A DNA stretch of 64,000 nucleotides, from positions 1,345 to 65,344 of the IMG/VR virus record IMGVR_UViG_3300028586_000002; one strand, given 5' to 3'. Shown piece by piece: positions 1-64,000 of the stretch (position 1 is the stretch's first letter; every line of letters begins with the position of its first letter). This DNA is from a virus (lineage: Duplodnaviria; Caudoviricetes). The translations under genes and the position numbers were made by a program. The notes beneath the pieces are model-generated. The model was given only the letters and a program-made list of their open reading frames with translations, was not told the origin of the DNA and made no database searches.

Positions 1-1
1 C

Positions 2-1576
2 GAAACACTGCTCGCACACGAGGTCGAAAAGGCGACTGGCTACAAGCCGGACAAGCCTGAAGTGAAAACGTTCTCGTTCAAATACGAGCCGCCGAAGTTC
101 ATCAAGTTCAAAACGCCGCTGCTCCAGAACGCGCTCAAAGTGGTCATGGATACGCGCTTTTTCGTCAGCGGTGAACCTGACCCGCCGAACGCGAAGAAGG
201 GTAAAAAGAACTTCGGCGTCGTGCGCCTGCCGCAAACGATCAAGGATCTGAACGCAGATCTGCGCATTGGCTTCACCGACTACAAGCTCGGCATCGGTGG
301 CCTGCACTCGCAAGAGAAGCGCCGGTCGTACATGGCCGACGAAGACAACCTGATCGAAGATCGCGACGTGCGCGCCTACTACCCGCGCATCATGCTCGGC
401 TCGGGCTATGCGCCGGTTGCCGTGGGCAAGCAGTTCGTACCGATTTTCCAGCGCTTCGTGGATCTGCGCGACGTGTACAAGGCGCAAGCGGCAAAGCTGA
501 AGGACGAAGGCTTCATGGAGAAATCCATGGTCTACAAAAAGCGCTCCGACACCTTCAAGATTGTGAACAACGGGCTGTACGGAAAGCTCGGCTCACCATT
601 CTCCATCGTCTATGCGCCGCAGATGATGATCTCGACCACCATGACCGGCCAGTTCTCGCTGCTGATGCTGATCGAGGAACTGGAACTGAACGGCTTCAAT
701 GTGATCTCGGCCAACACGGATGGCATTGTCACCGTGATCCCGCGCGAGCGATACGGCATGTTCGCCAGCATCGTGTTTGATTGGGAAATGGCGACATCGT
801 TCTCGACCGAAGCCGTGCGCTACCTCGGCGTGTACAACCGCGACGTGAACAGCTATCTCGCCGTGGTCGAAGACGAGAAGGAGCCGGGCCAGATCAAGAT
901 GGTGAAGGGTGCGCCCGAGGTGAAGCGCAAGGGTCTGTTTGCGAAGGCCGGTTTGCAAGCCAAGCACGATCCGACTTTTGATATTTGCTCGACGGCCGTG
1001 ATCGAATACCTGCTCCATGGCACCGACATCGAATCGACGATCTACGACTGCGAAGACATCACGCAGTTCCTCGGCGTCAAACAGGTGGGCCTGGTCTCGA
1101 TGGGTGACGGCACGAAGAAGGGCGGCGGCTTCGACAGCCACGGCAACTATCTCGGCAAGATGGTGCGCTGGTACTACGGCGAGGGCGAGCGCGGCTTCAT
1201 CGCGAAGGCGAACGGCTCGCGCGTGGCCGGCACAACCGGCGCCGTGCCGTGCATGGATCTGCCCGACGAATTCCCGGACGACCTGGATTATCAGTGGTAC
1301 GTGCGCGAGGCGTATGCGCGACTCGACGACATCGGCCTGCGCGTGAAGAACCCGAAACTCGATGGCCGGCAAGGCTACCGCGCCGCAGTGCTGCCGAAGC
1401 AGAAAACCGCGCACATCATCGACCTGCAAACAAACCTGTCGCTGTGCGGCAAAGCTGCGAAGAACGTCCGCGAGCCGTGGCAGGAATTGCACCATGTCCC
1501 GCACGACATGCGGTTCTGCAAAGCGTGCCAGGAGGAACGCGGCTACGTGGACAAGGATGACGATGAGGACGATTAA
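2..1576 (+). CDS. DNA polymerase, family B-type (5' partial), with C-terminal Cys/His extension
   Basis: Frame is open from base 2; PolB motifs DVRAYYPRIM (A), KIVNNGLYGKLG (B), SANTDG (C). Confidence 0.9.
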   Translation, partial: ETLLAHEVEKATGYKPDKPEVKTFSFKYEPPKFIKFKTPLLQNALKVVMDTRFFVSGEPDPPNAKKGKKNFGVVRLPQTIKDLNADLRIGFTDYKLGIGGLHSQEKRRSYMADEDNLIEDRDVRAYYPRIMLGSGYAPVAVGKQFVPIFQRFVDLRDVYKAQAAKLKDEGFMEKSMVYKKRSDTFKIVNNGLYGKLGSPFSIVYAPQMMISTTMTGQFSLLMLIEELELNGFNVISANTDGIVTVIPRERYGMFASIVFDWEMATSFSTEAVRYLGVYNRDVNSYLAVVEDEKEPGQIKMVKGAPEVKRKGLFAKAGLQAKHDPTFDICSTAVIEYLLHGTDIESTIYDCEDITQFLGVKQVGLVSMGDGTKKGGGFDSHGNYLGKMVRWYYGEGERGFIAKANGSRVAGTTGAVPCMDLPDEFPDDLDYQWYVREAYARLDDIGLRVKNPKLDGRQGYRAAVLPKQKTAHIIDLQTNLSLCGKAAKNVREPWQELHHVPHDMRFCKACQEERGYVDKDDDEDD

Positions 1577-1856
1577 AAAGCCGAAGCTGGAAAGCGACAA
1601 CACCAGCAAGGCGTACGAGTATGCGCAGCGGCGCGGCTGGTTCACGTTCAAGGTGGACTCGCCGACGTTCAACGGATTGCCGGATCGCTGCTATATCCGC
1701 CGTGGCCGCGTGGTCTGGATCGAGTGGAAGCGGCCGGGGCGTGGCGAGGCCGGTTTGTCGGAGATCCAGGTGATTCGCATCGGTGAAATGCGCGAGCATG
1801 GCGCCGAGGTGTACGTGCTGGACAACATGCAGGAATTTATGGAGTTGATGCGATGA
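1563..1856 (+). CDS. VRR-NUC domain nuclease
   Basis: GWFTFKV...GLPDR...WIEWKRPG...LSEIQ PD-(D/E)xK pattern; start chosen from AAGGA RBS. Confidence 0.88.
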   Translation: MRTIKKPKLESDNTSKAYEYAQRRGWFTFKVDSPTFNGLPDRCYIRRGRVVWIEWKRPGRGEAGLSEIQVIRIGEMREHGAEVYVLDNMQEFMELMR

Positions 1857-3652
1857 CGAAACTGATTGCGAGCGAGATCGCCGCTTGGTTGAAAGGGAAG
1901 TTTAGCGAAGTTCAACTGGTACGCGAGCAGATGCACGGCTACCAGCAAACCGGCCTGGACTTCATGAAGAAGAATCCGTTCTCGGCACTGTTCATCGACA
2001 TGGGCCTCGGCAAGACGGTCACGTCGGCGACGCTGATCGCGGATCTGCTGGCGGATCTCGATTTCGAGGGCAAGGTGCTCATCATCGGCCCGCTCCGCGT
2101 GGCGACGCGCACCTGGCCGGACGAATTCAGGAAGTGGAAGCACCTCGCGCACCTGAACCTGTCCGTGATCCACGTCGACGATGACGATCCGCGCCTCAAG
2201 GAAGCCGCAAGGCGGGGCCGTGAAGCCGGTCGAGCGGGCTGCACAGGTCTGTTCCAGTCCGAGCGTGCGAAAGCGGCGCAGCAGGGCGCTACGCGCGCCG
2301 TGGCGGCAGAACGAGAGAAGATCCGCGTCGAGGCGACGCTGAACAGCGCTTCGGTTCACGTCATTAGCGCGGATTGGCTCGAATGGCTCGTCGCGTACTG
2401 GCACCCGCAGACTGGCCGCAAGTGGCCGTATCGCGTCGTGTTCATCGACGAGTCGAGCGGATTCAAGGATCACAATTCCGGCCGCTTCAAAGCGTTGCAA
2501 GCTGTGCGCGACACGCCGGGCGCCATCACGCGGATGCACCTGCTCACCGCGACGCCGGCAGCAGAGAGCTACATCGGCCTGTTCCCGCAGATCTATTTGT
2601 TGGATCGCGGCGCTCGTCTCGGCCGCAACATCACCGCATACCGCGACCGCTACTTCAAAGAGAACAAGTACAGCCGCAAATGGGTACTCCAAACTGACGC
2701 CGAGAAGCAAATCGTCGCGAAGATCTCGGACATTTGCCTGGTCATGAAAGAGCGCGATTACTTGCCCCGCGAAGAACCGCTGTTCGTTACCCGTTACGTC
2801 GACATGAACCAGGCGCAGCGCACGCTTTACATGACGATGGCCGAGAAGATGGTCGTCACGCTCGACGATGGCAGCAAGATCACTGCCGACACCGCTGCAT
2901 CCTTGTCTGCGAAGCTGTTGCAAATGGCGTCCGGCGTGCTGTACGAGACGCAACTGCTGCCGGGGCAAACGGACGATGACGATCATGTGAAGATCAAGAA
3001 AGTCCACAATATCCACACGCACAAGCTGGAGGAACTGGATCAGATCATCGCCGAGGCGCAGGGCAAGTCGATCCTGGTCGGCTACCACCACCGCGCATCG
3101 AAGGATCGGTTGAAGCAGCGCTACGGCGAAAAGATCACCTTTATGGACTCGGACGGCAAGTGCGTCAAGCCGTGGAACAGCGGGAAGATCCCGATCCTCG
3201 CGATGCACCCGCAGTCGGGCGGTCACGGTCTGAACTTGCAAGCCGGTGGTCACATCATCGTGTGGTACGACATTCCGTGGTCGCTCGAACTGTACCTGCA
3301 ATTCATCGGGCGCCTGGCCCGGCAAGGCCAGAAATACCGCGTGACTGTTTTCCTGCTGGTGTGCCGTGGCACGCTCGACGAAACGGTCACGGCGGCGCTG
3401 ACGGCGAAGGAGGATGCGCAGGACATTCTGTTCCGCCTGCTCAAGCGCATGCGCAAGAAACTGCGCAAGTTGCTGAAGGACCGCAAGGCTTCGGCGCCAG
3501 GCGATGCGGCGTGGGATGAGGTGGTCGAGATCCTGACCGACAGCAGCGCCGTGTCGGACGACGAGGATGACGACGAACCGCAGCACTGCCCGAACTGCGG
3601 CGACATCGGCGGTCCATGCGGTCCAGGCTCGGACTGCTACGACGAACTTTAA
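1853..3652 (+). CDS. SNF2-family superfamily II helicase
   Basis: DMGLGKT (I), FIDESS (II), LLTATP (III), GGHGLNLQ (V), QFIGRLARQGQ (VI). Confidence 0.93.
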   Translation: MTKLIASEIAAWLKGKFSEVQLVREQMHGYQQTGLDFMKKNPFSALFIDMGLGKTVTSATLIADLLADLDFEGKVLIIGPLRVATRTWPDEFRKWKHLAHLNLSVIHVDDDDPRLKEAARRGREAGRAGCTGLFQSERAKAAQQGATRAVAAEREKIRVEATLNSASVHVISADWLEWLVAYWHPQTGRKWPYRVVFIDESSGFKDHNSGRFKALQAVRDTPGAITRMHLLTATPAAESYIGLFPQIYLLDRGARLGRNITAYRDRYFKENKYSRKWVLQTDAEKQIVAKISDICLVMKERDYLPREEPLFVTRYVDMNQAQRTLYMTMAEKMVVTLDDGSKITADTAASLSAKLLQMASGVLYETQLLPGQTDDDDHVKIKKVHNIHTHKLEELDQIIAEAQGKSILVGYHHRASKDRLKQRYGEKITFMDSDGKCVKPWNSGKIPILAMHPQSGGHGLNLQAGGHIIVWYDIPWSLELYLQFIGRLARQGQKYRVTVFLLVCRGTLDETVTAALTAKEDAQDILFRLLKRMRKKLRKLLKDRKASAPGDAAWDEVVEILTDSSAVSDDEDDDEPQHCPNCGDIGGPCGPGSDCYDEL

Positions 3653-3663
3653 TGGAAATCGAA

Positions 3664-4401
3664 ATGAAAAGAATTGAATTGCTGTTCGGTGACTGTTTAG
3701 ACCGCATGCGCGAAATACCCGACGGCAGTGTTAATCTGATTTTGTGCGATCTGCCGTACGGCACTACCGCATGCAAGTGGGATAGTGTGATTCCGTTCGA
3801 GGCGATGTGGGAGCACTATTGTCGGGTGTTGAAAAAAGGATCGGCAGTTGTTCTAACAGCGGTGCAGCCTTTTACTGCTGCGCTCGTGATGAGTAATCCG
3901 CGAATGTTCAAGCATGAGTGGATATGGCATAAATCCAAAAGCGGTAGTGCGTTCACTGCCAAGTTCCGACCGCTCGCAAAGCACGAAAGCGTGCTGGTGT
4001 TTGGCGATGGTCGCGTGACGTACAACCCGCAGATGCGCCCCGGTGAACCATATCGCAGAAAGCGAGGTGCCCACGGTACAAACAACCACGCTGTCGGTCT
4101 CGGGCGTGTCGAGATTGAATCCGTGAACGACGGCGTTCGGCACCCTGAAACTGTGATTCCCTTTCAACAAAAGTGGCGTCGTCAGGATCAAGTTCACCCT
4201 ACACAGAAGCCTGTAGCCCTCATGGAGTACTTGGTGCGAACTTATTCGAACAGAGGTGAAACGGTGCTGGATAACTGCATGGGTAGCGGTACTACCGGCG
4301 TGGCATGCGTGAACACCGGGCGCAGATTTATCGGAATCGAGAATCACGAGCCCTACTTCGATGTCGCGCGCCAACGCATCGCCGAGGCCGACGAACTTTG
4401 A
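3664..4401 (+). CDS. DNA N6-adenine/N4-cytosine methyltransferase, beta class (alternative start 3652)
   Basis: CDLPYG catalytic motif precedes HPTQKP and VLDNCMGSGTT SAM-binding motif. Confidence 0.92.
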   Translation: MKRIELLFGDCLDRMREIPDGSVNLILCDLPYGTTACKWDSVIPFEAMWEHYCRVLKKGSAVVLTAVQPFTAALVMSNPRMFKHEWIWHKSKSGSAFTAKFRPLAKHESVLVFGDGRVTYNPQMRPGEPYRRKRGAHGTNNHAVGLGRVEIESVNDGVRHPETVIPFQQKWRRQDQVHPTQKPVALMEYLVRTYSNRGETVLDNCMGSGTTGVACVNTGRRFIGIENHEPYFDVARQRIAEADEL

Positions 4402-4466
4402 CAGGCCGGGGATTTTGACGATCCTCGTGTAGTATCCCGAACTATTCAATGGATAGCGCGGGAAAC

Positions 4467-4682
4467 ATGAACGAATTGCAAACACTTCTGGACTTCGAGG
4501 CCATGATTGGTCTCGATCCTCCGCAGGCATGCCAGGTCATCGGCATCGCCTATTCCACCTATGCGGCGTATCGCAATTGCAGTCGCCCGCTTCAGCAATA
4601 CCACCAGAACCACATCGAGGTCATCGGCCGATTGCCGCGCCGCGCCCTCGCGCAACTTATCAACGAGCGAATCAATGGTTAA
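4467..4682 (+). CDS. Small HTH DNA-binding protein
   Basis: QACQVIGIAYSTYAAYRN resembles an XRE-type HTH; GGAAA RBS before ATG 4467. Confidence 0.6.
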   Translation: MNELQTLLDFEAMIGLDPPQACQVIGIAYSTYAAYRNCSRPLQQYHQNHIEVIGRLPRRALAQLINERING

Positions 4683-5271
4683 ACGAACAGACCAAACCGA
4701 CGACATCACGAAAGCCATCCTTTACGACGGCGCCAACCTGTCGCAACTCACGAACCTCTTCCGCGTGGATCACCGCGTCCTCGTCGAGAAGCTGGCGAAG
4801 GGTGGCTGCAAACCGTGCGGCACGCGCAACGGCGTCGACATCTTCGCGGTGCATGAGGTGGCGCCGTACATCGTGCGACCGGCGTACGAGATCGAGGAAT
4901 ACATCAAGCGGATGCACCACAACGATCTGCCGAAGAACGTCACCAAAGAGTTTTGGGCTGGCCTGCGCTCCCGCCAGGAGTACGAGCAGCGCGAGGGCAA
5001 CTTGTGGCAAACATCGCGCGTGGTCGAGGTCATGGGCGGCGTGATGAAGCTGATTAAGATGAGCGCGCGGCTGATGGTCGATCAGGTGGATCGTCAGGCC
5101 GAACTGACCGACCGCCAGCGGCAGATCGTGAAGTCGCAGTGCGACGGCATGCTGGAAGAGGCGTACCGCACCATCGTCGAATCGTTTGCGACGCAGCCGA
5201 CGAACGTGGAAGTGATCGAGCAGTCCGAGTTGATGGTTGCAGCAGTCCGGGAGGATGACGATGAAATTTAA
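4675..5271 (+). CDS. Terminase small subunit (DUF1441-like)
   Basis: Directly upstream of terL; N-terminal HTH-like ANLSQLTNLFRVDHRVL followed by helical region. Confidence 0.82.
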   Translation: MVKRTDQTDDITKAILYDGANLSQLTNLFRVDHRVLVEKLAKGGCKPCGTRNGVDIFAVHEVAPYIVRPAYEIEEYIKRMHHNDLPKNVTKEFWAGLRSRQEYEQREGNLWQTSRVVEVMGGVMKLIKMSARLMVDQVDRQAELTDRQRQIVKSQCDGMLEEAYRTIVESFATQPTNVEVIEQSELMVAAVREDDDEI

Positions 5272-7327
5272 TTCGGTAGAACAGATCGCGCTCGCGTGCG
5301 CGGAAATGCTGCGCCCACCGGAACGCACCACCGTGGCCGAGGCATCGAGCAAGTACCGTATCGTGAACAGTCCCGGCGCGTACGTCGGCCCATGGTTCAA
5401 TGCGACGACGCCGTACATGGTCGAGCCGATGAACGTGTTCGCGTCGACCGATTACACCGGCATGATCTTCGTCGGGCCAGCGCAGTCGGCGAAGACGGAC
5501 GGCCTGGTCATCAACACGACGCTGTACTCGATCAAGATCGACCCGATGGATATGATGATCGTTTGCCCCACCAACACGGCGGCGCGCGACTTCTCCATGC
5601 GACGGATCGACCGCCTGAACCGCTACTCGCCCGAGATCGGCAAGATGCTGTTGCCGGGCGCGGACAACGACAACAAGTTCGACAAGCTGTACAACACCGG
5701 CATGATGCTGTCGTTGTCCTGGCCGACGCCGACCGAACTGGCAGGTAAGCCAATCGGCCGCGTGGTGCTGACCGACCGCGACCGCATGCCCGATGACGTG
5801 GATGGCGACGGTGAGCCGTTCGACCTGGCCTACAAGCGCACCACCACGTTCGGCTCGAACGCGATGTGCGTGGCCGAGTCGTCACCATCGCGCGAGGTGA
5901 AGGACATGAAGTGGGTCGCGCGCACGCCGCACGAGGCGCCGCCATGCGACGGCATCATCGGCCTGTACAACCGTGGCGACCGTCGCCGCTGGTACTGGCC
6001 CTGTCCGCACTGCGATCACTACTTCGAGGGTCGCTTTGAAATGCTGAAGTACAGGCGCGATCCGGGCATGTCGAATCTCGATGCAGCCGATACCGTTCAC
6101 ATGGAATGTCCGAAATGTTTCGAGCCGATTCACCCCGATGACCGCTACGAAATGAACCTTTGGGGAACATGGGTCAAGGATGGTGAAGCCATCGACGAGC
6201 GCGGCAAGAAATTCGGCAACGGCATCCGCACGCTGATCGCATCGTTCTGGCTGCGCGGCGTGGCCGCAGCGTTCGTGTCGTGGAAGAAGCTGGTCGTGAT
6301 GTACCTGGATGCGGTCGACGACTTCGAGCGCACGAAGACGGAAGAGTCGCTGAAAAAGTTCTACAACAATGACTTGGGCGAGCCTTACTACAGCCGCGCG
6401 CGTGCCGAGATCCGCCTGCCGGAAGACCTGAAGGCCGGCGCCGAAGCGAGCCTCGGCAAGCATGTCGTGCCGCTCGGCGTGCGCTTCCTCGTCGCCACGG
6501 TCGACGTGGGTACGCGCAACTTCTCCGTGCAGGTCACAGGCATCATGCCTGGTGCGCCATTCGATATGGTGATGATCGACCGCTTCGACATCGAGATCTC
6601 CAAGCGCACCGACCCGGATACCGGCGCAGCGCTGTCGGTGCGGCCTTCCGTCTACGCCGAGGATTGGGATCTGCTGATCGAGCAGGTGATGGACCGCGAG
6701 TACCCACTGGACGACGATTCTGGCCGGCTCATGTCGATCAAGCTGGTCGGCTGCGACTCGGCAGGTGAGGGTGGCGTCACCACCAGGGCATACGAGTTCT
6801 GGCGCCGCCTGGTGAAGCTGAACCGCCAGCATCGCTTCGTGCTGACGAAGGGTGACGGCAAGCCGGGCCAGCCGCGCACGCAGGTTCACTACCCGGACAG
6901 CAACCGCAAGGACACGAAGGCCGGCGCGCGCGGCGACATTCCGGTCCTGTTCTTCAACCCGACGATCCTGAAGGACGACCTGGATTCGCGCCTGGAGTGC
7001 ATCGAGCCGGGCAAGGGTATGTTCCGCATGCCGGCGTGGTTGCCGATGCAGGTCTACGTCGAGTTGTGCGCCGAGACGCGCACGCCGAAAGGGTGGGAAC
7101 ACAACGGCAGCGTGCGAAACGAAACATGGGACTTGTCCTACTACGCTATCGGCCTGTGCGTGTCGCGGTACTGCCGCATCGAGACCCTGGACTGGATGAA
7201 CCCGCCGCCATGGGCAGGCGAGTGGGACGTGAACGATTTTGTGCGGACACCCGAGCAGGAGAAGCCCTATGGGAATACTGTAAAATCGTCGATGAATTTT
7301 GCCGACATGGCGAAGGCCATGGCCTAA
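5261..7327 (+). CDS. Terminase large subunit, lambda gpA family (cos-type)
   Basis: Walker A-like GPAQSAKT, LTDRDR, ESSP coupling motif, CPHC/CPKC, nuclease VDVG; GGAGG RBS. Confidence 0.95.
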   Translation: MKFNSVEQIALACAEMLRPPERTTVAEASSKYRIVNSPGAYVGPWFNATTPYMVEPMNVFASTDYTGMIFVGPAQSAKTDGLVINTTLYSIKIDPMDMMIVCPTNTAARDFSMRRIDRLNRYSPEIGKMLLPGADNDNKFDKLYNTGMMLSLSWPTPTELAGKPIGRVVLTDRDRMPDDVDGDGEPFDLAYKRTTTFGSNAMCVAESSPSREVKDMKWVARTPHEAPPCDGIIGLYNRGDRRRWYWPCPHCDHYFEGRFEMLKYRRDPGMSNLDAADTVHMECPKCFEPIHPDDRYEMNLWGTWVKDGEAIDERGKKFGNGIRTLIASFWLRGVAAAFVSWKKLVVMYLDAVDDFERTKTEESLKKFYNNDLGEPYYSRARAEIRLPEDLKAGAEASLGKHVVPLGVRFLVATVDVGTRNFSVQVTGIMPGAPFDMVMIDRFDIEISKRTDPDTGAALSVRPSVYAEDWDLLIEQVMDREYPLDDDSGRLMSIKLVGCDSAGEGGVTTRAYEFWRRLVKLNRQHRFVLTKGDGKPGQPRTQVHYPDSNRKDTKAGARGDIPVLFFNPTILKDDLDSRLECIEPGKGMFRMPAWLPMQVYVELCAETRTPKGWEHNGSVRNETWDLSYYAIGLCVSRYCRIETLDWMNPPPWAGEWDVNDFVRTPEQEKPYGNTVKSSMNFADMAKAMA

Positions 7328-7343
7328 CAACGAGGAACCCGAA

Positions 7344-7607
7344 ATGATCCCATCCTGCCTTACCCTTGACCCTGCGAAGCGCGCTCTGCTCGTCGCGCAA
7401 CTGGCGGAAGCCGAAGCCGCGTATCACACGCTCCAACTCGGCACCGCTGCCCGCGTCGTCGTCGACCAGAACGGCGAGCGCGTCGAATTTATGTCGTCGA
7501 ACAAAGGCAATTTGTACAACTACATCATCAGCCTGAAGGCGCAACTCGGCATGTTCTCCGCAGCCTGCGGTGGCCGTCCGCTCGGCCCTGCCGGCTTCGT
7601 GTTCTAA
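7344..7607 (+). CDS. Head-to-tail joining protein (gpW-like)
   Basis: AEAAYHTLQLG...DQNGERVEF...LYNYIISL; located between terL and portal. Confidence 0.85.
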   Translation: MIPSCLTLDPAKRALLVAQLAEAEAAYHTLQLGTAARVVVDQNGERVEFMSSNKGNLYNYIISLKAQLGMFSAACGGRPLGPAGFVF

Positions 7608-7609
7608 CC

Positions 7610-9313
7610 ATGGCCGGCCCACGCAAAGGCAAGTCGGTCGCCGCAAGTACCGACGTAATCGACATGGCATCGCAGCAGGTCATCGTGTCCAGGCCAGGTG
7701 AATCAGCATTGGGCGGTGGTCTGGAAGGAGCCGACCGCACCAGCCGCGAAACGATGTCGTGGACGCCGCCGATTGTTTCACCGGATATGCAGATCAACGG
7801 CCGCAAGGAAATGGCCGATGCGCGCTCGCGCGACTCGGTGCAGAACGACGGCCTGATGATGGGCGCGCTGCACACGCACCGCGACAGCATTGTCGGCGCC
7901 AACTACCGCTTGATCTGCACGCCTAATTTCGGCGTACTCGGCCCGCGTTTCACTGAAGAGTGGGCTGACGAATTTGCCGAACATATCGAGGCCCGCTTCA
8001 ACCTCCTGGCCGACTCGACCGAGCATTACTTCGACGCCAGCGGCGACATGACGCTGACCGAAATGGTGCGCCTGGCAATCGGCGGCAAGCTGATGACCGG
8101 CGAGGTGCTGGCGACGGCCGAGTGGCTGGATGGCATGCGCGACCGCCCGTTCAACACCGCGATCCAGATGGTATCGCCGACCCGCCTCTCGAACCCTGAC
8201 GGCGGCATGGACACGACCACTCTGCGACGCGGCGTGGAACTCGACACGCATGGCCGGTCCATCGCGTACCACATTCGCAGCGGTCATCCTGGCGACTTCT
8301 ACATGGGCCAGGTGTGGCCGTTGTGGAAGCGCATCGCAGCGCGTAAGCCGTGGGGCCGGCGCCAGGTCATCCACATCGCCGAACGCCTGCAACCGGACCA
8401 GACCCGAGGGATCGCCGACATGGTGTCGGTCCTGAAGGAAATGCGGATGACGAAGAAGTTCAAGGAGATCACGCTGCAAAGCGCGGTTGTGAACGCCACG
8501 TACGCCGCCGCTGTCGAATCCGAACTGCCGACCGAGGCGATCTTTCAATCCATGGGCGCGGGCGGCGCCGGCTTCGGCGGGATGCTGCGCGAGTACATGG
8601 GCGCACTGACCGAGTACGTCGGTTCCGCCGACAACATCGCCATCGACGGCGTGAAGATGCCGCACCTGTTCCCTGGCACGAAGCTGTCGCTCAAGCCGGC
8701 AGGCACGCCAGGCGGCGTCGGCACTGCGTTCGAGGAATCGCTGCTGCGGAACATCGCCGCGCCGCTCGGTCTGAACTATGAGCAGTTCAGCAAGGATTAC
8801 ACGAAGACCAACTACTCCAGCGCTCGCGCCAGCATGGCCGAAACCTGGAAGTTCATGCAGTCGCGCAAAAAGATCGTGGCCGACAAGTTCGCGTCGATGA
8901 TTTTCGTGCTTTGGCTCGAAGAGGAAATCGGCTACTACGCCGACCCGATGCCGCTGCCGCCTGGTGTCACCCGCCGCGAGTTCCAGAAGATGTTCTACAA
9001 CCCGGTGATGCGCGAGGCGATCTGTTCGGCGCAGTGGATCGGCGCGTCGCGCGGTCAGATCGACGAGGTGAAGGAAACGCAAGCCGCCATCATGCGAATC
9101 GGTGCAGGTATGTCGAGCCTCCAGGCCGAAACCGCTCGCCTCGGCGACGACTATCGCGTGGTGCTGCGACAACAGGCTCGCGAGAAAAAGCTGAAGGAAA
9201 AGTTGGGCCTGGACTTTAGCAATGAAGCGACCAAGCCTGGCGCAAACGACCGTCAGCAGACAATGAAGGATAATGCTGACGACGAAGACCAACAGGAGAA
9301 GAAAGATGAGTGA
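7610..9313 (+). CDS. Portal protein, lambda family
   Basis: ARSRDSVQND, RGVELDTHGR..AYH, QTRG, NYSSARAS, W....RGQIDEVKE motifs. Confidence 0.95.
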   Translation: MAGPRKGKSVAASTDVIDMASQQVIVSRPGESALGGGLEGADRTSRETMSWTPPIVSPDMQINGRKEMADARSRDSVQNDGLMMGALHTHRDSIVGANYRLICTPNFGVLGPRFTEEWADEFAEHIEARFNLLADSTEHYFDASGDMTLTEMVRLAIGGKLMTGEVLATAEWLDGMRDRPFNTAIQMVSPTRLSNPDGGMDTTTLRRGVELDTHGRSIAYHIRSGHPGDFYMGQVWPLWKRIAARKPWGRRQVIHIAERLQPDQTRGIADMVSVLKEMRMTKKFKEITLQSAVVNATYAAAVESELPTEAIFQSMGAGGAGFGGMLREYMGALTEYVGSADNIAIDGVKMPHLFPGTKLSLKPAGTPGGVGTAFEESLLRNIAAPLGLNYEQFSKDYTKTNYSSARASMAETWKFMQSRKKIVADKFASMIFVLWLEEEIGYYADPMPLPPGVTRREFQKMFYNPVMREAICSAQWIGASRGQIDEVKETQAAIMRIGAGMSSLQAETARLGDDYRVVLRQQAREKKLKEKLGLDFSNEATKPGANDRQQTMKDNADDEDQQEKKDE

Positions 9314-10673
9314 AACAGCAATGCACGCGGCGCTGACGCGAATGAACATGAAGGAGCAGTTCGTCGCGCCACACTACACCGGCCTGGCCGACGACATGAT
9401 CCGCATGGGCGCCACGAACCCGCAGCAGGCCAACGAGCGCTTCAGGAATGAGGTCGTGCATGAACTGTGCGAAGCGTACGGTTTCCCACGTCGAGAGCAG
9501 GGCAAGCCGTTCGCCTACGCTGACGGTGTTGCCATCATCCCGGTCCACGGTACGCTCATCAACCGTTTCGGCGCCACGTACGGATGGGTCACGGGCTATA
9601 ACTTCATTCGCGCGCAGCACAACGCCGCGATCATCGACCCGGACGTTCACACCATCATCCACGATCACAACTCATACGGCGGCGAAGCGGCCGGCTGTTT
9701 CGAGTTGGCCGATGAGATCTACAAGTCCCGCAGTGTCAAACCGACTTATGCGGTTGTTGACTCGAATTGCTACTCCGCGTCGTTCGCTTTGGCATCGGCC
9801 GCGACGAAGCTGTTCGTCATTCCGAGCGCAGGCGTGGGCAGCATCGGCGTGGTCGCAATGCACGTCGATATGAGCAAGGCGCTCGATAAATTCGGCGTTG
9901 TCATCACGTTCATCCACTCGGGCGATCACAAGGTAGACGGCAACCCGTACCAGGAATTGTCGGCAGAGGTGAAGGCCGATATTCAGGCCGGTGTCGACAA
10001 GTCTCGTGCAAAATTCGTTGCGCTCGTTGCACGCAACCTCGGTCTGGACAGCAAGATCGTTCATAATACCGAGGCGCGCACGTACCGAGCCGAAGACGCA
10101 CTGGAACTCGGCCTGGTGCATGCAATTGCAGTACCATCCGCCGTGCTGCAAACAATCACGGAAGATGAGACGGCTGATGCCGACGAATCTGACACTCAAC
10201 TCTCGACGCAAAAGGAACACACGATGGACAACAATCAACCAGCAGCAGGCCAACCGGCAGCGGCAGTTCAACCAGCAGCGGCAGCGGCTCCAGCGGCAGC
10301 AGCCGGCGCAGCGGCACCGGCCGTTGTCGATCAGGCAGCTATCCAGAAAGCCGAACGCGAGCGCATCAGCGGCATCACCGGCTGCGAAGAAGCGGCAGGC
10401 CGTGGCGCACTGGCGAACCACCTGGCATTCAACACCAGCATGTCGGTGGACGACGCGAAGGTGCTGCTCGCAACTTCGGGCAAGGACGCGCCGCAGGTGG
10501 CCGAGAAGAACCCGCTCGACGCAGCCATGGCCGCATCCGGTGGTGGCGCGAAGGTCGGTTCCGACAACGCAGCCGCAGCCGCAGCAAACGGCGAGCAGCC
10601 GAAACACCTGGCGATCCTGAACGACTACCAGCAGGCGACCGGCCGCGCTCCAGCGCAAAAAGCCGCGACGTGA
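9306..10673 (+). CDS. Prohead protease (S49 family) with C-terminal scaffold domain (lambda C/Nu3-like)
   Basis: NSYGGEAAG, CYSASFALAS, GVGSIGV, GDHKVDGNPY motifs; Ala-rich linker then ERERISGI. Confidence 0.93.
   Translation: MSETAMHAALTRMNMKEQFVAPHYTGLADDMIRMGATNPQQANERFRNEVVHELCEAYGFPRREQGKPFAYADGVAIIPVHGTLINRFGATYGWVTGYNFIRAQHNAAIIDPDVHTIIHDHNSYGGEAAGCFELADEIYKSRSVKPTYAVVDSNCYSASFALASAATKLFVIPSAGVGSIGVVAMHVDMSKALDKFGVVITFIHSGDHKVDGNPYQELSAEVKADIQAGVDKSRAKFVALVARNLGLDSKIVHNTEARTYRAEDALELGLVHAIAVPSAVLQTITEDETADADESDTQLSTQKEHTMDNNQPAAGQPAAAVQPAAAAAPAAAAGAAAPAVVDQAAIQKAERERISGITGCEEAAGRGALANHLAFNTSMSVDDAKVLLATSGKDAPQVAEKNPLDAAMAASGGGAKVGSDNAAAAAANGEQPKHLAILNDYQQATGRAPAQKAAT
10224..10673 (+). 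CDS. Scaffolding protein from an in-frame internal start
   Basis: AAGGA RBS ahead of in-frame ATG 10224 (MDNNQPAAG); analogous to lambda Nu3. Confidence 0.6.
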   Translation: MDNNQPAAGQPAAAVQPAAAAAPAAAAGAAAPAVVDQAAIQKAERERISGITGCEEAAGRGALANHLAFNTSMSVDDAKVLLATSGKDAPQVAEKNPLDAAMAASGGGAKVGSDNAAAAAANGEQPKHLAILNDYQQATGRAPAQKAAT

Positions 10674-10736
10674 TTAGTCGACTGTAACCAAGCGAAGAAA
10701 TCCAACCCATTAACGCCATACCTTTAGGAGAAAAAC

Positions 10737-11144
10737 ATGGCTGAACTCCAACAACGTCCGCTCGATCCCCGCTCGGATCTGGCTGGCTCCGAAGTCCTCG
10801 AAGCGCGCGGTGGTCCGTTCCAACTGTGGGTCGGCGGCGCGCAGGTCGTCACTGACGCTGCAATCGCGGCTGTCGACTTCCAGAAATACGAGATCGCTGC
10901 ACTGGTGACTGCTGCCGGCGCCGACTTCGGCAAGCTGGTGCGTTTCGTGCCAGGCACGCACGAAGCCAAGCAAGCCGTTGTCGTCGCACAGCCGGTCCTG
11001 GCTGGTCAATCGACGCCGTACTGGATGGAAGGTCGCTTCAACCACGAAGCGCTGATCTGGCCGGCTGGCACCGCGTTCGACACGTATGCGGAACGCAAGG
11101 CGTTCTTCACCGGCACGATCCTCAAAGTCGGCCACCTGATCTGA
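10737..11144 (+). CDS. Head decoration protein (lambda gpD-like)
   Basis: Between protease and MCP; GRFNHEALIWP motif; TAGGAG RBS. Confidence 0.85.
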   Translation: MAELQQRPLDPRSDLAGSEVLEARGGPFQLWVGGAQVVTDAAIAAVDFQKYEIAALVTAAGADFGKLVRFVPGTHEAKQAVVVAQPVLAGQSTPYWMEGRFNHEALIWPAGTAFDTYAERKAFFTGTILKVGHLI

Positions 11145-11196
11145 TCCGCCCTGTCCGCAGATCAATTACAACCTCAAGATAGAAAGAACACACACC

Positions 11197-12267
11197 ATGG
11201 ACCTTTACGATCTCTTCACGCTGCAAGCGGTGCAGCGCCAGATCAAAACCTCGCCGCGCTTCTGGCTGGAGAACTTCTTCAAAAGCCAGATCAACTTCGA
11301 CGGTCGCAAGATCCTGTTCGAGCGCGTGTACGGTGAAGACCGCAAGCTGGCACCGTTCGTCGTGCCGAACGTCGCAGGTCGTCCGCAGCGCCTCGACGGC
11401 TTCCAGATGGACACCTTCACGCCGGCATACTCGAAGCAGAAAGATGTCGTGGATTACACCATGCACATCACTCGCCAGGCCGGCGAAGCCATCGGCGGTT
11501 CGCTGACGGTCGACCAGCGTCGCAACGCCGTGATCGCTGAACTGATCCGTCGCCAGAACGTCAAGATCGAGAACACCTGGAACTGGCTGGCCGCTCGCGC
11601 GACCATCGACGGCAAGGTTGTCATCAAGGGCGAAGACTACCCCGAGACCCTGGTCGACTTCCGCCGCAATGCGGAACTGACCCGCGTGCTGACTGGCGCC
11701 GCAGCATGGGACCAGCCAACCGGCAACCCGCTGACCGACCTGCGTGAAATGCGCCAGGCCGCGAACCATTTCTCGTTCGGCGCCCGCATCAGCAAGTATT
11801 ACTTCGGCACGAACGCATGGGAACTGTTCTGCCAGCGCGTCGACCTGAAGGAAATGATGCGCCTGGAGTACGCTGGTCGCGGTCAGAACACCAGCGTCAC
11901 GCTGATCTCGGACGGCTACGACGACACCATCGAATACATGGGTTCCATCGCTGGTCTGAACGGCCAGGGCAAGATGGAGTTCTATGTCGATTCGTCGAAG
12001 TACATCGACCCGGAAACCGGCGAAGAAGCGTACCACCTGGGCGAGAACGACGTGGTTGGCGTGTCCGACATGATGGACGGCGTGCGCTGCTTCGGCGGCA
12101 TCATGGATGCTGAAGCCGGCTATCGTCCGCTGGATCGCTTCTTCAAAAACTGGCGCGAGCAAGATCCGTCGCAGGAATATCTGCTGACGCAATCGGCTCC
12201 GCTGATGGTCCCGCGCGAGACCAACGCGACCTTCAAGATCACGGTCGCACCGCCAGTCGTCCCGTAA
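11197..12267 (+). CDS. Major capsid protein, lambda gpE family
   Basis: 356 aa; F...FF...INF, KLAPFVVP, QSAPLMVP motifs; strongly biased codon usage. Confidence 0.95.
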   Translation: MDLYDLFTLQAVQRQIKTSPRFWLENFFKSQINFDGRKILFERVYGEDRKLAPFVVPNVAGRPQRLDGFQMDTFTPAYSKQKDVVDYTMHITRQAGEAIGGSLTVDQRRNAVIAELIRRQNVKIENTWNWLAARATIDGKVVIKGEDYPETLVDFRRNAELTRVLTGAAAWDQPTGNPLTDLREMRQAANHFSFGARISKYYFGTNAWELFCQRVDLKEMMRLEYAGRGQNTSVTLISDGYDDTIEYMGSIAGLNGQGKMEFYVDSSKYIDPETGEEAYHLGENDVVGVSDMMDGVRCFGGIMDAEAGYRPLDRFFKNWREQDPSQEYLLTQSAPLMVPRETNATFKITVAPPVVP

Positions 12268-12276
12268 CATCAACCT

Positions 12277-12297
12277 GGCCGGGGAAACCCGGCCTTT
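12277..12297 (+). terminator. Rho-independent terminator after the capsid gene
   Basis: GGCCGGG-GAAA-CCCGGCC followed by TTT. Confidence 0.7.
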
Positions 12298-12327
12298 CAC
12301 CACCTCATTTATTCTCGGAGAAGCACC

Positions 12328-12675
12328 ATGCCAAAACGCATTCCTACCATGTCCATCGTCATGTTCGTCGACGGTGTTCGCAAAGTCCTGAAGGCCGGCA
12401 AGCCGTACGAACTGACCACCGCGCAGATCAAAGAGATCGAAGCCACTGGCGGCAAGGACGCGCTGCGTAAGACGGTCAACGAAGAAGAGAACGTCACCGA
12501 CCTGTCGTCGAATCTCGGTGGCGTCGTGAACGCTGCTGACAGCGCCGCCAACCTGGACGCATCGGTCCCGGCGCCGAAGGGTGCAGCGACTTCGCCTACC
12601 ACCGGCAAGGCCAATCCTGCGCCAGCAAAGCCAGGTAGCAAAGCCGCAACCGCACCAGCGGACGAAGAACTGTAA
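12328..12675 (+). CDS. Hypothetical protein at the lambda gpFI position
   Basis: GGAG RBS; position after MCP; Pro/Ala-rich tail ending DEEL. Confidence 0.7.
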   Translation: MPKRIPTMSIVMFVDGVRKVLKAGKPYELTTAQIKEIEATGGKDALRKTVNEEENVTDLSSNLGGVVNAADSAANLDASVPAPKGAATSPTTGKANPAPAKPGSKAATAPADEEL

Positions 12676-12677
12676 TC

Positions 12678-13055
12678 ATGCGGTTCGACTTCGCAGCGGC
12701 TAAGGCCAGCGTTCATCGCATCGTCCACGACACGCTGGCTGTAGAAGCGCTGTACCTGGGCTACGATGACACGGTGATCCCGGTGCCGCTGCGGGTTCGG
12801 TGGCACAATCAAATCGCGAACACCGGGGATCTGAACGGCGAGTACGCGGTCAGCATCGACACCATCGACAAGCTGATTTTCGATGCGACCGAACTGGCCG
12901 AGAAAGCTGTCAAGATCCGTCGCGGTGATCGCATCCAGCTAACCGCCGCATACTTCGGTGGCGCCGTGCTTGAGACCGAAACCCGCGATCCTAAGTCCGA
13001 AGCCGCTCGTGAGATCTGGCATGTCGGACGATACAATGGCCCTATCACTACTTGA
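12678..13055 (+). CDS. Head-tail adaptor/closure protein (gpFII-like)
   Basis: Synteny, size (125 aa) and beta-rich sequence. Confidence 0.7.
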   Translation: MRFDFAAAKASVHRIVHDTLAVEALYLGYDDTVIPVPLRVRWHNQIANTGDLNGEYAVSIDTIDKLIFDATELAEKAVKIRRGDRIQLTAAYFGGAVLETETRDPKSEAAREIWHVGRYNGPITT

Positions 13056-13617
13056 GACCGCTGACTACTTCAAACGGTTTCCTCGCGAGGTCGACAAGGC
13101 CGCGCAACTGTCAATCAACACTGTTGCGAATCGGGGCGCGCTGAAGCTGGCGCGCAACGACATTCTCGCAAACATCAACTTCCCCAAAGACTACCTGACC
13201 GGCGACCGGCTGCGCGTGACGAAGCTGGCGAAGCCATCCAGCCTGGAGGCTGTCATCGGCGCCCGCACTGTCGCGACCAGCCTTGCCCGCTTCGCCGACT
13301 CGTCGACGACCCTCGGCTCGCGTGCTCGCGTGGGCGTGCGCGTGCAGGTGAAACGTGGTCAGACCGTGACGCTGAAGAAGGCTTGGCTAGTCAACCTGAA
13401 AAACGGCAATATCGGCCTGGCCGTGCGCCTCAAACCGGGCCAGTCCATCGACAACAAGACCGGCTCGACGCGGTGGCTCGTGCGCGATAAGGTGGCCCTG
13501 CTGTACGGTCCATCCGTCGATCAGGTGTTCCGCGACGTGTCCGAGGACATCGCCGGCCCGGTCGGCCGCATGGTTCTGGCCGAGTTCAACCGACAATTTA
13601 CGAGGTTCATTTCATGA
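13036..13617 (+). CDS. Neck/tail completion protein (gpZ-like)
   Basis: Basic protein; LYGPSVDQVF motif; synteny. Confidence 0.72.
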   Translation: MALSLLETADYFKRFPREVDKAAQLSINTVANRGALKLARNDILANINFPKDYLTGDRLRVTKLAKPSSLEAVIGARTVATSLARFADSSTTLGSRARVGVRVQVKRGQTVTLKKAWLVNLKNGNIGLAVRLKPGQSIDNKTGSTRWLVRDKVALLYGPSVDQVFRDVSEDIAGPVGRMVLAEFNRQFTRFIS

Positions 13618-14150
13618 GTATCAACGACACCCGCCCTGTCCCGAAGCGCCTGGTCGTGCTGCGCGCATTGCAAGCGCTGCTCGAAGGCGTGTCCGAGGCG
13701 AACGGCGACGCCTACACCCTGGCCGGCAAGGTCTACCGCAACCGCACCCTGCTCGGCGCCGACGTGAACGAAGGACTTGCGCTGCCGGCCGTCACCATCC
13801 TGGAAGCGCCGCGTGCCGGCATCAACGCGTTCGCCGGCAACGAGCGCGAGGCCCGCAAGGATCAGTGGACGATCCTCGTGCAAGGCATGACCGCCGACAG
13901 CCGGCGCAGCGACAATGGTTCAGACGACATCTACTACCTCACTCAAGATGTCGAGCGCCGCCTGCACCGCATGCTGGCCGAGAAGCGCGGCCGGCCGCTG
14001 TACCCGGAACACCACATGCTCGGTGGTAAAATCACCTCCGCTGAAATCGTCGCTCCGATCATCCGTCCACCCGAGGCTGGCGTTGCGAATAATGCGTTCT
14101 TCTATATCGCGCTATACCTCGGTGTCGCGGTACAAGAGATCGGCGAGTAA
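13614..14150 (+). CDS. Tail terminator protein
   Basis: Synteny directly before the tail tube gene; typical alpha/beta pattern. Confidence 0.72.
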   Translation: MSINDTRPVPKRLVVLRALQALLEGVSEANGDAYTLAGKVYRNRTLLGADVNEGLALPAVTILEAPRAGINAFAGNEREARKDQWTILVQGMTADSRRSDNGSDDIYYLTQDVERRLHRMLAEKRGRPLYPEHHMLGGKITSAEIVAPIIRPPEAGVANNAFFYIALYLGVAVQEIGE

Positions 14151-14198
14151 GCACCACTCGCAAACCCTTTTATCACCTTTCTTTTTGGAGAAAACACC

Positions 14199-15044
14199 AT
14201 GGCTGGTCCAGGTAAAGAATATGTCATCGGCAAAGGCCGGTTGTACTTCGCGATGTTCGGTCAAGGCTCGAAGACCAGCGTCACCGGCGAACGTTATCTT
14301 GGCAACTCGCCGGAACTGACGATGACCCGCGAGCAGGAAACGCTCGATCACATCGACGCCGACGAAGGTCTGAACGTCAAGGACGAATCCATCGTCATCA
14401 GCAACGGCATCGCCGGCAGCTTCACGCTCGACAGCATCGAGCCTGAAAACGTCGCGATGTGGTTCGGCGGTAATATCGACCGTTCGGCGATCCTCGCCGG
14501 CACCGCAATCGTGGACAAGGATTTCGCAGCAGTGCGCGGTCGCAGCTTCCAGATCGGCGCCACCGCAGAACACCCGAGCGGCGCACGCAAGATCAACAAC
14601 GTGAAGGTCGCCATCGTCGTGCCTGGTGCGCTGCCAGCCGATCCGCCAGTCGTCACCGAACTGCCGCAACTCGATGGCAACGTCGAGATCGACCTGGACC
14701 GTGGCCGCATCTACATCGAGCGGGACGCACCGGACATCGACAACGCGGACGTGCTGCGCGTGACGTACGACCAGGAAGCAACCGTCCGCACCATCGTCAT
14801 TGCGAAGGGCGATCAGATCCGGGGCCAACTGCGCTTCGAGTCCACCAACCCTGTCGGCTCGCGCAGCGACTATTTCTGGCCGTACGTCACCATCACCGCG
14901 AACGGCGACTACGCGCTCAAGGGCGACGAATGGCAGTCGATGTCGTTCAACTATGAAGTGCTGAAGCTGGACGGCTCGACCGAGCGTGTCTACATCGACG
15001 TGATGCCGTCGAACAGCACTGTCGCTTCCGCAGTTACTCCGTAA
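14199..15044 (+). CDS. Major tail tube protein
   Basis: YVIGKGRLYF...RYLGNSPEL, NPVG...YFWP.V.ITANGDYALKGDEW. Confidence 0.88.
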   Translation: MAGPGKEYVIGKGRLYFAMFGQGSKTSVTGERYLGNSPELTMTREQETLDHIDADEGLNVKDESIVISNGIAGSFTLDSIEPENVAMWFGGNIDRSAILAGTAIVDKDFAAVRGRSFQIGATAEHPSGARKINNVKVAIVVPGALPADPPVVTELPQLDGNVEIDLDRGRIYIERDAPDIDNADVLRVTYDQEATVRTIVIAKGDQIRGQLRFESTNPVGSRSDYFWPYVTITANGDYALKGDEWQSMSFNYEVLKLDGSTERVYIDVMPSNSTVASAVTP

Positions 15045-15058
15045 TAGGGCGCCCCGAA

Positions 15059-15487
15059 ATGTCACTCGCAAATATTCAGATCCCACGCGAAGTTGTGATG
15101 TTTCGGGGCGAGCCGATCCCGCTGCGCGGCTTGTCCCTGAACGACTTCTCAACCCTCATGCGCGGCCACCTGGCCGAACTCAACAAACTCTTCGACCTGT
15201 ACGACAACGAAGAAACCCGCGACACCGCCATGTCGCAGTCCGCGACGTTCGCGATCAAGCTCGTTCAGGAGACGCCGGCACTGGTCGCTCAACTGATCGT
15301 GCTGGCATCGGACTCGCCGCAGGAACAACTCAAGATCGCCGAATCCTTCCCGCTGCCGCTGCAAGTCGAATGCGTGCGCGCCATCATCAATGTCACGTTC
15401 GAGGAAGCGGGCGGCGCAAAAAAGTTCCTCGACAGTCTGATGGCGATGGTGTCCAACCTGCGACCCAAAAGCGCAGCGACGGCCTAG
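15059..15487 (+). CDS. Tail assembly chaperone (G-like)
   Basis: Between tail tube and tape measure genes; carries a slippery heptamer. Confidence 0.82.
   Translation: MSLANIQIPREVVMFRGEPIPLRGLSLNDFSTLMRGHLAELNKLFDLYDNEETRDTAMSQSATFAIKLVQETPALVAQLIVLASDSPQEQLKIAESFPLPLQVECVRAIINVTFEEAGGAKKFLDSLMAMVSNLRPKSAATA
15418..15424 (+). other. Programmed -1 frameshift site A AAA AAG giving a G-T chaperone fusion ending at 15747
   Basis: X XXY YYZ heptamer in frame (GCA AAA AAG); the -1 frame is open to 15747 (ORF 15370-15747). Confidence 0.8.
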
Positions 15488-15739
15488 AGCACCTGACGAA
15501 AGCCGAGCGATTCCATAGGTCGCTCCGCTCTCAGGCAAGCCTGCTGCTCTCCGAGGGCCACACGCTTGCCAACCACTACCCGCTGTCGAAACTATGGATT
15601 GAAGTTGAAATTGCTCGCGAACGAATCAACTCTAAAATAGCAACCGAAGCGTCCTTGATCCAATCGGCCATCGTTGCAGTTCTAGCGCTCGATGGAAAGG
15701 GCGAAAAGAACTTTAACGAACAACTGCGAAGGCTGACCG

Positions 15740-18700
15740 ATGGCTGACCATCAGGACGTAGAACTACGAATCAGGGCAACGAACTATTCCAAAAAACCAT
15801 TGGATCAGGTCGTTGCAGCCCTGAAGGAAATGACTGACGCGCAAACCGCTCAGATCGAAAGCGCCAAGAAAGGCGACGCCACCGCCGAGCAACTTAGCGC
15901 CTCTTACCGCAAGATCGAAAACGCCGTCAAGGGTCTGCTCACGCAGCAGGATCTCACGCGCAAATACACAGATCAATCCGCAGCACTGGCCGCACTGAAG
16001 GATAAGGTCGATGCAGCGCGCGCCGCACAAAAAGCCTATGCCGATGCACTGCCGGTCGGCGTCGACCGCACGAAGAAACAGCAGGACGCGCTCAACAAAC
16101 TCGGCTCGACGCTCAAGAGCGTGGAAGACCGATACCTGAAGAGTGAAGCCCGCCTTGCCGGCACCGCACAGGCAATGGCCGCTGTCGGCATCAACGCCGC
16201 ATCCCTGGCCGCATCACAGCAGAAAATTCGCGATGCCGTCACCACTGCGAACGCCGCGCTCGAACGGCAGGAACGCGCGCTCGACAGCATGGACGGATGG
16301 GCCAAGCAAAACCGCGATGCCAACGAAGCCGCAGCAGCGCAACGCCGTGCAGCCGCAGCGCGTGATGCCGCCGACAGCGACGCGATGCTCGACGCACAGC
16401 GCCTTTCCGATCTGGAGCAGCTATTCACCCGCGAGGTGAACAAGCGCACCGCCGCCATCAAAGCGCAGCAGCAAGCCCTGGAAGCGGCAGCAGCGCAGGC
16501 CGAACGCCTGATGCGTGCCTCGAACACCACGTCACGCGGTCGCACGCCAGTGATCGACGCCGCCCTGGCCGGACAGATCCGCGATATTCAGAATCCCGCC
16601 GAAGCCGCTGTGCGCTCCGTGGCCGGCATCGAAGCGGCGGTGAAGAAGCTCGAAACGCGCGTGCGCGAGATCCGGGGACCAGTGCAGGACTACCGAGGCG
16701 CCCTGGAAGAGACCAAACGGGCGCAGGCGGCACTTTTGACGGTCGCCGGTAACGTGGACGCCTTCACGCGTCAAAAAGCCGCTGTGGTGGCCGCACGGTA
16801 CGAATACACGAAGGCCCGAACGGCGGTATCCGAACTGATTGCCGAATTGCGGTCGGGCGCGGCCGGCGCGGACATCACCACGCGTCTCGCACAGGCGCAG
16901 TCCACCATGAAAGCTGCGGCGCGAGAACTCGGCAACCTGACCACCTCGGCGCACGCATCACGCGAGGCACTGCGCCAGGCCGGCATCGACACGAGCAACT
17001 TGACGCAGGCCGAGGCGCAATTGGTGGCGCAGGCCAATCGCGCGACACAAGCGCTGAACCAACTCACGCAGGCCCACCAGCGCAACGGTGCGGCGGGCGA
17101 CAACGCCGGCTCGCGCATCTTCAACTGGTTCGGTGGCAGCGGTGGCCGGACAACCCTGTCGTTCGCGCAGCGGTTCCGTGGCGAGGTGCTTGCCCTCGGC
17201 GCCAGCTTCGTCGGCTTGTACGCTGCTGTCGGCTTGGCACAAAAAACGCTGGAAGCGTACAACGCGACCAACGCGACCATGAACCGCTTGACCGCCGCGA
17301 ACGGTGGCAACGTGAAGGCCGCAGCGGATGACTTCGCATATCTGGAAGCGCAGGCTGACCGCATCGGCGTCAGCTTCGCGAAGGTGGCCCCGGCGTTTGC
17401 GAAGTTCGCCATTGCCGCGAAGATGGCCGGCGCAACCACGCAGGAGACTCGATTCATCTTTGAAGGCTTCGCAACGGCTACCGCGAAACTCGGCCTGGCC
17501 GGTCCCGAAGTCGAGCGCGTGTTCAAGGCTGTCGAGCAGATGTTCAACAAGGGCAAGGTCAGCGCTGAAGAACTGTCAAGCCAACTTGGTGACGTGCTGC
17601 CGGGCGCGATGAACCTGTTTGCGAAAGCGGCGAACGTCAGCATCCCCGAATTCGTCAAACTGATGGAGGCCGGTAAGGTCGGCCCCGAGATCATGATCGG
17701 CGTTGCGCGTCAACTGAAGGAAGCGTACAGCGCAGCCGGCGCCGGCACGCTCAATCTGGCGCAGGCACAAGCGCGCTTCGACAACGCGGCTACCCGCTTC
17801 CTGAACTCGACAGCGAAAGGCGGCTTCGTCGAGGCGTATAACGACTTCCTGATTAAGCTCACGGCCCTCATGAATGACGGCCAGGGTGACATTCTCGCGA
17901 AGAACCTGTCGGCCGGCTTCAGTGCCGTGGTCGGCGTGCTCTCGTTCGTGGCCGACAACATCGACCTCATCAAAGTCGCAGTGGTGGGCCTGGTTGCTGT
18001 CAAGTTCATTAGCTGGCTCGCGGCATTGCCGGCCCTGTTCCTGGCGGTGAAGACCGAGGTGATCGCGCTGAACGGCATGCTGCTGCTGCTGAACACGCGC
18101 CTCTCGATTGGTGCCATCACCACGGCGCTTACCGGCTGGCTCGGCTCATTGGGTATCGCGACTGCCGGCTTGACCACGCAGATTGGATTCCTGGCGACGG
18201 CACTGCGCGGCCTGGCCCTGGCGGTCCCGATTCTCGGCGCAGCGGCAGCGGCGTACTTCGGTACGAAAGGTATTCTCACGGCGTTCGCCGACAGCAACGT
18301 GGCCGATGCGAAAAAGGCGATTGACGCTTCGACCGCTGCATTCCATAAAGCGACTGAGGCGCGCGCGGCGTTGACCAAAGCGGCAGGCACGAAAGAAGAG
18401 GCGGCAGCGAAGGCGCACTACGAGAAGATGCGCAACCTGGCAGGCGAGGCCGAGAAGAAGCGGCAGGCCGCGATCCAGAAAGCCCGCGACTCGTATGTCC
18501 CACTGACAGCCGAGCAGGAAGCGTCGATGGCCGGGGCTGGCAAAAAGCGATCAGCCAGCAAGTACGCGACAGAGACCGAAGATCCAGGTGATCGTCCTGT
18601 CGATCTGCTGAAGAAAACCAACGAAGAGTTGTTGGCCGAGGACAAGCGCAGCGCGAAGGCACTGAAACAGCAACGCCTGCGCTCGAAGAAAGAAGAACTG

Positions 18701-20377
18701 GCCGACCGCCTGGAGATCATCGACGAGCAGTTCGAGGAACGCCGCAAGCTGGCAAAGCTGGAAGCCAAGAGCGAGACCGAGTACAACGCGGTGATCGCAC
18801 GCATCAATGAGTCGTCGCAGAAAGCGCAGGCTGTTGAACGCCTGAAGTTCCAGAATGAGCAAGCGTCGAAAGCGAAGGAGTCGGGGAACGCGGCCGTCAA
18901 TCAGGCGCAGTCCGTGGCCGAACGTCTCGCCAAGATCGCGGAAGATCTCGCCAACAAGGAAGGCAAAGCTGATCCGACGATCCCGTACGCAAAGCGCCGC
19001 GCGGCTGCTGTCGGTGTGGTTGAAAAAGCCTATCGCGAACTTGAGAACGACATCGCGAAGTACGCCAAGTCCAAGCCGAAACAAGCTGCATCCGATCTCG
19101 CGACCACTGCTGAATTGCGCAAGCAGCATGTGCTCCTGGCCGGCCAGAACAGCGACCGCAAGGAAGCCGAGCGCCTGTCGAAAGCATTCGAGGATTCGCA
19201 GACGATCCTGACGACGCAGATCAAAGAGATCAATGATCTGTACGCGGCCGGCCGCATCACGGCAGAGCAGCAGCGCGAGCAAACCAATCTCGCCATTGCT
19301 GAACTGGCGCCAGGCGTGGTTGCTGCTGGTGAAGCTGCGCTGGAGTTCGCTGAACGCTTCCGCTCGATCATGGACCCTGTGGCCTTCCAGACCCTCGTGT
19401 CCGGTATCCGTACAGGCATGGTGTCCGCAAACGCTGAAGCGATGACTGCTGGTGCCAACCTGGCCGCACAACAGGCTCAACTGAACGCACTACTCGACGA
19501 GCAGAAAAACAAGCTGGACGCGATCAAGATGCAGCGCGAACTGAACATCATCACGTCCGAGCAGGAACGCGATCTGACCAATCAGGTGACGGAGGACTAC
19601 AAGCAGTCGATCCTCGAAACCGTGGCCGCACTGCAAACGCTCCTGGACAAGACGCGCGAGGTCGGCGGCATGAGCGAAGAGTCGTACCGCAAGGCTACCG
19701 CCGCCGCTGCCGGCCTGACGCTGGAGACGGCCAATAACGTCAAGGCGCAAAGCGATCTGGACAAGGTGATCGTGAACTCGGTAGCCAGCAACGGCGTCAC
19801 CGCGTTCGAGTCGCTTGCGTCGTCAATCGCCAATGTCGCAACCGGCGCCGAATCCATTGGTGAGGGTTTCCGGGGAGCGTTCACTGCGATGGCTCAGTTC
19901 TTCGCACAACTGCTGCGCGACATCGCGCTCGCCATCATCAAGCAAACGATCCTGAACGCGATCACTGCGGCCATGGGTGGTGGCGGCGGTGCTGCTGGCG
20001 GGACCATCGCGAATACCCTGTTCCACTCGGGCGGCGTCGTCGGTCGCGGCAAGGGTGTCGTGCGCGAACTGCCACGCGAAGCCTTCAACAACGCCATGCG
20101 TTATCACACTGGTGGCCTGGCCGGCTTCCGCCCGAACGAGGTGCCGGCGATCCTGGAGCGCAATGAGGAAGTGCTGACCCGCGACGATCCGCGCCATGTC
20201 CTGAACGGCGGCACGCGCGCGGCCGGTGGCGAGGGTGGCGGCGATGCCGGCAACAAGTTCGTGCTCGTCGATGACCGTGCAAACGTCCCTGCCGCAATGC
20301 AGTCGTCGGCCGGTGAGCGCGTCACCATGATCCACCTGAAGAACAACATTTCAACCATCAAAGCGATGCTCAAATAA
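15740..20377 (+). CDS. Tape measure protein (1545 aa)
   Basis: Long Ala-rich helical protein; QMFNKGKVSAEELSSQLGD motif; FHSGG/RYHTGG...EVPAILERNEEVL C-terminal motif. Confidence 0.95.
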   Translation: MADHQDVELRIRATNYSKKPLDQVVAALKEMTDAQTAQIESAKKGDATAEQLSASYRKIENAVKGLLTQQDLTRKYTDQSAALAALKDKVDAARAAQKAYADALPVGVDRTKKQQDALNKLGSTLKSVEDRYLKSEARLAGTAQAMAAVGINAASLAASQQKIRDAVTTANAALERQERALDSMDGWAKQNRDANEAAAAQRRAAAARDAADSDAMLDAQRLSDLEQLFTREVNKRTAAIKAQQQALEAAAAQAERLMRASNTTSRGRTPVIDAALAGQIRDIQNPAEAAVRSVAGIEAAVKKLETRVREIRGPVQDYRGALEETKRAQAALLTVAGNVDAFTRQKAAVVAARYEYTKARTAVSELIAELRSGAAGADITTRLAQAQSTMKAAARELGNLTTSAHASREALRQAGIDTSNLTQAEAQLVAQANRATQALNQLTQAHQRNGAAGDNAGSRIFNWFGGSGGRTTLSFAQRFRGEVLALGASFVGLYAAVGLAQKTLEAYNATNATMNRLTAANGGNVKAAADDFAYLEAQADRIGVSFAKVAPAFAKFAIAAKMAGATTQETRFIFEGFATATAKLGLAGPEVERVFKAVEQMFNKGKVSAEELSSQLGDVLPGAMNLFAKAANVSIPEFVKLMEAGKVGPEIMIGVARQLKEAYSAAGAGTLNLAQAQARFDNAATRFLNSTAKGGFVEAYNDFLIKLTALMNDGQGDILAKNLSAGFSAVVGVLSFVADNIDLIKVAVVGLVAVKFISWLAALPALFLAVKTEVIALNGMLLLLNTRLSIGAITTALTGWLGSLGIATAGLTTQIGFLATALRGLALAVPILGAAAAAYFGTKGILTAFADSNVADAKKAIDASTAAFHKATEARAALTKAAGTKEEAAAKAHYEKMRNLAGEAEKKRQAAIQKARDSYVPLTAEQEASMAGAGKKRSASKYATETEDPGDRPVDLLKKTNEELLAEDKRSAKALKQQRLRSKKEELADRLEIIDEQFEERRKLAKLEAKSETEYNAVIARINESSQKAQAVERLKFQNEQASKAKESGNAAVNQAQSVAERLAKIAEDLANKEGKADPTIPYAKRRAAAVGVVEKAYRELENDIAKYAKSKPKQAASDLATTAELRKQHVLLAGQNSDRKEAERLSKAFEDSQTILTTQIKEINDLYAAGRITAEQQREQTNLAIAELAPGVVAAGEAALEFAERFRSIMDPVAFQTLVSGIRTGMVSANAEAMTAGANLAAQQAQLNALLDEQKNKLDAIKMQRELNIITSEQERDLTNQVTEDYKQSILETVAALQTLLDKTREVGGMSEESYRKATAAAAGLTLETANNVKAQSDLDKVIVNSVASNGVTAFESLASSIANVATGAESIGEGFRGAFTAMAQFFAQLLRDIALAIIKQTILNAITAAMGGGGGAAGGTIANTLFHSGGVVGRGKGVVRELPREAFNNAMRYHTGGLAGFRPNEVPAILERNEEVLTRDDPRHVLNGGTRAAGGEGGGDAGNKFVLVDDRANVPAAMQSSAGERVTMIHLKNNISTIKAMLK

Positions 20378-20379
20378 CC

Positions 20380-22056
20380 ATGGCTATCCGAACTCCTTAT
20401 GACTTCACACTCGATCCCGAAACCCATCCGCTCGGTGAAAAACAAGTCTCGGTGGCTGACCCACTCGGCTCGGCGGCAGGGGCGCGCACCTACTACCTCT
20501 CGCGTCGATTCACCTTCACCGAAGGCCAATACAAGTTCCTCGTCGCAGCGGACGACGCGGCAACGGTCTGGATAGGCACCGACCAGTTCAACCAGCGGAT
20601 CATCGCGACGCCGACGCTGGAGGTGCCGGTGTCCGTCGACGTGACGCTCGCGGCCGGCGAATACCGGATCGACGTGACGCTGGTGAATCTGCCGGTGGCG
20701 CCGACACCCTGCTACTTCACCATGGTCATCATGCGCGGCGATCAGGTGATCTACACGTCGGCGAAGGAAGGCTGGCTGCTCGACGACATCGCGATCAGCG
20801 ACGCCGATCTGCCGCCGAGCGCCGACGTGCGCTACATGCTGCCGGTGTGGTCGGTGCTCCCGAACTGGCAGGGCGGCATCACCGAGAGCCTGTCGTGGCA
20901 AACCGATGTCATGGCAAGCGAGACAGACGCGGAACAGCGCCGCTCGGTGCGCCGCAATGCGCGCCGCTCGTTCGAGGCGTCGTTCCTGCGCCAGCGCGAG
21001 GCCGCAGCACGCATGGACGCGTTCTTCGTCGGTGTCGGTCCCTCGTCGTTCCTGATGCCGTTGTGGCACGAGCAGGTCAGCATGCTCGACGGCATCGACA
21101 TGGCCGGCGCAGGCGTGAACTTCGCGGACGGTGAATTGCGGCTGCGCGAGTTCCGCAAGGGCGACATCGTGTTCGTCAACAACGGCGACCCGAACGATTA
21201 CGATCTGCTGGAGGTCGGCGATGTCGAGCAGAACCGCTTCTCGTGGAAGGTGCCGCCGAAGCGCTCGTGGCCGGCGAAGACGCGGATCTATCCAATGCGC
21301 CTGGCACGCATCGAGCCGAACGACGCGCGGGTCAGCGGCATCACGGACGGCGTGCGTCGCGCGCAGGTGCGCTTCACCCTGGCCGAGCCGTACTACATCG
21401 AAGCCTCGTGGGGCGCGCAGGTGTCGGGTCAGCCGTTCTTCCCGTTCGCCGTGGATCGCGCCACGCCGGTCGACATGGAGTACAGCCGCAAGGCGTACGT
21501 GCTCGACAACGGATCGGGCCAGCCGCGCATCACCGATCACGGTCGCCACACCAGCGTGGTCGTGCAAACGCGGCTGCGCTTGATGGGCCGCGCATCGGCT
21601 TTCCGCTTCCGCCAATTCATCCAGTCGGCGCGCGGTATGGCCCGGCACTTCTTCGCACCGACCTACATGCAGGACATCTACCCGATGGACGACATCAGGA
21701 ACGGTACGCGCGAGGTGAAGATCGAGCCGCAGGGTTTCCGCCAGTCGATGATCGCGCCGCAGCCGGTGCGCCTGCAACTGGCGTTCCAGTACCGCGACGG
21801 CACGCCGACGATCTATGCGACGGTGGCCGATGTGCGGGAGACGCGTATCGGGGGCAAGCTGGTGGCCGAGACGCTTGTGATGGTCGACCCGCTGCCAGCG
21901 ATTACACTGTCGGAATTGAAGCGGATCTCGTTCGTTTGCGAGACGCGCTTTGAACAGGATTCGTTCGAGATCTACCATCCGACAAACGGCCAGGTGGTGA
22001 TCGACGTGGCGTGCGTTCTGCGCCAGGCATCTAACCCGAGGACATTGCCAGCATGA
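20380..22056 (+). CDS. Distal tail protein with N-terminal PA14-like beta-sandwich
   Basis: Follows TMP; AADDAATVWIG...LAAGEYRIDV; PNW..GITE.L.W.TDV...EQRRSVR. Confidence 0.72.
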   Translation: MAIRTPYDFTLDPETHPLGEKQVSVADPLGSAAGARTYYLSRRFTFTEGQYKFLVAADDAATVWIGTDQFNQRIIATPTLEVPVSVDVTLAAGEYRIDVTLVNLPVAPTPCYFTMVIMRGDQVIYTSAKEGWLLDDIAISDADLPPSADVRYMLPVWSVLPNWQGGITESLSWQTDVMASETDAEQRRSVRRNARRSFEASFLRQREAAARMDAFFVGVGPSSFLMPLWHEQVSMLDGIDMAGAGVNFADGELRLREFRKGDIVFVNNGDPNDYDLLEVGDVEQNRFSWKVPPKRSWPAKTRIYPMRLARIEPNDARVSGITDGVRRAQVRFTLAEPYYIEASWGAQVSGQPFFPFAVDRATPVDMEYSRKAYVLDNGSGQPRITDHGRHTSVVVQTRLRLMGRASAFRFRQFIQSARGMARHFFAPTYMQDIYPMDDIRNGTREVKIEPQGFRQSMIAPQPVRLQLAFQYRDGTPTIYATVADVRETRIGGKLVAETLVMVDPLPAITLSELKRISFVCETRFEQDSFEIYHPTNGQVVIDVACVLRQASNPRTLPA

Positions 22057-22871
22057 GTTACAACGACATCGAACTTAGCGACGACGAAGGTCGCCCGATT
22101 TACCTTTACGCTTTCACCATCGGCCCGGCCGTCTTCCGGTACACGTCGTCCGACGCCGATGTGCAGCACGGCGGCTACAACTGGAAAGCGGAACCGATCT
22201 CGGACGGCGGCGTGAAACTGACCGGCGAGGCGAACGTCGACACGCTCGACATCGAGTGCTCGTCGACCCTGGCGCCAGTGGTCATGTTCATCGGCACGCC
22301 GCCGTCGCAGCCGATCATCGTGCGGATCTTCCGCTACCACGAGACCGACAGCGAAGCGATCCTCGGCTACATGGGCGAGGTGTTGCAGGTGAACCGGCCC
22401 GAGCCTGGCCGCGCCACGATCACCTGCGACACGATCAACGCATCCATGCAGCGCGACGGCTTGCGCCTGTCGTGGCAGCGCACTTGTCCGTATGCGCTGT
22501 ACGACGCGGCCACCTGCAAAGCGGACAAGATGGCCCACGTCATTCCGCTGACCATCAACGACGTGCAGGGCAACATCGTCGTGTTCGCCGGCCTGGCGGG
22601 CGTGGCCGACAACACGCTCGACGGCGGCTTCATCGAATGGGTGCATCCGGTGCGCGGCACCGAGTTTCGCGGCATCGAGAGCCAGGTCGGAAACTCCGTC
22701 GAAATGTTCGGCCTGGGTGATGGCTTATACTACGGCCTGACCGTCAATGCTTATCCGGGATGCCGTCGCACCGTCGCGGATTGCACCGACAAATTCAACA
22801 ACCTGGACAACTACGGCGGCATACCGGATCTTCCCGGCAAATCCCCGTTCGATGGTGATCCAGTCTTCTAA
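22053..22871 (+). CDS. Tail assembly protein (DUF2163/BR0599-type)
   Basis: QRTCPYALYD..TC and AYPGCRRTVADC..KFNNLDNYGG.P Cys motifs. Confidence 0.85.
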   Translation: MSYNDIELSDDEGRPIYLYAFTIGPAVFRYTSSDADVQHGGYNWKAEPISDGGVKLTGEANVDTLDIECSSTLAPVVMFIGTPPSQPIIVRIFRYHETDSEAILGYMGEVLQVNRPEPGRATITCDTINASMQRDGLRLSWQRTCPYALYDAATCKADKMAHVIPLTINDVQGNIVVFAGLAGVADNTLDGGFIEWVHPVRGTEFRGIESQVGNSVEMFGLGDGLYYGLTVNAYPGCRRTVADCTDKFNNLDNYGGIPDLPGKSPFDGDPVF

Positions 22872-22882
22872 CAGGCGGGACC

Positions 22883-23119
22883 ATGAATATCTATATCGCC
22901 ATTGCAATGCTGATTGTCTCGGCAATCGTCTCCGTTGCAATGGCTCCAAAACAGCAAACCCCGGCGCCCACGGCGTTCGGTGACATCGACTTCCCGCAAG
23001 CCGACGAAGGTACACCGCAGTCCGTGGTGTTCGGCGACTGCTGGACCGGCGACTGGATGGTTCTCGCGGTGGGCAAGTACCGCGTCGAAGAGATCCGCGC
23101 AGGCGGCGGCAAAAAGTGA
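22883..23119 (+). CDS. Small tail assembly protein
   Basis: Hydrophobic N-terminus, FPQADEG.P..VVFG motif; Chi-like synteny. Confidence 0.75.
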   Translation: MNIYIAIAMLIVSAIVSVAMAPKQQTPAPTAFGDIDFPQADEGTPQSVVFGDCWTGDWMVLAVGKYRVEEIRAGGGKK

Positions 23120-23337
23120 TGCGCGTGTATCGCCGGCACGCGCAGAAAGCCGGCCTGTGCGCACGCGGGTCTCGCGTATGGGCCGCGCAAAACGGCATCG
23201 ACTATTCCGATTATCTCAAGCATGGCGTTCCGGTTGAACGCCTCGAAGCCATTGGCGATTACTTCGCGCTGCTGCTGGTCCGCACGGCGCGCGAGGAAGC
23301 TGCACAACAAACAGGAGTGAGCGATGGGCAAGAATAA
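23119..23337 (+). CDS. Small tail assembly protein
   Basis: GLCARGSR.W....GIDY..YLKHG motif; Chi-like synteny. Confidence 0.75.
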   Translation: MRVYRRHAQKAGLCARGSRVWAAQNGIDYSDYLKHGVPVERLEAIGDYFALLLVRTAREEAAQQTGVSDGQE

Positions 23338-24868
23338 AAACCCGGTGACAGGGTACAAGTATTTCTTCGGTATCCACATGGGTTTGAGCCGTGGCCCGAT
23401 CAACGAGATCGTCGAGATCAAGGTTGGCAAAAAGACGGCATGGCAGGGTTCGATCACGGACACCGGCTCGGTGCAGATCGACGCGCCGGAACTCTTCGGC
23501 GGCGACAAGCAGGAAGGCGGCGTGGTCGGCAAGTTCGAGGTCATGATGGGCAAGTCCGATCAGAAAGCGATCCCGGCACTGGTCTCGATGCTCGGCCACG
23601 CACTGCCGGGATTCCGCCGCATGTGTACCGCGTTCTTCGACGGCACCATCGCGTCAAACTCGCCGTATCCGAAAGCTTGGACGCTGCGCACGCGCCGCAC
23701 CACGAAAGGCTGGCAGAACGATGCGCCGTGGTATCCCGAGAAGGCGATGATCGAACTGAAGGGCGACCCGCAAAAGGTCAAGCCGGCCAAGCCGCCGAAG
23801 AACAACAACGACGGCGAGCCGGCCAAGTGGGACGACGAAGACGCGCCCGAGACGATCACCAAAACGCCGATGATCCACTCGATGAACCCGGCGCACATCA
23901 TCTACGAATGCCTGACCAACAGCGAATGGGGGCGCGGCCTGCCGGTGTCGGCGCTGAACGTCGCATCGTTCACCCGCGTGGCCGATACGCTGTTCGACGA
24001 GAAGTTCGGGCTGTGCCTGCGGTGGACGCGCCGCGACAGCATGGAAGAATTCATCCAGTCCGTCATCGACCACATCGGCGCTGTGATCTACGCCGACCGC
24101 GAGAGCGCGCTGCTGACGCTCAAGCTGATCCGTCTCGACTACGACTTCGACAGCCTGCCGATCTACGACACCGACAGCGGCATCCTGGAGATCCGCGAAG
24201 CCGAGGCCAGCGCACTCGGCCCGGCCGTCAACGAGATCGTGGTCGAGTACACCGATCCGATCACTGGCGAGACGCGCACCGTGAACCAGCAGAACCTCGC
24301 ATCGTTGCAGGCGTCGCGCGGCGTGTTCAACTCGCTGAAGAAACAGTATCCCGGCCTGCCGACAAACGAACTGGCCCGCCGCGTCGCACAGCGGGATCTC
24401 CGCGTCAATGCGATCTCGCTGCGCCGCTACACGATCACGTTCGACCGGCGTGCATGGCGCCTGCCACCTGCCGGCGTGATCCGCATCCGCGACGTTGAGC
24501 GCGGCATCGGCGACATCGCACTGCGCATCGGTAAGATCGAAGACGGCACGCTGCAAAAGGGCGCCATCACGATCACCGCAGTGCAGGACGTGTTCTCGCT
24601 GCCACGCACGTCGTTCATCGGCACCGAACCGCCGAACTGGATCAAGCCTGACACGCGGCCGATCCTGAAGAACCACCGTGCATTCGAGGTGCCGTACTTC
24701 CTCCTGGTCGCCGGCATGACGCCAGCCGACTTTGCATTCCTCGGTAATGATGCCGGCTTCCTCGGCACCGTGGTCGAGAAACCGACCGACCTAGCCCTCG
24801 GCTACGATCTGCATGTGAAACCAGGCGAGATCACCGAGGATGACTACCCACCAACTCCAGCCGCCTAA
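23324..24868 (+). CDS. Central tail hub/tip protein, short form ending at the first C-terminal repeat segment
   Basis: GYKYFFGIHMGL.RGP, LFGGDKQEGG, MNPAHIIYECLTN.EWGRG, FSLP motifs. Confidence 0.85.
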   Translation: MGKNKNPVTGYKYFFGIHMGLSRGPINEIVEIKVGKKTAWQGSITDTGSVQIDAPELFGGDKQEGGVVGKFEVMMGKSDQKAIPALVSMLGHALPGFRRMCTAFFDGTIASNSPYPKAWTLRTRRTTKGWQNDAPWYPEKAMIELKGDPQKVKPAKPPKNNNDGEPAKWDDEDAPETITKTPMIHSMNPAHIIYECLTNSEWGRGLPVSALNVASFTRVADTLFDEKFGLCLRWTRRDSMEEFIQSVIDHIGAVIYADRESALLTLKLIRLDYDFDSLPIYDTDSGILEIREAEASALGPAVNEIVVEYTDPITGETRTVNQQNLASLQASRGVFNSLKKQYPGLPTNELARRVAQRDLRVNAISLRRYTITFDRRAWRLPPAGVIRIRDVERGIGDIALRIGKIEDGTLQKGAITITAVQDVFSLPRTSFIGTEPPNWIKPDTRPILKNHRAFEVPYFLLVAGMTPADFAFLGNDAGFLGTVVEKPTDLALGYDLHVKPGEITEDDYPPTPAA

Positions 24869-26682
24869 TGTCCAATTCCGAATACAACAAAACCGGCGCC
24901 GGCTCGTTCGCGTCCATCATCGCGCTCGACACCACGCTCGGCCGCTTCGACACCACCATCCCTTACACGCGATCCCGCCTGGCCCGCGCCGACGCCATCC
25001 AGGTCGGCATGGCGGCGATGGTCGACTACGAGATCATGAGCGTTACCAGCGTGTCCGATGGCTCGATCACCGTGGCTCGCGGCTGTGCCGATACGATCCC
25101 GGCCATGCACGTCGTCGACAGCATCGTGTGGATCTTCGACTCGACGACTGTCGGCAGCGATTACGTCGAGCGCTCTGCCGGCGACACCGTGGCCGTGAAG
25201 GTCTCGCCATACACCATCGGCGGCGGCAGCGTTCCCACGTCGACCGTATCGCCGGATGAAGTCGATCTGAACTGGCGCTTCTTCCGCCCGTATCCGGCAG
25301 GCCGCATGCGCGTGAACGACAAGCCCTGGTCGGACCCGGCAGAACTGAACGCCAGCACGCCGGCACTGCACCTGACCTGGCGCCACCGCAATCGCGTCAC
25401 GCAGGCCGACAAGCTGGTCCCGCACGAGGCCGAGTCGATTGTCCCCGAGCCAGGCACCACCTACACCATGCGCGTGATCGCGGCCAGCGGCGACGTGGTG
25501 CGCACCGAGGTCGGCATCGTCGGCGTCGATTTCTTCTACCGTCATTCACAGGCTCTCGCGGACCTGGGTCAAACAATGCAAACAGCGCTTCTTCAGTTCA
25601 CGACCAGCCGCGATGGTCTCGACGCATGGCAGGACTACGAAACCTCGTTCACACTCTCGCCGGCCAGTATCGGCGCCATCCCATTCCTGGCGTTCGATCA
25701 GCGCGTCATCGAGTCGCCGTATCTCGTCAATGCGAAGCGCAGCGTCGGCGAGACTAATCACGCTGTAGCGATGGCCGCGCGCCCCGCTGACCGCATGGCC
25801 GATTACTGGCAACTGTATGGCGACGAAGCGCTCGCGCAAGAACCGGAACTGAAGCCGTTCACGCCATGGATCACGTCGCACTTCCGCCTGCCCGAGTTGG
25901 AGGTCACGATCACTGTCCGCACGTCGTCGTTTTACGATGGCGTTGCGCTGAACGGCGTGCGTACTGGCGACGTGGGACTGATCGACGACGAGATCGTGCA
26001 GGTGATGGCGATCGGTCCCGGCAACACGATCACCGTGCGGCGCGGCTGCGCTGATACCGTGCCTGCCGTGCATACCGCTGGCGCCCGCTTGTGGCTGTTC
26101 GGCACGTCGTCGGTGTTCGATCCGTTCGCTCGCTCGGATGGCGAGGTGGTCGAGTACAAGGCTCGCCCGATCAGCTACGGCACGCCGCACGACCTGGCCT
26201 CTCTGCCGGTGAACGCGGTCACGTACGGCCGACGCGCGCAACTACCCTATGCGCCTGGTCGAGTGGTGGTGAATGGCCGGCCCTGGTTCGAGCAGGCGCA
26301 AGCGGTGTCCGGTCAGCCGGTGGTGTTCTCGTGGGCCTGGCGCAATCGCGTCAAGCAGGGTTCCAGCGTCGTCGCGCACGATGATGTCGACCAGGGCGCC
26401 GAGGCGGGCCAGGTGACGCGGCTGCGCTTCTACTACGAGACGCCGCCCGAGTCCGGTGGCACGCAGCCAGTGCAGCACGTTCTGCGCCAGGTCGACGTGG
26501 ACACCGCCGCGACGTTCAACTACACGTACCCGATGGCTATCGTCGACGGCCTGGCCGCTGGTAGCGCGCTCGGTATCTGCGGCACCGTCACCATTCTCTG
26601 TCGCCTGTCGTCGGTTCGCGCTGGTCTCGAATCGCTTCAGTCGTACATCACGCCAATCCGCGTTCCTTCATTCCCCTGCTAA
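24868..26682 (+). CDS. Tail tip protein, two-module paralog A (604 aa)
   Basis: Two copies of DxEI..V...RGCADT.PA.H...W / RPYP.G...NG.PW / W.xRNR module. Confidence 0.8.
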   Translation: MSNSEYNKTGAGSFASIIALDTTLGRFDTTIPYTRSRLARADAIQVGMAAMVDYEIMSVTSVSDGSITVARGCADTIPAMHVVDSIVWIFDSTTVGSDYVERSAGDTVAVKVSPYTIGGGSVPTSTVSPDEVDLNWRFFRPYPAGRMRVNDKPWSDPAELNASTPALHLTWRHRNRVTQADKLVPHEAESIVPEPGTTYTMRVIAASGDVVRTEVGIVGVDFFYRHSQALADLGQTMQTALLQFTTSRDGLDAWQDYETSFTLSPASIGAIPFLAFDQRVIESPYLVNAKRSVGETNHAVAMAARPADRMADYWQLYGDEALAQEPELKPFTPWITSHFRLPELEVTITVRTSSFYDGVALNGVRTGDVGLIDDEIVQVMAIGPGNTITVRRGCADTVPAVHTAGARLWLFGTSSVFDPFARSDGEVVEYKARPISYGTPHDLASLPVNAVTYGRRAQLPYAPGRVVVNGRPWFEQAQAVSGQPVVFSWAWRNRVKQGSSVVAHDDVDQGAEAGQVTRLRFYYETPPESGGTQPVQHVLRQVDVDTAATFNYTYPMAIVDGLAAGSALGICGTVTILCRLSSVRAGLESLQSYITPIRVPSFPC

Positions 26683-27240
26683 CTCATGGCGAAAAGCGAC
26701 TACATCAAAAACGGCGGGCGGGGCGACTTCTCGCCGATGTCCGAACTGTTCACGGCAATCGACTACCTGGACCCGGTGATCGCACTCGGCCGCGCCAACT
26801 TCCCGCGTCTCGATTCGCTGCGGGTCGGCATGGCCGCACTGGTCGACGACGAGTTCATGGAGATCACCGCGATTCTGCCGGGCGGCGTCGCGGTCAAGCG
26901 TGGTTGCGCTGACACCGTGCCTGCGCGCCACGCAGCACTGACGCTGATCTGGTTCGTCGACACTGGCGTGCTCGGCACCGACCGCATCGAATACAGCGCA
27001 GGCGACACCACGGCCGTGAAGTATTCCCCGTACACCATCGGCGGCGGCAGCATGAACGTGGACGAGAGCGGCCAGATCGACAGCGTGACGTACAACTGGC
27101 GCATGTACCGGCCGTATCCACCGGGCCAGCTTCGCGCGAATGGCGAACGGTGGTGGTTGCCGTTCTCGCTCACGTCCGACAAGCCGGTGATGAACCTGAC
27201 CTGGGTCCACCGCAATCGGGTCACGCAGGCCGACAAGCTG
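25384..27240 (+). repeat. Near-identical DNA blocks shared by the two tail-tip paralogs
   Basis: 33 bp with 1 mismatch at 25384-25416 and 27208-27240; exact 21 bp TACACCATCGGCGGCGGCAGC at 25210-25230 and 27031-27051. Confidence 0.85.
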
Positions 27241-29118
27241 CTCGGTCACGACGATGCCGGCGTCAAGCCTGAACCTGGCACAACCTACACCGTGCGGATC
27301 TACACCGAAGCCGGCACGCTGCGCCGCACGGAAGTCGGGATCATGGCCGATCCGCTCGATGCTTATGGTCGCATGCTGCCGGCGCAATGGGACTATCACT
27401 GGCAACAGGCGATGTCGGACCTGGATGCCGAGGCTGGCCTGGAGACCGGCCGCATCGTACCAGGCAAGATGACCGTGTTCGCCACGCGCGACGGCTTCGA
27501 TTCGTGGCAGGGCTACGAGATCCCGTTCACCGTCGACACGCAGGGTTACTTCCTGAAGGTGGCGCAGGCCGCTCAGATCGCCGCACAGCGCGATAACGTC
27601 GACGAGGGTGCGTATCCACCAGTCGATGCGATTGCGGCCGGCCAGGTGGTGCAGATCGCGGCACAGGGGGCAAAGCCGGAAGACTATGACGACGTGGTGG
27701 CCGCTGACGCGATGTTCGTCGCTGCGATGCACGAGGGTGCCGGCCAGGCGACCAGCTTCTACACCGGCCTGAACCGCAATCTGTTCGAGGCGCCATACGC
27801 GCACCTGCGCCGCGTCGGCATGCCAATCGAGGGCGCGCACCTCATCACCGTCACCGCGCGTCCTGGCGACCGCCTGACGGACTCCCATCGCCTGTGGTCG
27901 CGGTACGACTACCCTGCCGGTATCGGCGCCACGCTGGAATTCGGCGAACGCGCACAGCCGGCGTTCACGCCATGGCTCACCCTGGACGCGCCGCTCGACT
28001 ATCTCGACACCACCGTGACCATCGCCACTTCGTCTTTCTATGATGGCGTTGCGCTGGATCGCGTGTTGCCCGGCCAGGTCGCGCTGCTCGATGCCGAGGT
28101 GGTCATGGTTGTCTCGCGCACGGCGACCGAGTTCGTCATTGCGCGCGGCGTGTACGACACGGTGCCGGCAAAGCATGCAGCGAATGCGCGCGTGTGGTTC
28201 TTCCAGGCTGCGGCCGGCAACGATCCAACCGTGTACCCGATCACCGTCGCGGCCGGCGTGGCCGGATCTGCCGCGCAGGTGAAGCTGGTCCCCGATGTCT
28301 ACGGACCACCGCTCGATCTCGCGCAGGTGCCGACTGATCGCCTGGACATGGCGTTCCGCGTCGAGCGGCCGTACGCGCCGGGCGAGGTGCTGGTCAACGG
28401 TCGACCCTGGTTCAACGGTTCGCAGATCACCGATGGCGTCGACACGCTCATCACCTGGCGCCACCGCAATCGCGACACGCAGGCTGCGCTGGCTGTCGAT
28501 CATCACGGCCCATCGCGCGCACCGGAACCAGGCCAGCGCTATCGCCTGCACATCACGATCACGGTCTATCCGCCAGGCCCGAACGCGCGGCCGTATCCGG
28601 TTGTCGTGCGCAGCGAGATCGTCGACGGCGAATCGTTCAACTACAGCTATGCGATGGCGCAGACAGACGGCTACCGCGCCGGCACGCTGCTCAAGGCATG
28701 CGGTCGTGTCACGGTCGGCCTGGTGCTCGAATCGGTGCGCGGCGAATTCGCCTCGTGGCAGAACTATGTGATCCCGCTGCTGCTCCCATCGTATGCCTGC
28801 CCGCCCGGCACGGCGCCTGGCGGTGGTCAGCTTCCACCGACGAATGGTGGCGGCAACGGGAACACCGGGCCTGACCCGACGAACCCGACGCAGCCACCCG
28901 GCGACAACGAAGGTGACGATCCTGATCCCGGCGATAATGGCGGCGGCGACAACGGCACCGGCCCACCGGCACCGCCGACTGTCCCGCCTGACTGGCCTGA
29001 TCCAATCGAGCCACCGGAGCCGGACCCGGAAGAACCGAATCCCGCACTGGCCGCGCATTGGGATCTGAATTGGGATCGCCATTGGGACGCATACACGAAA
29101 GACAACGAGGGAACGTAA
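26686..29118 (+). CDS. Tail tip protein, two-module paralog B (810 aa) with Pro/Gly-rich tail
   Basis: Co-linear with 24868-26682; ends with PG-rich linker and HWDLNWDRHWD. Confidence 0.8.
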   Translation: MAKSDYIKNGGRGDFSPMSELFTAIDYLDPVIALGRANFPRLDSLRVGMAALVDDEFMEITAILPGGVAVKRGCADTVPARHAALTLIWFVDTGVLGTDRIEYSAGDTTAVKYSPYTIGGGSMNVDESGQIDSVTYNWRMYRPYPPGQLRANGERWWLPFSLTSDKPVMNLTWVHRNRVTQADKLLGHDDAGVKPEPGTTYTVRIYTEAGTLRRTEVGIMADPLDAYGRMLPAQWDYHWQQAMSDLDAEAGLETGRIVPGKMTVFATRDGFDSWQGYEIPFTVDTQGYFLKVAQAAQIAAQRDNVDEGAYPPVDAIAAGQVVQIAAQGAKPEDYDDVVAADAMFVAAMHEGAGQATSFYTGLNRNLFEAPYAHLRRVGMPIEGAHLITVTARPGDRLTDSHRLWSRYDYPAGIGATLEFGERAQPAFTPWLTLDAPLDYLDTTVTIATSSFYDGVALDRVLPGQVALLDAEVVMVVSRTATEFVIARGVYDTVPAKHAANARVWFFQAAAGNDPTVYPITVAAGVAGSAAQVKLVPDVYGPPLDLAQVPTDRLDMAFRVERPYAPGEVLVNGRPWFNGSQITDGVDTLITWRHRNRDTQAALAVDHHGPSRAPEPGQRYRLHITITVYPPGPNARPYPVVVRSEIVDGESFNYSYAMAQTDGYRAGTLLKACGRVTVGLVLESVRGEFASWQNYVIPLLLPSYACPPGTAPGGGQLPPTNGGGNGNTGPDPTNPTQPPGDNEGDDPDPGDNGGGDNGTGPPAPPTVPPDWPDPIEPPEPDPEEPNPALAAHWDLNWDRHWDAYTKDNEGT

Positions 29119-29850
29119 ATGCCACGACTTGAAACAAGCAGGTTGAAATTATCGTACGGCTGGCTGCGCGGCGAAGACTGGTGGGGCGATCCGGTCTCGG
29201 CCAACTTCGTCGCAATCGACATGCTGCTGCATCCGGTGATCCAGTCGCTCACCGAGGTCAACCCGGCCAGTATCAGCGCGCCGGTCGGCAGCATGTACAT
29301 CGTCGGCGCTGGCGGCGCTGGCGCCTGGCTGGATCGCGACGGACAGCTTGCGCTGCGCACCACGACTGGCTGGATCTTCGCGCTGCCGACACGCGGCGTC
29401 CGCGCTCGACTGAACAACCCGGCAAGCTGGATCTGGTACACCGGGACCGAGTGGCTGCGCGAGGGTCAGGACGACAGCACTCCGGTGCCGCTGATTGGCA
29501 CGCGCTACGACATCGCCATGTCTGTCGGTTATGAGCCTGAAGCCGGCGAGACGCTGCTGGTATTCACCATCCCGGAACCGATGACGCTGCCGGCCACCGC
29601 AGCCGGATCGTGGGGGCGCGGCCTGGCTTCGCCGAACGGTATCCTGCGCCTGGCTATCCGAAGGAACGGAAGCGAAATTGGTACAATCACGTTCGCGCAG
29701 AACAGCGTGCGCGCGATCTTCACGGTACAGGGAGACAAGCCTTTCGCTACCGGCGACCTGCTCACAATCCACATGCCCGACAATCCGCCCGCTGGCTTCG
29801 CAAATTACGGCGTGACGCTGCGCCTGATCCTGCCAAATAACGGAGGTTGA
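29119..29850 (+). CDS. Tail fibre-associated protein (DUF2793-like N-terminal domain)
   Basis: YIVGAGGAGAW..RDGQLA.....W.F..P..G motif; Chi-like synteny. Confidence 0.78.
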   Translation: MPRLETSRLKLSYGWLRGEDWWGDPVSANFVAIDMLLHPVIQSLTEVNPASISAPVGSMYIVGAGGAGAWLDRDGQLALRTTTGWIFALPTRGVRARLNNPASWIWYTGTEWLREGQDDSTPVPLIGTRYDIAMSVGYEPEAGETLLVFTIPEPMTLPATAAGSWGRGLASPNGILRLAIRRNGSEIGTITFAQNSVRAIFTVQGDKPFATGDLLTIHMPDNPPAGFANYGVTLRLILPNNGG

Positions 29851-29851
29851 A

Positions 29852-30826
29852 GTGGTACACATTGACGGATTCGAGCAATTCGGCCGAGACCAGGCGCCGA
29901 GCAATGCGCTGACCCGCGCGCAGTACACCGTGGCCGGCGCCTGGTCGGTGGTTGCTGGACGCAATGGCCCGGTGGCCGTGTCCGCTCGTGGCGCATCGCT
30001 GGCGCGCAAGATGCCCTGGTCGACCAACACATGCAGCTTCGGCTTCGCGCACATCTTCGACGACCGTGGTTCTGCGTGTTCCCTGAAGGTGGGCGAGCAG
30101 CAGGTCACGCTTTGGATGAACCCGGACACCGGCCTGCCGCAACTGAACGACCAGGCTGGCGGCGCGCTGCCGACGAAGAATCGCTGGTACTTCTACGAAG
30201 TGCAACTGAACCGCTCGACCGGCGTGCTCACGCTGGCGATCAACAACCGCGTCGACATGACGTATCAGCTTGCGCTGCCGATCACCGCTGAAGAGATCGA
30301 GGTGGGCCTGGGCTACGTGGCGCCGAGCGTGTACCGGCCAGGCGTCGTGCCGGCGCCGGTCGACAACGCGACGAAGACGTTCGACGACTTCTACATGCGC
30401 GACGGCGTGCGTCTCGGACCCATCGTCGTGTCCACGCGATTCCCGACCACGGACCAGCACGTCGAATGGTTCAAGGCTGCTGTCACCGGCTCGCACAACG
30501 AGTCGCTGTCGAAGCTGCCGCCGCAGCCGCTCGACAACTACGTGGCCGCGAACGCCATCGGTGCCGAGGATCGCTTCACGTCGAACAACGCGCTCACCAA
30601 CAACAACCCGGTGCTCACGACTGGCGTGGTCGTGCTGGCCCGCAAGGCACCGACGCTCGATGCGCGGCTCGGCGTGTTTGTCGGCGGCGCGGCAAGTGAG
30701 CGCGAGGCCAGCACCGATGTCGACGGCGAGTGGCGCACGCATTACATCTTCTTCGACGGACGCGCACCGGACACGCCGGCATCCATCCTCGCTTCAGAAT
30801 TCGGCTTTACCGTATCCCCACCATAA
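29852..30826 (+). CDS. Virion/tail protein, HxDGF paralog 1 (lectin-like beta-sandwich)
   Basis: MVHIDGFEQF start; WYFYEV, DDFY, RLGP.V.TRFP. Confidence 0.75.
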   Translation: MVHIDGFEQFGRDQAPSNALTRAQYTVAGAWSVVAGRNGPVAVSARGASLARKMPWSTNTCSFGFAHIFDDRGSACSLKVGEQQVTLWMNPDTGLPQLNDQAGGALPTKNRWYFYEVQLNRSTGVLTLAINNRVDMTYQLALPITAEEIEVGLGYVAPSVYRPGVVPAPVDNATKTFDDFYMRDGVRLGPIVVSTRFPTTDQHVEWFKAAVTGSHNESLSKLPPQPLDNYVAANAIGAEDRFTSNNALTNNNPVLTTGVVVLARKAPTLDARLGVFVGGAASEREASTDVDGEWRTHYIFFDGRAPDTPASILASEFGFTVSPP

Positions 30827-30837
30827 GGAAAATCATC

Positions 30838-32712
30838 ATGCTCAAACACATTGACGGCTTCGACCAGTTCCAGGGTCAGTCGGCGCAAGCGCTGCTCACG
30901 TCACTCCAGGCCGCAGGCTATGCGGTCACGAACGGTCTCGCCATCGCTGCCGGGCGCAAGCCGGATTCGTTCGCGCTGGAGTTGCAGGTGTCGCCTGGCG
31001 CGGCCGGCGCAACATGGTCGAGCCGCACGAACACTGCCCGCTCGAATCTGCGCGCGGTCGCCGCTAATGCGCAGGGCCGCTTCGTCGCAGTCGGGGATGG
31101 CGGCGTCGCGCTGACATCGGTCGACAGTATCTCGTGGGCAGCACTGGTGCTCGGCACGGAACGGAACATGCGCTCGATTGAATGCGTGAACGGCACCTTC
31201 ATTGCGGTGGGCGAGAACGGCACGATCCTGCGCTCGCGTGACGGCCAGGCGTGGACCGCGCGCACATCGCCGCTGCCGACAATGAACATCGCGGACGTGG
31301 CCTGCAATCGCAACGGTCGCTGGCTGGCTGTCGGCGCGAACGGCAATGCCGGCGCAGTCATCGTGTCCGAAGATGACGGCATGACCTGGAACACAGTGGT
31401 TGAAAATCCCGGCGCGCTTGCGAACCTGTGCGTCGAGTACGGCGACTGCTGGCTGGTCGGCGGTGCGCAGGGCCAGGTGCTCACGTCCGACACCGGCCTG
31501 TCGTTCCTGACGCGCACGTTCGGCGCGAACACCGATGTCAACGACATCGCGTTCTACAATGGAACCTGGCTCGCCGTCACTGCGCGCAGTGTGCGCCGGT
31601 CGGTCAACAAGGGCGAGTCGTGGATCGTGGCCGCTGCCGAACTCATGGGTTCCGGCGTACTGAACGCGATCAAGGTGTCGCAGGGCCGGTGGATCGTGGT
31701 CGGCGATCTCGCGGCCATCTTCATGAGCGACGACACGGCGACGTGGACGAAGCCGGCGCTGACTGGCACGACCAATGCGTTCTACGACGTGAACGTGTCC
31801 GAAGGTACGCAAGTCGGTTGGTGCGTTGTCGGCCAGCGCGGCGCGCAGGCTTCGGCGACCGCGACGATCTATGTGTCGATGGCGCCGCCCACCACGATCT
31901 CGCGCACCTTCACTTCCACAAATGCCCGCGTCGTCATCGGCTTCGCTCACCGGGCAACCGCGCGTGGCCGCATCCTGGCTATCGCGAATCTCCTGAACGT
32001 CGACTGGCCGGCCGGCATCGAGATCCTTGGCGTGCGCGGCGCGTCGGTCCCGATCCGCAATGTCTGGTACTACTACGAGATCGAGATCGACAAGACGGCC
32101 GGGAAGATCCGCCTCTACGTCAACGACACCCTGGACATGACCATCGACTTGCCAGCCGGCGCCGCAGCGCTGACGACTTACGCATTGTCCTGGCAGGCCG
32201 AGAATGGGGCCGTGGCGGCGTTTGACGACCTGTACCTGCTCGACGGTGATGCTGCCGGCGGATCGACGCTCACGACGCGCTTGAAGCCTATCAGCGTGCC
32301 ACTGCGCAAGCCAACCGCCGACGTGGACGTGAACTGGATCGGATCTGCGCCTGGTCCGCACTGGCCGCTGGTGGGCCTGCTGCCGCCGTCGTCGGGCAGC
32401 TATGTGCGTTCGGCCGAGTCCGGTGCGCAGGATCTCTATTCGTCGAGCACGCCGCTGCCCGCTGGCGCCGGCACTGTCGATGCGCCGATCCTCGCGGTGG
32501 GCGTCATCGCACTCGCGCAGAAATCCGACTTGGACAATCGCCAGCTTGGCCTGGTGGTCGGCGCGGTCGGCAATCAGAAAGAGGTGATCGACACCACGCT
32601 CTCGACATCGCTGGAGTACAGCTATGGCGTCTTCGAGAAAGCGCCCGGCGACGTGGCCTGGACCGCCGAGAATGTATTATCTACACCGTTCGGCATCGCC
32701 GTTCGCCCATAA
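30838..32712 (+). CDS. Virion/tail protein, HxDGF paralog 2 with inserted beta-propeller
   Basis: MLKHIDGFDQF start; repeated VAVG..G....S.DG..W (Asp-box-like) blades; AAGGA RBS. Confidence 0.8.
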   Translation: MLKHIDGFDQFQGQSAQALLTSLQAAGYAVTNGLAIAAGRKPDSFALELQVSPGAAGATWSSRTNTARSNLRAVAANAQGRFVAVGDGGVALTSVDSISWAALVLGTERNMRSIECVNGTFIAVGENGTILRSRDGQAWTARTSPLPTMNIADVACNRNGRWLAVGANGNAGAVIVSEDDGMTWNTVVENPGALANLCVEYGDCWLVGGAQGQVLTSDTGLSFLTRTFGANTDVNDIAFYNGTWLAVTARSVRRSVNKGESWIVAAAELMGSGVLNAIKVSQGRWIVVGDLAAIFMSDDTATWTKPALTGTTNAFYDVNVSEGTQVGWCVVGQRGAQASATATIYVSMAPPTTISRTFTSTNARVVIGFAHRATARGRILAIANLLNVDWPAGIEILGVRGASVPIRNVWYYYEIEIDKTAGKIRLYVNDTLDMTIDLPAGAAALTTYALSWQAENGAVAAFDDLYLLDGDAAGGSTLTTRLKPISVPLRKPTADVDVNWIGSAPGPHWPLVGLLPPSSGSYVRSAESGAQDLYSSSTPLPAGAGTVDAPILAVGVIALAQKSDLDNRQLGLVVGAVGNQKEVIDTTLSTSLEYSYGVFEKAPGDVAWTAENVLSTPFGIAVRP

Positions 32713-32727
32713 CAAAGGATCACTGAC

Positions 32728-33738
32728 ATGCTCAAACATACTGACGGCTTCGACCACTACGCAGCCAAAACCGAAACCGCTGCCAACATCACCGCGCTCT
32801 TGCAAGCAGCCGGCTACGTTGTGACGAACGCGGCCACCAACACATTCAACATCGCGGACGGACAGGATGCGAACTCGCTCGGCCTGAAGATGACGGTCGG
32901 CGCAGGTGCGGCCACGCCGCCATCCCTGTCACGCGCGATCACCAGCGACGCCGCGCTCGTGGTGTTCGGCTTCTCGTTCCGTGGCACGCAATCGCGCCTG
33001 CGCTTCGCGCGCATTGCCGGCGTCATCGACCTGGATTGGGACACCACCACCGGCAAGATGAAGGTCGGCTCAGTGCTCGGCCAGGACGTGATTATCCTGA
33101 ACGCGTTCTGGTTCATCGAGATCGAGGTCGACAAGACCGCGAACGAAGTGCGCGTGTGGGCGAACGATACGCTCCAACTGACGATCCCGCTGCCGGGCGG
33201 CGTTGGCTCGGTCTACACGATCACCTGGGGCATGACCTCCCCATCGCCGGTTGCCGGTGTGATCGACATCGACGACTTCTATGTTGTCGACAGCAGCGGC
33301 GGTCAGAACAACGAACGCCTCGGCCCGATCCAGGTCATCACGCGCGCACCTACCGCCGACGTGCAGATCGAGTGGACGCCGGTCGGTGCTGCCGGTGCGC
33401 ACTATTCGATCCTCGCGCAACTCTCGCCTGGCGCTGCGTCGGCGCCGTACCTGCAAGCCAACGTCGAGGGCAAGACCGACAAGTTCACCTCGAACGTGGT
33501 GCTGCCGAATGCGAACGAGATCTTCGCCGTATCGCTCGTGTCGTATGCGCGCAAGGGCGACCTGGACAATCGCAAACTCGGCATGACCATTGGCACGGCG
33601 GGCGGCGAAGTCGAGGTGCAGGTTCCGCTCGACACCGCGTACCAGTTCAAGCAGCAGATCTTCGAGCAGGCGCCGGGCGGTCAGGCGTGGACTCGCAATC
33701 TGGTCGAGTCGTCGAACTTCGGCATCATCGCGCGATAA
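32728..33738 (+). CDS. Virion/tail protein, HxDGF paralog 3
   Basis: MLKHTDGFDHY start; FWFIEIEVDK, DDFY, RLGPIQVITRAPTADV. Confidence 0.78.
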   Translation: MLKHTDGFDHYAAKTETAANITALLQAAGYVVTNAATNTFNIADGQDANSLGLKMTVGAGAATPPSLSRAITSDAALVVFGFSFRGTQSRLRFARIAGVIDLDWDTTTGKMKVGSVLGQDVIILNAFWFIEIEVDKTANEVRVWANDTLQLTIPLPGGVGSVYTITWGMTSPSPVAGVIDIDDFYVVDSSGGQNNERLGPIQVITRAPTADVQIEWTPVGAAGAHYSILAQLSPGAASAPYLQANVEGKTDKFTSNVVLPNANEIFAVSLVSYARKGDLDNRKLGMTIGTAGGEVEVQVPLDTAYQFKQQIFEQAPGGQAWTRNLVESSNFGIIAR

Positions 33739-33747
33739 GGGGACGAC

Positions 33748-35925
33748 ATGACCATGATGCACACCGAGTCCTTTATGGGCTTCGACAGGCTGACCGTCGA
33801 CGACGCGAACACTGCGGACAACACGGCGATCCGCAAGGCTGTGGCCGAGAACTTGCGCACTGCCGGATACGACGTGGTGATCGGCGCGTTCGATGCACCG
33901 TGGACTTCCATCGGGTTCGTTATTCGACCAGATCCGGTTGCACCTGATCGTGCGGCGATGGTGTATTCCATTCCACCGTCGGCGGGCAGCTTGTCCAGTA
34001 CGGCGGTCGGCGTACGCAAGGTTCTGCCGGCGCAGGGCAAGGCGGTGATCGGCGGCTTCAGCCTGTACATTCCGCAGGAGTTCGTGGTCGGCACAGCCGC
34101 AACGCCTGTCATGGCGGTGAATGCGACGCCGGCTGGCGTGGCTGCTAACGTGTGGAACGTAGTTGGTGGCGCGCTCGGCGCTCCATCGGCTGTGCAAGTG
34201 TTCGAGATTGGCCTGGATCTGAAGATCCGCATGCGCGGCATCAACCAGTCGGCTCGTGCGTTGACTCCGGGTCGCATGCACTTCCTTGAGTTCCGCATTT
34301 CGGAGGGCGAGGTGCGCGTATGGCTCGATGACGTGCTGGTATTGCAGCACTTGACGCCACTGGTCGCTGAAGCCATTTCGTTTAATTTCCAGACATTGAC
34401 GGCAGCGCAGTACGTGCCGCTTCTCGGACCAGGCGGCCGGTGGGCGATCAGCAATTTCTATACGCTCGCCGAAGACGACCGCGCGCCGAACGTGCGCCTC
34501 GGGCCGACAACCCGCGTGATCGGTGTGCGGCCAAGCAGCGATGTCGATGTCGACTTCCAACGTCCTGCCGGCTTCAACAGCAACGCGCAGATCGCATCGC
34601 AAGGCATTGTCGCGCAGCCGGCGCTGACCCTTCAGGCAATCAACGTGGGCGACCAGGACGTGTATGCCGCTGCCGGCGACATTTCGACACCGAACGCGAA
34701 GCTGGTTCACGGCGTGGCGACGAAGGTGCTGGTGTCGAATCTGGAGGCCATCCCGCACCGTGCGCGTGCGCTGATCCGCTCGGCCAGTGGTGTCGAACGT
34801 GTCGATCCGAAGGCTCGCGAGTTGAAAGTTTTGCCTGGTGTGATTGCTGCCGGCAACCGCGACTTCTGGCACTGCGCGCTGCGGCCAAGCGACAACGCGA
34901 TCTTCATGTGCGGCACCGCTGAAACGCTGTACAAGACGCCACCGAACGGTATTCCAGGCTCGCCGTGGTCGATGGTTGTCGACGGCGGTTCGAGTACCGT
35001 GATCTTCAACACAATCGCTTTCCGCAATAATGGTCTCGGCGTCATTGGCCGCAGCGACGGCAAGATCCAAGTGATCCAGCCCGGCAGCGATACTCCCGGC
35101 CCGGTCATCAATCCCGGCGCTGTGGCGAACACCAACCCTATTGCGGGAGTGCTGGTGACGCCTGATGGCGCGTTCACGATGACCTCTGTCGCGCAGGCTC
35201 GCGTATGGCGTTGCGAAAGTGATCCGAGCGTGCCGGCCAATTGGGTAGCGATCACTGTTCCAGGCATCACCACGTCAATGATCTTCCAGCGGCCGGCGTA
35301 CGCGCCCGCGTCGAACAAGCTGGCTCTCATCACCACTACGGGTCTTCTTCGGATCAGCAGCGATATGGGTAAGACGTATGTCGATCCGGGTATCGCTGCT
35401 CGAACTAGCGTGACAACAAGCCGGGATCAGATGGGGAGCGATGGATCACGCTTGCTGTATGTCGGCGTTTATCCGTCGAGCACCGTGACGGCATCGACGT
35501 ATTCCACGGATGGCGTGACATGGGTTACACCGTCCATCGTCACAAGCGAAGTCGGCACAACGTCGGGTGGCACAGCGTCGCGTATCGTGTTCGGTGCAGG
35601 CGGCGTATTCGGTATTTTCACGGACGCATTCTGGTTCTTGTCGTCAGATCCGTCGCAGGGGTTCCGTCGCTTTGTGGCTCAAGCGCCATTCACCACGGCG
35701 CTGTATCCGCTCGGTGCATGCGTGGCATACAACGGCGACTGGATCTTCGCGTCGATGAAAGGCGCGCAGCTTGCATACACCACGCAGGAATTCGACGCCG
35801 ATCTCGCACCACTGGCCGGCTACAAGCTGGCGTTCAACTCGTCGACCATCAATCCTGATACCGGCGCCGCGTGGACACCTGCCGAAGCGACGCAATCGCA
35901 GTTCGGCGTGCGCGTCACATCGTGA
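33748..35925 (+). CDS. Virion/tail protein, paralog 4 with a C-proximal beta-propeller insertion
   Basis: MMHTESFMGF start; RLGPTTRVIG..P..DV; SSDMGKTY and STDGVTW Asp-box-like motifs. Confidence 0.76.
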   Translation: MTMMHTESFMGFDRLTVDDANTADNTAIRKAVAENLRTAGYDVVIGAFDAPWTSIGFVIRPDPVAPDRAAMVYSIPPSAGSLSSTAVGVRKVLPAQGKAVIGGFSLYIPQEFVVGTAATPVMAVNATPAGVAANVWNVVGGALGAPSAVQVFEIGLDLKIRMRGINQSARALTPGRMHFLEFRISEGEVRVWLDDVLVLQHLTPLVAEAISFNFQTLTAAQYVPLLGPGGRWAISNFYTLAEDDRAPNVRLGPTTRVIGVRPSSDVDVDFQRPAGFNSNAQIASQGIVAQPALTLQAINVGDQDVYAAAGDISTPNAKLVHGVATKVLVSNLEAIPHRARALIRSASGVERVDPKARELKVLPGVIAAGNRDFWHCALRPSDNAIFMCGTAETLYKTPPNGIPGSPWSMVVDGGSSTVIFNTIAFRNNGLGVIGRSDGKIQVIQPGSDTPGPVINPGAVANTNPIAGVLVTPDGAFTMTSVAQARVWRCESDPSVPANWVAITVPGITTSMIFQRPAYAPASNKLALITTTGLLRISSDMGKTYVDPGIAARTSVTTSRDQMGSDGSRLLYVGVYPSSTVTASTYSTDGVTWVTPSIVTSEVGTTSGGTASRIVFGAGGVFGIFTDAFWFLSSDPSQGFRRFVAQAPFTTALYPLGACVAYNGDWIFASMKGAQLAYTTQEFDADLAPLAGYKLAFNSSTINPDTGAAWTPAEATQSQFGVRVTS

Positions 35926-35934
35926 CGGTGAACC

Positions 35935-37902
35935 GTGGCTAATCCAACTCAGTTCACCTCAACTATCCGCGAGACGATTGTCGGTGATGGCCTCGGCAGT
36001 ACCGGCGCGGCCGGGGCGCAGGGTGCGCGCATCGAGATCCTGGTCGGTGATCGTGTTGGCCTCGAACTGAAGGCTGAAGCGTATGCCGGCCAGGTACGCG
36101 AGACGATTGTCGGTGATGGCGTCGGCGCGAGCAATCCGGCCGGCGTGCTCTCGGCTGTGCGCGAAGTCCTGATCGGTGAGGCGCCGTTCAAACTGGCCGT
36201 GGCTTATCGCGAAGTGCTGGTGAGCATGCTGAACGAAGACCTCAGTGTCCACCGGCTCGCGAAAGGGTACGCGCAGACAGTCGCCATGATGCGCCTCGGC
36301 TTACCTGATCCGGCCACGGTGCGCAGCCCGTTGTTCGTACCGTCGCTTCGCCAGCAGATCGTGTTGCCGGCGTCGCGGCAGTGGGCGCGCAGCGAAGAGT
36401 TCGCGCAAACGTTTCGCCAGCAATCGACCGTTCGCCGCAACTTCACCGAAGCGCCGGCTGTGCGCAGCACGATCCGCGCGAACACTTATCACATGCTGAC
36501 GGTGCAGTCGCGCGGCAACGCGTACGTGCCATCGTCCGGCGTTTTCATGAAAGGGTATAAGCATCAAACCGTGCAGGCCCGAGTGGTGCGCAGCGCGCCG
36601 GCCATGTGGTCGACCATTACGCTCACCAGCCTGGCGCACATGACCGTGCTCAGTCGCATCGAGAGTCAGGTGCCGGTCATCACGACCGACGCGTTCGTCA
36701 ACAGCCTGGCCGCGCAGGTGGTCATGTCGACATCGCGCCTGGCGCCGTTCTCGCGCGTCGACGCAATGACGCTGCGCCGGATGGTGGTGCAGCGCCGCGA
36801 CGTGACGCCACCGGGGATCGACGACCGGGTTGCATCGTATCGCCAGCAGGTCGCCATCGCGCGCGTGCCGGCGCCGCCGTTCGGTGCTGTCGACGTGAAA
36901 GCGCTGCGCCTGCTGTCGGTCGCGGCGAATGTGCTGCCGGCGCCACGCTCGCAAGTCGGCGTGTCCGGTATGCACGAACTGACGGTGCTGCATCGCTTCA
37001 CGTACGCGCCAGGCTTCGCGCTTGGCCGGCACGTCTTCAGTCTCGTGCAGCAGTCGGTGCAGGCTTACGCGCGGCCGGCGCCGCACTCGCCGATCAGTGT
37101 CGGTTCGATCAGGCTTGGCTTCGTGCTCGGCCGCACCACGGTCCCACCGATTGACGTGATCGACCCGACTGTCGGCCGGCACGCATACACGCTGTCCATG
37201 CTGACCGTGCAGCACCGCGAGACGACGCCACCGGATACCATCGGCAAGGATAGTCGGTTCGTTCATGGGCTGTTCGCGCAGGTGGCATTGCGCGATCAGT
37301 TCGATGCGCCGCCGATCCCGGAACCGGAACCATCCGAGACGCTGGCCTATCGGGTGAGCGAGGTGGTGCTGCTGCGTGACGCGGGCGAGTGGGCGCCGGT
37401 CTCGGCCGTCTCCGTGCCTGCCGTGTTCGCGGCTGTCGCGCTCGGCGACGATGCCGGCTGGAGCGATCCGACGATCCCGGTGTCCGTGGTGCAGGCTGAC
37501 GGTGTAATGCAGTCGGTGGCCGTGGGCGACGTGTTCCCTGGTTCGGACGTGTCGCAATCGGATGCGATGGTGGCCGGCGTGCAGGCTGCGCTGGTGGTTG
37601 GCGATTCGACCATGCCTGATCCGGCGATCCCGCTGTCCGAGATCCTGGTCGACGGCGTGGCCGAATTTGCGGCCGTAGGCGACGCGCAGTGGATCGACCC
37701 TACGATTCCCCTGTCCGACGTGCTTGCGCAGCGTGTGGCCTCGTTCCTGGCCCTGCGCGACCCATCGCTGGCCGGCGTTGTCGGCGGATCGGAAATCATG
37801 TCGCCATCGGTGATGCAGTTCTACGTTACGCGCGACCCGACGATGAAGGGTGTCGCATTACGGAGTGGTCCGAGGCCGATCATATCTGTAACAATTTCGT
37901 AG
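35935..37902 (+). CDS. Repetitive virion fibre-like protein (655 aa)
   Basis: Val/Ser/Pro-rich imperfect repeats; last gene of the tail module. Confidence 0.7.
   Translation: MANPTQFTSTIRETIVGDGLGSTGAAGAQGARIEILVGDRVGLELKAEAYAGQVRETIVGDGVGASNPAGVLSAVREVLIGEAPFKLAVAYREVLVSMLNEDLSVHRLAKGYAQTVAMMRLGLPDPATVRSPLFVPSLRQQIVLPASRQWARSEEFAQTFRQQSTVRRNFTEAPAVRSTIRANTYHMLTVQSRGNAYVPSSGVFMKGYKHQTVQARVVRSAPAMWSTITLTSLAHMTVLSRIESQVPVITTDAFVNSLAAQVVMSTSRLAPFSRVDAMTLRRMVVQRRDVTPPGIDDRVASYRQQVAIARVPAPPFGAVDVKALRLLSVAANVLPAPRSQVGVSGMHELTVLHRFTYAPGFALGRHVFSLVQQSVQAYARPAPHSPISVGSIRLGFVLGRTTVPPIDVIDPTVGRHAYTLSMLTVQHRETTPPDTIGKDSRFVHGLFAQVALRDQFDAPPIPEPEPSETLAYRVSEVVLLRDAGEWAPVSAVSVPAVFAAVALGDDAGWSDPTIPVSVVQADGVMQSVAVGDVFPGSDVSQSDAMVAGVQAALVVGDSTMPDPAIPLSEILVDGVAEFAAVGDAQWIDPTIPLSDVLAQRVASFLALRDPSLAGVVGGSEIMSPSVMQFYVTRDPTMKGVALRSGPRPIISVTIS
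35968..36120 (+). repeat. Exact 24-bp direct repeat encoding RETIVGDG
   Basis: CGCGAGACGATTGTCGGTGATGGC at 35968-35991 and 36097-36120. Confidence 0.9.
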
Positions 37903-37905
37903 TTA

Positions 37906-37936
37906 AAAGCCGGGGGTTATAATGACTTCCGGCTTT
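37906..37936 (+). terminator. Hairpin/terminator after the tail module; loop contains TATAAT
   Basis: AAAGCCGG...CCGGCTTT inverted repeat followed by ATTCATT. Confidence 0.6.
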
Positions 37937-37971
37937 ATTCATTCCACCTGACCAACTACGGAGAAATACCG

Positions 37972-38367
37972 ATGACCCTACCATCCGGCACGCCACCAGG
38001 CCCGCTTCCAGCGGACGGCGAGCGCCGACATAGCTCTCGCTTCGATCTCACAATTAACCTTCCAACAATGATTACGCTGGCGGTGCTTACCGTTACCGTG
38101 TCGGCGTGGGGTGTCGGTATTTACTCCAGCCTGGACAAGCGCCAGATGATGACCGACCTGGCCGTCACTGCCCTCGTGCAGCGCGTCGACCGCGTGGAAG
38201 GCACGATCAACACCGTGCGCGCCGACCAGATCGCCGCAAGCAAGACCCTCCGCGATGATATGAAAACTGAAATGGGCGAGATCAAAGGCATGCTCAACCA
38301 GATCATCTTCAGCGCGCCATCATCCACTGTCAGCAAACGACAATTGAAAGAATGGAGTAAAGAATAA
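37972..38367 (+). CDS. Single-TM membrane protein upstream of the endolysin (holin/antiholin candidate)
   Basis: GGAG RBS; hydrophobic MITLAVLTVTVSAWGVGIY then coiled coil. Confidence 0.62.
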   Translation: MTLPSGTPPGPLPADGERRHSSRFDLTINLPTMITLAVLTVTVSAWGVGIYSSLDKRQMMTDLAVTALVQRVDRVEGTINTVRADQIAASKTLRDDMKTEMGEIKGMLNQIIFSAPSSTVSKRQLKEWSKE

Positions 38368-39068
38368 TGGCGACAAACGCACAAAAGAAAGCGCAGCCTC
38401 GCGGCATCCGCAATCACAATCCCGGCAACATCGAACTCGGCGCCGACAAGTGGCAAGGCTTGGCCGTGACGCAAGGCGATGGCCGCTTCGCGCAATTCAA
38501 AGATCCGACGTGGGGCATCCGCGCACTGGCGATCCTGCTCATCAACTACCAGGATAAGCACAAGATCCGCACCATCAAGGGCATCATCAATCGGTGGGCG
38601 CCGCCAGTGGAAAACGACACGCAGTCGTACATCGACTTCGTTTGCGACGCATCGGGCTTCACGCAGATCGAGAAGCTGGACATGCACAATTACGACAACC
38701 TGCGGCCGGTGCTCGAAGCGATCATCCGCCATGAGAACGGCCGTGGCCCGAAGACGACGATCAACACTTGGTACGACGACGCCACGATCAAAACCGGCCT
38801 GCAACGTGCCGGCGTGGTCAAGCCGCATTCCGAGATCGCGTCCGTGCCAGTGACTCGCGAGACCATCGGCGCAACGGCTACCGCGACTCTCGGCGCCGCG
38901 CAGGTGGCCGACGTGCTGCCGCAGGTGATGGTCGCTATCGAGTCGTCGCAGGAACGCCTGTCGTCCGGCTCGATTGTCCAACTGGTGATGGGCGTGCTGA
39001 CTATCGGCATGGCCGTGTTCATCGCCTATTCGCAGGTCAAGAAACACCAGGCCGGCGTGGTGGCGTGA
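38367..39068 (+). CDS. Endolysin with C-terminal membrane anchor (Chi/Enc34-type)
   Basis: RGIRNHNPGNI...F.....GIRAL...L..Y...WAP..ENDT..Y...AIIRHENG lysozyme-fold motifs; hydrophobic C-terminal helix. Confidence 0.85.
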   Translation: MATNAQKKAQPRGIRNHNPGNIELGADKWQGLAVTQGDGRFAQFKDPTWGIRALAILLINYQDKHKIRTIKGIINRWAPPVENDTQSYIDFVCDASGFTQIEKLDMHNYDNLRPVLEAIIRHENGRGPKTTINTWYDDATIKTGLQRAGVVKPHSEIASVPVTRETIGATATATLGAAQVADVLPQVMVAIESSQERLSSGSIVQLVMGVLTIGMAVFIAYSQVKKHQAGVVA

Positions 39069-39361
39069 TGAGCATCGTGCCACGGCTGCAAGCGTGGGCA
39101 TTGACAGCATTGGCCGTGCTGTTGGTACTCTTCGGTGCCTACGCAATTGGAGGTCGCACTGCTCGCAAGGCGACTATTAAACGATATGACTTTGACGAAG
39201 CGGTGCGTGCTGCCGCTGGAGCGAAAGGACGACATGATGTTGAACTTGAAACGCGCGGGCTTGATGATGGCGCTGCCGCTGACGAACTTGCTCGTGATTG
39301 GGTGCGCCGTGAAGCCGACCGAGACCCGAGTGGAAAAACAGATCGCCGCAAGTCGACCTGA
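39068..39361 (+). CDS. Inner-membrane spanin (Rz-like)
   Basis: N-terminal TM helix, periplasmic tail, overlaps the lipoprotein gene. Confidence 0.75.
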   Translation: MSIVPRLQAWALTALAVLLVLFGAYAIGGRTARKATIKRYDFDEAVRAAAGAKGRHDVELETRGLDDGAAADELARDWVRREADRDPSGKTDRRKST

Positions 39362-39482
39362 ATTCTGCACGAACGCGCTGCCAATCTATGTCACCGAGGC
39401 TGACACGAAAGTGATCTCGGATAAGTCGGCGCGTCAGATCCTCGCTCACAATAAATTAGGGCGAAAACTTTGTGGTTGGTGA
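39234..39482 (+). CDS. Outer-membrane spanin lipoprotein (Rz1-like)
   Basis: Signal peptide with lipobox VIG-C; overlaps Rz 3' end; AAGGA RBS. Confidence 0.78.
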   Translation: MMLNLKRAGLMMALPLTNLLVIGCAVKPTETRVEKQIAASRPEFCTNALPIYVTEADTKVISDKSARQILAHNKLGRKLCGW

Positions 39483-39557
39483 AAGGAGGTGACTTGATCT
39501 CGTGGGCGCGCTATAATTCGCTGGCATTGGACATGCGCCCATAGTGAGAAGGACTTG

Positions 39558-39593
39558 AGGCCGGTTAGGAGAAATCCCGACCGGCCTTTTTTA
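39558..39593 (+). terminator. Terminator between convergent late and accessory operons
   Basis: AGGCCGGT...ACCGGCCT stem followed by a T run. Confidence 0.8.
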
Positions 39594-39893
39594 TTACAAC
39601 TCGTCGTCGAACGTGAGAGCTTCTTTCGCGACCATCGCCACCTCGGGCGAAAGCATGGCAACGAACTGCTCGGGCATGTTGGCTGGCCCGCCATGCAGCG
39701 CAGATTGAACGTGATCGTAGACGGTTTTCAGATCGGCCATGGTACGGCCAATCACGATCACTTCGACGCCGCCGATCTTCATCGCTTTCGCGCGGCCGGT
39801 GTAGGCTTTCGCACCTTTACGCGCCGAAATCACTACTTCCCTTGGCAGCTTAGAGACCGGATACACCTTGCCTTTTAACGGTGAGTAGACCAC
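39594..39893 (-). CDS. Hypothetical protein (ends FDDEL)
   Basis: ORF with AAGGA RBS in the leftward operon. Confidence 0.7.
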   Translation of the reverse strand: MVYSPLKGKVYPVSKLPREVVISARKGAKAYTGRAKAMKIGGVEVIVIGRTMADLKTVYDHVQSALHGGPANMPEQFVAMLSPEVAMVAKEALTFDDEL

Positions 39894-40009
39894 GACTTTC
39901 CTTTCTTCAGTTTGATCGCGCCGATGTACGGCCGCAGTCCCATGATCGCGTCGACCAGGATCGCGAGCACGGCCGTGGCGCAGATAGCGGTGACTGCGGC
40001 CAGGATCAC
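39875..40009 (-). CDS. Small membrane peptide (44 aa, MILAAVTAICATAVLAILVDAIMG...)
   Basis: GTGA overlap with upstream stop, GAGGA RBS, single TM; below the ORF-track cutoff. Confidence 0.5.
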   Translation of the reverse strand: MILAAVTAICATAVLAILVDAIMGLRPYIGAIKLKKGKSWSTHR

Positions 40010-40419
40010 AGTTCGTCGTCCTCTTCCAGCTTCTTACGCTGGAACTCCTGCCGACGCGCCAGTTCAGCGGCCACCTGTGCAGGTCGTGCGACAGCCTCGG
40101 CTTCGCATACAGCGAGCGGCTTACCGAACGTGTAGTGGACGTGCTGGCCGTGCGGGTGCGAATGGATCACACTGTCCGGCACGAGAGGTCCGACGTAGGT
40201 GTACAGCCACTCATCGCCGTCCAGGCCGTCGACGTACTCGACCGTCAGCTTGCCCTTTTCGACGGCCACGATGCCGTCGACGCCGATCACCGGCACGCCG
40301 CGTCGCGCGAGCGTCTTGATGATGTGCGTGCCGATCAGGAAGCCTTGATTCTCGAACGGCCTCTTCGCGAACTCGTCTCGCGTGAACGTCACACGTACCG
40401 TTTTGTCTTGCGTGGTCAT
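40006..40419 (-). CDS. Hypothetical protein (ends EDDEL)
   Basis: ORF with AAGGA RBS, coupled to neighbours. Confidence 0.72.
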   Translation of the reverse strand: MTTQDKTVRVTFTRDEFAKRPFENQGFLIGTHIIKTLARRGVPVIGVDGIVAVEKGKLTVEYVDGLDGDEWLYTYVGPLVPDSVIHSHPHGQHVHYTFGKPLAVCEAEAVARPAQVAAELARRQEFQRKKLEEDDEL

Positions 40420-40420
40420 A

Positions 40421-40714
40421 TCAGAATCCTTTCAACCAGGCGATGCTGGTGATGCCGCCCATGGCGCGCACAGCGATCACAGTGCCACCAGAAAGCAGCA
40501 GCACCAGGGCCAGGCGCAGCCACTTATCGTCGGAGCGCTGAAGCATGGTCGCGGCCAGGATCGCGCCGATGAACATCACGACAACGCCGAGCATCAGCAG
40601 GATCAGGCTGAAGGTGAATCCGGCCGCGAGCGCGCCGATGGTGCTGACGTAGACGCCGATCCACATCAAGACTGCGATCAACAGCGCCTTGAGGTATGAG
40701 ACGAAATTTTTCAT
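40421..40714 (-). CDS. Multi-pass membrane protein (97 aa)
   Basis: Three hydrophobic segments. Confidence 0.72.
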   Translation of the reverse strand: MKNFVSYLKALLIAVLMWIGVYVSTIGALAAGFTFSLILLMLGVVVMFIGAILAATMLQRSDDKWLRLALVLLLSGGTVIAVRAMGGITSIAWLKGF

Positions 40715-40768
40715 TATGGTGGTCCCCTGTGAGAAGGTGGCCGACGACTGGCGCCGGCCGGGTGGTGA

Positions 40769-41347
40769 TTACTTCTTCGCGACCTTGGCCGGCTTGGCGA
40801 TCTGGCGCACTTCCGCGACCAGCTTACCGCGCAGGTTGTAGATCTGGATACGGGCCTTGCCGAAATACTGATCGGCGGTGAACGTCGAGCCGCGTGGGAA
40901 GTCGGCGAGCACCTTCGCCAGTTCCGCCACGCTGGTCACTTCGTGAACTGGCACACCAGCGATGCCGTTTTCAGGAACGGCCACGGTGCGCACGCGCGAG
41001 TTCTTCAGTGCAGGCTTGGCTTTCGATGCTGGAACGGCTTTCGTGCCTGGCACGCCTTTCGGATCAGCAGCGAGCAGCTTGCCCGACTTGGCGAGAACTG
41101 CCGGTGGGCGGGCCGGCTTCGTTGCAGCCTTGCCTGCGGACTTGCCGAGCATCTTCGGCGTGATGCCGGCAGCGGCCATTGCCGGGGTGGCTACGGCTTT
41201 CTTCGCGCGGGTCGGCTTCTTCGCTTTCGCGGCCTTCGCGGCTTCGCGCTCCATGTGCTTCGCTTCATCGAATTCGACAGTCTTCGACGGTGCCGACTTG
41301 GCCGGGAAACCTGCTGCGACTTTGGTTGCGTTTTTCTTCGTTGCCAT
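40769..41347 (-). CDS. Lys/Ala/Pro-rich histone H1-like basic protein with small C-terminal folded domain
   Basis: Composition (AAKAAKAKKPTRAKK); AAGGA RBS; own promoter. Confidence 0.7.
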   Translation of the reverse strand: MATKKNATKVAAGFPAKSAPSKTVEFDEAKHMEREAAKAAKAKKPTRAKKAVATPAMAAAGITPKMLGKSAGKAATKPARPPAVLAKSGKLLAADPKGVPGTKAVPASKAKPALKNSRVRTVAVPENGIAGVPVHEVTSVAELAKVLADFPRGSTFTADQYFGKARIQIYNLRGKLVAEVRQIAKPAKVAKK

Positions 41348-41377
41348 GATGGGTATTTCCTTTTGTGGTTGTAGTGA

Positions 41378-41407
41378 AAAGTAAGTAACAAGGTAAAACA
41401 GTGTTAA
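41378..41407 (-). promoter_or_regulatory. Sigma70-like promoter TTAACA-18-TACTTT with operator-like motif at 41388-41404
   Basis: Same layout as the promoters at 52789 and 54162; the 17-mer is the exact reverse complement of those at 54223 and 58671. Confidence 0.6.
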
Positions 41408-41412
41408 AGCAT

Positions 41413-41763
41413 TTACAGATCTTGATCTAGTCCTAGTTCTTCCTCCAGTTTAGCGATGGTGCTGCGCATCCGCTTGATCGTCTTGCGTGCTGCGGCCAAT
41501 TCGTCTTCGGCGTTTTGTCGCGCTTCCTGGCTGTCGTCGGCCAGTGTCTTGAATGCCGCGACATGATCCCATGCGATTTTCTCATGCCGGCGCAGGCGGT
41601 CGAGTTCCTGTTGTGCCGGATGCTCAACGGGCAATTCTCCGGTGAGTTCGATGATGCTACCGCCAAGCCGGTCGACTTGAGCACGAAGCCGCCCGTTCTC
41701 GATCTGGATCTTCACGTACTCGCTTGCCGGATAGCTGTCGGGCCAGCCGCCATCACAGGTCAT
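41413..41763 (-). CDS. Hypothetical coiled-coil protein (ends LDQDL)
   Basis: GGAAGGGG RBS; heptad-like C-terminal half. Confidence 0.68.
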   Translation of the reverse strand: MTCDGGWPDSYPASEYVKIQIENGRLRAQVDRLGGSIIELTGELPVEHPAQQELDRLRRHEKIAWDHVAAFKTLADDSQEARQNAEDELAAARKTIKRMRSTIAKLEEELGLDQDL

Positions 41764-41992
41764 CGTATTCCCCTTCCTCGCGCCAGATCCGCACGCCTGG
41801 TTGAAAGTAGATCTCGTCTTCCTCGACCTGCGCGATGCGGATACCGACGCCGGCACGGACCACCGGGCGCCGCAGGAATTCCACGTCCGCGCGCTTCACG
41901 TCCGGGATGAAGAACGACTGGCCCGGCAGCATGCGGATCACCTTCTCGACGAGAACGCGGACCTGCTGTTCTGCTGTTTTATCGCGCGGCAT
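41753..41992 (-). CDS. Small putative DNA-binding protein (ends EYDDL)
   Basis: MLPGQSFFIP...GVRIWR resembles small phage DNA-binding proteins. Confidence 0.65.
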   Translation of the reverse strand: MPRDKTAEQQVRVLVEKVIRMLPGQSFFIPDVKRADVEFLRRPVVRAGVGIRIAQVEEDEIYFQPGVRIWREEGEYDDL

Positions 41993-42011
41993 GAATGCTT
42001 TCCCGAGGTAG

Positions 42012-43001
42012 TTAGATTTCGTCTTCGTCTTCGGCCGGCGCATCCTGGTTTTCCAAGTAGACCGACATCACTGCGTCGACGATGCGGCCGATCTCCTTGG
42101 CGAACAACCAGTATGTCGCATGCAGATCAGCCACGTCGATGCCGGTGCCGGCGATATTCACGTCCGACAGCTTGACACCTTTGAAAACGAACTTGTCGGT
42201 CACGGTGAACGTGGACAGCGTGACGCCTTCGAGGATGAGTGCGAGTGCCAGTTCGGTGACGGCGTATGCGCCATCGTTCACGATAGTCTTGAACTCGTCG
42301 TGATTCAGATCGCGGTCCTTGATGCGAACAGCGCGCTTATCGTCACCCTTGAACACTGCGGACTTGCCGGGATGCAGAATTTCGTCTTCGTCGCCGTAGT
42401 AGGCGAGGCCGTCGCGAACGATCTGCGTGAGCATGGACGACGGCGACACGGCGGTCATCATATCCGACCACTCGAACTTGATCGGCGTCTTGCGTGTCTC
42501 GCACAGCCGCGTCAGGTGGATCATGATCTTCTCGGCCATGGTCGCGCTGGACGTGCAGAGATACAGGCGGTTCTTCGTGACGATCACCGGAATGGTCTTC
42601 GGCACGATGAACGCTTTCGGCAGCAGGGCGATTTCCACATCGTCCCGCAATTGCGCGAACTCTTTCTTGTTGAGGTTCCGGCCTTCCTTCTCGACCAGTG
42701 CCTCATAGCGCTTCTTCAGTTCCTCGTCGCGCACCGACGCCGGCAGCTTGCGCTCGGCGAAGCGGTACATGAACAGGTAGCCGGCGCCGTCGAGATCGTG
42801 GACGATAGCGTCTTCGCCGGGCATGACATTGGTGATGCCGAGGGTCGACCATTCGCTGTTGCCGGGATCGCGGGCGATGAAGTTCTGCACTGCGTCGCGC
42901 GCGGCGTCGCTACTCTTCACGGCACGCGCGCACCACTTGAACAGCGCGTCGTTCACGGTGAGCGGGATGAACGCCTTGATGCTTTTGATTGCTTTTGCCA
43001 T
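42012..43001 (-). CDS. rdgC: Recombination-associated protein RdgC-like
   Basis: ERKLPASVRDEEL...EKEGRNLNKKE.AQLRDDVEIALLPKAF motif; vertical codon pattern; start at 43001. Confidence 0.85.
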   Translation of the reverse strand: MAKAIKSIKAFIPLTVNDALFKWCARAVKSSDAARDAVQNFIARDPGNSEWSTLGITNVMPGEDAIVHDLDGAGYLFMYRFAERKLPASVRDEELKKRYEALVEKEGRNLNKKEFAQLRDDVEIALLPKAFIVPKTIPVIVTKNRLYLCTSSATMAEKIMIHLTRLCETRKTPIKFEWSDMMTAVSPSSMLTQIVRDGLAYYGDEDEILHPGKSAVFKGDDKRAVRIKDRDLNHDEFKTIVNDGAYAVTELALALILEGVTLSTFTVTDKFVFKGVKLSDVNIAGTGIDVADLHATYWLFAKEIGRIVDAVMSVYLENQDAPAEDEDEI

Positions 43002-43243
43002 TACAGTTCGTCCTCTTCTTCGAGTTCGGCGGCGATCTGGCGCTCCGTCGAATCGGGCTGGTTTTTCGAGTGGTACGGGGTGACGTGATCTTGCGCCAGG
43101 TAGCGCTTCTCCGCGACTTCCGGCTTCTCGGTCATGTAGACTTTGCCACTGGTCGGCGATTCGATCAGCCACGCTACAGGTGGCCGGCCGTGCCGGTCGT
43201 GCGGCATGAGAATGTCCGGGTCAGCGTTTCGTTTCATGTTCAT
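43001..43243 (-). CDS. Hypothetical protein (ends EEDEL)
   Basis: GGAG RBS; TAATG coupling to rdgC. Confidence 0.68.
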   Translation of the reverse strand: MNMKRNADPDILMPHDRHGRPPVAWLIESPTSGKVYMTEKPEVAEKRYLAQDHVTPYHSKNQPDSTERQIAAELEEEDEL

Positions 43244-43343
43244 AAAATTTCTCCGGGTTGTATTTGTTGTCGGCCCATTGGTCAATCAGGTAGCACAGGC
43301 CGCACATGGCGGCGATGAACGCGCCGAGCATCCACCAGATCAT
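43221..43343 (-). CDS. Small membrane peptide (40 aa, MIWWMLGAFIAAMCGLCYLID...)
   Basis: ATGA overlap with upstream stop; hydrophobic N-terminus. Confidence 0.5.
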   Translation of the reverse strand: MIWWMLGAFIAAMCGLCYLIDQWADNKYNPEKFYEHETKR

Positions 43344-44026
43344 ATCTTGTCCTCGAACTGCTCCGAGTCGACGTTGATCGGGCCGGCCGTCTGCTCGATG
43401 TCCTCGACCTGATGGCGAATGTCGTCTTCGATGTCGACATGGTTGCGCAGTTTGCCGAGAGCGCCGGTCGTGTTCGCGCTGATGGCATCATCGCGCGGGT
43501 CGATCTCTTCAGGGTGGCCGAGAGGACCGTTGAAGAATGAGGCGGGGCGCATCGTGTACGACATGATGTTCGTGTCGGCATCGAGCGTGCACTGCACGTC
43601 GCAGCGCTCGAACACCGTCGCCATGCGAGCCAGATCCAGCGACATCGACGACAGTCCGCTCTGCTCCATGACCGCGCACACGACAGTCGGCGTGAGCAGG
43701 CTGGTGCGCACCTCATATTGCTTGTCGAGCATCTTGTCGACCTCGCTACCCTGTGCCAGCGCATCGGCGTGGCCGACGCTATAGGCTTCGCGAATGCCGG
43801 CAGTGATGTACGTCTTGAGCAGTTCGCGTTGCGACTTAAACGCGATGATCTGCTCGCGACCATTCGGTGCCAGTCCTGCCGCAGCCTCGACTTTGGCGCG
43901 GGTGTGATTGATGATGCCGTTGATGTCACGCTTCTCGCGGTTCGGCGCCGGTTGCGGTGCGTCACTGCGGCCGAGGATGGCGCCGATGTTCTGGAGACCC
44001 TTGACGCTGACTTTGTTTTTGCTCAT
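43340..44026 (-). CDS. Hypothetical protein (228 aa), first gene after a strong promoter
   Basis: Start MSKNKVSV placed downstream of the 44060-44088 promoter. Confidence 0.72.
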   Translation of the reverse strand: MSKNKVSVKGLQNIGAILGRSDAPQPAPNREKRDINGIINHTRAKVEAAAGLAPNGREQIIAFKSQRELLKTYITAGIREAYSVGHADALAQGSEVDKMLDKQYEVRTSLLTPTVVCAVMEQSGLSSMSLDLARMATVFERCDVQCTLDADTNIMSYTMRPASFFNGPLGHPEEIDPRDDAISANTTGALGKLRNHVDIEDDIRHQVEDIEQTAGPINVDSEQFEDKI

Positions 44027-44059
44027 TTTGCATTCCCGTTGTGAGTTGGATTGACTGCA

Positions 44060-44088
44060 AGTATAGAGACAAGGTTTTACCTTGTCAA
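44060..44088 (-). promoter_or_regulatory. Sigma70 promoter TTGACA-17-TATACT with palindromic operator-like motif ACAAGGTTTTACCTTGT (44069-44085)
   Basis: Near-consensus hexamers on the minus strand; inverted repeat ACAAGGT/ACCTTGT. Confidence 0.82.
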
Positions 44089-44093
44089 CGCAT

Positions 44094-44750
44094 TTACAGT
44101 GGGTCTTGATCTTCCGTGAAGCCGCACCATGCGAAGCGCTTGTTGTATTCGGCGGCATCGTCGGCTGGCACGAAGAACGAGTCCTCGGGTTTGCTGTAGT
44201 TGCCGTCCAGGTCTTCATGGTCAGGCTGGAGCGGATACGACCAGTTCTCGCCATCCCACCAGCGCATGTGCGTGACGCCGGTTCCGTCGTCGAACGCGCC
44301 GATCATCTTGCACTGGTACGGGCCGACGTAGGCCGGGTGGAAGTCGCTGGCGTTCATGTAGTCGGTCATGGCGGGACCAGCGTTCTCCTGGTAGTGGTGA
44401 TGGCCGAACGCTTCGGTCGGGGTGTCAGTGGTCATGTTCTTGTTCCCAAAAAAGTTGAGTGGAATGTCCCCGTACTGGAGACCCGGAATCAGCGCTGTGA
44501 TGATGCGCCGGCCGAGCCGATAGTACGTGGGGGTGTGGCCTTGCTGCGTTGCTTTTGCTTCGACGGAGACGTGGATCTTGTTGCGCTCGACGAGGTAGTT
44601 CACGAAGCGGTGCGCGGTGCCGTGGCTGACATCGAGCATCGACTGGATCTGTTTCAGGGTCGCGCCTTCACGCGGCCGGCCGAGAAGGAACGCGAGGATG
44701 CGACGAATCGTTTCCTGCGACTTCTCGGTTTCATAGTTTAACCCGGCCAT
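44094..44750 (-). CDS. Winged-helix protein with a separate C-terminal domain
   Basis: TIRRILAFL...GATLKQIQSMLDVSHGTAHRFVNYLVERNKI wHTH pattern. Confidence 0.68.
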   Translation of the reverse strand: MAGLNYETEKSQETIRRILAFLLGRPREGATLKQIQSMLDVSHGTAHRFVNYLVERNKIHVSVEAKATQQGHTPTYYRLGRRIITALIPGLQYGDIPLNFFGNKNMTTDTPTEAFGHHHYQENAGPAMTDYMNASDFHPAYVGPYQCKMIGAFDDGTGVTHMRWWDGENWSYPLQPDHEDLDGNYSKPEDSFFVPADDAAEYNKRFAWCGFTEDQDPL

Positions 44751-44758
44751 GTGAATCG

Positions 44759-45049
44759 CTACCCTTTCAACAGCGAACGACGGCAGGCCGGTGGTGCCGG
44801 ATCGTTCATGTCCCACGCGATATTGCAGGGTGCGCACACCATTTGATCGCTGTGCTGCATCGCATTGCAGCGGGAAATCTGCGGCAGCAGTGACGGCTCG
44901 GTGTCGGGTTGCGGAATGTCGGGAAGACGCTGCCACGTACTATCGTGGTTGAGCATCTGCCAGGTAGTGCCGTCGTCGCACACCGCGAACAGGTCGGGGT
45001 AGCTGGCGCCGGATTGAATCGCTGCTGCAATCTGGATCACCTTGCGCAT
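44759..45049 (-). CDS. Hypothetical protein with C-terminal Cys-rich motif
   Basis: CNAMQHSDQMVCAPCNIAWDMNDPAPPAC; AAGGAG RBS. Confidence 0.68.
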   Translation of the reverse strand: MRKVIQIAAAIQSGASYPDLFAVCDDGTTWQMLNHDSTWQRLPDIPQPDTEPSLLPQISRCNAMQHSDQMVCAPCNIAWDMNDPAPPACRRSLLKG

Positions 45050-45180
45050 TATTTCTGCTCCTTCGGTGTGTTGGTTTGCTGGACCGGCTTCGAGTCGGCA
45101 CCCTTCTTCAACGCAGCGACCAGGGCCGCAGCCAGCGCGCCCGGCAGCGGTGGTGTCGTAGGTTTCGGATCTTGTTTCAT
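45049..45180 (-). CDS. Small hypothetical protein (43 aa)
   Basis: ATGA and TAATG couplings on both sides. Confidence 0.5.
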   Translation of the reverse strand: MKQDPKPTTPPLPGALAAALVAALKKGADSKPVQQTNTPKEQK

Positions 45181-45689
45181 GCTGGCACTCCAAAGCGATA
45201 GCCTGCGAGCAGGATCGGCAGCGGGTCGGTGCGCGGATCAGTCACGCCGACGCGGATCTTCGTGCCGTTTTTGCAGAGCAGGGTGATGACGTGGTAGATG
45301 TCGGAGCCGTACCGCGAGATATAACGGGCACTCATGTTGTTCACGACTACCTGTTGACCGTCCTTCTCGCCGCCGAGCAGCGTGACCAGTTGTTCGGCCA
45401 CGTTCATGTCGCTGTCGTGCGCTTTGGGCTTGCGATAACCGGCCACCAGGGCGTGCTGGATGCAAACCGACAGATCCATCACACCGACGCTATAAACCTC
45501 GTGGCCGGCTCCCTGGACAGCCTGGATGGCATACGTGTGGATCTTGCTCGGCAGCGACAGGCTGATGATGTCATCGTTGTCCGGCAGGCCGTGTTCGCAG
45601 GTGTTGTGGATACGCGCGTCAGCCGACACGATGAGGCGCTGGCCGTCCGCTGGCCCGCCGATAAGGAGTAGTGCTTTGTTGTGGCTCAT
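45177..45689 (-). CDS. Hypothetical protein with internal tandem domain duplication
   Basis: LLIGGPADGQRL.../LLGGEKDGQQV... and LVAGYR/LLAGYR. Confidence 0.7.
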   Translation of the reverse strand: MSHNKALLLIGGPADGQRLIVSADARIHNTCEHGLPDNDDIISLSLPSKIHTYAIQAVQGAGHEVYSVGVMDLSVCIQHALVAGYRKPKAHDSDMNVAEQLVTLLGGEKDGQQVVVNNMSARYISRYGSDIYHVITLLCKNGTKIRVGVTDPRTDPLPILLAGYRFGVPA

Positions 45690-45705
45690 GACGTTCTCTT
45701 TCGTT

Positions 45706-46074
45706 TTAAAGGATGATGATTTCACGGTGCTTGTTGCTGCAATAGCCTGGACCGAGTTCGCTTTCACCGAACCAGCACAGGTTCCACTTATCGGTCCAGC
45801 AGCGTTCGCGCATGCCGCCTGCAACCGGCACCCATTCCCACTGCTGCGACTTCCAGCACTTTCCGGGGTACACGCCGCCAGGGGTGGTGGTCGAGTATTC
45901 TGGCAAGCCGTCGAATTGTGCCTGCGTCAGTATGGCATGCGTGTCGTCGAACTCGACATCGGTCATGTCCGGTTGGCGCCAGTGCTTGCCCATCGGGTCG
46001 GTGATCGGCGGGATGAACGTGCCGGTCGAGAGCACGACGGCGCCCATCGGTGCGGGGTAGCTGTCGCGGATCAT
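45706..46074 (-). CDS. Hypothetical protein (122 aa)
   Basis: ITDPMGKHWRQP...LPEYSTTTPGGVYPGKCWK motif-like content. Confidence 0.72.
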   Translation of the reverse strand: MIRDSYPAPMGAVVLSTGTFIPPITDPMGKHWRQPDMTDVEFDDTHAILTQAQFDGLPEYSTTTPGGVYPGKCWKSQQWEWVPVAGGMRERCWTDKWNLCWFGESELGPGYCSNKHREIIIL

Positions 46075-46190
46075 CGGCCGCTCCCGCCGCTCAGTCCACC
46101 GATCAGGATGAGGGCCAGGCCGACAATCGTCACGCCGCCCACGTACAGGCCGGGATGCGCCATTGCGAACTGCATGAGATCGGCGATCAT
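46071..46190 (-). CDS. Small membrane peptide (39 aa)
   Basis: ATGA overlaps at both ends; AAGGA RBS; single TM. Confidence 0.52.
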   Translation of the reverse strand: MIADLMQFAMAHPGLYVGGVTIVGLALILIGGLSGGSGR

Positions 46191-48037
46191 TTCGGTTCCT
46201 TCAGTTTTGCCTCGGCCGCAGCGATCACGGTCTCGATGTCAGCGTCGGGGATCAAGGACATTTTAGCGAACGGCGTGTAGTTGCCGAACAGGGTTTTTGC
46301 GGTTGGTGCGCCGAAACGTTCCTTCACGTCGACCAGGAGCTTTTCCATGTAGTTGCGACGGATCTCGAACTCGGTCGGGTTGGCCGGCACGAACGTCGAC
46401 GCGTCGCCTTCAGGCTCGGGCCGCTCGCCCGCCTTCTCATAGATTGGCGCTGCGGTGACGGCGTAGGTCTCATCGAAACCAACACCGCGCTCGCCCCACG
46501 GACATTCTTTCGATTCGGTCAACGCTACGCGCTCCTGACCGTGCTCCTGGTGCATGATGTGTCGCCAGCCAACTTGCGTCAGCAGCGCCGGCTTGTCGAT
46601 GGTGCCGTACTGGCGCATGTTGTCCTGCATTTCATTGGCCTGCGCGATGCCGGCGTCCATGTCCTTGACCTGCGCTGCCATGGCGACCGGGCATTCGGCT
46701 GGCGGCGGTGCCTCGCACGGCGACTCGACGGTGAAGCCGCAGAACTGGCACACTTCCGGCTCGGGCTGCGTGCGATCACGTTCAGCCATGTGCGCTTCGA
46801 CGATGGCCTGGTGGAAGCTGGTCGACGACCGGATGCCGTAGTTTTCAGCGTTATAAAAGACCGACAGATACCATGGTCGATCAGCGACACCTGGCTCAAG
46901 TGATTTCCAGATACTCACCTTGGCGCCGTTGCACAGGTCATGCAGGTTCGCCAGCAGGCAGGCGTCGTTGATGATCTTGTGCGCTTCGTCGGTTTTATCG
47001 GCGAGCATGTGGTGCAGGATCGTCGCGCCGCGCTTCTTCGCCAGGTCGCCGATGGTCATCACTGCCGAGTCCATGGCACGCGTGGACAGCTTTGACCATT
47101 CCGGTACGTGCTGGTGCAGCGCAGCCGACACCGCTTGCCAGGCTTCGGCCTGTTCGCGCAACGAGCCGATGTCGTCGCTGCCGGGCTTGAAACCCATCGT
47201 CTCGACCGCAGCGCGCCAGCCTTCAAAGCGATATTCGGTCGTGCCTTTGTACAGGCCGCGCGAGTCGAGTTCCGCACGGTGGCCGAGTGCGACCATCGCC
47301 TTCTCGAACAGCGGGCGGGTGGCTTCGATCAGCGCGTCCTTGCCGACGACCGGGATGGTGGGCAGATCGAGACGCGGCTTTGCACGGCGCTCGCCGTCAG
47401 GTGGCAGGCTGGCGAACGCACGGTCGAACGCGCGCAGTTCGTGTTCGATGTAGCTGGCGTGGTCTTCGGATTCCGTTGCGTTCTCGGCCTCTTGGATCAG
47501 GTCGCGCCACGCTTGGCGGTGCGAGTAAAAGTCGTGCGAGATCGGGCCGCTGGTCGGGAACTCGGCGCTCGGCACGAATTCGCGCTCGATGTGCAGCTTG
47601 GCCGGGCCTTTCCATTCCTGCGTCACCTCGAAGCCGATGGCGTCGCCCGAGAGAACCGGAACCAGGGTGCTTTTGCCAGGCACCACACCGCCGCTGTGCA
47701 GGTTGAAGTGCGCCAGCAGTTCGGATTTCTTTTCGTCCGACAGGTTGGTGACGTTCACGATCACTGGCGGGAAGGCCCGCGCGCGGCGCTGCATCAGGCT
47801 TTCGATCTCTTCGTCGCGGCCCAGCGTCGAGCCACCGACCAGGAGCGATTGCAGGTAGTAGCTTGCGCGAGCCGGGCCGTTGACCGGGTTGTCGCAGTAT
47901 TGCGGCAGTTCCTCCAGCAGCGCCATATTGCGACGCAGGTTGTCGGCCATGTCCCTGCCCGGCGAGTGGATCAGCACATAGGCCGCTTGTGCGATGTCCA
48001 GCAGCGCGCGGATGATTGCGTTCGGGTTCGTGTTCAT
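46187..48037 (-). CDS. Mosaic multi-domain hypothetical protein (616 aa)
   Basis: Long ORF with GGAG RBS; contains CxxC...C...C; terminal domains shared with other genes in this genome. Confidence 0.75.
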   Translation of the reverse strand: MNTNPNAIIRALLDIAQAAYVLIHSPGRDMADNLRRNMALLEELPQYCDNPVNGPARASYYLQSLLVGGSTLGRDEEIESLMQRRARAFPPVIVNVTNLSDEKKSELLAHFNLHSGGVVPGKSTLVPVLSGDAIGFEVTQEWKGPAKLHIEREFVPSAEFPTSGPISHDFYSHRQAWRDLIQEAENATESEDHASYIEHELRAFDRAFASLPPDGERRAKPRLDLPTIPVVGKDALIEATRPLFEKAMVALGHRAELDSRGLYKGTTEYRFEGWRAAVETMGFKPGSDDIGSLREQAEAWQAVSAALHQHVPEWSKLSTRAMDSAVMTIGDLAKKRGATILHHMLADKTDEAHKIINDACLLANLHDLCNGAKVSIWKSLEPGVADRPWYLSVFYNAENYGIRSSTSFHQAIVEAHMAERDRTQPEPEVCQFCGFTVESPCEAPPPAECPVAMAAQVKDMDAGIAQANEMQDNMRQYGTIDKPALLTQVGWRHIMHQEHGQERVALTESKECPWGERGVGFDETYAVTAAPIYEKAGERPEPEGDASTFVPANPTEFEIRRNYMEKLLVDVKERFGAPTAKTLFGNYTPFAKMSLIPDADIETVIAAAEAKLKEPK

Positions 48038-48049
48038 AGTGTTCTCCGT

Positions 48050-48727
48050 TTATTGTTTGTCGGTGCTGCCGAAGCCGCCAGTGCCGCGTGCCGTCTCGCT
48101 CAGTTCGTCGACCTCCAGGAAAGCGACGCGCGGGAATGGCAGGATGATCGCTTGTGCGATGGCGCGGCCGTACAGCAGGGGCAGTGATTCATTCGCTTCA
48201 TCCATGCGCAGCTTGACCTTTACGCTGGCGCGGTAATCGCTGTCGATCACGCCGACGCAATTCGACAGGCGAATGTCGGACTTGAAGCCGTGGCCGCTGC
48301 GCGAGAAGATCAGCATGACGTGGCCCTCGGGGATCTCGAACGCCACGCCAGTGTCGACTTCGACAGGAAGACCGCGCTCAACCATGACACCTTCAACGCC
48401 GAACAGGTCGAAGCAACCGGAACCATGCGTGCCATAGCGCGGCAGCTTGGCGTCAGGGTGCGTGCGCTTGACGCAGACTGCCAGGTGAGGATTGTGCGGC
48501 TGTTCGCCGTGGAAGCGCAGCCGGGCCTCGGCGATGCTGATGTAATCGCCCTCGCTCGCCGGCAGCACGTCGAGGCTGTTGAGGTGCGTTTCGAGGTTGG
48601 CGAGATCGTCGACGCTCACCTCGGTCAGTGCGGTGCCGGTTGCACGGTCACTTGCTACGATGGTACGCGCTGCGCGAGCGACGGCGATGAGTGCGCCGAT
48701 GGTTTGCTTCGTGGTCAAAATCTTCAT
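48050..48727 (-). CDS. dut: Trimeric dUTPase with ~75-aa N-terminal extra domain
   Basis: GSGCFDL, FSRSG, GVIDSDYR, AIAQ, RGTGGFGST motifs. Confidence 0.93.
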   Translation of the reverse strand: MKILTTKQTIGALIAVARAARTIVASDRATGTALTEVSVDDLANLETHLNSLDVLPASEGDYISIAEARLRFHGEQPHNPHLAVCVKRTHPDAKLPRYGTHGSGCFDLFGVEGVMVERGLPVEVDTGVAFEIPEGHVMLIFSRSGHGFKSDIRLSNCVGVIDSDYRASVKVKLRMDEANESLPLLYGRAIAQAIILPFPRVAFLEVDELSETARGTGGFGSTDKQ

Positions 48728-48728
48728 T

Positions 48729-49274
48729 TCAAAACTCCTGTTTTTCGACGCGGTAGGCCGTGTCGATTGCTTCGTTAAGGGAACTGCCGTGATAGCTGCG
48801 GACCTTGCTGTGCGTGACCGGCATGGTCGAGATCATGCGCACATCGCCGCACATCACGATCCAGCTACGCGTCGCGTCGTCCTGGAAAATCTTCACTGTT
48901 TGACTGCTGCCGTTCTCGACGAAGCCGCAGCACTCGCGCAGCTTTTGCATGGCCTCGCCGTCGCGGATGAGTTGCTGGCGGCGTGCCTTGTTGGCCGCAG
49001 TCTTGATGTCGACCTTGCGCTGCGCCATCGAGCGTGGTTTCGGCTCGTCGCGCTGCTCCTGACGTGCGCTGCGCAGGCCATCCTGGCACTTCGGACAGGT
49101 GACGGTGCGGCGTGGCTTCATGCGGGTCGTGTCGCGCGCAGCGTGGGCGCCGCACAGCGTCTTGTCGGCGTTGTGCATCAGGACATGGACGACGGCCTGC
49201 GGTGCCGCCTGGCTCACGCCTTCGTCCGCGTATTCAGCGACCGACGCGACGCGGTTGTACTCGATTGCTTTCAT
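48729..49274 (-). CDS. Hypothetical protein with Zn-finger-like motif
   Basis: H..M.....LCG...TCPKC; GGAG RBS and ATGA overlap favour start 49274. Confidence 0.68.
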   Translation of the reverse strand: MKAIEYNRVASVAEYADEGVSQAAPQAVVHVLMHNADKTLCGAHAARDTTRMKPRRTVTCPKCQDGLRSARQEQRDEPKPRSMAQRKVDIKTAANKARRQQLIRDGEAMQKLRECCGFVENGSSQTVKIFQDDATRSWIVMCGDVRMISTMPVTHSKVRSYHGSSLNEAIDTAYRVEKQEF

Positions 49275-49600
49275 GCTTGTGGCTCCGGTGGTTTCGGGAA
49301 CGATACCCATGCTTTGTTGAGATTTTCCCAATCGTATTTAGGCGATGTTTTGCTGAACGATTTCCATGCGTAAAACGCCTGGTCATAGCCGGTGGCCTTG
49401 AGTCGCGCGCCGCACTGCATCCACGAGTCGTAATCGTCGGCGTTGTGCTGGCTGACGATGGTGCGCAGTTCCGCGTTTCGGTTGTGCGTTTCGATAGATC
49501 GTGCCGCAGATTTCAAGCGCGACACCAGTTCAAGCTGGCCGGCTTTTTCCGCTACGTCCGCGCGGGCCAGCAGCAGTGCAATTATGATCGTGTCGGTCAT
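49271..49600 (-). CDS. Stand-alone PriCT-2-like domain protein
   Basis: DDYDSWMQCGARLK...FYAWKSFSKTSPKYD.....WVSF matches the primase's own DDYDIWFQVGMAL...W..WS...Y...W..F. Confidence 0.68.
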   Translation of the reverse strand: MTDTIIIALLLARADVAEKAGQLELVSRLKSAARSIETHNRNAELRTIVSQHNADDYDSWMQCGARLKATGYDQAFYAWKSFSKTSPKYDWENLNKAWVSFPKPPEPQA

Positions 49601-49702
49601 CGGTTCTTCCTTTCTTCGGTTTCGGTGGCTTGTTGCACTTCGGGCAGTTCTCGCATCGCTCGCCTGGCCCGTAATGGACGAGCGGATCGCGGGGTGGCAG
49701 CT

Positions 49703-49912
49703 TCACAGTTCGTCGTCCTCCAGCAGTAGTTGCGTGTCACCGTGTTTCGTGCAGTTCGTGCGGACCAGTGACAGCTTGAGGTGGTCGAGCAGCTTGAACA
49801 TCACCTCGGTCAGTTCCTCGTGCGTGAGCGTGTTGAGGTACTGGTTCAGCGTCTCGCGAAAGGGCGGCGGGTCTTCACGGAATGCGGGGTGCCGGTTGCG
49901 ATTGCGGCTCAT
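49703..49912 (-). CDS. Hypothetical protein (ends EDDEL)
   Basis: ATGA overlap; GAAGG RBS. Confidence 0.65.
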   Translation of the reverse strand: MSRNRNRHPAFREDPPPFRETLNQYLNTLTHEELTEVMFKLLDHLKLSLVRTNCTKHGDTQLLLEDDEL

Positions 49913-50154
49913 GCCTTCATCCCCTTCTCGGTGAGCAGCAGTTCGCAGCATCCACTGGCCCGCTGATTGTGCTTCTCGATGTAGCCTTCGCGCTCCAGCA
50001 CGCGGGCGCTGCCGGTGACACCCTGCATCGAGGCGTTGGTCAGCCAGTAGCATTCGAGGGTGCGCGGTGTCTCGGGCTTGTAGAGCATTTGGATACCGCT
50101 GCGCATGGCGACGATGACGCTCGCCTGCGTGCGGGTCAGGCCCTTCGTGCTCAT
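49909..50154 (-). CDS. Small winged-helix-like protein
   Basis: LTRTQASV...ARVLEREGYI...LLTEKG pattern. Confidence 0.6.
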   Translation of the reverse strand: MSTKGLTRTQASVIVAMRSGIQMLYKPETPRTLECYWLTNASMQGVTGSARVLEREGYIEKHNQRASGCCELLLTEKGMKA

Positions 50155-50636
50155 GGCCGGCCACCGCGCCCTGGTGATGGCATGCCGACCGGGTTCACCG
50201 GCTTGATCGGCACCAGCGTCATGCTGTCCTTCCAGCGTGCGACGCCGAATTCGACGAGATCACAGCAGAACTTGGTGACGATTGCCCGGTTCTTCTCGTT
50301 CAGCGCTTTCGGCACCGTGTAGACGCCTGCTGTCGTCACCGCATCGTAGATGTGCGCCATCGTCGGATGCACTTCAATCATCGTACCGACCGCACCGAGC
50401 GGACGGCGCGGCTTGTCGCTGGTGTCCGGTTCCCGCAGCTTCGTCGTGTAGTCGCGCATGTGTTCGGCGATCTGCACGTCCAGGTCGAGCACGAGGCCGT
50501 TGAACGCGGCAATGTCCTTGTCGATGTTCGTCAGCACAGTGTGGCGTTCGACGTGAGCGCGTGCGAGATTTACCTGGATGCCGGCACGCTGGTTGCGCAG
50601 CATGAGAATGTGCTGCTTCAGTTGGTCGGCGTTCAT
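50151..50636 (-). CDS. Hypothetical protein, N-terminal coiled coil
   Basis: Coupled ORF in the leftward operon. Confidence 0.68.
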   Translation of the reverse strand: MNADQLKQHILMLRNQRAGIQVNLARAHVERHTVLTNIDKDIAAFNGLVLDLDVQIAEHMRDYTTKLREPDTSDKPRRPLGAVGTMIEVHPTMAHIYDAVTTAGVYTVPKALNEKNRAIVTKFCCDLVEFGVARWKDSMTLVPIKPVNPVGMPSPGRGGRP

Positions 50637-50908
50637 GCTGGATTCCCCTTCATGACTTCGATGCGGACAGCGGCCAGGCGTGCGGACTGGCTGTTCAGTT
50701 TTTCGATCAGTGCCGGTGGTGCGCCTTCCATGCGCGCATTGGACGCGGCCAGGCGCAGTGCCTCAACGGCGATGTTCATGGCGTCGCTGGTGTTCTGGTA
50801 AGCGGGGCGCACATTGGCCGGACGGCGAGCGCGTTCCGCTGCAACCAGCAGATCGGTCGTCTTGTCGTAAAGGCTGCGTGGTGGCTCGCCGAATTCGTTG
50901 ATGCTCAT
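50633..50908 (-). CDS. Hypothetical protein (91 aa)
   Basis: ATGA overlaps; GGAG RBS. Confidence 0.68.
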   Translation of the reverse strand: MSINEFGEPPRSLYDKTTDLLVAAERARRPANVRPAYQNTSDAMNIAVEALRLAASNARMEGAPPALIEKLNSQSARLAAVRIEVMKGNPA

Positions 50909-51432
50909 GGCCGGCTCCAGGATTCGATGTCGTCGTAGATTGCGCGGATCGCCACCGCGAGATAGGTCGGACGTGGCAGCGGTGCAGGACGGCCGCGACG
51001 CTGCATTACCAGCGCTTCGGCGATCACCATTTCGACTGCGAGATCCTTGGCCGCTTTCTCGGCGAACTCGATGTCGCGGTTAATGTAGTTGCGCAGTTGA
51101 TTGGCACTGCCGCTGACCATCATGCCGCCGCGTGGCAGGGCGGTGATGTTGATCTTGGCCTCGGCGCGGATCGCAATGTTCCGCTCGACGAACTCGGACA
51201 TCGAGCCGGACTTACCGTACACGGCATTGATGTTCGACGCGTCGAAAGGCCCGCCCATTTTGGCCGCGAGTTCGCGCAGGCTCGGCGATTCGAGTTCGCG
51301 CAGGCTCGACGATTCGAGGTCGATGGTCACGAAGCGACGGTCGCCGGTCTCTTCAGGGAAGGTGTCGGCCAGGGAGTCGTGCGCTGCCGTTGGCGTCATG
51401 TGCGGCAGGTTCGTGAAGTTGATCTTGTCCAT
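50905..51432 (-). CDS. Hypothetical protein (175 aa) with 8-aa tandem duplication
   Basis: Start MDKINF; LESSSLRE/LESPSLRE. Confidence 0.65.
   Translation of the reverse strand: MDKINFTNLPHMTPTAAHDSLADTFPEETGDRRFVTIDLESSSLRELESPSLRELAAKMGGPFDASNINAVYGKSGSMSEFVERNIAIRAEAKINITALPRGGMMVSGSANQLRNYINRDIEFAEKAAKDLAVEMVIAEALVMQRRGRPAPLPRPTYLAVAIRAIYDDIESWSRP
51268..51318. repeat. 24-bp tandem duplication
   Basis: GAGTTCGCGCAGGCTCG(G/A)CGATTC x2 plus GAG. Confidence 0.85.
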
Positions 51433-51434
51433 GA

Positions 51435-51785
51435 TTACGCAGTCCGGTGAACGAGGGCCAGCAGGTACAGGCCGCTCTTGATTTTGATGTCGGTGATCTC
51501 GATGCTGAAGTCCGAGCCGGGGATACGACGCTTGGCCGCTGACACTGCCGAGGCCAGGCTGTTGCGCAGCTTCACGGACATGGTGTCGAGGCCGGCCAGT
51601 GCGTCGGCGACAGACTGGTCTTCGTCGATCTTGACCACGCGCGCAGCCGGCATGTCGCCTACTTCCAGATCGGCCACTGCTGCGCTGAACGAGAACACGC
51701 GAGCACGCGGCGGTGCTGCGATGTCCGACTCGGGACTCATGGCGCCGACGAGAGCCGCGCTGAGTAACTGCTGTTTTGCTGACAT
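51435..51785 (-). CDS. Hypothetical protein (116 aa)
   Basis: AAGGA RBS; SAAKRRIPG..FSIE motif. Confidence 0.72.
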   Translation of the reverse strand: MSAKQQLLSAALVGAMSPESDIAAPPRARVFSFSAAVADLEVGDMPAARVVKIDEDQSVADALAGLDTMSVKLRNSLASAVSAAKRRIPGSDFSIEITDIKIKSGLYLLALVHRTA

Positions 51786-51806
51786 GGTTTTTCCTTGTTG
51801 ATTGAT

Positions 51807-52031
51807 TTACAGAGCGTCCATCAAGCACTGCACTGTCTTGTCGATATGCTCGCAAGCCTGTTCGAGTTCGTGGATCGTGCTCGCAATCTTTTGGCCTTTC
51901 GGTGATTGCAGAGCGTCGATCATGTTGTCAAACTCATCCTGCTCACTGTCACGCAAGCCTTCGATGGCTGCTTTCGTCAGCGAGAGCGTTCCGACGAGGC
52001 GCTTGACTGCATTGAACCCTGACTCGTTCAT
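51807..52031 (-). CDS. Hypothetical helical protein (74 aa)
   Basis: ORF in the leftward early operon. Confidence 0.65.
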   Translation of the reverse strand: MNESGFNAVKRLVGTLSLTKAAIEGLRDSEQDEFDNMIDALQSPKGQKIASTIHELEQACEHIDKTVQCLMDAL

Positions 52032-52036
52032 GTGAT

Positions 52037-52264
52037 TTACAGGCTGTTCAGTGCGTTGTCCAGCGCCTCGAACGCGGAGCGTGCTGCGACGTTGGCCTGG
52101 TCGAGTTGACGAACGATGGTCTCGCGTGCCGGGCTGTCGCTGTCCACGTACATCGCGTTCTCCTGACGACGCACATCGCGGATGCTGTCGATCAGGGCGA
52201 GAGCCTGGTCACGGATCTCGGTGATGCTGGTGATCGAGTTGCTGTTCGGTGGTGCTTTTGCCAT
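52037..52264 (-). CDS. Hypothetical helical protein (75 aa), first gene of the leftward early operon
   Basis: AGGAG RBS; directly below the 52299-52327 promoter. Confidence 0.7.
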   Translation of the reverse strand: MAKAPPNSNSITSITEIRDQALALIDSIRDVRRQENAMYVDSDSPARETIVRQLDQANVAARSAFEALDNALNSL

Positions 52265-52298
52265 GGTGTTTCTCCTATTCATTGGGTAGCGGTGAGTC

Positions 52299-52327
52299 AT
52301 TATCAGCACAAGGCTAAACCTTGTCAA
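52299..52327 (-). promoter_or_regulatory. Sigma70 promoter TTGACA-17-GATAAT with operator-like motif at 52308-52324
   Basis: Near-consensus hexamers; ACAAG-GCTAAAC-CTTGT. Confidence 0.82.
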
Positions 52328-52449
52328 CAAGTTTTCAAATTCGCCCGCCGAAATTTTGGAACCGGCCGGGGTGCTCAAGTAAGCCGACAAGGTTTTTTGA
52401 AATTCTGGAATCGAAAATTTGGAACCGGCCAGGGTGCTCAAGTAAGCCG
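52327..52449. repeat. Degenerate ~60-63 bp tandem duplication with a 32-bp core (1 mismatch)
   Basis: TTTGGAACCGGCC(G/A)GGGTGCTCAAGTAAGCCG at 52355-52386 and 52418-52449. Confidence 0.85.
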
Positions 52450-52453
52450 GAAA

Positions 52454-52749
52454 ACATGGTATCACCTTGTCAGCGGGTCCGCAGTGCAGGTGAGCGGCGG
52501 CGCCTGGCTGTGCGGGGCATAGCGAAAAACACCGATCTGAACGAAATTTGGTCGATCGGCCGGATTGCCTTACAAAGTATGGCGAATCTGCCGGGCGTGG
52601 CGCATATTGTTCGGCGGCGCTGGCGGGCCTGCCGTATATCGTACGGTTCGGTATGGTGGCGGCGTGGCCTGGCGTGGTTCGCCCTATATAGGCGGCGCGG
52701 CCTGGCCTGGCGGCGTGACTGCGGATTGCCTGACAAGGTTTCGACTTGT
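52454..52749. promoter_or_regulatory. Two further operator-like motifs in the divergent intergenic region (52454-52470, 52733-52749)
   Basis: ACATG-GTATCAC-CTTGT and ACAAG-GTTTCGA-CTTGT. Confidence 0.65.
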
Positions 52750-52788
52750 CTCTTTTCAGACAATGCGCACGGCACGACTGCGGAATCA

Positions 52789-52818
52789 TTGACAAGAAAA
52801 AACCTTGTCTGTTAATAT
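52789..52818 (+). promoter_or_regulatory. Sigma70 promoter TTGACA-18-TAATAT with operator-like motif at 52792-52808
   Basis: ACAAG-AAAAAAC-CTTGT spans the -35 box and spacer. Confidence 0.82.
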
Positions 52819-52871
52819 GCAATCTCTCACCCGAGAACCCTTTACAAACAATCCTTAAAACGGAGCGCACC

Positions 52872-53762
52872 ATGCAAAAATTCTTCAAACTTTCCGCTGA
52901 ACGTATGCGCATCATTTGCGGCGTGGCTGAATCGCGTATCTTCCGCGTCACTGGCATCGAAACCAACATGATTGGCGGCGCTGGTTTTGACGCTTTCGTC
53001 ACGCTGGATTCCGGCGATGGCTGGTACAAGGGCGCATACATGGGGAAACTCGAAATGTTCGCAGCGCGTGGCGAATTTGTGACCGAAGCGGAATACCTGG
53101 CGCAAGATGCCGCGCCGGTAGTCGTGCCTGCGTGCGCACCTGGGGAACCATTGGCCGTGATGGCACTGGCCGGGCGCATCAATCGCGAGTGCCTTGATTG
53201 GCTGGAGATTCCCGACACTGATGGCGAACTGATGTTGGTCGCAATGCCGCATGGCGTCGTCACCATGTTCACGGATATGAACGGATACGCCACGCCGGAA
53301 GAATGCTACAGCGCCGCGCCGCACGCGCACCGAATCGTTACGCCTAGCTGGAATGCGTACGTTGTCGACCTGACCAAGCGCGCCGCGCCGGAATGCGTGG
53401 CTTTCCTGGCCGATGTCCCGCAAGAATCGAACGCGGCAATCATGGCGCGCGCCGTCGCTTTCGTGCGTGATATTCGCCTGACTGCTGAATACCTGGCCGC
53501 GCATGATGACGAACCGGCCGCGCTGGACGACGGCATAACGGGCAATGAGCAGGTGCGAGCATTGGCACATGAGCATGCCCGCGCCGATGCGGCCCGCAAA
53601 CTGTCCGGCGTGCCGTCGCCAACGGAAAAAGGCATGCGCGCCCATGCGGCCGGAAAAAGCGCATCGCTCGATAACCCTTATGCGTTTCCGTCGCCATTCT
53701 GGTATCAGTGGGAACAGGGTTTTGCGCTCGCACGTCGTCGCGCCGAACAGGTGAAAGCATGA
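52872..53762 (+). CDS. Early hypothetical protein (296 aa, probably multi-domain)
   Basis: ACGGAG RBS; first gene after the promoter. Confidence 0.7.
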   Translation: MQKFFKLSAERMRIICGVAESRIFRVTGIETNMIGGAGFDAFVTLDSGDGWYKGAYMGKLEMFAARGEFVTEAEYLAQDAAPVVVPACAPGEPLAVMALAGRINRECLDWLEIPDTDGELMLVAMPHGVVTMFTDMNGYATPEECYSAAPHAHRIVTPSWNAYVVDLTKRAAPECVAFLADVPQESNAAIMARAVAFVRDIRLTAEYLAAHDDEPAALDDGITGNEQVRALAHEHARADAARKLSGVPSPTEKGMRAHAAGKSASLDNPYAFPSPFWYQWEQGFALARRRAEQVKA

Positions 53763-54139
53763 GCGCCCGCGTCAAACCGCCTGAAGGCGTGGCCGATGGG
53801 CATGGCGGCACGAAATACACATGCCGCACGAAAGATGAAGCATTGGCCGTGATGCGCCTGGCGAAGTCTCGCGCACACTTTCGCGTGCATGCGTGCATGG
53901 ATGCCGAATTGCCGGATACGCCTGACAAGTATTTGCCGCGCGCCTTCAGTGGTTCGATTCATGTCTCACGCTGTGCGGCTGAAATGTTCGTCTCCGATGT
54001 CTTCCACGAAGCACTTGTCGCGCGTGGCTGTGCGCTTACGATCCGCTTATCGGCGGGACATCGGCGCAAAAAGTGGGACGACGCGAAGCGCGATTTTGTC
54101 GAATATGGCGTGCCGTCAATGTACGTCTACATCGGCTGA
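53759..54139 (+). CDS. Early hypothetical protein (126 aa)
   Basis: ATGA overlap with upstream gene. Confidence 0.65.
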   Translation: MSARVKPPEGVADGHGGTKYTCRTKDEALAVMRLAKSRAHFRVHACMDAELPDTPDKYLPRAFSGSIHVSRCAAEMFVSDVFHEALVARGCALTIRLSAGHRRKKWDDAKRDFVEYGVPSMYVYIG

Positions 54140-54161
54140 ACGAAATATATCTGCAAACGCA

Positions 54162-54239
54162 TTGACAAGATAAAACCTTGTTTGTTAAGATGCGTATTCA
54201 GTAGGGCGAAGTTTGCCCGCTGACACTGTTTTACCTTGT
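54162..54239 (+). promoter_or_regulatory. Sigma70 promoter TTGACA-18-TAAGAT with two operator-like motifs (54165-54181, 54223-54239)
   Basis: Near copy of the 52789 promoter; second site TGACACTGTTTTACCTTGTCA lies downstream of the predicted start. Confidence 0.82.
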
Positions 54240-54262
54240 CATCACTTTTGCATAGGCCACAC

Positions 54263-54370
54263 ATGCCGCATGAACAGAAATTCGACGGACTGATTTACCG
54301 CCTGGCCGATTACCTGCCGCACGCTGGCGCGGCTGTGCTGGCCTTGCTTGTCATTTTTCACCCTTTTTAA
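54263..54370 (+). CDS. Small peptide with C-terminal hydrophobic segment (35 aa)
   Basis: First ATG after the promoter; below the ORF-track cutoff. Confidence 0.42.
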   Translation: MPHEQKFDGLIYRLADYLPHAGAAVLALLVIFHPF

Positions 54371-54382
54371 ACGGAATCTCAA

Positions 54383-54877
54383 ATGTCCAAAATCATCAAT
54401 CAATCAATCGACGCGATGCTGTTAAACGTCGGTCTGTCGGTATCCGTCATCGGCAAGGGTGAACAGGTTCGCGACAACGATTGGAAGTGCGACGCCTGGC
54501 GTTTCACGATCACGAATGCACAGCGCAAGAGCGAATCATTCGACTACTACACCGGCATCGGTCATCGCAAGTGCAATCTTGCGCCAGCACTTCGCCCGAA
54601 GTTTGTAAATCCGAATTGCATTGCGGCTGAAGAATTTAACAAGCGTCATGTTCTGCCGGTAGCGCCGCACGTCGCGGGCCTGTTGCATTCGTTGGTTCTG
54701 GATGGTTCAGCGCTGGAGCAGTGCTTTATTGATTGGTGCGCTGACTTCGGTTATGACGCCGACAGCATGAAGGCATTGACCCTGTATAACGCATGCTGCG
54801 AAAACGCGCGCCGTCTCCAATTGCTTATTGGTCGAGAACTGTTCGCGAAAATCAGCGAAGCGCTTCAGGACTACTAA
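54383..54877 (+). CDS. Early conserved-looking hypothetical protein (164 aa)
   Basis: FDYYTGIGH and F.DWCADFGYDADS.KA..LY.AC motif-like segments. Confidence 0.75.
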   Translation: MSKIINQSIDAMLLNVGLSVSVIGKGEQVRDNDWKCDAWRFTITNAQRKSESFDYYTGIGHRKCNLAPALRPKFVNPNCIAAEEFNKRHVLPVAPHVAGLLHSLVLDGSALEQCFIDWCADFGYDADSMKALTLYNACCENARRLQLLIGRELFAKISEALQDY

Positions 54878-54913
54878 TTCACCCTCTCACGCAATCCAAA
54901 AAGGAGTTTCACC

Positions 54914-55579
54914 ATGTCTTTCGCAACTAAAAATGCATCGCTCTTAAACCTGTTCGCGCTGTTCGGCAAGCCGGTCCCGACTGAAGATAGTGACATGGGC
55001 CGCGCCGTGTCGATCCTGCAAACCATCGCTGACGAACACTCGCACAGCTTCAGTGTGGATGCTGACGAACTGGCCGAAGAAATGCTCGACAACCTGAAGG
55101 GCTGGAGCGTGTTTAACGGCAATGCGGCATGCGCCCCTTACGCTGAATCGCATGATGGCAAACGTGCTAACGGTGAAACGCGTTTTATCGTAATCGGTGC
55201 GGCCTATGCCCTGGCCGGTCTGACGCATGACACGCTTTATACGCCGGACGAATTTGACACGCTCGACGAACTGGTCACGCTGATGGGCGGCCATGAATCC
55301 GATGATTTTAATTTTGAGTTCGACGGCAACGAATACCGCCTGATTAAATCCGATGAAGATGTCATCTGGCCTATCTACCGTGACGCCATCCAGAACACCG
55401 TGGAAGACTGCTATTCAGACGTGCTGAAGCTGGACAAAATCCCCGCTTTTATCGCTGTTTCGATTGATTGGGAACAGACCGCTAAGAATGCGTACGCCGA
55501 TGGTTACGGGCATCAATTCAGCGGCTATGACGGTAGCGAATACGAAGCGGGCGGATACTACATCTTCCGCACGAACTAA
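54914..55579 (+). CDS. Acidic ArdA-like antirestriction / DNA-mimic candidate
   Basis: Very D/E-rich; C-terminal IDWEQTAKN...GYGHQFSGYDG.E....YYIFRTN resembles the ArdA-like tail; AAGGAG RBS. Confidence 0.58.
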   Translation: MSFATKNASLLNLFALFGKPVPTEDSDMGRAVSILQTIADEHSHSFSVDADELAEEMLDNLKGWSVFNGNAACAPYAESHDGKRANGETRFIVIGAAYALAGLTHDTLYTPDEFDTLDELVTLMGGHESDDFNFEFDGNEYRLIKSDEDVIWPIYRDAIQNTVEDCYSDVLKLDKIPAFIAVSIDWEQTAKNAYADGYGHQFSGYDGSEYEAGGYYIFRTN

Positions 55580-55619
55580 ACCGAAGCAATCAAACAATCC
55601 CGCAAACGGAGCAATCGAC

Positions 55620-56309
55620 ATGACGAAACTTAATATCAACGAATCGCACTATCTGAACTTGCGCGCCAGTGCGCCCGCCCGCCTGGCCGTGTTGCGCAAT
55701 GCCGCCGCATACACCAATGCGCACGACGTGAAACTCCCGCCTAGCATGCGTTTCGCTACCTGGCGCGAGGCACGCCGCACGACATTCCGCACGCTGGACA
55801 CCGGCCTGGCACAAGGGTTCAATAGTTGCGGATCGTATCGCGTGCCGGTCTGGTACTCGCACAGCAGCGCCGAACATTTCCGCAATGAGCGCAAGGCGCA
55901 CAACATCGTGAGCATGAACCATACGGGCTGGTACGCTGACATTGACGGATTGGAACTGATAACCGGCATTGTTGCGGGCCTGCCGCATGGCCGATTTATC
56001 GCCGGCTATGAATGTTCGGAAAACGAGGAACGCGTTTATTTCAGTCACATCTACGATGACGAAAACGACGCGGCGCGCGCCGCTGACGAACATGCACGCA
56101 TTCAAGCGGACAAAGAACGCGAGCAGGATCAGCGTTATAACGATGCGTGCAACCTGGCGCACGATGTCGAAATGTTGAAAACCGATGTCGCCGAACTGTT
56201 CCCCATGCGCCACCATGGTCGCGCACGTCGCGAACTGGCGCAAACAATCGAGACGATGCGCACGAAGCGCGCCACGCTCGCAAGCGAATACGCCGACATC
56301 GAACTGTAA
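55620..56309 (+). CDS. Early hypothetical protein (229 aa)
   Basis: ACGGAG RBS; HTGWYAD...GIVA.LPHGRFIAGY motif-like segment; C-terminal coiled coil. Confidence 0.72.
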   Translation: MTKLNINESHYLNLRASAPARLAVLRNAAAYTNAHDVKLPPSMRFATWREARRTTFRTLDTGLAQGFNSCGSYRVPVWYSHSSAEHFRNERKAHNIVSMNHTGWYADIDGLELITGIVAGLPHGRFIAGYECSENEERVYFSHIYDDENDAARAADEHARIQADKEREQDQRYNDACNLAHDVEMLKTDVAELFPMRHHGRARRELAQTIETMRTKRATLASEYADIEL

Positions 56310-56324
56310 AAGGAAAACGACATC

Positions 56325-56651
56325 ATGAAAAAACTGACATTTGATGAAGCAATGGACCGCATCAATGATGAGCGCCCGTTGTCGTCTTCGGAAGTGCTGG
56401 CAAGCGCATTGTCGCGCCAATTGTGGGTAGCGGAATGGCATGTTCCGGGTTGTATGTCTGAATCGCGGTCCTACTGCGAAACGAAGCGCGATGCTGTAGA
56501 TGCGGCGCTGTCGTTCGCCAGTGGCGAAGATGCCGCGCCGCGCGGCATGAAAACGGCATTGGTGAAATATGGCCGGTTCGATTCCGAAAGCGAAATGTTC
56601 GGTACTTGCATTAACACGGTTCAGCGTATGACGCTGGCCGACATCATCTAA
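56325..56651 (+). CDS. Early hypothetical protein (108 aa)
   Basis: AAGGA RBS. Confidence 0.7.
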   Translation: MKKLTFDEAMDRINDERPLSSSEVLASALSRQLWVAEWHVPGCMSESRSYCETKRDAVDAALSFASGEDAAPRGMKTALVKYGRFDSESEMFGTCINTVQRMTLADII

Positions 56652-56662
56652 AGGCGCGCATC

Positions 56663-57409
56663 ATGTCCCACACTCTTATCACTCGCTGCGATCAGTTCAA
56701 CCTGGCATTGTCGCAAGGCTCGCATGTCTTCCCTGGCGGCTATCCGCTGTTCTTCGTGATGGCTGACGGTGAAAGCCTGGCTTTCGATGTGGCCGGTTTG
56801 CCTGATGTCGCGCCACTGATCCGCGACGCCATCATCGCAGGCCCGAACACCGGAAACGACGATTGGCGCGTAGTGGCCGTGTCCGTGAACTATGAAGACA
56901 ACGAACTGACGTGCGTGCATACCGGCCGCAAGATCGAATGCGCCTATCCGCCCGATGATGCGCCAGCACTCGACACATTTACGCGTCACTATCTCATCGC
57001 GGCATTGTGGAGTAGTCGCGTCATGGGCGGCGCTGATGATGGCGAACCGCTCGACGATTATTTTGGCATTGACGACATTGACGAACAGACGAAAGCGCAA
57101 GCAATCGAGGATTGCGCCGACTTCCAAAAATCGCAGCGTGCTTTGCTGGTTCAGGCGTACGCCTTTTACGATGAAAACGGCAATTCGGCGCATGCTGACG
57201 CGGGATCACCTGAAGCGTGCGCAGGCCACGATTTTTGGCTTACTCGCAACGGTCACGGTACAGGGTTTTGGGATAGGGGTATGCCTGGCACGCTTGGCCG
57301 TGAATTGAGCGATGCGGCAAAAACGCATGGCGGCGTGGACATTGACCAATGGAACATGATTGACCCGACGGCAGGCGGCGCAATCGTCAACGAAGAAGAG
57401 GAAAACTAA
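56663..57409 (+). CDS. Early two-domain acidic hypothetical protein (248 aa)
   Basis: FPGGYPLFF N-terminal module and GHDFWLTRNGHGTGFWDRG C-terminal module. Confidence 0.75.
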   Translation: MSHTLITRCDQFNLALSQGSHVFPGGYPLFFVMADGESLAFDVAGLPDVAPLIRDAIIAGPNTGNDDWRVVAVSVNYEDNELTCVHTGRKIECAYPPDDAPALDTFTRHYLIAALWSSRVMGGADDGEPLDDYFGIDDIDEQTKAQAIEDCADFQKSQRALLVQAYAFYDENGNSAHADAGSPEACAGHDFWLTRNGHGTGFWDRGMPGTLGRELSDAAKTHGGVDIDQWNMIDPTAGGAIVNEEEEN

Positions 57410-57411
57410 CC

Positions 57412-57654
57412 ATGACGTTATCGGAAATTGTGCGCATCGGCGCAGCACGCATGACGCATGTGACCGTCGATATTGACTCGGCTTACGATACGGTCACTAT
57501 CTCGACACCTGGCGAAGATGACATTTTCATGCAAGGCGATGATGCGCGCGCCTTCATTGATGATGTTGACGCGCTTTACAATCGAACCGGCGATATGACG
57601 AAAGACGATTGCGCCGCATGTGTGGCTGAACCCTTTACAACCCTTTGGAGCTAA
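57412..57654 (+). CDS. Early small acidic protein (80 aa)
   Basis: GAGGA RBS; D/E-rich. Confidence 0.68.
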   Translation: MTLSEIVRIGAARMTHVTVDIDSAYDTVTISTPGEDDIFMQGDDARAFIDDVDALYNRTGDMTKDDCAACVAEPFTTLWS

Positions 57655-57659
57655 TCGCC

Positions 57660-57914
57660 ATGTGCGCAAACAATCTTCGCCACCTGCGAACCATAGAAGG
57701 CGCAAAACGTCGCGCCACGATCCGCGCCATGTTGGCAAAATCCGATGCGCTGGTGTTCGGCAACGATCCGCATACACTTTCGTTCTCGCAACGATCCGCA
57801 TTGCAAGATATGGCGCGTGCCGTGTCCTGGCGCAAGAGCATCACATCATGCTTGTCATTGGGCGCGGCTTTCTATGTCTACCTGTCGCGCGATGCGGCCA
57901 TGGTGCAATCATGA
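57660..57914 (+). CDS. Early small basic protein (84 aa)
   Basis: GGAG RBS before ATG 57660. Confidence 0.62.
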   Translation: MCANNLRHLRTIEGAKRRATIRAMLAKSDALVFGNDPHTLSFSQRSALQDMARAVSWRKSITSCLSLGAAFYVYLSRDAAMVQS

Positions 57915-58135
57915 TGTGGTTTATTCTCTTGCGCATGGTGGCCACGTTGTTACTCGCGCTTATCGGCGGCGCGGCGTGCCTGATCCTGGTGGGCATCGGC
58001 CAGAAAGGCGACGCGCTCCAGCTTGCCGTAATGGTTGCCATCGGCGTGTGGTTCATTCAGCCTAACAACGAACAGCGTGCAGACTTCGCAGCATTCCAGA
58101 AAGCGCGCGAACCATGGCAACCACCTAACCACTAA
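57911..58135 (+). CDS. Early small membrane protein (74 aa)
   Basis: ATGA overlap; two hydrophobic segments. Confidence 0.62.
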   Translation: MMWFILLRMVATLLLALIGGAACLILVGIGQKGDALQLAVMVAIGVWFIQPNNEQRADFAAFQKAREPWQPPNH

Positions 58136-58156
58136 CCCGCATCACTCCCCCTACAG

Positions 58157-58177
58157 GCCCGCTTATGCGGGCTTTTT
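58157..58177 (+). terminator. Terminator closing the early cassette
   Basis: GCCCGC-TTAT-GCGGGC-TTTTT. Confidence 0.85.
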
Positions 58178-58579
58178 GCATTTCCGCCTTACCTTCTCCC
58201 CTCTCGCATGCACGTACGTGCATATCCGCTCGCGCTCGCACCTGTACGCGTGAGACTTCGTTTTCCCTCATTTCATCGTGGCCGCATAGCTGGCCGGTAG
58301 CGGCCTGGCCGCACTCCCCTATATCCGCATATCGGCTTGCCTCTGTTCGTGGCCTGGCGGGCTGATGCGTGGCCGGATAGCGGCATATCGGCATAGCTGG
58401 ATAGCTTTATATCGTGGATAGCAGCATATCGGGGGTTGCCTGGCGATGCGCATGTGGTTTGCGTGGCCGCTATGGGGTCGCCACGCTGCGAACGGGGGTC
58501 GATTGGTATCCGCCTAGTCTGATGCCGGCCAATCGGCGTGGCGGTCCTGTATTCGCTTCGGTGCTTATCGGGGGTCAAT

Positions 58580-58623
58580 GGGTCCCTCCCCAGGGGGTAG
58601 CGGCCTCCGGGGGTCCGTAGAGC
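58580..58623 (+). other. Candidate cos site: 12-nt cosN GGTCCGTAGAGC (58612-58623) with cosQ-like GGGTCCC (58580-58586)
   Basis: 10/12 match to the Chi overhang as I recall it (GGTGCGCAGAGC); located in the non-coding gap below primase; CCGGG/CTCGG flanking symmetry; lambda-type terL. Confidence 0.7.
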
Positions 58624-58670
58624 CTCGGTTTGCGAGATTTTCTGAAAACGGCCATAGCACCAACTCGAAA

Positions 58671-58687
58671 ACACTGTTTTACCTTGT
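58671..58687. promoter_or_regulatory. Operator-like motif adjacent to cos
   Basis: ACACTGTTTTACCTTGT, identical to 54223-54239. Confidence 0.65.
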
Positions 58688-58796
58688 CAGCCGATTTACC
58701 AAGTTCCCCATAGTCCCTAAAATCGGCGTTTTCACTTTATATCTATCCTCTTTACTTTCTTTTTTTTCTCGCTACACGTAATCAGAATAGGGTAAA

Positions 58797-58866
58797 TAGA
58801 GAATATAGATAACTAAAAGGGGTGTAAAAGGTCGAAAAGATGCAATTCTGATCTCTATGTTCTCTA
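58797..58866. repeat. 13-bp inverted repeat in an AT-rich tract
   Basis: TAGAGAATATAGA (58797-58809) versus TCTATGTTCTCTA (58854-58866), 12/13 complementary. Confidence 0.7.
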
Positions 58867-58917
58867 AAAACGCAAGTTTGAAGTCGTTCAGTCTTCTGTG
58901 TAAAAAGTTGAAGGCGT

Positions 58918-58940
58918 AAAAAACCCGGCTCGTGGCCGGG
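58918..58940 (-). terminator. Terminator of the primase operon
   Basis: CCCGGC-CACGA-GCCGGG-TTTTTT on the minus strand. Confidence 0.85.
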
Positions 58941-58959
58941 CATGAGGGGTGGTCAATGG

Positions 58960-61518
58960 TCAGAGTTCGTCGTCATCGTCGATTTTCTGCGTTCGATCTT
59001 CGACGTATTTGCGAACTTTCACGGTGTCGACGTGAATTCCGCCATCCTGGTCGCGAAACTGGAACATTTCAGGCTCTCGCGTGTAGTAGGTGCGCAGTTC
59101 ACCTTTAACGCGGATCTTACCCATGCTCTCGAAGTGATACCTGGACATCATTGCACCGATGGCCTTGTTCCCCGGAAGATCCATGCCGTGATCCATCATG
59201 ACTTCGATCATTTTCGATGAGTCGATCAGATCGTTCGAGATCAGCGGATGCTCACCCTCGTCGATCAGGTCGTTCAGGTTTTGGATGAACTCGGGCTGCG
59301 CCTGGCGGATCATGTAGGTTTTCGCAGCCGTGGCCGGCGCATTGCCTTTCGGCTTGAACGTGTCCAACTGCTCCCACTCCAGCAACCACTTCCGCAGTGC
59401 CGGCGCCGACGTGGCGACTGTCGAATACAGGCGTTCGTAGTATTCAGGATCTTCAGCGAGGAACGCGTCGAGTTTATCCTTTCGCTGCCACCGGCTGAAC
59501 AGCACGCAATACCGGCGACCGTCGTCATCGAGCGGCAAGGCGTCGCGGAAGTTCGAGAACATCAGGTATGAAGTGGTGTTTTTTGCCTGGTATGGCGGCT
59601 TACCCTTCGGATGCACCTCGATCTCGTCGTTCGTGATGAACGGCTTGATCCGGTTCAGCAACTCGTACTTGTTCGTCGCTTTGATGAGCCGCACTTCTTC
59701 GATGCAGGTGATGCACTGGCCGACAACCCAATCGGTGAAGGGTGACTCCAGAATGTGAGCGTTCAGCATTTGAACGTTCGACACGCCCATGACCGAGCGC
59801 ATCAGCATTGCGAAGAAAGACTTGCCGTCGCCTTCCACGCCTTGCAACAGGATCGACCAGTTCGCGTGCTGGCCTGGATTCTGGACGACCCATGACAACC
59901 AGTCCACCAGCAGCCGGCGCTCGACCGGATCTTCGAGCAGGTGGGCGACGTGTTTTTTCACGCGCTTGATCGCAACCTTGTCGCGGGGCAGCAGTTCATC
60001 CGGCAGTTCCGGGATCTCGTGCTCGGGGTAGGTGTTGGCGAAAATGCCGTCCTTCCGGTGGAAGATTTTGTCGGCGCCCGGCTCATACCGGCGACCGTTG
60101 ACGGTGATGATCTTGAAAACGTTCAGCGCGAGCGCCGACGCGGTACTGGTCGGGTTCGTTTTGCCGTCCAGCAGATCCTTTTTCGTCATCGCCTTGCGGT
60201 CGAACATCGCATTGAAGCCTTGCTGCGTGGCCGAGAACTTGCGTTCCGTGTCATAGAAGCGGTCATCGGACGTGTCGTACACAAAATCCGATGCCCATCC
60301 AGGCGTTTTTTCACCCTTCGACGGCGTGTATGCGATGGCCTTTTTCACCTCGGACAGCGGTGTTTTGCTGCTGTTGATGATGTCGAGCCGGTCTTTCGCC
60401 AGCGTTGCCATGGCCGAACGAGCCAGGCTGTCGATTTCCGCCTCGCGCGTCGCGTCTCGCGCTTTTTCCCACGCGGCCAGATCCTTCGCGCTGCCGAACA
60501 TATCGCGCAACTTCAGGGTCAGTGCGATGGTCGACTCGGCCGCAGCCTCTTTCGACAATTTCAGGATGAAGCGAGCCGTAAGCGGCGCACGCTTTTTACC
60601 TTCGATGGCGAAGTCGGCCCATCGACGTTCGAGCGCATCGCAGTCGTAGTTTTCGGCGGTCTCGGACCACTCTTTCCACAAGTCCAGGCCGATGTCTTCG
60701 CCGTCGAACTGGTGGTGTAGTGCCATGCCGACTTGGAACCAGATGTCGTAATCGTCCGGGTTCGGGACCATCATCAGGCGATTGCGCAGTTCGTCCTCGC
60801 CGATGTCGATAGGATTGGCGTCTTCGATGAACGGATTGTCCAGGTCGATCTCGCCCACGGCGCCGGTACGCCGGCTTTTCACGATTTTCCAGTCGCTCTC
60901 TTCGGCCGCGCGCGCCTCGAACCAGTCGATGAACGCCTGGCACTGTTCCTGGCTGATGTCGATCAGCTTGTTCGCATTGATGGTGAGCGGGCCACCTTTT
61001 TTTACGGTTTTTTCGTCTTCGATTTTCTCGTCCGGCCAGGTGTACGGCAAGCCGGTGTCCGGGTGCGTGTGATAGGCCACGAACTGCTGGCCGTCGCCGA
61101 GAATTTCGATCTGGTGAAGGTCTCCCCATTCATCTTGATATTTGTTGGACCGCATTTTGCGGAAAGGTGCCTCTGTGCGATACAGCAGCAGGCGTTTCGG
61201 TGCGCGGCCGATCCGCAGTGGTGCCTCGCCGAAAATCTCGCGCGCTTTTGCCTCGGCTTCGAGCGCGATGTCTTCGTTGAGAACGTCGATGTCGACCGCT
61301 GGCGTGTGCCTGGTCAGGATGCCGACGCCGGATTGGCGATGTCCTGACGTGATCCACTCGTCGAGTTGCGGTTTAGTCGATCGCGTCTTGCTCCAGCCGT
61401 CGAAGCCAGGCGCTTTCTTACCAACTGCGATTGGGATGATCGAGTAACCATTGTCGATCAGCCGGCTACCGAGGTAAGCGAGCGGGCCGCTGTTCTTCGG
61501 TGTGTATTCGTCTGTCAT
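58960..61518 (-). CDS. Primase-polymerase/PriCT-2 fused to a DUF5906/SF3-type helicase domain (852 aa)
   Basis: Prim-Pol (AVDIDV, RIGRAPK, QFVAYHTHP), PriCT-2 (YDIWFQVGMALH), Walker A QGVEGDGKS, Walker B CIEEV. Confidence 0.92.
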   Translation of the reverse strand: MTDEYTPKNSGPLAYLGSRLIDNGYSIIPIAVGKKAPGFDGWSKTRSTKPQLDEWITSGHRQSGVGILTRHTPAVDIDVLNEDIALEAEAKAREIFGEAPLRIGRAPKRLLLYRTEAPFRKMRSNKYQDEWGDLHQIEILGDGQQFVAYHTHPDTGLPYTWPDEKIEDEKTVKKGGPLTINANKLIDISQEQCQAFIDWFEARAAEESDWKIVKSRRTGAVGEIDLDNPFIEDANPIDIGEDELRNRLMMVPNPDDYDIWFQVGMALHHQFDGEDIGLDLWKEWSETAENYDCDALERRWADFAIEGKKRAPLTARFILKLSKEAAAESTIALTLKLRDMFGSAKDLAAWEKARDATREAEIDSLARSAMATLAKDRLDIINSSKTPLSEVKKAIAYTPSKGEKTPGWASDFVYDTSDDRFYDTERKFSATQQGFNAMFDRKAMTKKDLLDGKTNPTSTASALALNVFKIITVNGRRYEPGADKIFHRKDGIFANTYPEHEIPELPDELLPRDKVAIKRVKKHVAHLLEDPVERRLLVDWLSWVVQNPGQHANWSILLQGVEGDGKSFFAMLMRSVMGVSNVQMLNAHILESPFTDWVVGQCITCIEEVRLIKATNKYELLNRIKPFITNDEIEVHPKGKPPYQAKNTTSYLMFSNFRDALPLDDDGRRYCVLFSRWQRKDKLDAFLAEDPEYYERLYSTVATSAPALRKWLLEWEQLDTFKPKGNAPATAAKTYMIRQAQPEFIQNLNDLIDEGEHPLISNDLIDSSKMIEVMMDHGMDLPGNKAIGAMMSRYHFESMGKIRVKGELRTYYTREPEMFQFRDQDGGIHVDTVKVRKYVEDRTQKIDDDDEL

Positions 61519-61820
61519 TAGTGAACCAGTTCTTCAATATCGAGAGGGAACATGAGCCATTCGCGACGCACCACTTTTCGACCGCACGCTTGCTCGATCT
61601 TTTTGGCGATGTTGGTGGGCGTGCAGCCGTTGCGAATGGCGGCGTGGATATACACGCGCTCGACGCCGCAGAAATCAGCCAGCGATGCAACGCTGCCGGA
61701 TTCCGTGCATTCGATGGACGTGCGCAAGATCATGTAACGCATGCGGCGCTGCGCCAGTTCTTCGTCAGTCGGCCGGGGTTGGCCGCGAGCGCCTTCAACC
61801 CAGGTAGGGAAAGTAATCAT
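61518..61820 (-). CDS. HTH DNA-binding protein (Cro-like)
   Basis: SVASLADFCGVERVYIHAAIRNG..P..IAKKIEQ; GGAGGA RBS; TAATG coupling to primase. Confidence 0.78.
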   Translation of the reverse strand: MITFPTWVEGARGQPRPTDEELAQRRMRYMILRTSIECTESGSVASLADFCGVERVYIHAAIRNGCTPTNIAKKIEQACGRKVVRREWLMFPLDIEELVH

Positions 61821-61860
61821 TCTGTCTAGTCCTCCGAAATAAGTTAAGAATTCGGAATAA

Positions 61861-61905
61861 ATTATAGTACAAACGCTTGACGACCCGCAATGTATCTGCG
61901 AAGAT
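61861..61905. promoter_or_regulatory. Overlapping divergent promoters: minus TTGCGG-18-TATAAT (61890-61861), plus TTGACG-17-GAAGAT (61877-61905)
   Basis: Hexamer matches between the divergent replication operons. Confidence 0.55.
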
Positions 61906-61942
61906 GTCTTCCATGCACTGATCGACGACAAAGGAAGATGCG

Positions 61943-62128
61943 GTGGCAGCGGAATACGACAACACGAGTTTCGGGATTCGACAGCGACGCGAGGACATTG
62001 CGGCACTGACGGCTATACGTCAGGCGATGATGCGCCGAACGACGTACACGACGGACCCGGAAAAGTTGGACGCTCTGCACCGCCTCATCGCCGCCGCCGA
62101 TCAAGTGCTGTCCACCCTCACAACTTAA
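61943..62128 (+). CDS. Small hypothetical protein (61 aa)
   Basis: AAGGAAG RBS, GTG start, TAATG coupling. Confidence 0.55.
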   Translation: MAAEYDNTSFGIRQRREDIAALTAIRQAMMRRTTYTTDPEKLDALHRLIAAADQVLSTLTT

Positions 62129-62538
62129 TGGAGCAACAAATGATTGAAACCCTGATCCGCGCACTGATCGCATCCCTCGACGCAAACACCGCAGCCCACG
62201 GCGGCACGGTGCCAGCCGACTCGACCGGCGCGGCCGATGCAGCAGCAACCACCGCTGCAACCACCGCAACCACGACCACCAAAGGCGCTGGCAAAACGAC
62301 CGGCAAGACCACCACCAAAGCAACCACGCCGAAAGGTCCGACCCGCGAAGAAGTCGTCGCGCTGCTGACCAAGATCAAGGATGAAAACGGTGCTTCGGAA
62401 GCGAAGCCACTGGTCGCCCTGGCCGGCGTCGTGAAGATGGCCGAGATCCCTGACGAAAAGCTGAAGCTGGTCTTCGACGCTGCGACCGAATACCTGGCGC
62501 CGAAAGCTGACGACGGCGAAGACGACGGCGATCTGTAA
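62128..62538 (+). CDS. Hypothetical replication-module protein with Thr/Ala linker and small helical C-terminal domain (ends DDGDL)
   Basis: Strong codon bias; position before DUF2800 as in Chi-like phages. Confidence 0.8.
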   Translation: MEQQMIETLIRALIASLDANTAAHGGTVPADSTGAADAAATTAATTATTTTKGAGKTTGKTTTKATTPKGPTREEVVALLTKIKDENGASEAKPLVALAGVVKMAEIPDEKLKLVFDAATEYLAPKADDGEDDGDL

Positions 62539-62544
62539 TTTGGC

Positions 62545-63849
62545 ATGACCGAGCACACATTCACGCTCGCAGATATGCGGGCGGCGATGCAGCGGATCGT
62601 GGATGGGGGTCACTCTGTTTTCTCCCCTTCCGGTTCGCCGATGTGGCTCGGTTGCAGTGGTTCGCTAATCCCGAACTTGTTCGCGCAGGATGATTCCGGC
62701 GAGGACGCGGCGTATGGCACGGTCGGTCACATGGTCGGTGAGACATGGCTGAGAGACCGGACCAGGCCGAACCACCTGCTCGGCACACGGCATTTCGTGC
62801 AGGCCGGCGAGTGGGGATACTTCATCACTGTCGACGCGGCGATGATGGAGTACGTGAAGCGGTATGTCGATTGGTGCAGGTTTTTGCCAGGCGATCATCA
62901 CGTCGAGACGCGAGTCGATTTCTCGCAATTGACGCCGATTCCCGGCCAGGGCGGCACCGCCGATCACGCCGCATGTACGTGGCAACGGTTGGTCATCACC
63001 GACTTGAAAATGGGTAAAGGCGTTCGCGTCTTCGCCAAAGAAAATAGCCAGGCGTTGCTGTATGCGCTCGGCTTTTTCTACGAATGGGATTGGCTCTACG
63101 ATTTTCAAGAGATCGTGGTACGGATCGCGCAGCCGAGGCTCGACGTGTTCGAGGAATGGACAGTGGATCGTGCGTATCTGCTGAAGTTCGCCGAATACGT
63201 GAAGGAACGCGCATTTGCGGCATGGGTGCAGAACGCGCCACGCACGCCGAGCGAGAAGGCATGCTTGTGGTGCAAGATCCAGGCGACGTGTGCAGCAAAA
63301 GCGAAGATGACGATTGAACTCGGCGGCGGACTGTTCGAGAACATGGGCAAGGAAGTGAGCAACGCCGATATGGTTGAGTTCAGGGAAGACCTGGCCGTGG
63401 CTGACAATCCAATCATCGCCGACATCGCAACACTGTCGACGCTGGAAATGGAAAAGCTGTACGGCTGGCGCGGGACCGTCGAGAAGTTCTTCAAAAAGGT
63501 GGGCGAGGAATTGGATCGGCGGGCAAGGGACGGCGTGAAGTTGAAGCTGTTCAAAACCGTGGAAGGCCGCTCGCACAGGGTGTTCCGCAACAAGAGTAAG
63601 GCGGTCGAAGCACTGGTCGCCTTGGGCCTGAATCGGGAAGATCTGCTCGCTGAAGAGTTGGTCAGTCCGGCGAAGGCTGAAGAGTTGCTGATGGCGGAAG
63701 GGTACTCTGCGAAGGACGCGAAGGAAGCGCTCAAGCAGATCGTGTTCCAACCTCCAGGCAAGGCAACCCTGGCACCGTTGAAAGACAGCCGGCCAGCACT
63801 GGTCGATGCCTACGACGATGCTTTTAGCGAATTTGTCGAAAAATCGTGA
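62545..63849 (+). CDS. DUF2800 / Cas4-like PD-(D/E)xK exonuclease
   Basis: FSPSG..W..C.GS, GTADH, ITDLKMGKG, QALLYALG, QPR, C.WC....C motifs. Confidence 0.88.
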   Translation: MTEHTFTLADMRAAMQRIVDGGHSVFSPSGSPMWLGCSGSLIPNLFAQDDSGEDAAYGTVGHMVGETWLRDRTRPNHLLGTRHFVQAGEWGYFITVDAAMMEYVKRYVDWCRFLPGDHHVETRVDFSQLTPIPGQGGTADHAACTWQRLVITDLKMGKGVRVFAKENSQALLYALGFFYEWDWLYDFQEIVVRIAQPRLDVFEEWTVDRAYLLKFAEYVKERAFAAWVQNAPRTPSEKACLWCKIQATCAAKAKMTIELGGGLFENMGKEVSNADMVEFREDLAVADNPIIADIATLSTLEMEKLYGWRGTVEKFFKKVGEELDRRARDGVKLKLFKTVEGRSHRVFRNKSKAVEALVALGLNREDLLAEELVSPAKAEELLMAEGYSAKDAKEALKQIVFQPPGKATLAPLKDSRPALVDAYDDAFSEFVEKS

Positions 63850-63883
63850 ATTCATTTATCTGAAAATTTTGAAGGAAATAAAC

Positions 63884-64000
63884 ATGGCTGCATTGACTGT
63901 CAAATCGCGCGGTAAAAATTACGTCATCTACAACGAAGGCGTGATCCGCGTCGACAACGTTCGCTTCTCCTATCCGCACGTCGACAAAGCGTGGAAAAAG
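63884..64000 (+). CDS. DUF2815-type ssDNA-binding protein (3' partial)
   Basis: MAALTVKSRGKNYVIYNEGVIRVDNVRFSYPHVDKAWKK; AAGGA RBS; follows DUF2800. Confidence 0.82.
   Translation, partial: MAALTVKSRGKNYVIYNEGVIRVDNVRFSYPHVDKAWKK

Follow-up and report, generated by a model that had tools for sequence, protein, structure and literature searches.

Why should proteins of one phage that are as different in function as a helicase, a small terminase and a primase all end in nearly the same residues? The question is raised by the 64,000-nucleotide stretch of phage DNA analysed here as a whole (the window), in which the first-pass annotation had described a short C-terminal tag on at least 11 non-virion proteins and had suggested that it serves a common hub or protects against host proteases.

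An acidic tip on replication, recombination and packaging proteins

All 11 ends that had been listed are present in the sequence at the stops given, together with the near matches LDQDL (41413), DDGDL (62538), ADIEL (56309) and the DDDEDD end of the polymerase, and the assignments to SNF2 helicase, N6/N4 methyltransferase, small terminase (TerS), DUF7443 at the lambda-FI position, RdgC and Prim-Pol/PriCT-2/DUF5906 primase hold as well (Table 1). The null was the rate at which [DE][DE][LI] occurs at internal positions (0.28%, 81 proteins from our own gene calls), from which 0.23 such ends would be expected against the 11 found (binomial p = 8e-16), so that the tag is clearly over-represented. 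Within the window proteome the tripeptide DEL occurs seven times at a C-terminus and six times internally, and among 34 lambda-like control loci processed with the same gene caller, none of 788 genes ends in [DE][DE][LI].

The original list had left out the SSB, whose gene starts at 63884 and is cut by the record end; the whole gene (G000:C1:11-658) ends ...GDDGDDDDDL beyond the window and brings the strict carriers to 12. The tails follow the consensus [DE][DE]-D-E-L-COOH, and the same tip closes this SSB of the phage's own, which is of the T7-gp2.5/Enc34 type. All 12 strict cases combine an acidic run with a terminal hydrophobic residue at the extreme C-terminus, as SSB-type docking tails do. 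Tip-bearing proteins make up about one-seventh of the proteins of this Chi-like phage and act in replication, recombination, methylation and DNA packaging. In the TerL-to-endolysin block the tip is found on 1 of 29 genes, that of the FI-position protein, vs 11 of 53 elsewhere (Fisher p = 0.048). The view of one short linear motif on non-virion proteins is borne out, with varying codons and no excess of gene overlap, and the shared acidic C-terminal tag is confirmed as a real observation.

Table 1. Window coordinates and C-terminal ends of strict carriers, relaxed matches and related proteins.
Feature	Coordinates	Strand	C-terminal end	Remarks
Divergent B-family-like polymerase, C-terminal 524 aa	2..1576	+	...DKDDDEDD	Acidic without hydrophobic end; some relatives have one (EGEDL, DDGEDI, KDQDEI)
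SNF2-family helicase	1853..3652	+	...GSDCYDEL	Tip codons GAC GAA CTT at 3641-3649
N6/N4 DNA methyltransferase, 249 aa	3652..4401	+	...RIAEADEL
Small terminase (TerS)	4675..5271	+	...REDDDEI	Start uncertain, ORF opens 4507; overlaps TerL start at 5261
DUF7443 protein at lambda-FI position, 115 aa	12328..12675	+	...APADEEL
99-aa protein	39594..39893	-	...TFDDEL	Last gene of operon, then terminator-like hairpin region
137-aa protein	40006..40419	-	...LEEDDEL
116-aa coiled-coil-like protein	41413..41763	-	...LGLDQDL	Relaxed match; orthologs end IDQEL or IDDEL
96-aa protein (phrog_7200)	41753..42043	-	...EGEYDDL
RdgC-family protein, 329 aa	42012..43001	-	...AEDEDEI
80-aa protein	43001..43243	-	...LEEEDEL
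69-aa protein	49703..49912	-	...LLEDDEL	No coupled downstream gene
229-aa protein	55620..56309	+	...EYADIEL	Possible variant tip, membership unsure; orthologs end YADIEL, YSDVEL, YSDIEV
Primase (Prim-Pol, PriCT-2, DUF5906), 852 aa	58960..61518	-	...IDDDDEL	No coupled downstream gene
132-aa protein (Chi gp044 / Enc34 ORF3 family)	62140..62538	+	...GEDDGDL	Relaxed match; family in 12/13 genomes, acidic-aliphatic end in every one
gp2.5/Enc34-type SSB (PF10991), first 39 codons	63884..64000	+		Tip outside window

Conservation and lineage dialects

Throughout the Chi-like phages the tag is kept in orthologs. Five relatives (G001-G005) carry 10-13 tips each vs 0.2 expected, and these sit on the same 12-13 ortholog families, while [DE][DE]V ends number nine in Chi and eight in Enc34 against 0.1 expected (annotated CDS). 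Helicase orthologs end DEDEL, DDDEL, EDDEL and DDDEL, and the helicases of Chi and Enc34 have acidic ends without a terminal hydrophobic residue. TerS orthologs end DDDEL, DEDEL, DDDEL, EDDEL and DDDEL, with DDDEV in Chi, Enc34 and G007; those of RdgC end in DEL or DDL, with DEV in the same three genomes. The tip of the FI-position DUF7443 protein is present in 13 of 13 genomes compared, and all 13 SSB orthologs compared end in the dialect of their genome, including that of Enc34 (DEDEV in the annotated CDS and in the primer sequence in PMC5686142).

The tip appears uniform within a genome and different between lineages, changing in step across families, and the tips of different families, near-identical within a genome, may be functionally interchangeable. 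The DEL dialect is used by the window clade and by Proteus phage Saba, and DEV by Chi, Enc34 and a Providencia phage. The V genomes group as a single clade within the L genomes on a quick TerL tree, and on one branch the L to V switch affected 7/7 tip-bearing families present in both groups. Only 4% of columns of like conservation switched on the L/V contrast, which gives 2e-10 if families are independent. Further dialects come from smaller samples, that is, single genomes or contigs and partly our own gene calls: GL on six families in BcepNazgul, where some tips are not acidic; LV or LI on five proteins in BPP-1; DGFDD in contigs L043 and L040; and EW in contig L036. The M ends of L033 and L038 are not concerted, as the FI-like protein there keeps L. 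The L to V change is the only clean concerted switch that could be placed on the tree. Mixed ends also occur within one genome: this phage has both L and I, Chi both V and I, and G009 both L and V.

Tail architecture

AlphaFold2 models were examined for two carriers, and in both a disordered, poorly conserved linker precedes the tip. In the SSB, tail residues 182-214 are disordered with pLDDT below 50, and the FI-like protein is predicted to consist of a small N-terminal domain followed by about 65 disordered residues (46-115) of variable length. Several other carriers, such as the methyltransferase and the helicase, have only 4-5 added residues at the end.

A possible docking code and its candidate readers

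That each lineage has its own tip version on the same proteins points to a shared docking code. With about even probability, the tips may be docking tips read by one or more shared phage-encoded sites, by analogy with T7 and T4. Replication, recombination, methylation and packaging proteins would then dock through the tip wherever the SSB tail is read, at one site or several, and could in this way assemble on replicating and concatemeric DNA or take over from one another there.

The docking principle itself is already in print for two proteins in T7 and three in T4. In T7, the tails of gp4, the helicase-primase, bind patches of gp5 (PMC8835902), and the tail of gp2.5 has two partners, gp5 and the helicase (PMC4124056). 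The present phage resembles T7 in the fold class of its SSB (PF10991, Enc34/gp2.5 type), in tails whose acidic run is closed by a single hydrophobic residue bearing a free carboxylate, and in an ending shared by SSB and primase, which in T7 are ...DGDF and ...DTDF. It differs in that there are 12-15 carriers instead of two, including TerS, the FI-position head-assembly protein, RdgC, the methyltransferase and small proteins, and in that the ends are aliphatic (L, I or V) instead of Phe. The T7 tails dock on the polymerase, whereas the polymerase here belongs to another family with an acidic tail of its own, so that it may be a client and not a reader.

In T4, the C-terminal ends of gp43, gp33 and gp55 are interchangeable and all are read by the gp45 clamp (PMC2988020). 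The likeness to T4 lies in C-terminal epitopes on functionally different proteins and in the linkage there of the terminase to SSB and portal, T4 TerL binding both gp32 and the portal protein gp20 (PMC9026906), but the motif sequence is unlike and carriers are many more here. A sliding clamp is not indicated as the reader, since neither the beta-clamp (PF00712) nor the PCNA (PF00705) model matched anywhere in the 65-kb record; the model for T4 gp45 (PF02916) likewise had no match, but its control gave none either.

Two cellular systems offer further comparison. In E. coli SSB, as in the phage SSB, the folded OB domain is followed by a disordered linker and then by an acidic tip that ends hydrophobically (...DDDIPF) and serves for docking (PMC5686142). 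In eukaryotes, the basic cleft of RPA70N receives acidic-hydrophobic motifs from numerous proteins of repair and replication. By analogy, an SSB OB fold could be the hub for short acidic motifs of its clients, which is the logic of a reader in the SSB groove, although the motifs that RPA binds are amphipathic helices inside the chain and not C-terminal tips. In bacteria SSB is the single carrier and its many partners have the pockets, while here the carriers are many, and the Ile-Pro-Phe end is missing from the phage tips.

Candidate readers, in our order of preference, are the basic DNA groove of the SSB, TerL, the polymerase, and several DNA-binding grooves at once. SSB residues R126 and L155 vary with dialect, but helicase columns follow the clades likewise, so this is not discriminating. 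The H1-like protein, which had also been proposed as the hub, is an unlikely reader, as it is not among the genes common to all tip-bearing genomes. A tag of this breadth had been thought to lack an earlier description, and this holds in the literature searched.

Alternative explanations

The tails could instead act in cis as DNA mimics, each folding onto the DNA-binding surface of its own protein and tuning binding, with no common reader. Most carriers do bind DNA by family assignment, but this account is unlikely, as independent contacts give no reason for a joint L to V switch in 7/7 families, the genome-wide GL, LV and DGFDD dialects would be left unexplained, and the FI-like protein and several carriers of 55-100 aa are without a recognised DNA-binding domain. 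Cis mimicry is established for T7 gp2.5 and has been proposed for Enc34 ORF6; in the crystal of the Enc34 SSB the tail occupies the DNA groove of an adjacent molecule, and the protein without its tail binds dsDNA as well as ssDNA (PMC5686142). Docking of the SSB's own tail is nevertheless absent from the AlphaFold2 monomer and, given that some BcepNazgul tips are not acidic, an electrostatic mimic cannot be the whole story.

It is quite improbable that the tip is a stability tag, read or avoided by a protease or chaperone of host or phage and serving either to time the turnover of early proteins or to shield them. C-terminal residues are degron determinants and the tip is largely limited to non-virion proteins, but no degron ending in D-E-L or D-E-V is known to us, and the tip is also carried by the SSB, whose tail in T7 and E. 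coli is a docking element. Proteus and Providencia are closely related hosts, yet their phages differ in tip (L vs V), while the phages of Providencia, Hafnia and Salmonella, distant enterobacterial hosts, agree. A phage partner that evolves fast would explain this pattern better than host proteases, which are conserved, and the pattern likewise disfavours a host factor as the hub, which had been offered as one possibility.

Codons and residues were counted in 71 tips pooled from six genomes. The final codons are CTG 29, CTT 15, CTC 12, TTG 5, CTA 3, TTA 1, ATC 4 and ATT 2, and all six Leu codons, both Asp codons and both Glu codons are used, confirming across six genomes the codon variation first reported for the window. 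Residue preference is D61/E10 at -3, E54/D17 at -2 and L65/I6 at -1, and the GAA preference of this genome is absent in the relative G005. Orthologs keep the residues and not the GAGGA string; selection on the tip is shown to act at the protein level. A nucleotide-level cause, whether it lies in the start codon or ribosome-binding site of the gene that follows, in the context of termination or in a linker for recombination between genes, is highly improbable: the next start lies at most 10 nt away in 7/10 tagged genes, some of which have GAGGA 9 nt upstream of it or a GTGA/TAATG overlap, GACGAACT is present in 6/7 DEL tips here, CTT is over-used as the last Leu codon (15/65 tips vs 5% genome-wide) and the methyltransferase repeat described below shows that tip-coding ends can serve as recombination junctions, but coupling is equally common in untagged genes (41/70) and leaves no footprint particular to the tag, some tips close an operon or precede a long gap, synonymous codons vary while D/E and L/I swaps preserve residue class, and the DEV, GL, LV and DGFDD ends of other lineages use unrelated codons.

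Methyltransferase insertion

The methyltransferase had been taken as a recent acquisition that was tagged in its own right. The insertion is bounded by an 11-nt direct repeat, CGACGAACTTT (3640-3650 and 4389-4399), and the tail was inherited from the 3' end of the helicase gene, the insertion having taken over its last codons, stop and downstream flank, so that there was no independent tagging. The tail is explained by insertion geometry alone, which counts against the docking reading. A new gene can gain the tip merely by landing directly in front of one already in place, as the methyltransferase did. The start codon of the methyltransferase gene is the ATG at 3652, which shares bases with the helicase stop (TAATG), and the product read from it has 249 aa and not the 261 aa first given.

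Occurrence of the C-terminal tip and its conservation

Every C-terminal [DE][DE][LI] ending (hereafter the tip, mostly DEL) that the first-pass annotation had listed was recovered at its stop codon, and the family assignments of the proteins carrying it were upheld. A simple codon-usage gene caller yielded 81 complete proteins in the window, among which the internal frequency of [DE][DE][LI] (0.28%) predicts 0.23 C-terminal cases, compared with 11 observed (binomial p 8e-16). The tripeptide DEL alone occurs seven times at C-termini and six times internally. With the same gene caller, no such ending was found among 788 genes of 34 lambda-like loci, which served as the control in place of a host proteome. 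The tip is also kept off most virion genes, as had been noted: in the block from the large terminase (TerL) to the endolysin the sole carrier is the DUF7443 protein at the lambda-FI position (FI-like protein), whose conserved domain, some 45 residues long, is followed by a low-complexity linker of variable length and then by the tip. The full motif is present in orthologs of two relaxed carriers (ending LDQDL and DDGDL).

The window spans bases 1345–65344 of a virus record of 65,344 bp. Its TerL shares 58% identity with the counterparts in Redjac, Enc34 and Chi-type phages, and this similarity places the virus, as a distant relative, among the Chi-like (Casjensviridae-type) siphophages. Nearer relatives are found only among IMG/VR metagenomic contigs, with TerL identities of 89, 89, 77, 77 and 69%; these five were compared in full, together with five more distant genomes. 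Each of the five closer relatives carries 10–13 tips against 0.2 expected, on the same 12–13 ortholog families, and the residues preceding the tip vary.

The gp2.5/Enc34-type single-strand-DNA-binding protein (SSB) raises the number of strict carriers to 12. Only its first 39 codons lie within the window, and the gene appears truncated there because the record ends in an exact 127-nt copy of its own start, which falls within it. In IMG/VR it is listed under direct terminal repeats, although the repeat may instead be a circular-assembly overlap. The complete SSB (PF10991, Enc34/T7-gp2.5 type) ends in ...GDDGDDDDDL, so that the tail shared by the other carriers is the SSB's own tip. More than 250 phage records contain this SSB.

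Coordinates of the features discussed (window positions unless prefixed by a genome or contig)
Feature	Location	Remarks
Polymerase	2-1576; L124:725-2917	weak family-B matches PF20286 and PF00136, both below cut-off
SNF2 helicase	1853..3652 (+)
Methyltransferase (N6/N4)	3652..4401 (+)	start overlaps helicase stop
11-nt direct repeat CGACGAACTTT	3640-3650 and 4389-4399	flanks methyltransferase insert
Region of lower G+C	52001-60000	short + strand genes
Terminal copy of record start	63874-64000	record bases 1-127
SSB, fragment in window	63884-64000
SSB, complete	G000:C1:11-658	full record of this virus
SSB in L124	L124:11-655	numbering of R126 and L155
Portal ending ...NDGFDD	L043:10250-11950; L040:7945-9633	contigs with DGFDD ends
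Lineage-specific 120-aa gene	G004:C1:62273-62635 (L096)	helicase–TerS junction; ends EAEDDEL

Residues rather than nucleotides

A tip could also be kept for its nucleotides, for instance where it overlaps the start of the next gene. A close downstream start codon follows seven of 10 tagged genes and 41 of 70 untagged ones, so that tagged genes show no excess, and five tips are followed by a long gap or a terminator. The 71 tips of this virus and its five closer relatives use all six leucine, two isoleucine, both aspartate and both glutamate codons, and prefer D at -3, E at -2 and L at -1. A GAA bias seen in this genome is absent from one of those relatives (G005). CTT encodes the final leucine in 15 of 65 tips but accounts for 5% of leucine codons genome-wide; this excess could be due to stop-codon context or to shared descent of the tip-coding ends. 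Overall, selection acts on the tip residues.

A tip gained by insertion

The methyltransferase had been regarded as a newcomer tagged independently, and 117 of its 120 nearest homologs (55–72% identical) indeed lack any such end, the exception P0099 sitting in a contig of the same gene order. Despite this, independent acquisition was rejected, as the tip stems from the 3' end of the helicase gene. In relatives without the methyltransferase, the helicase ends ...GACGAACTT TGA CAAGCCGGGGATTTT, and this string now stands after the methyltransferase in the window, while the window helicase retains a second copy ending ...GACGAACTT TAA TG. The direct repeat flanking the insert has no other copy on that strand of the window, and past the methyltransferase stop comes a match to the sequence that relatives lacking this enzyme have 3' of their helicase stop. 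Taken together, the helicase-type 3' end and the repeat indicate that the methyltransferase took over the tip of the helicase simply by the way in which it was inserted, and this case provides no evidence for selection.

By this comparison, insertion before a resident tip is one route by which tips spread, and, if the tips define an interaction network, a single recombination step can wire a captured gene into it. In a relative contig (L125) the arrangement is shared but the methyltransferase has no more than 59% identity, so that either the insertion may be old or cassettes may have been exchanged by way of the flanks. Insertions may concentrate at the helicase–TerS junction (TerS, small terminase), where arriving genes would gain a tip. 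A lineage-specific gene of one closer relative lies at the same junction (table).

Lineage-specific versions of the tip

Among the annotated coding sequences of their records, Chi and Enc34 have nine and eight [DE][DE]V ends, respectively, compared with 0.1 expected, and Providencia phage PibeRecoleta shows the same pattern. In Chi and Enc34 the V-ending families are the tip families: primase, gp044/ORF3, DUF2800 nuclease, SSB, TerS, the FI-position protein and RdgC. A quick TerL tree placed these three phages in one clade nested among genomes with L tips (Proteus phage Saba, contigs L026 and L018, then the window's clade). The change from L to V affects seven of the seven families that bear tips in both groups, whereas, of 944 further columns that are conserved among genomes with L tips, only 4% differ in this contrast; seven changes at 4% would have a probability of about 2e-10, assuming that the families are independent.

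Further versions, which come from single genomes or our own gene calls and, unlike the L-to-V change, fall outside the tree placement, include GL ends on six families of BcepNazgul (annotated proteins, some without acidic residues), LV or LI ends on five proteins, including the SSB, of the podovirus BPP-1, which has the replication module in common but not the virion genes, DGFDD ends on the SSB, TerS, portal and FI-position protein of two contigs (L043 and L040), and an E-W end on four proteins of another (L036). The portals of L043 and L040 are virion proteins with a tip, unlike the situation in the window. Isoleucine beside L or V occurs as mixtures. An M version was dropped, since the SSBs of two contigs (L033 and L038) end in M while their FI-like proteins retain L. 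These comparisons point to one clean concerted switch and several further lineage-specific versions.

Possible function and candidate readers

Bacterial SSB recruits many partners by its tip. In phage T7, gp2.5 and gp4 have a common acidic tail ending in Phe, and both tails dock on the polymerase (PMC4124056, PMC8835902), while the ends of T4 gp43, gp33 and gp55 are interchangeable and bind the clamp (PMC2988020). Since these three systems work in this way, the tips are best read as handles that dock on a common site encoded by the phage (the reader). In a stronger form, which we think unlikely, one reader would bind the free C-terminal D-E-L of about 15 proteins and gather replication, recombination, modification and packaging in one factory on replicating DNA; the versions (DEL, DEV, GL, LV, DGFDD and EW) would be co-evolved reader–label pairs, and new genes would join by inserting before a resident tip. 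The reader of such a label might be the SSB DNA groove, on SSB-coated DNA or in SSB condensates, or TerL, and the lineage versions would prevent related phages in the same cell from using or blocking one another's machinery. The docking-tail principle is known. In the papers searched, no description was found of a proteome-wide tip, of its breadth (12–15 carriers, with packaging and modification proteins among them) or of its lineage versions, in line with what the first-pass annotation had supposed.

The reader is more likely to be encoded by the phage than by the host, because the tip differs between phages of Proteus and Providencia and agrees among phages of Providencia, Hafnia and Salmonella. 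The SSB groove is an attractive candidate, as the Enc34 SSB tail occupies the groove of a neighbouring molecule in the crystal (PMC5686142). In an AlphaFold2 monomer model the SSB's OB core is confident and the tail is disordered from residue 182; docking in cis was not seen in this full-length model, which is uninformative for a disordered tail. TerL is likewise attractive: tips are found on TerS, on the FI-like protein and, in one lineage, on the portal, and T4 TerL interacts with the portal as well as the SSB of that phage (PMC9026906).

In a co-variation search for the reader, few of the columns conserved among genomes with L tips had switched in those with V tips for TerL (1/211), helicase (2/100) and portal (2/195); a larger share had done so for primase, RdgC and major capsid protein, for which fewer genomes were available. 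The best dialect-linked SSB columns, R126 and L155, show at least 95% conservation across 21 L-ending SSBs and change in the V, LV, EW and GLG lineages; L155 is four residues ahead of W159, the residue aligned with the base-stacking W150 of Enc34. As reader residues they would be a weak lead, because seven of 130 helicase columns have the same clade-type pattern.

The polymerase is a doubtful reader, since some L-tip genomes have a PolA and others a PolB-like enzyme that is itself acidic-tailed. In the window's clade and one more distant genome (G010), the polymerase occupies the position of the PolA ending ...FYRKD of Chi, Enc34, Saba, Nazgul and BPP-1; the window polymerase ends in an acidic tail, with a hydrophobic end in some relatives (EGEDL, DDGEDI, KDQDEI). 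The H1-like basic protein, once proposed as a common hub, was discarded, as it is absent from the gene set common to all tip-bearing genomes.

As docking labels, the tips would assign about 15% of the phage proteome, including six small proteins annotated without function, to one interaction network, and would physically join replication, recombination and packaging throughout the large family to which the model phage Chi belongs. The lineage versions would then be natural, ready-made orthogonal tag–reader pairs, and the selection of tail-mutant suppressors, applied in T7 to gp2.5 without its Phe and repeatable in Chi, would offer a route to the reader. Even without a single reader, the tip is useful for annotating those proteins of these phages that act in DNA transactions.

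Base composition

The G+C content of the window is 61%, and drops to 0.55–0.56 (about 0.61 elsewhere) in one region with short + strand genes (table), which the first-pass annotation had separately marked as a possible early or anti-defence cassette.
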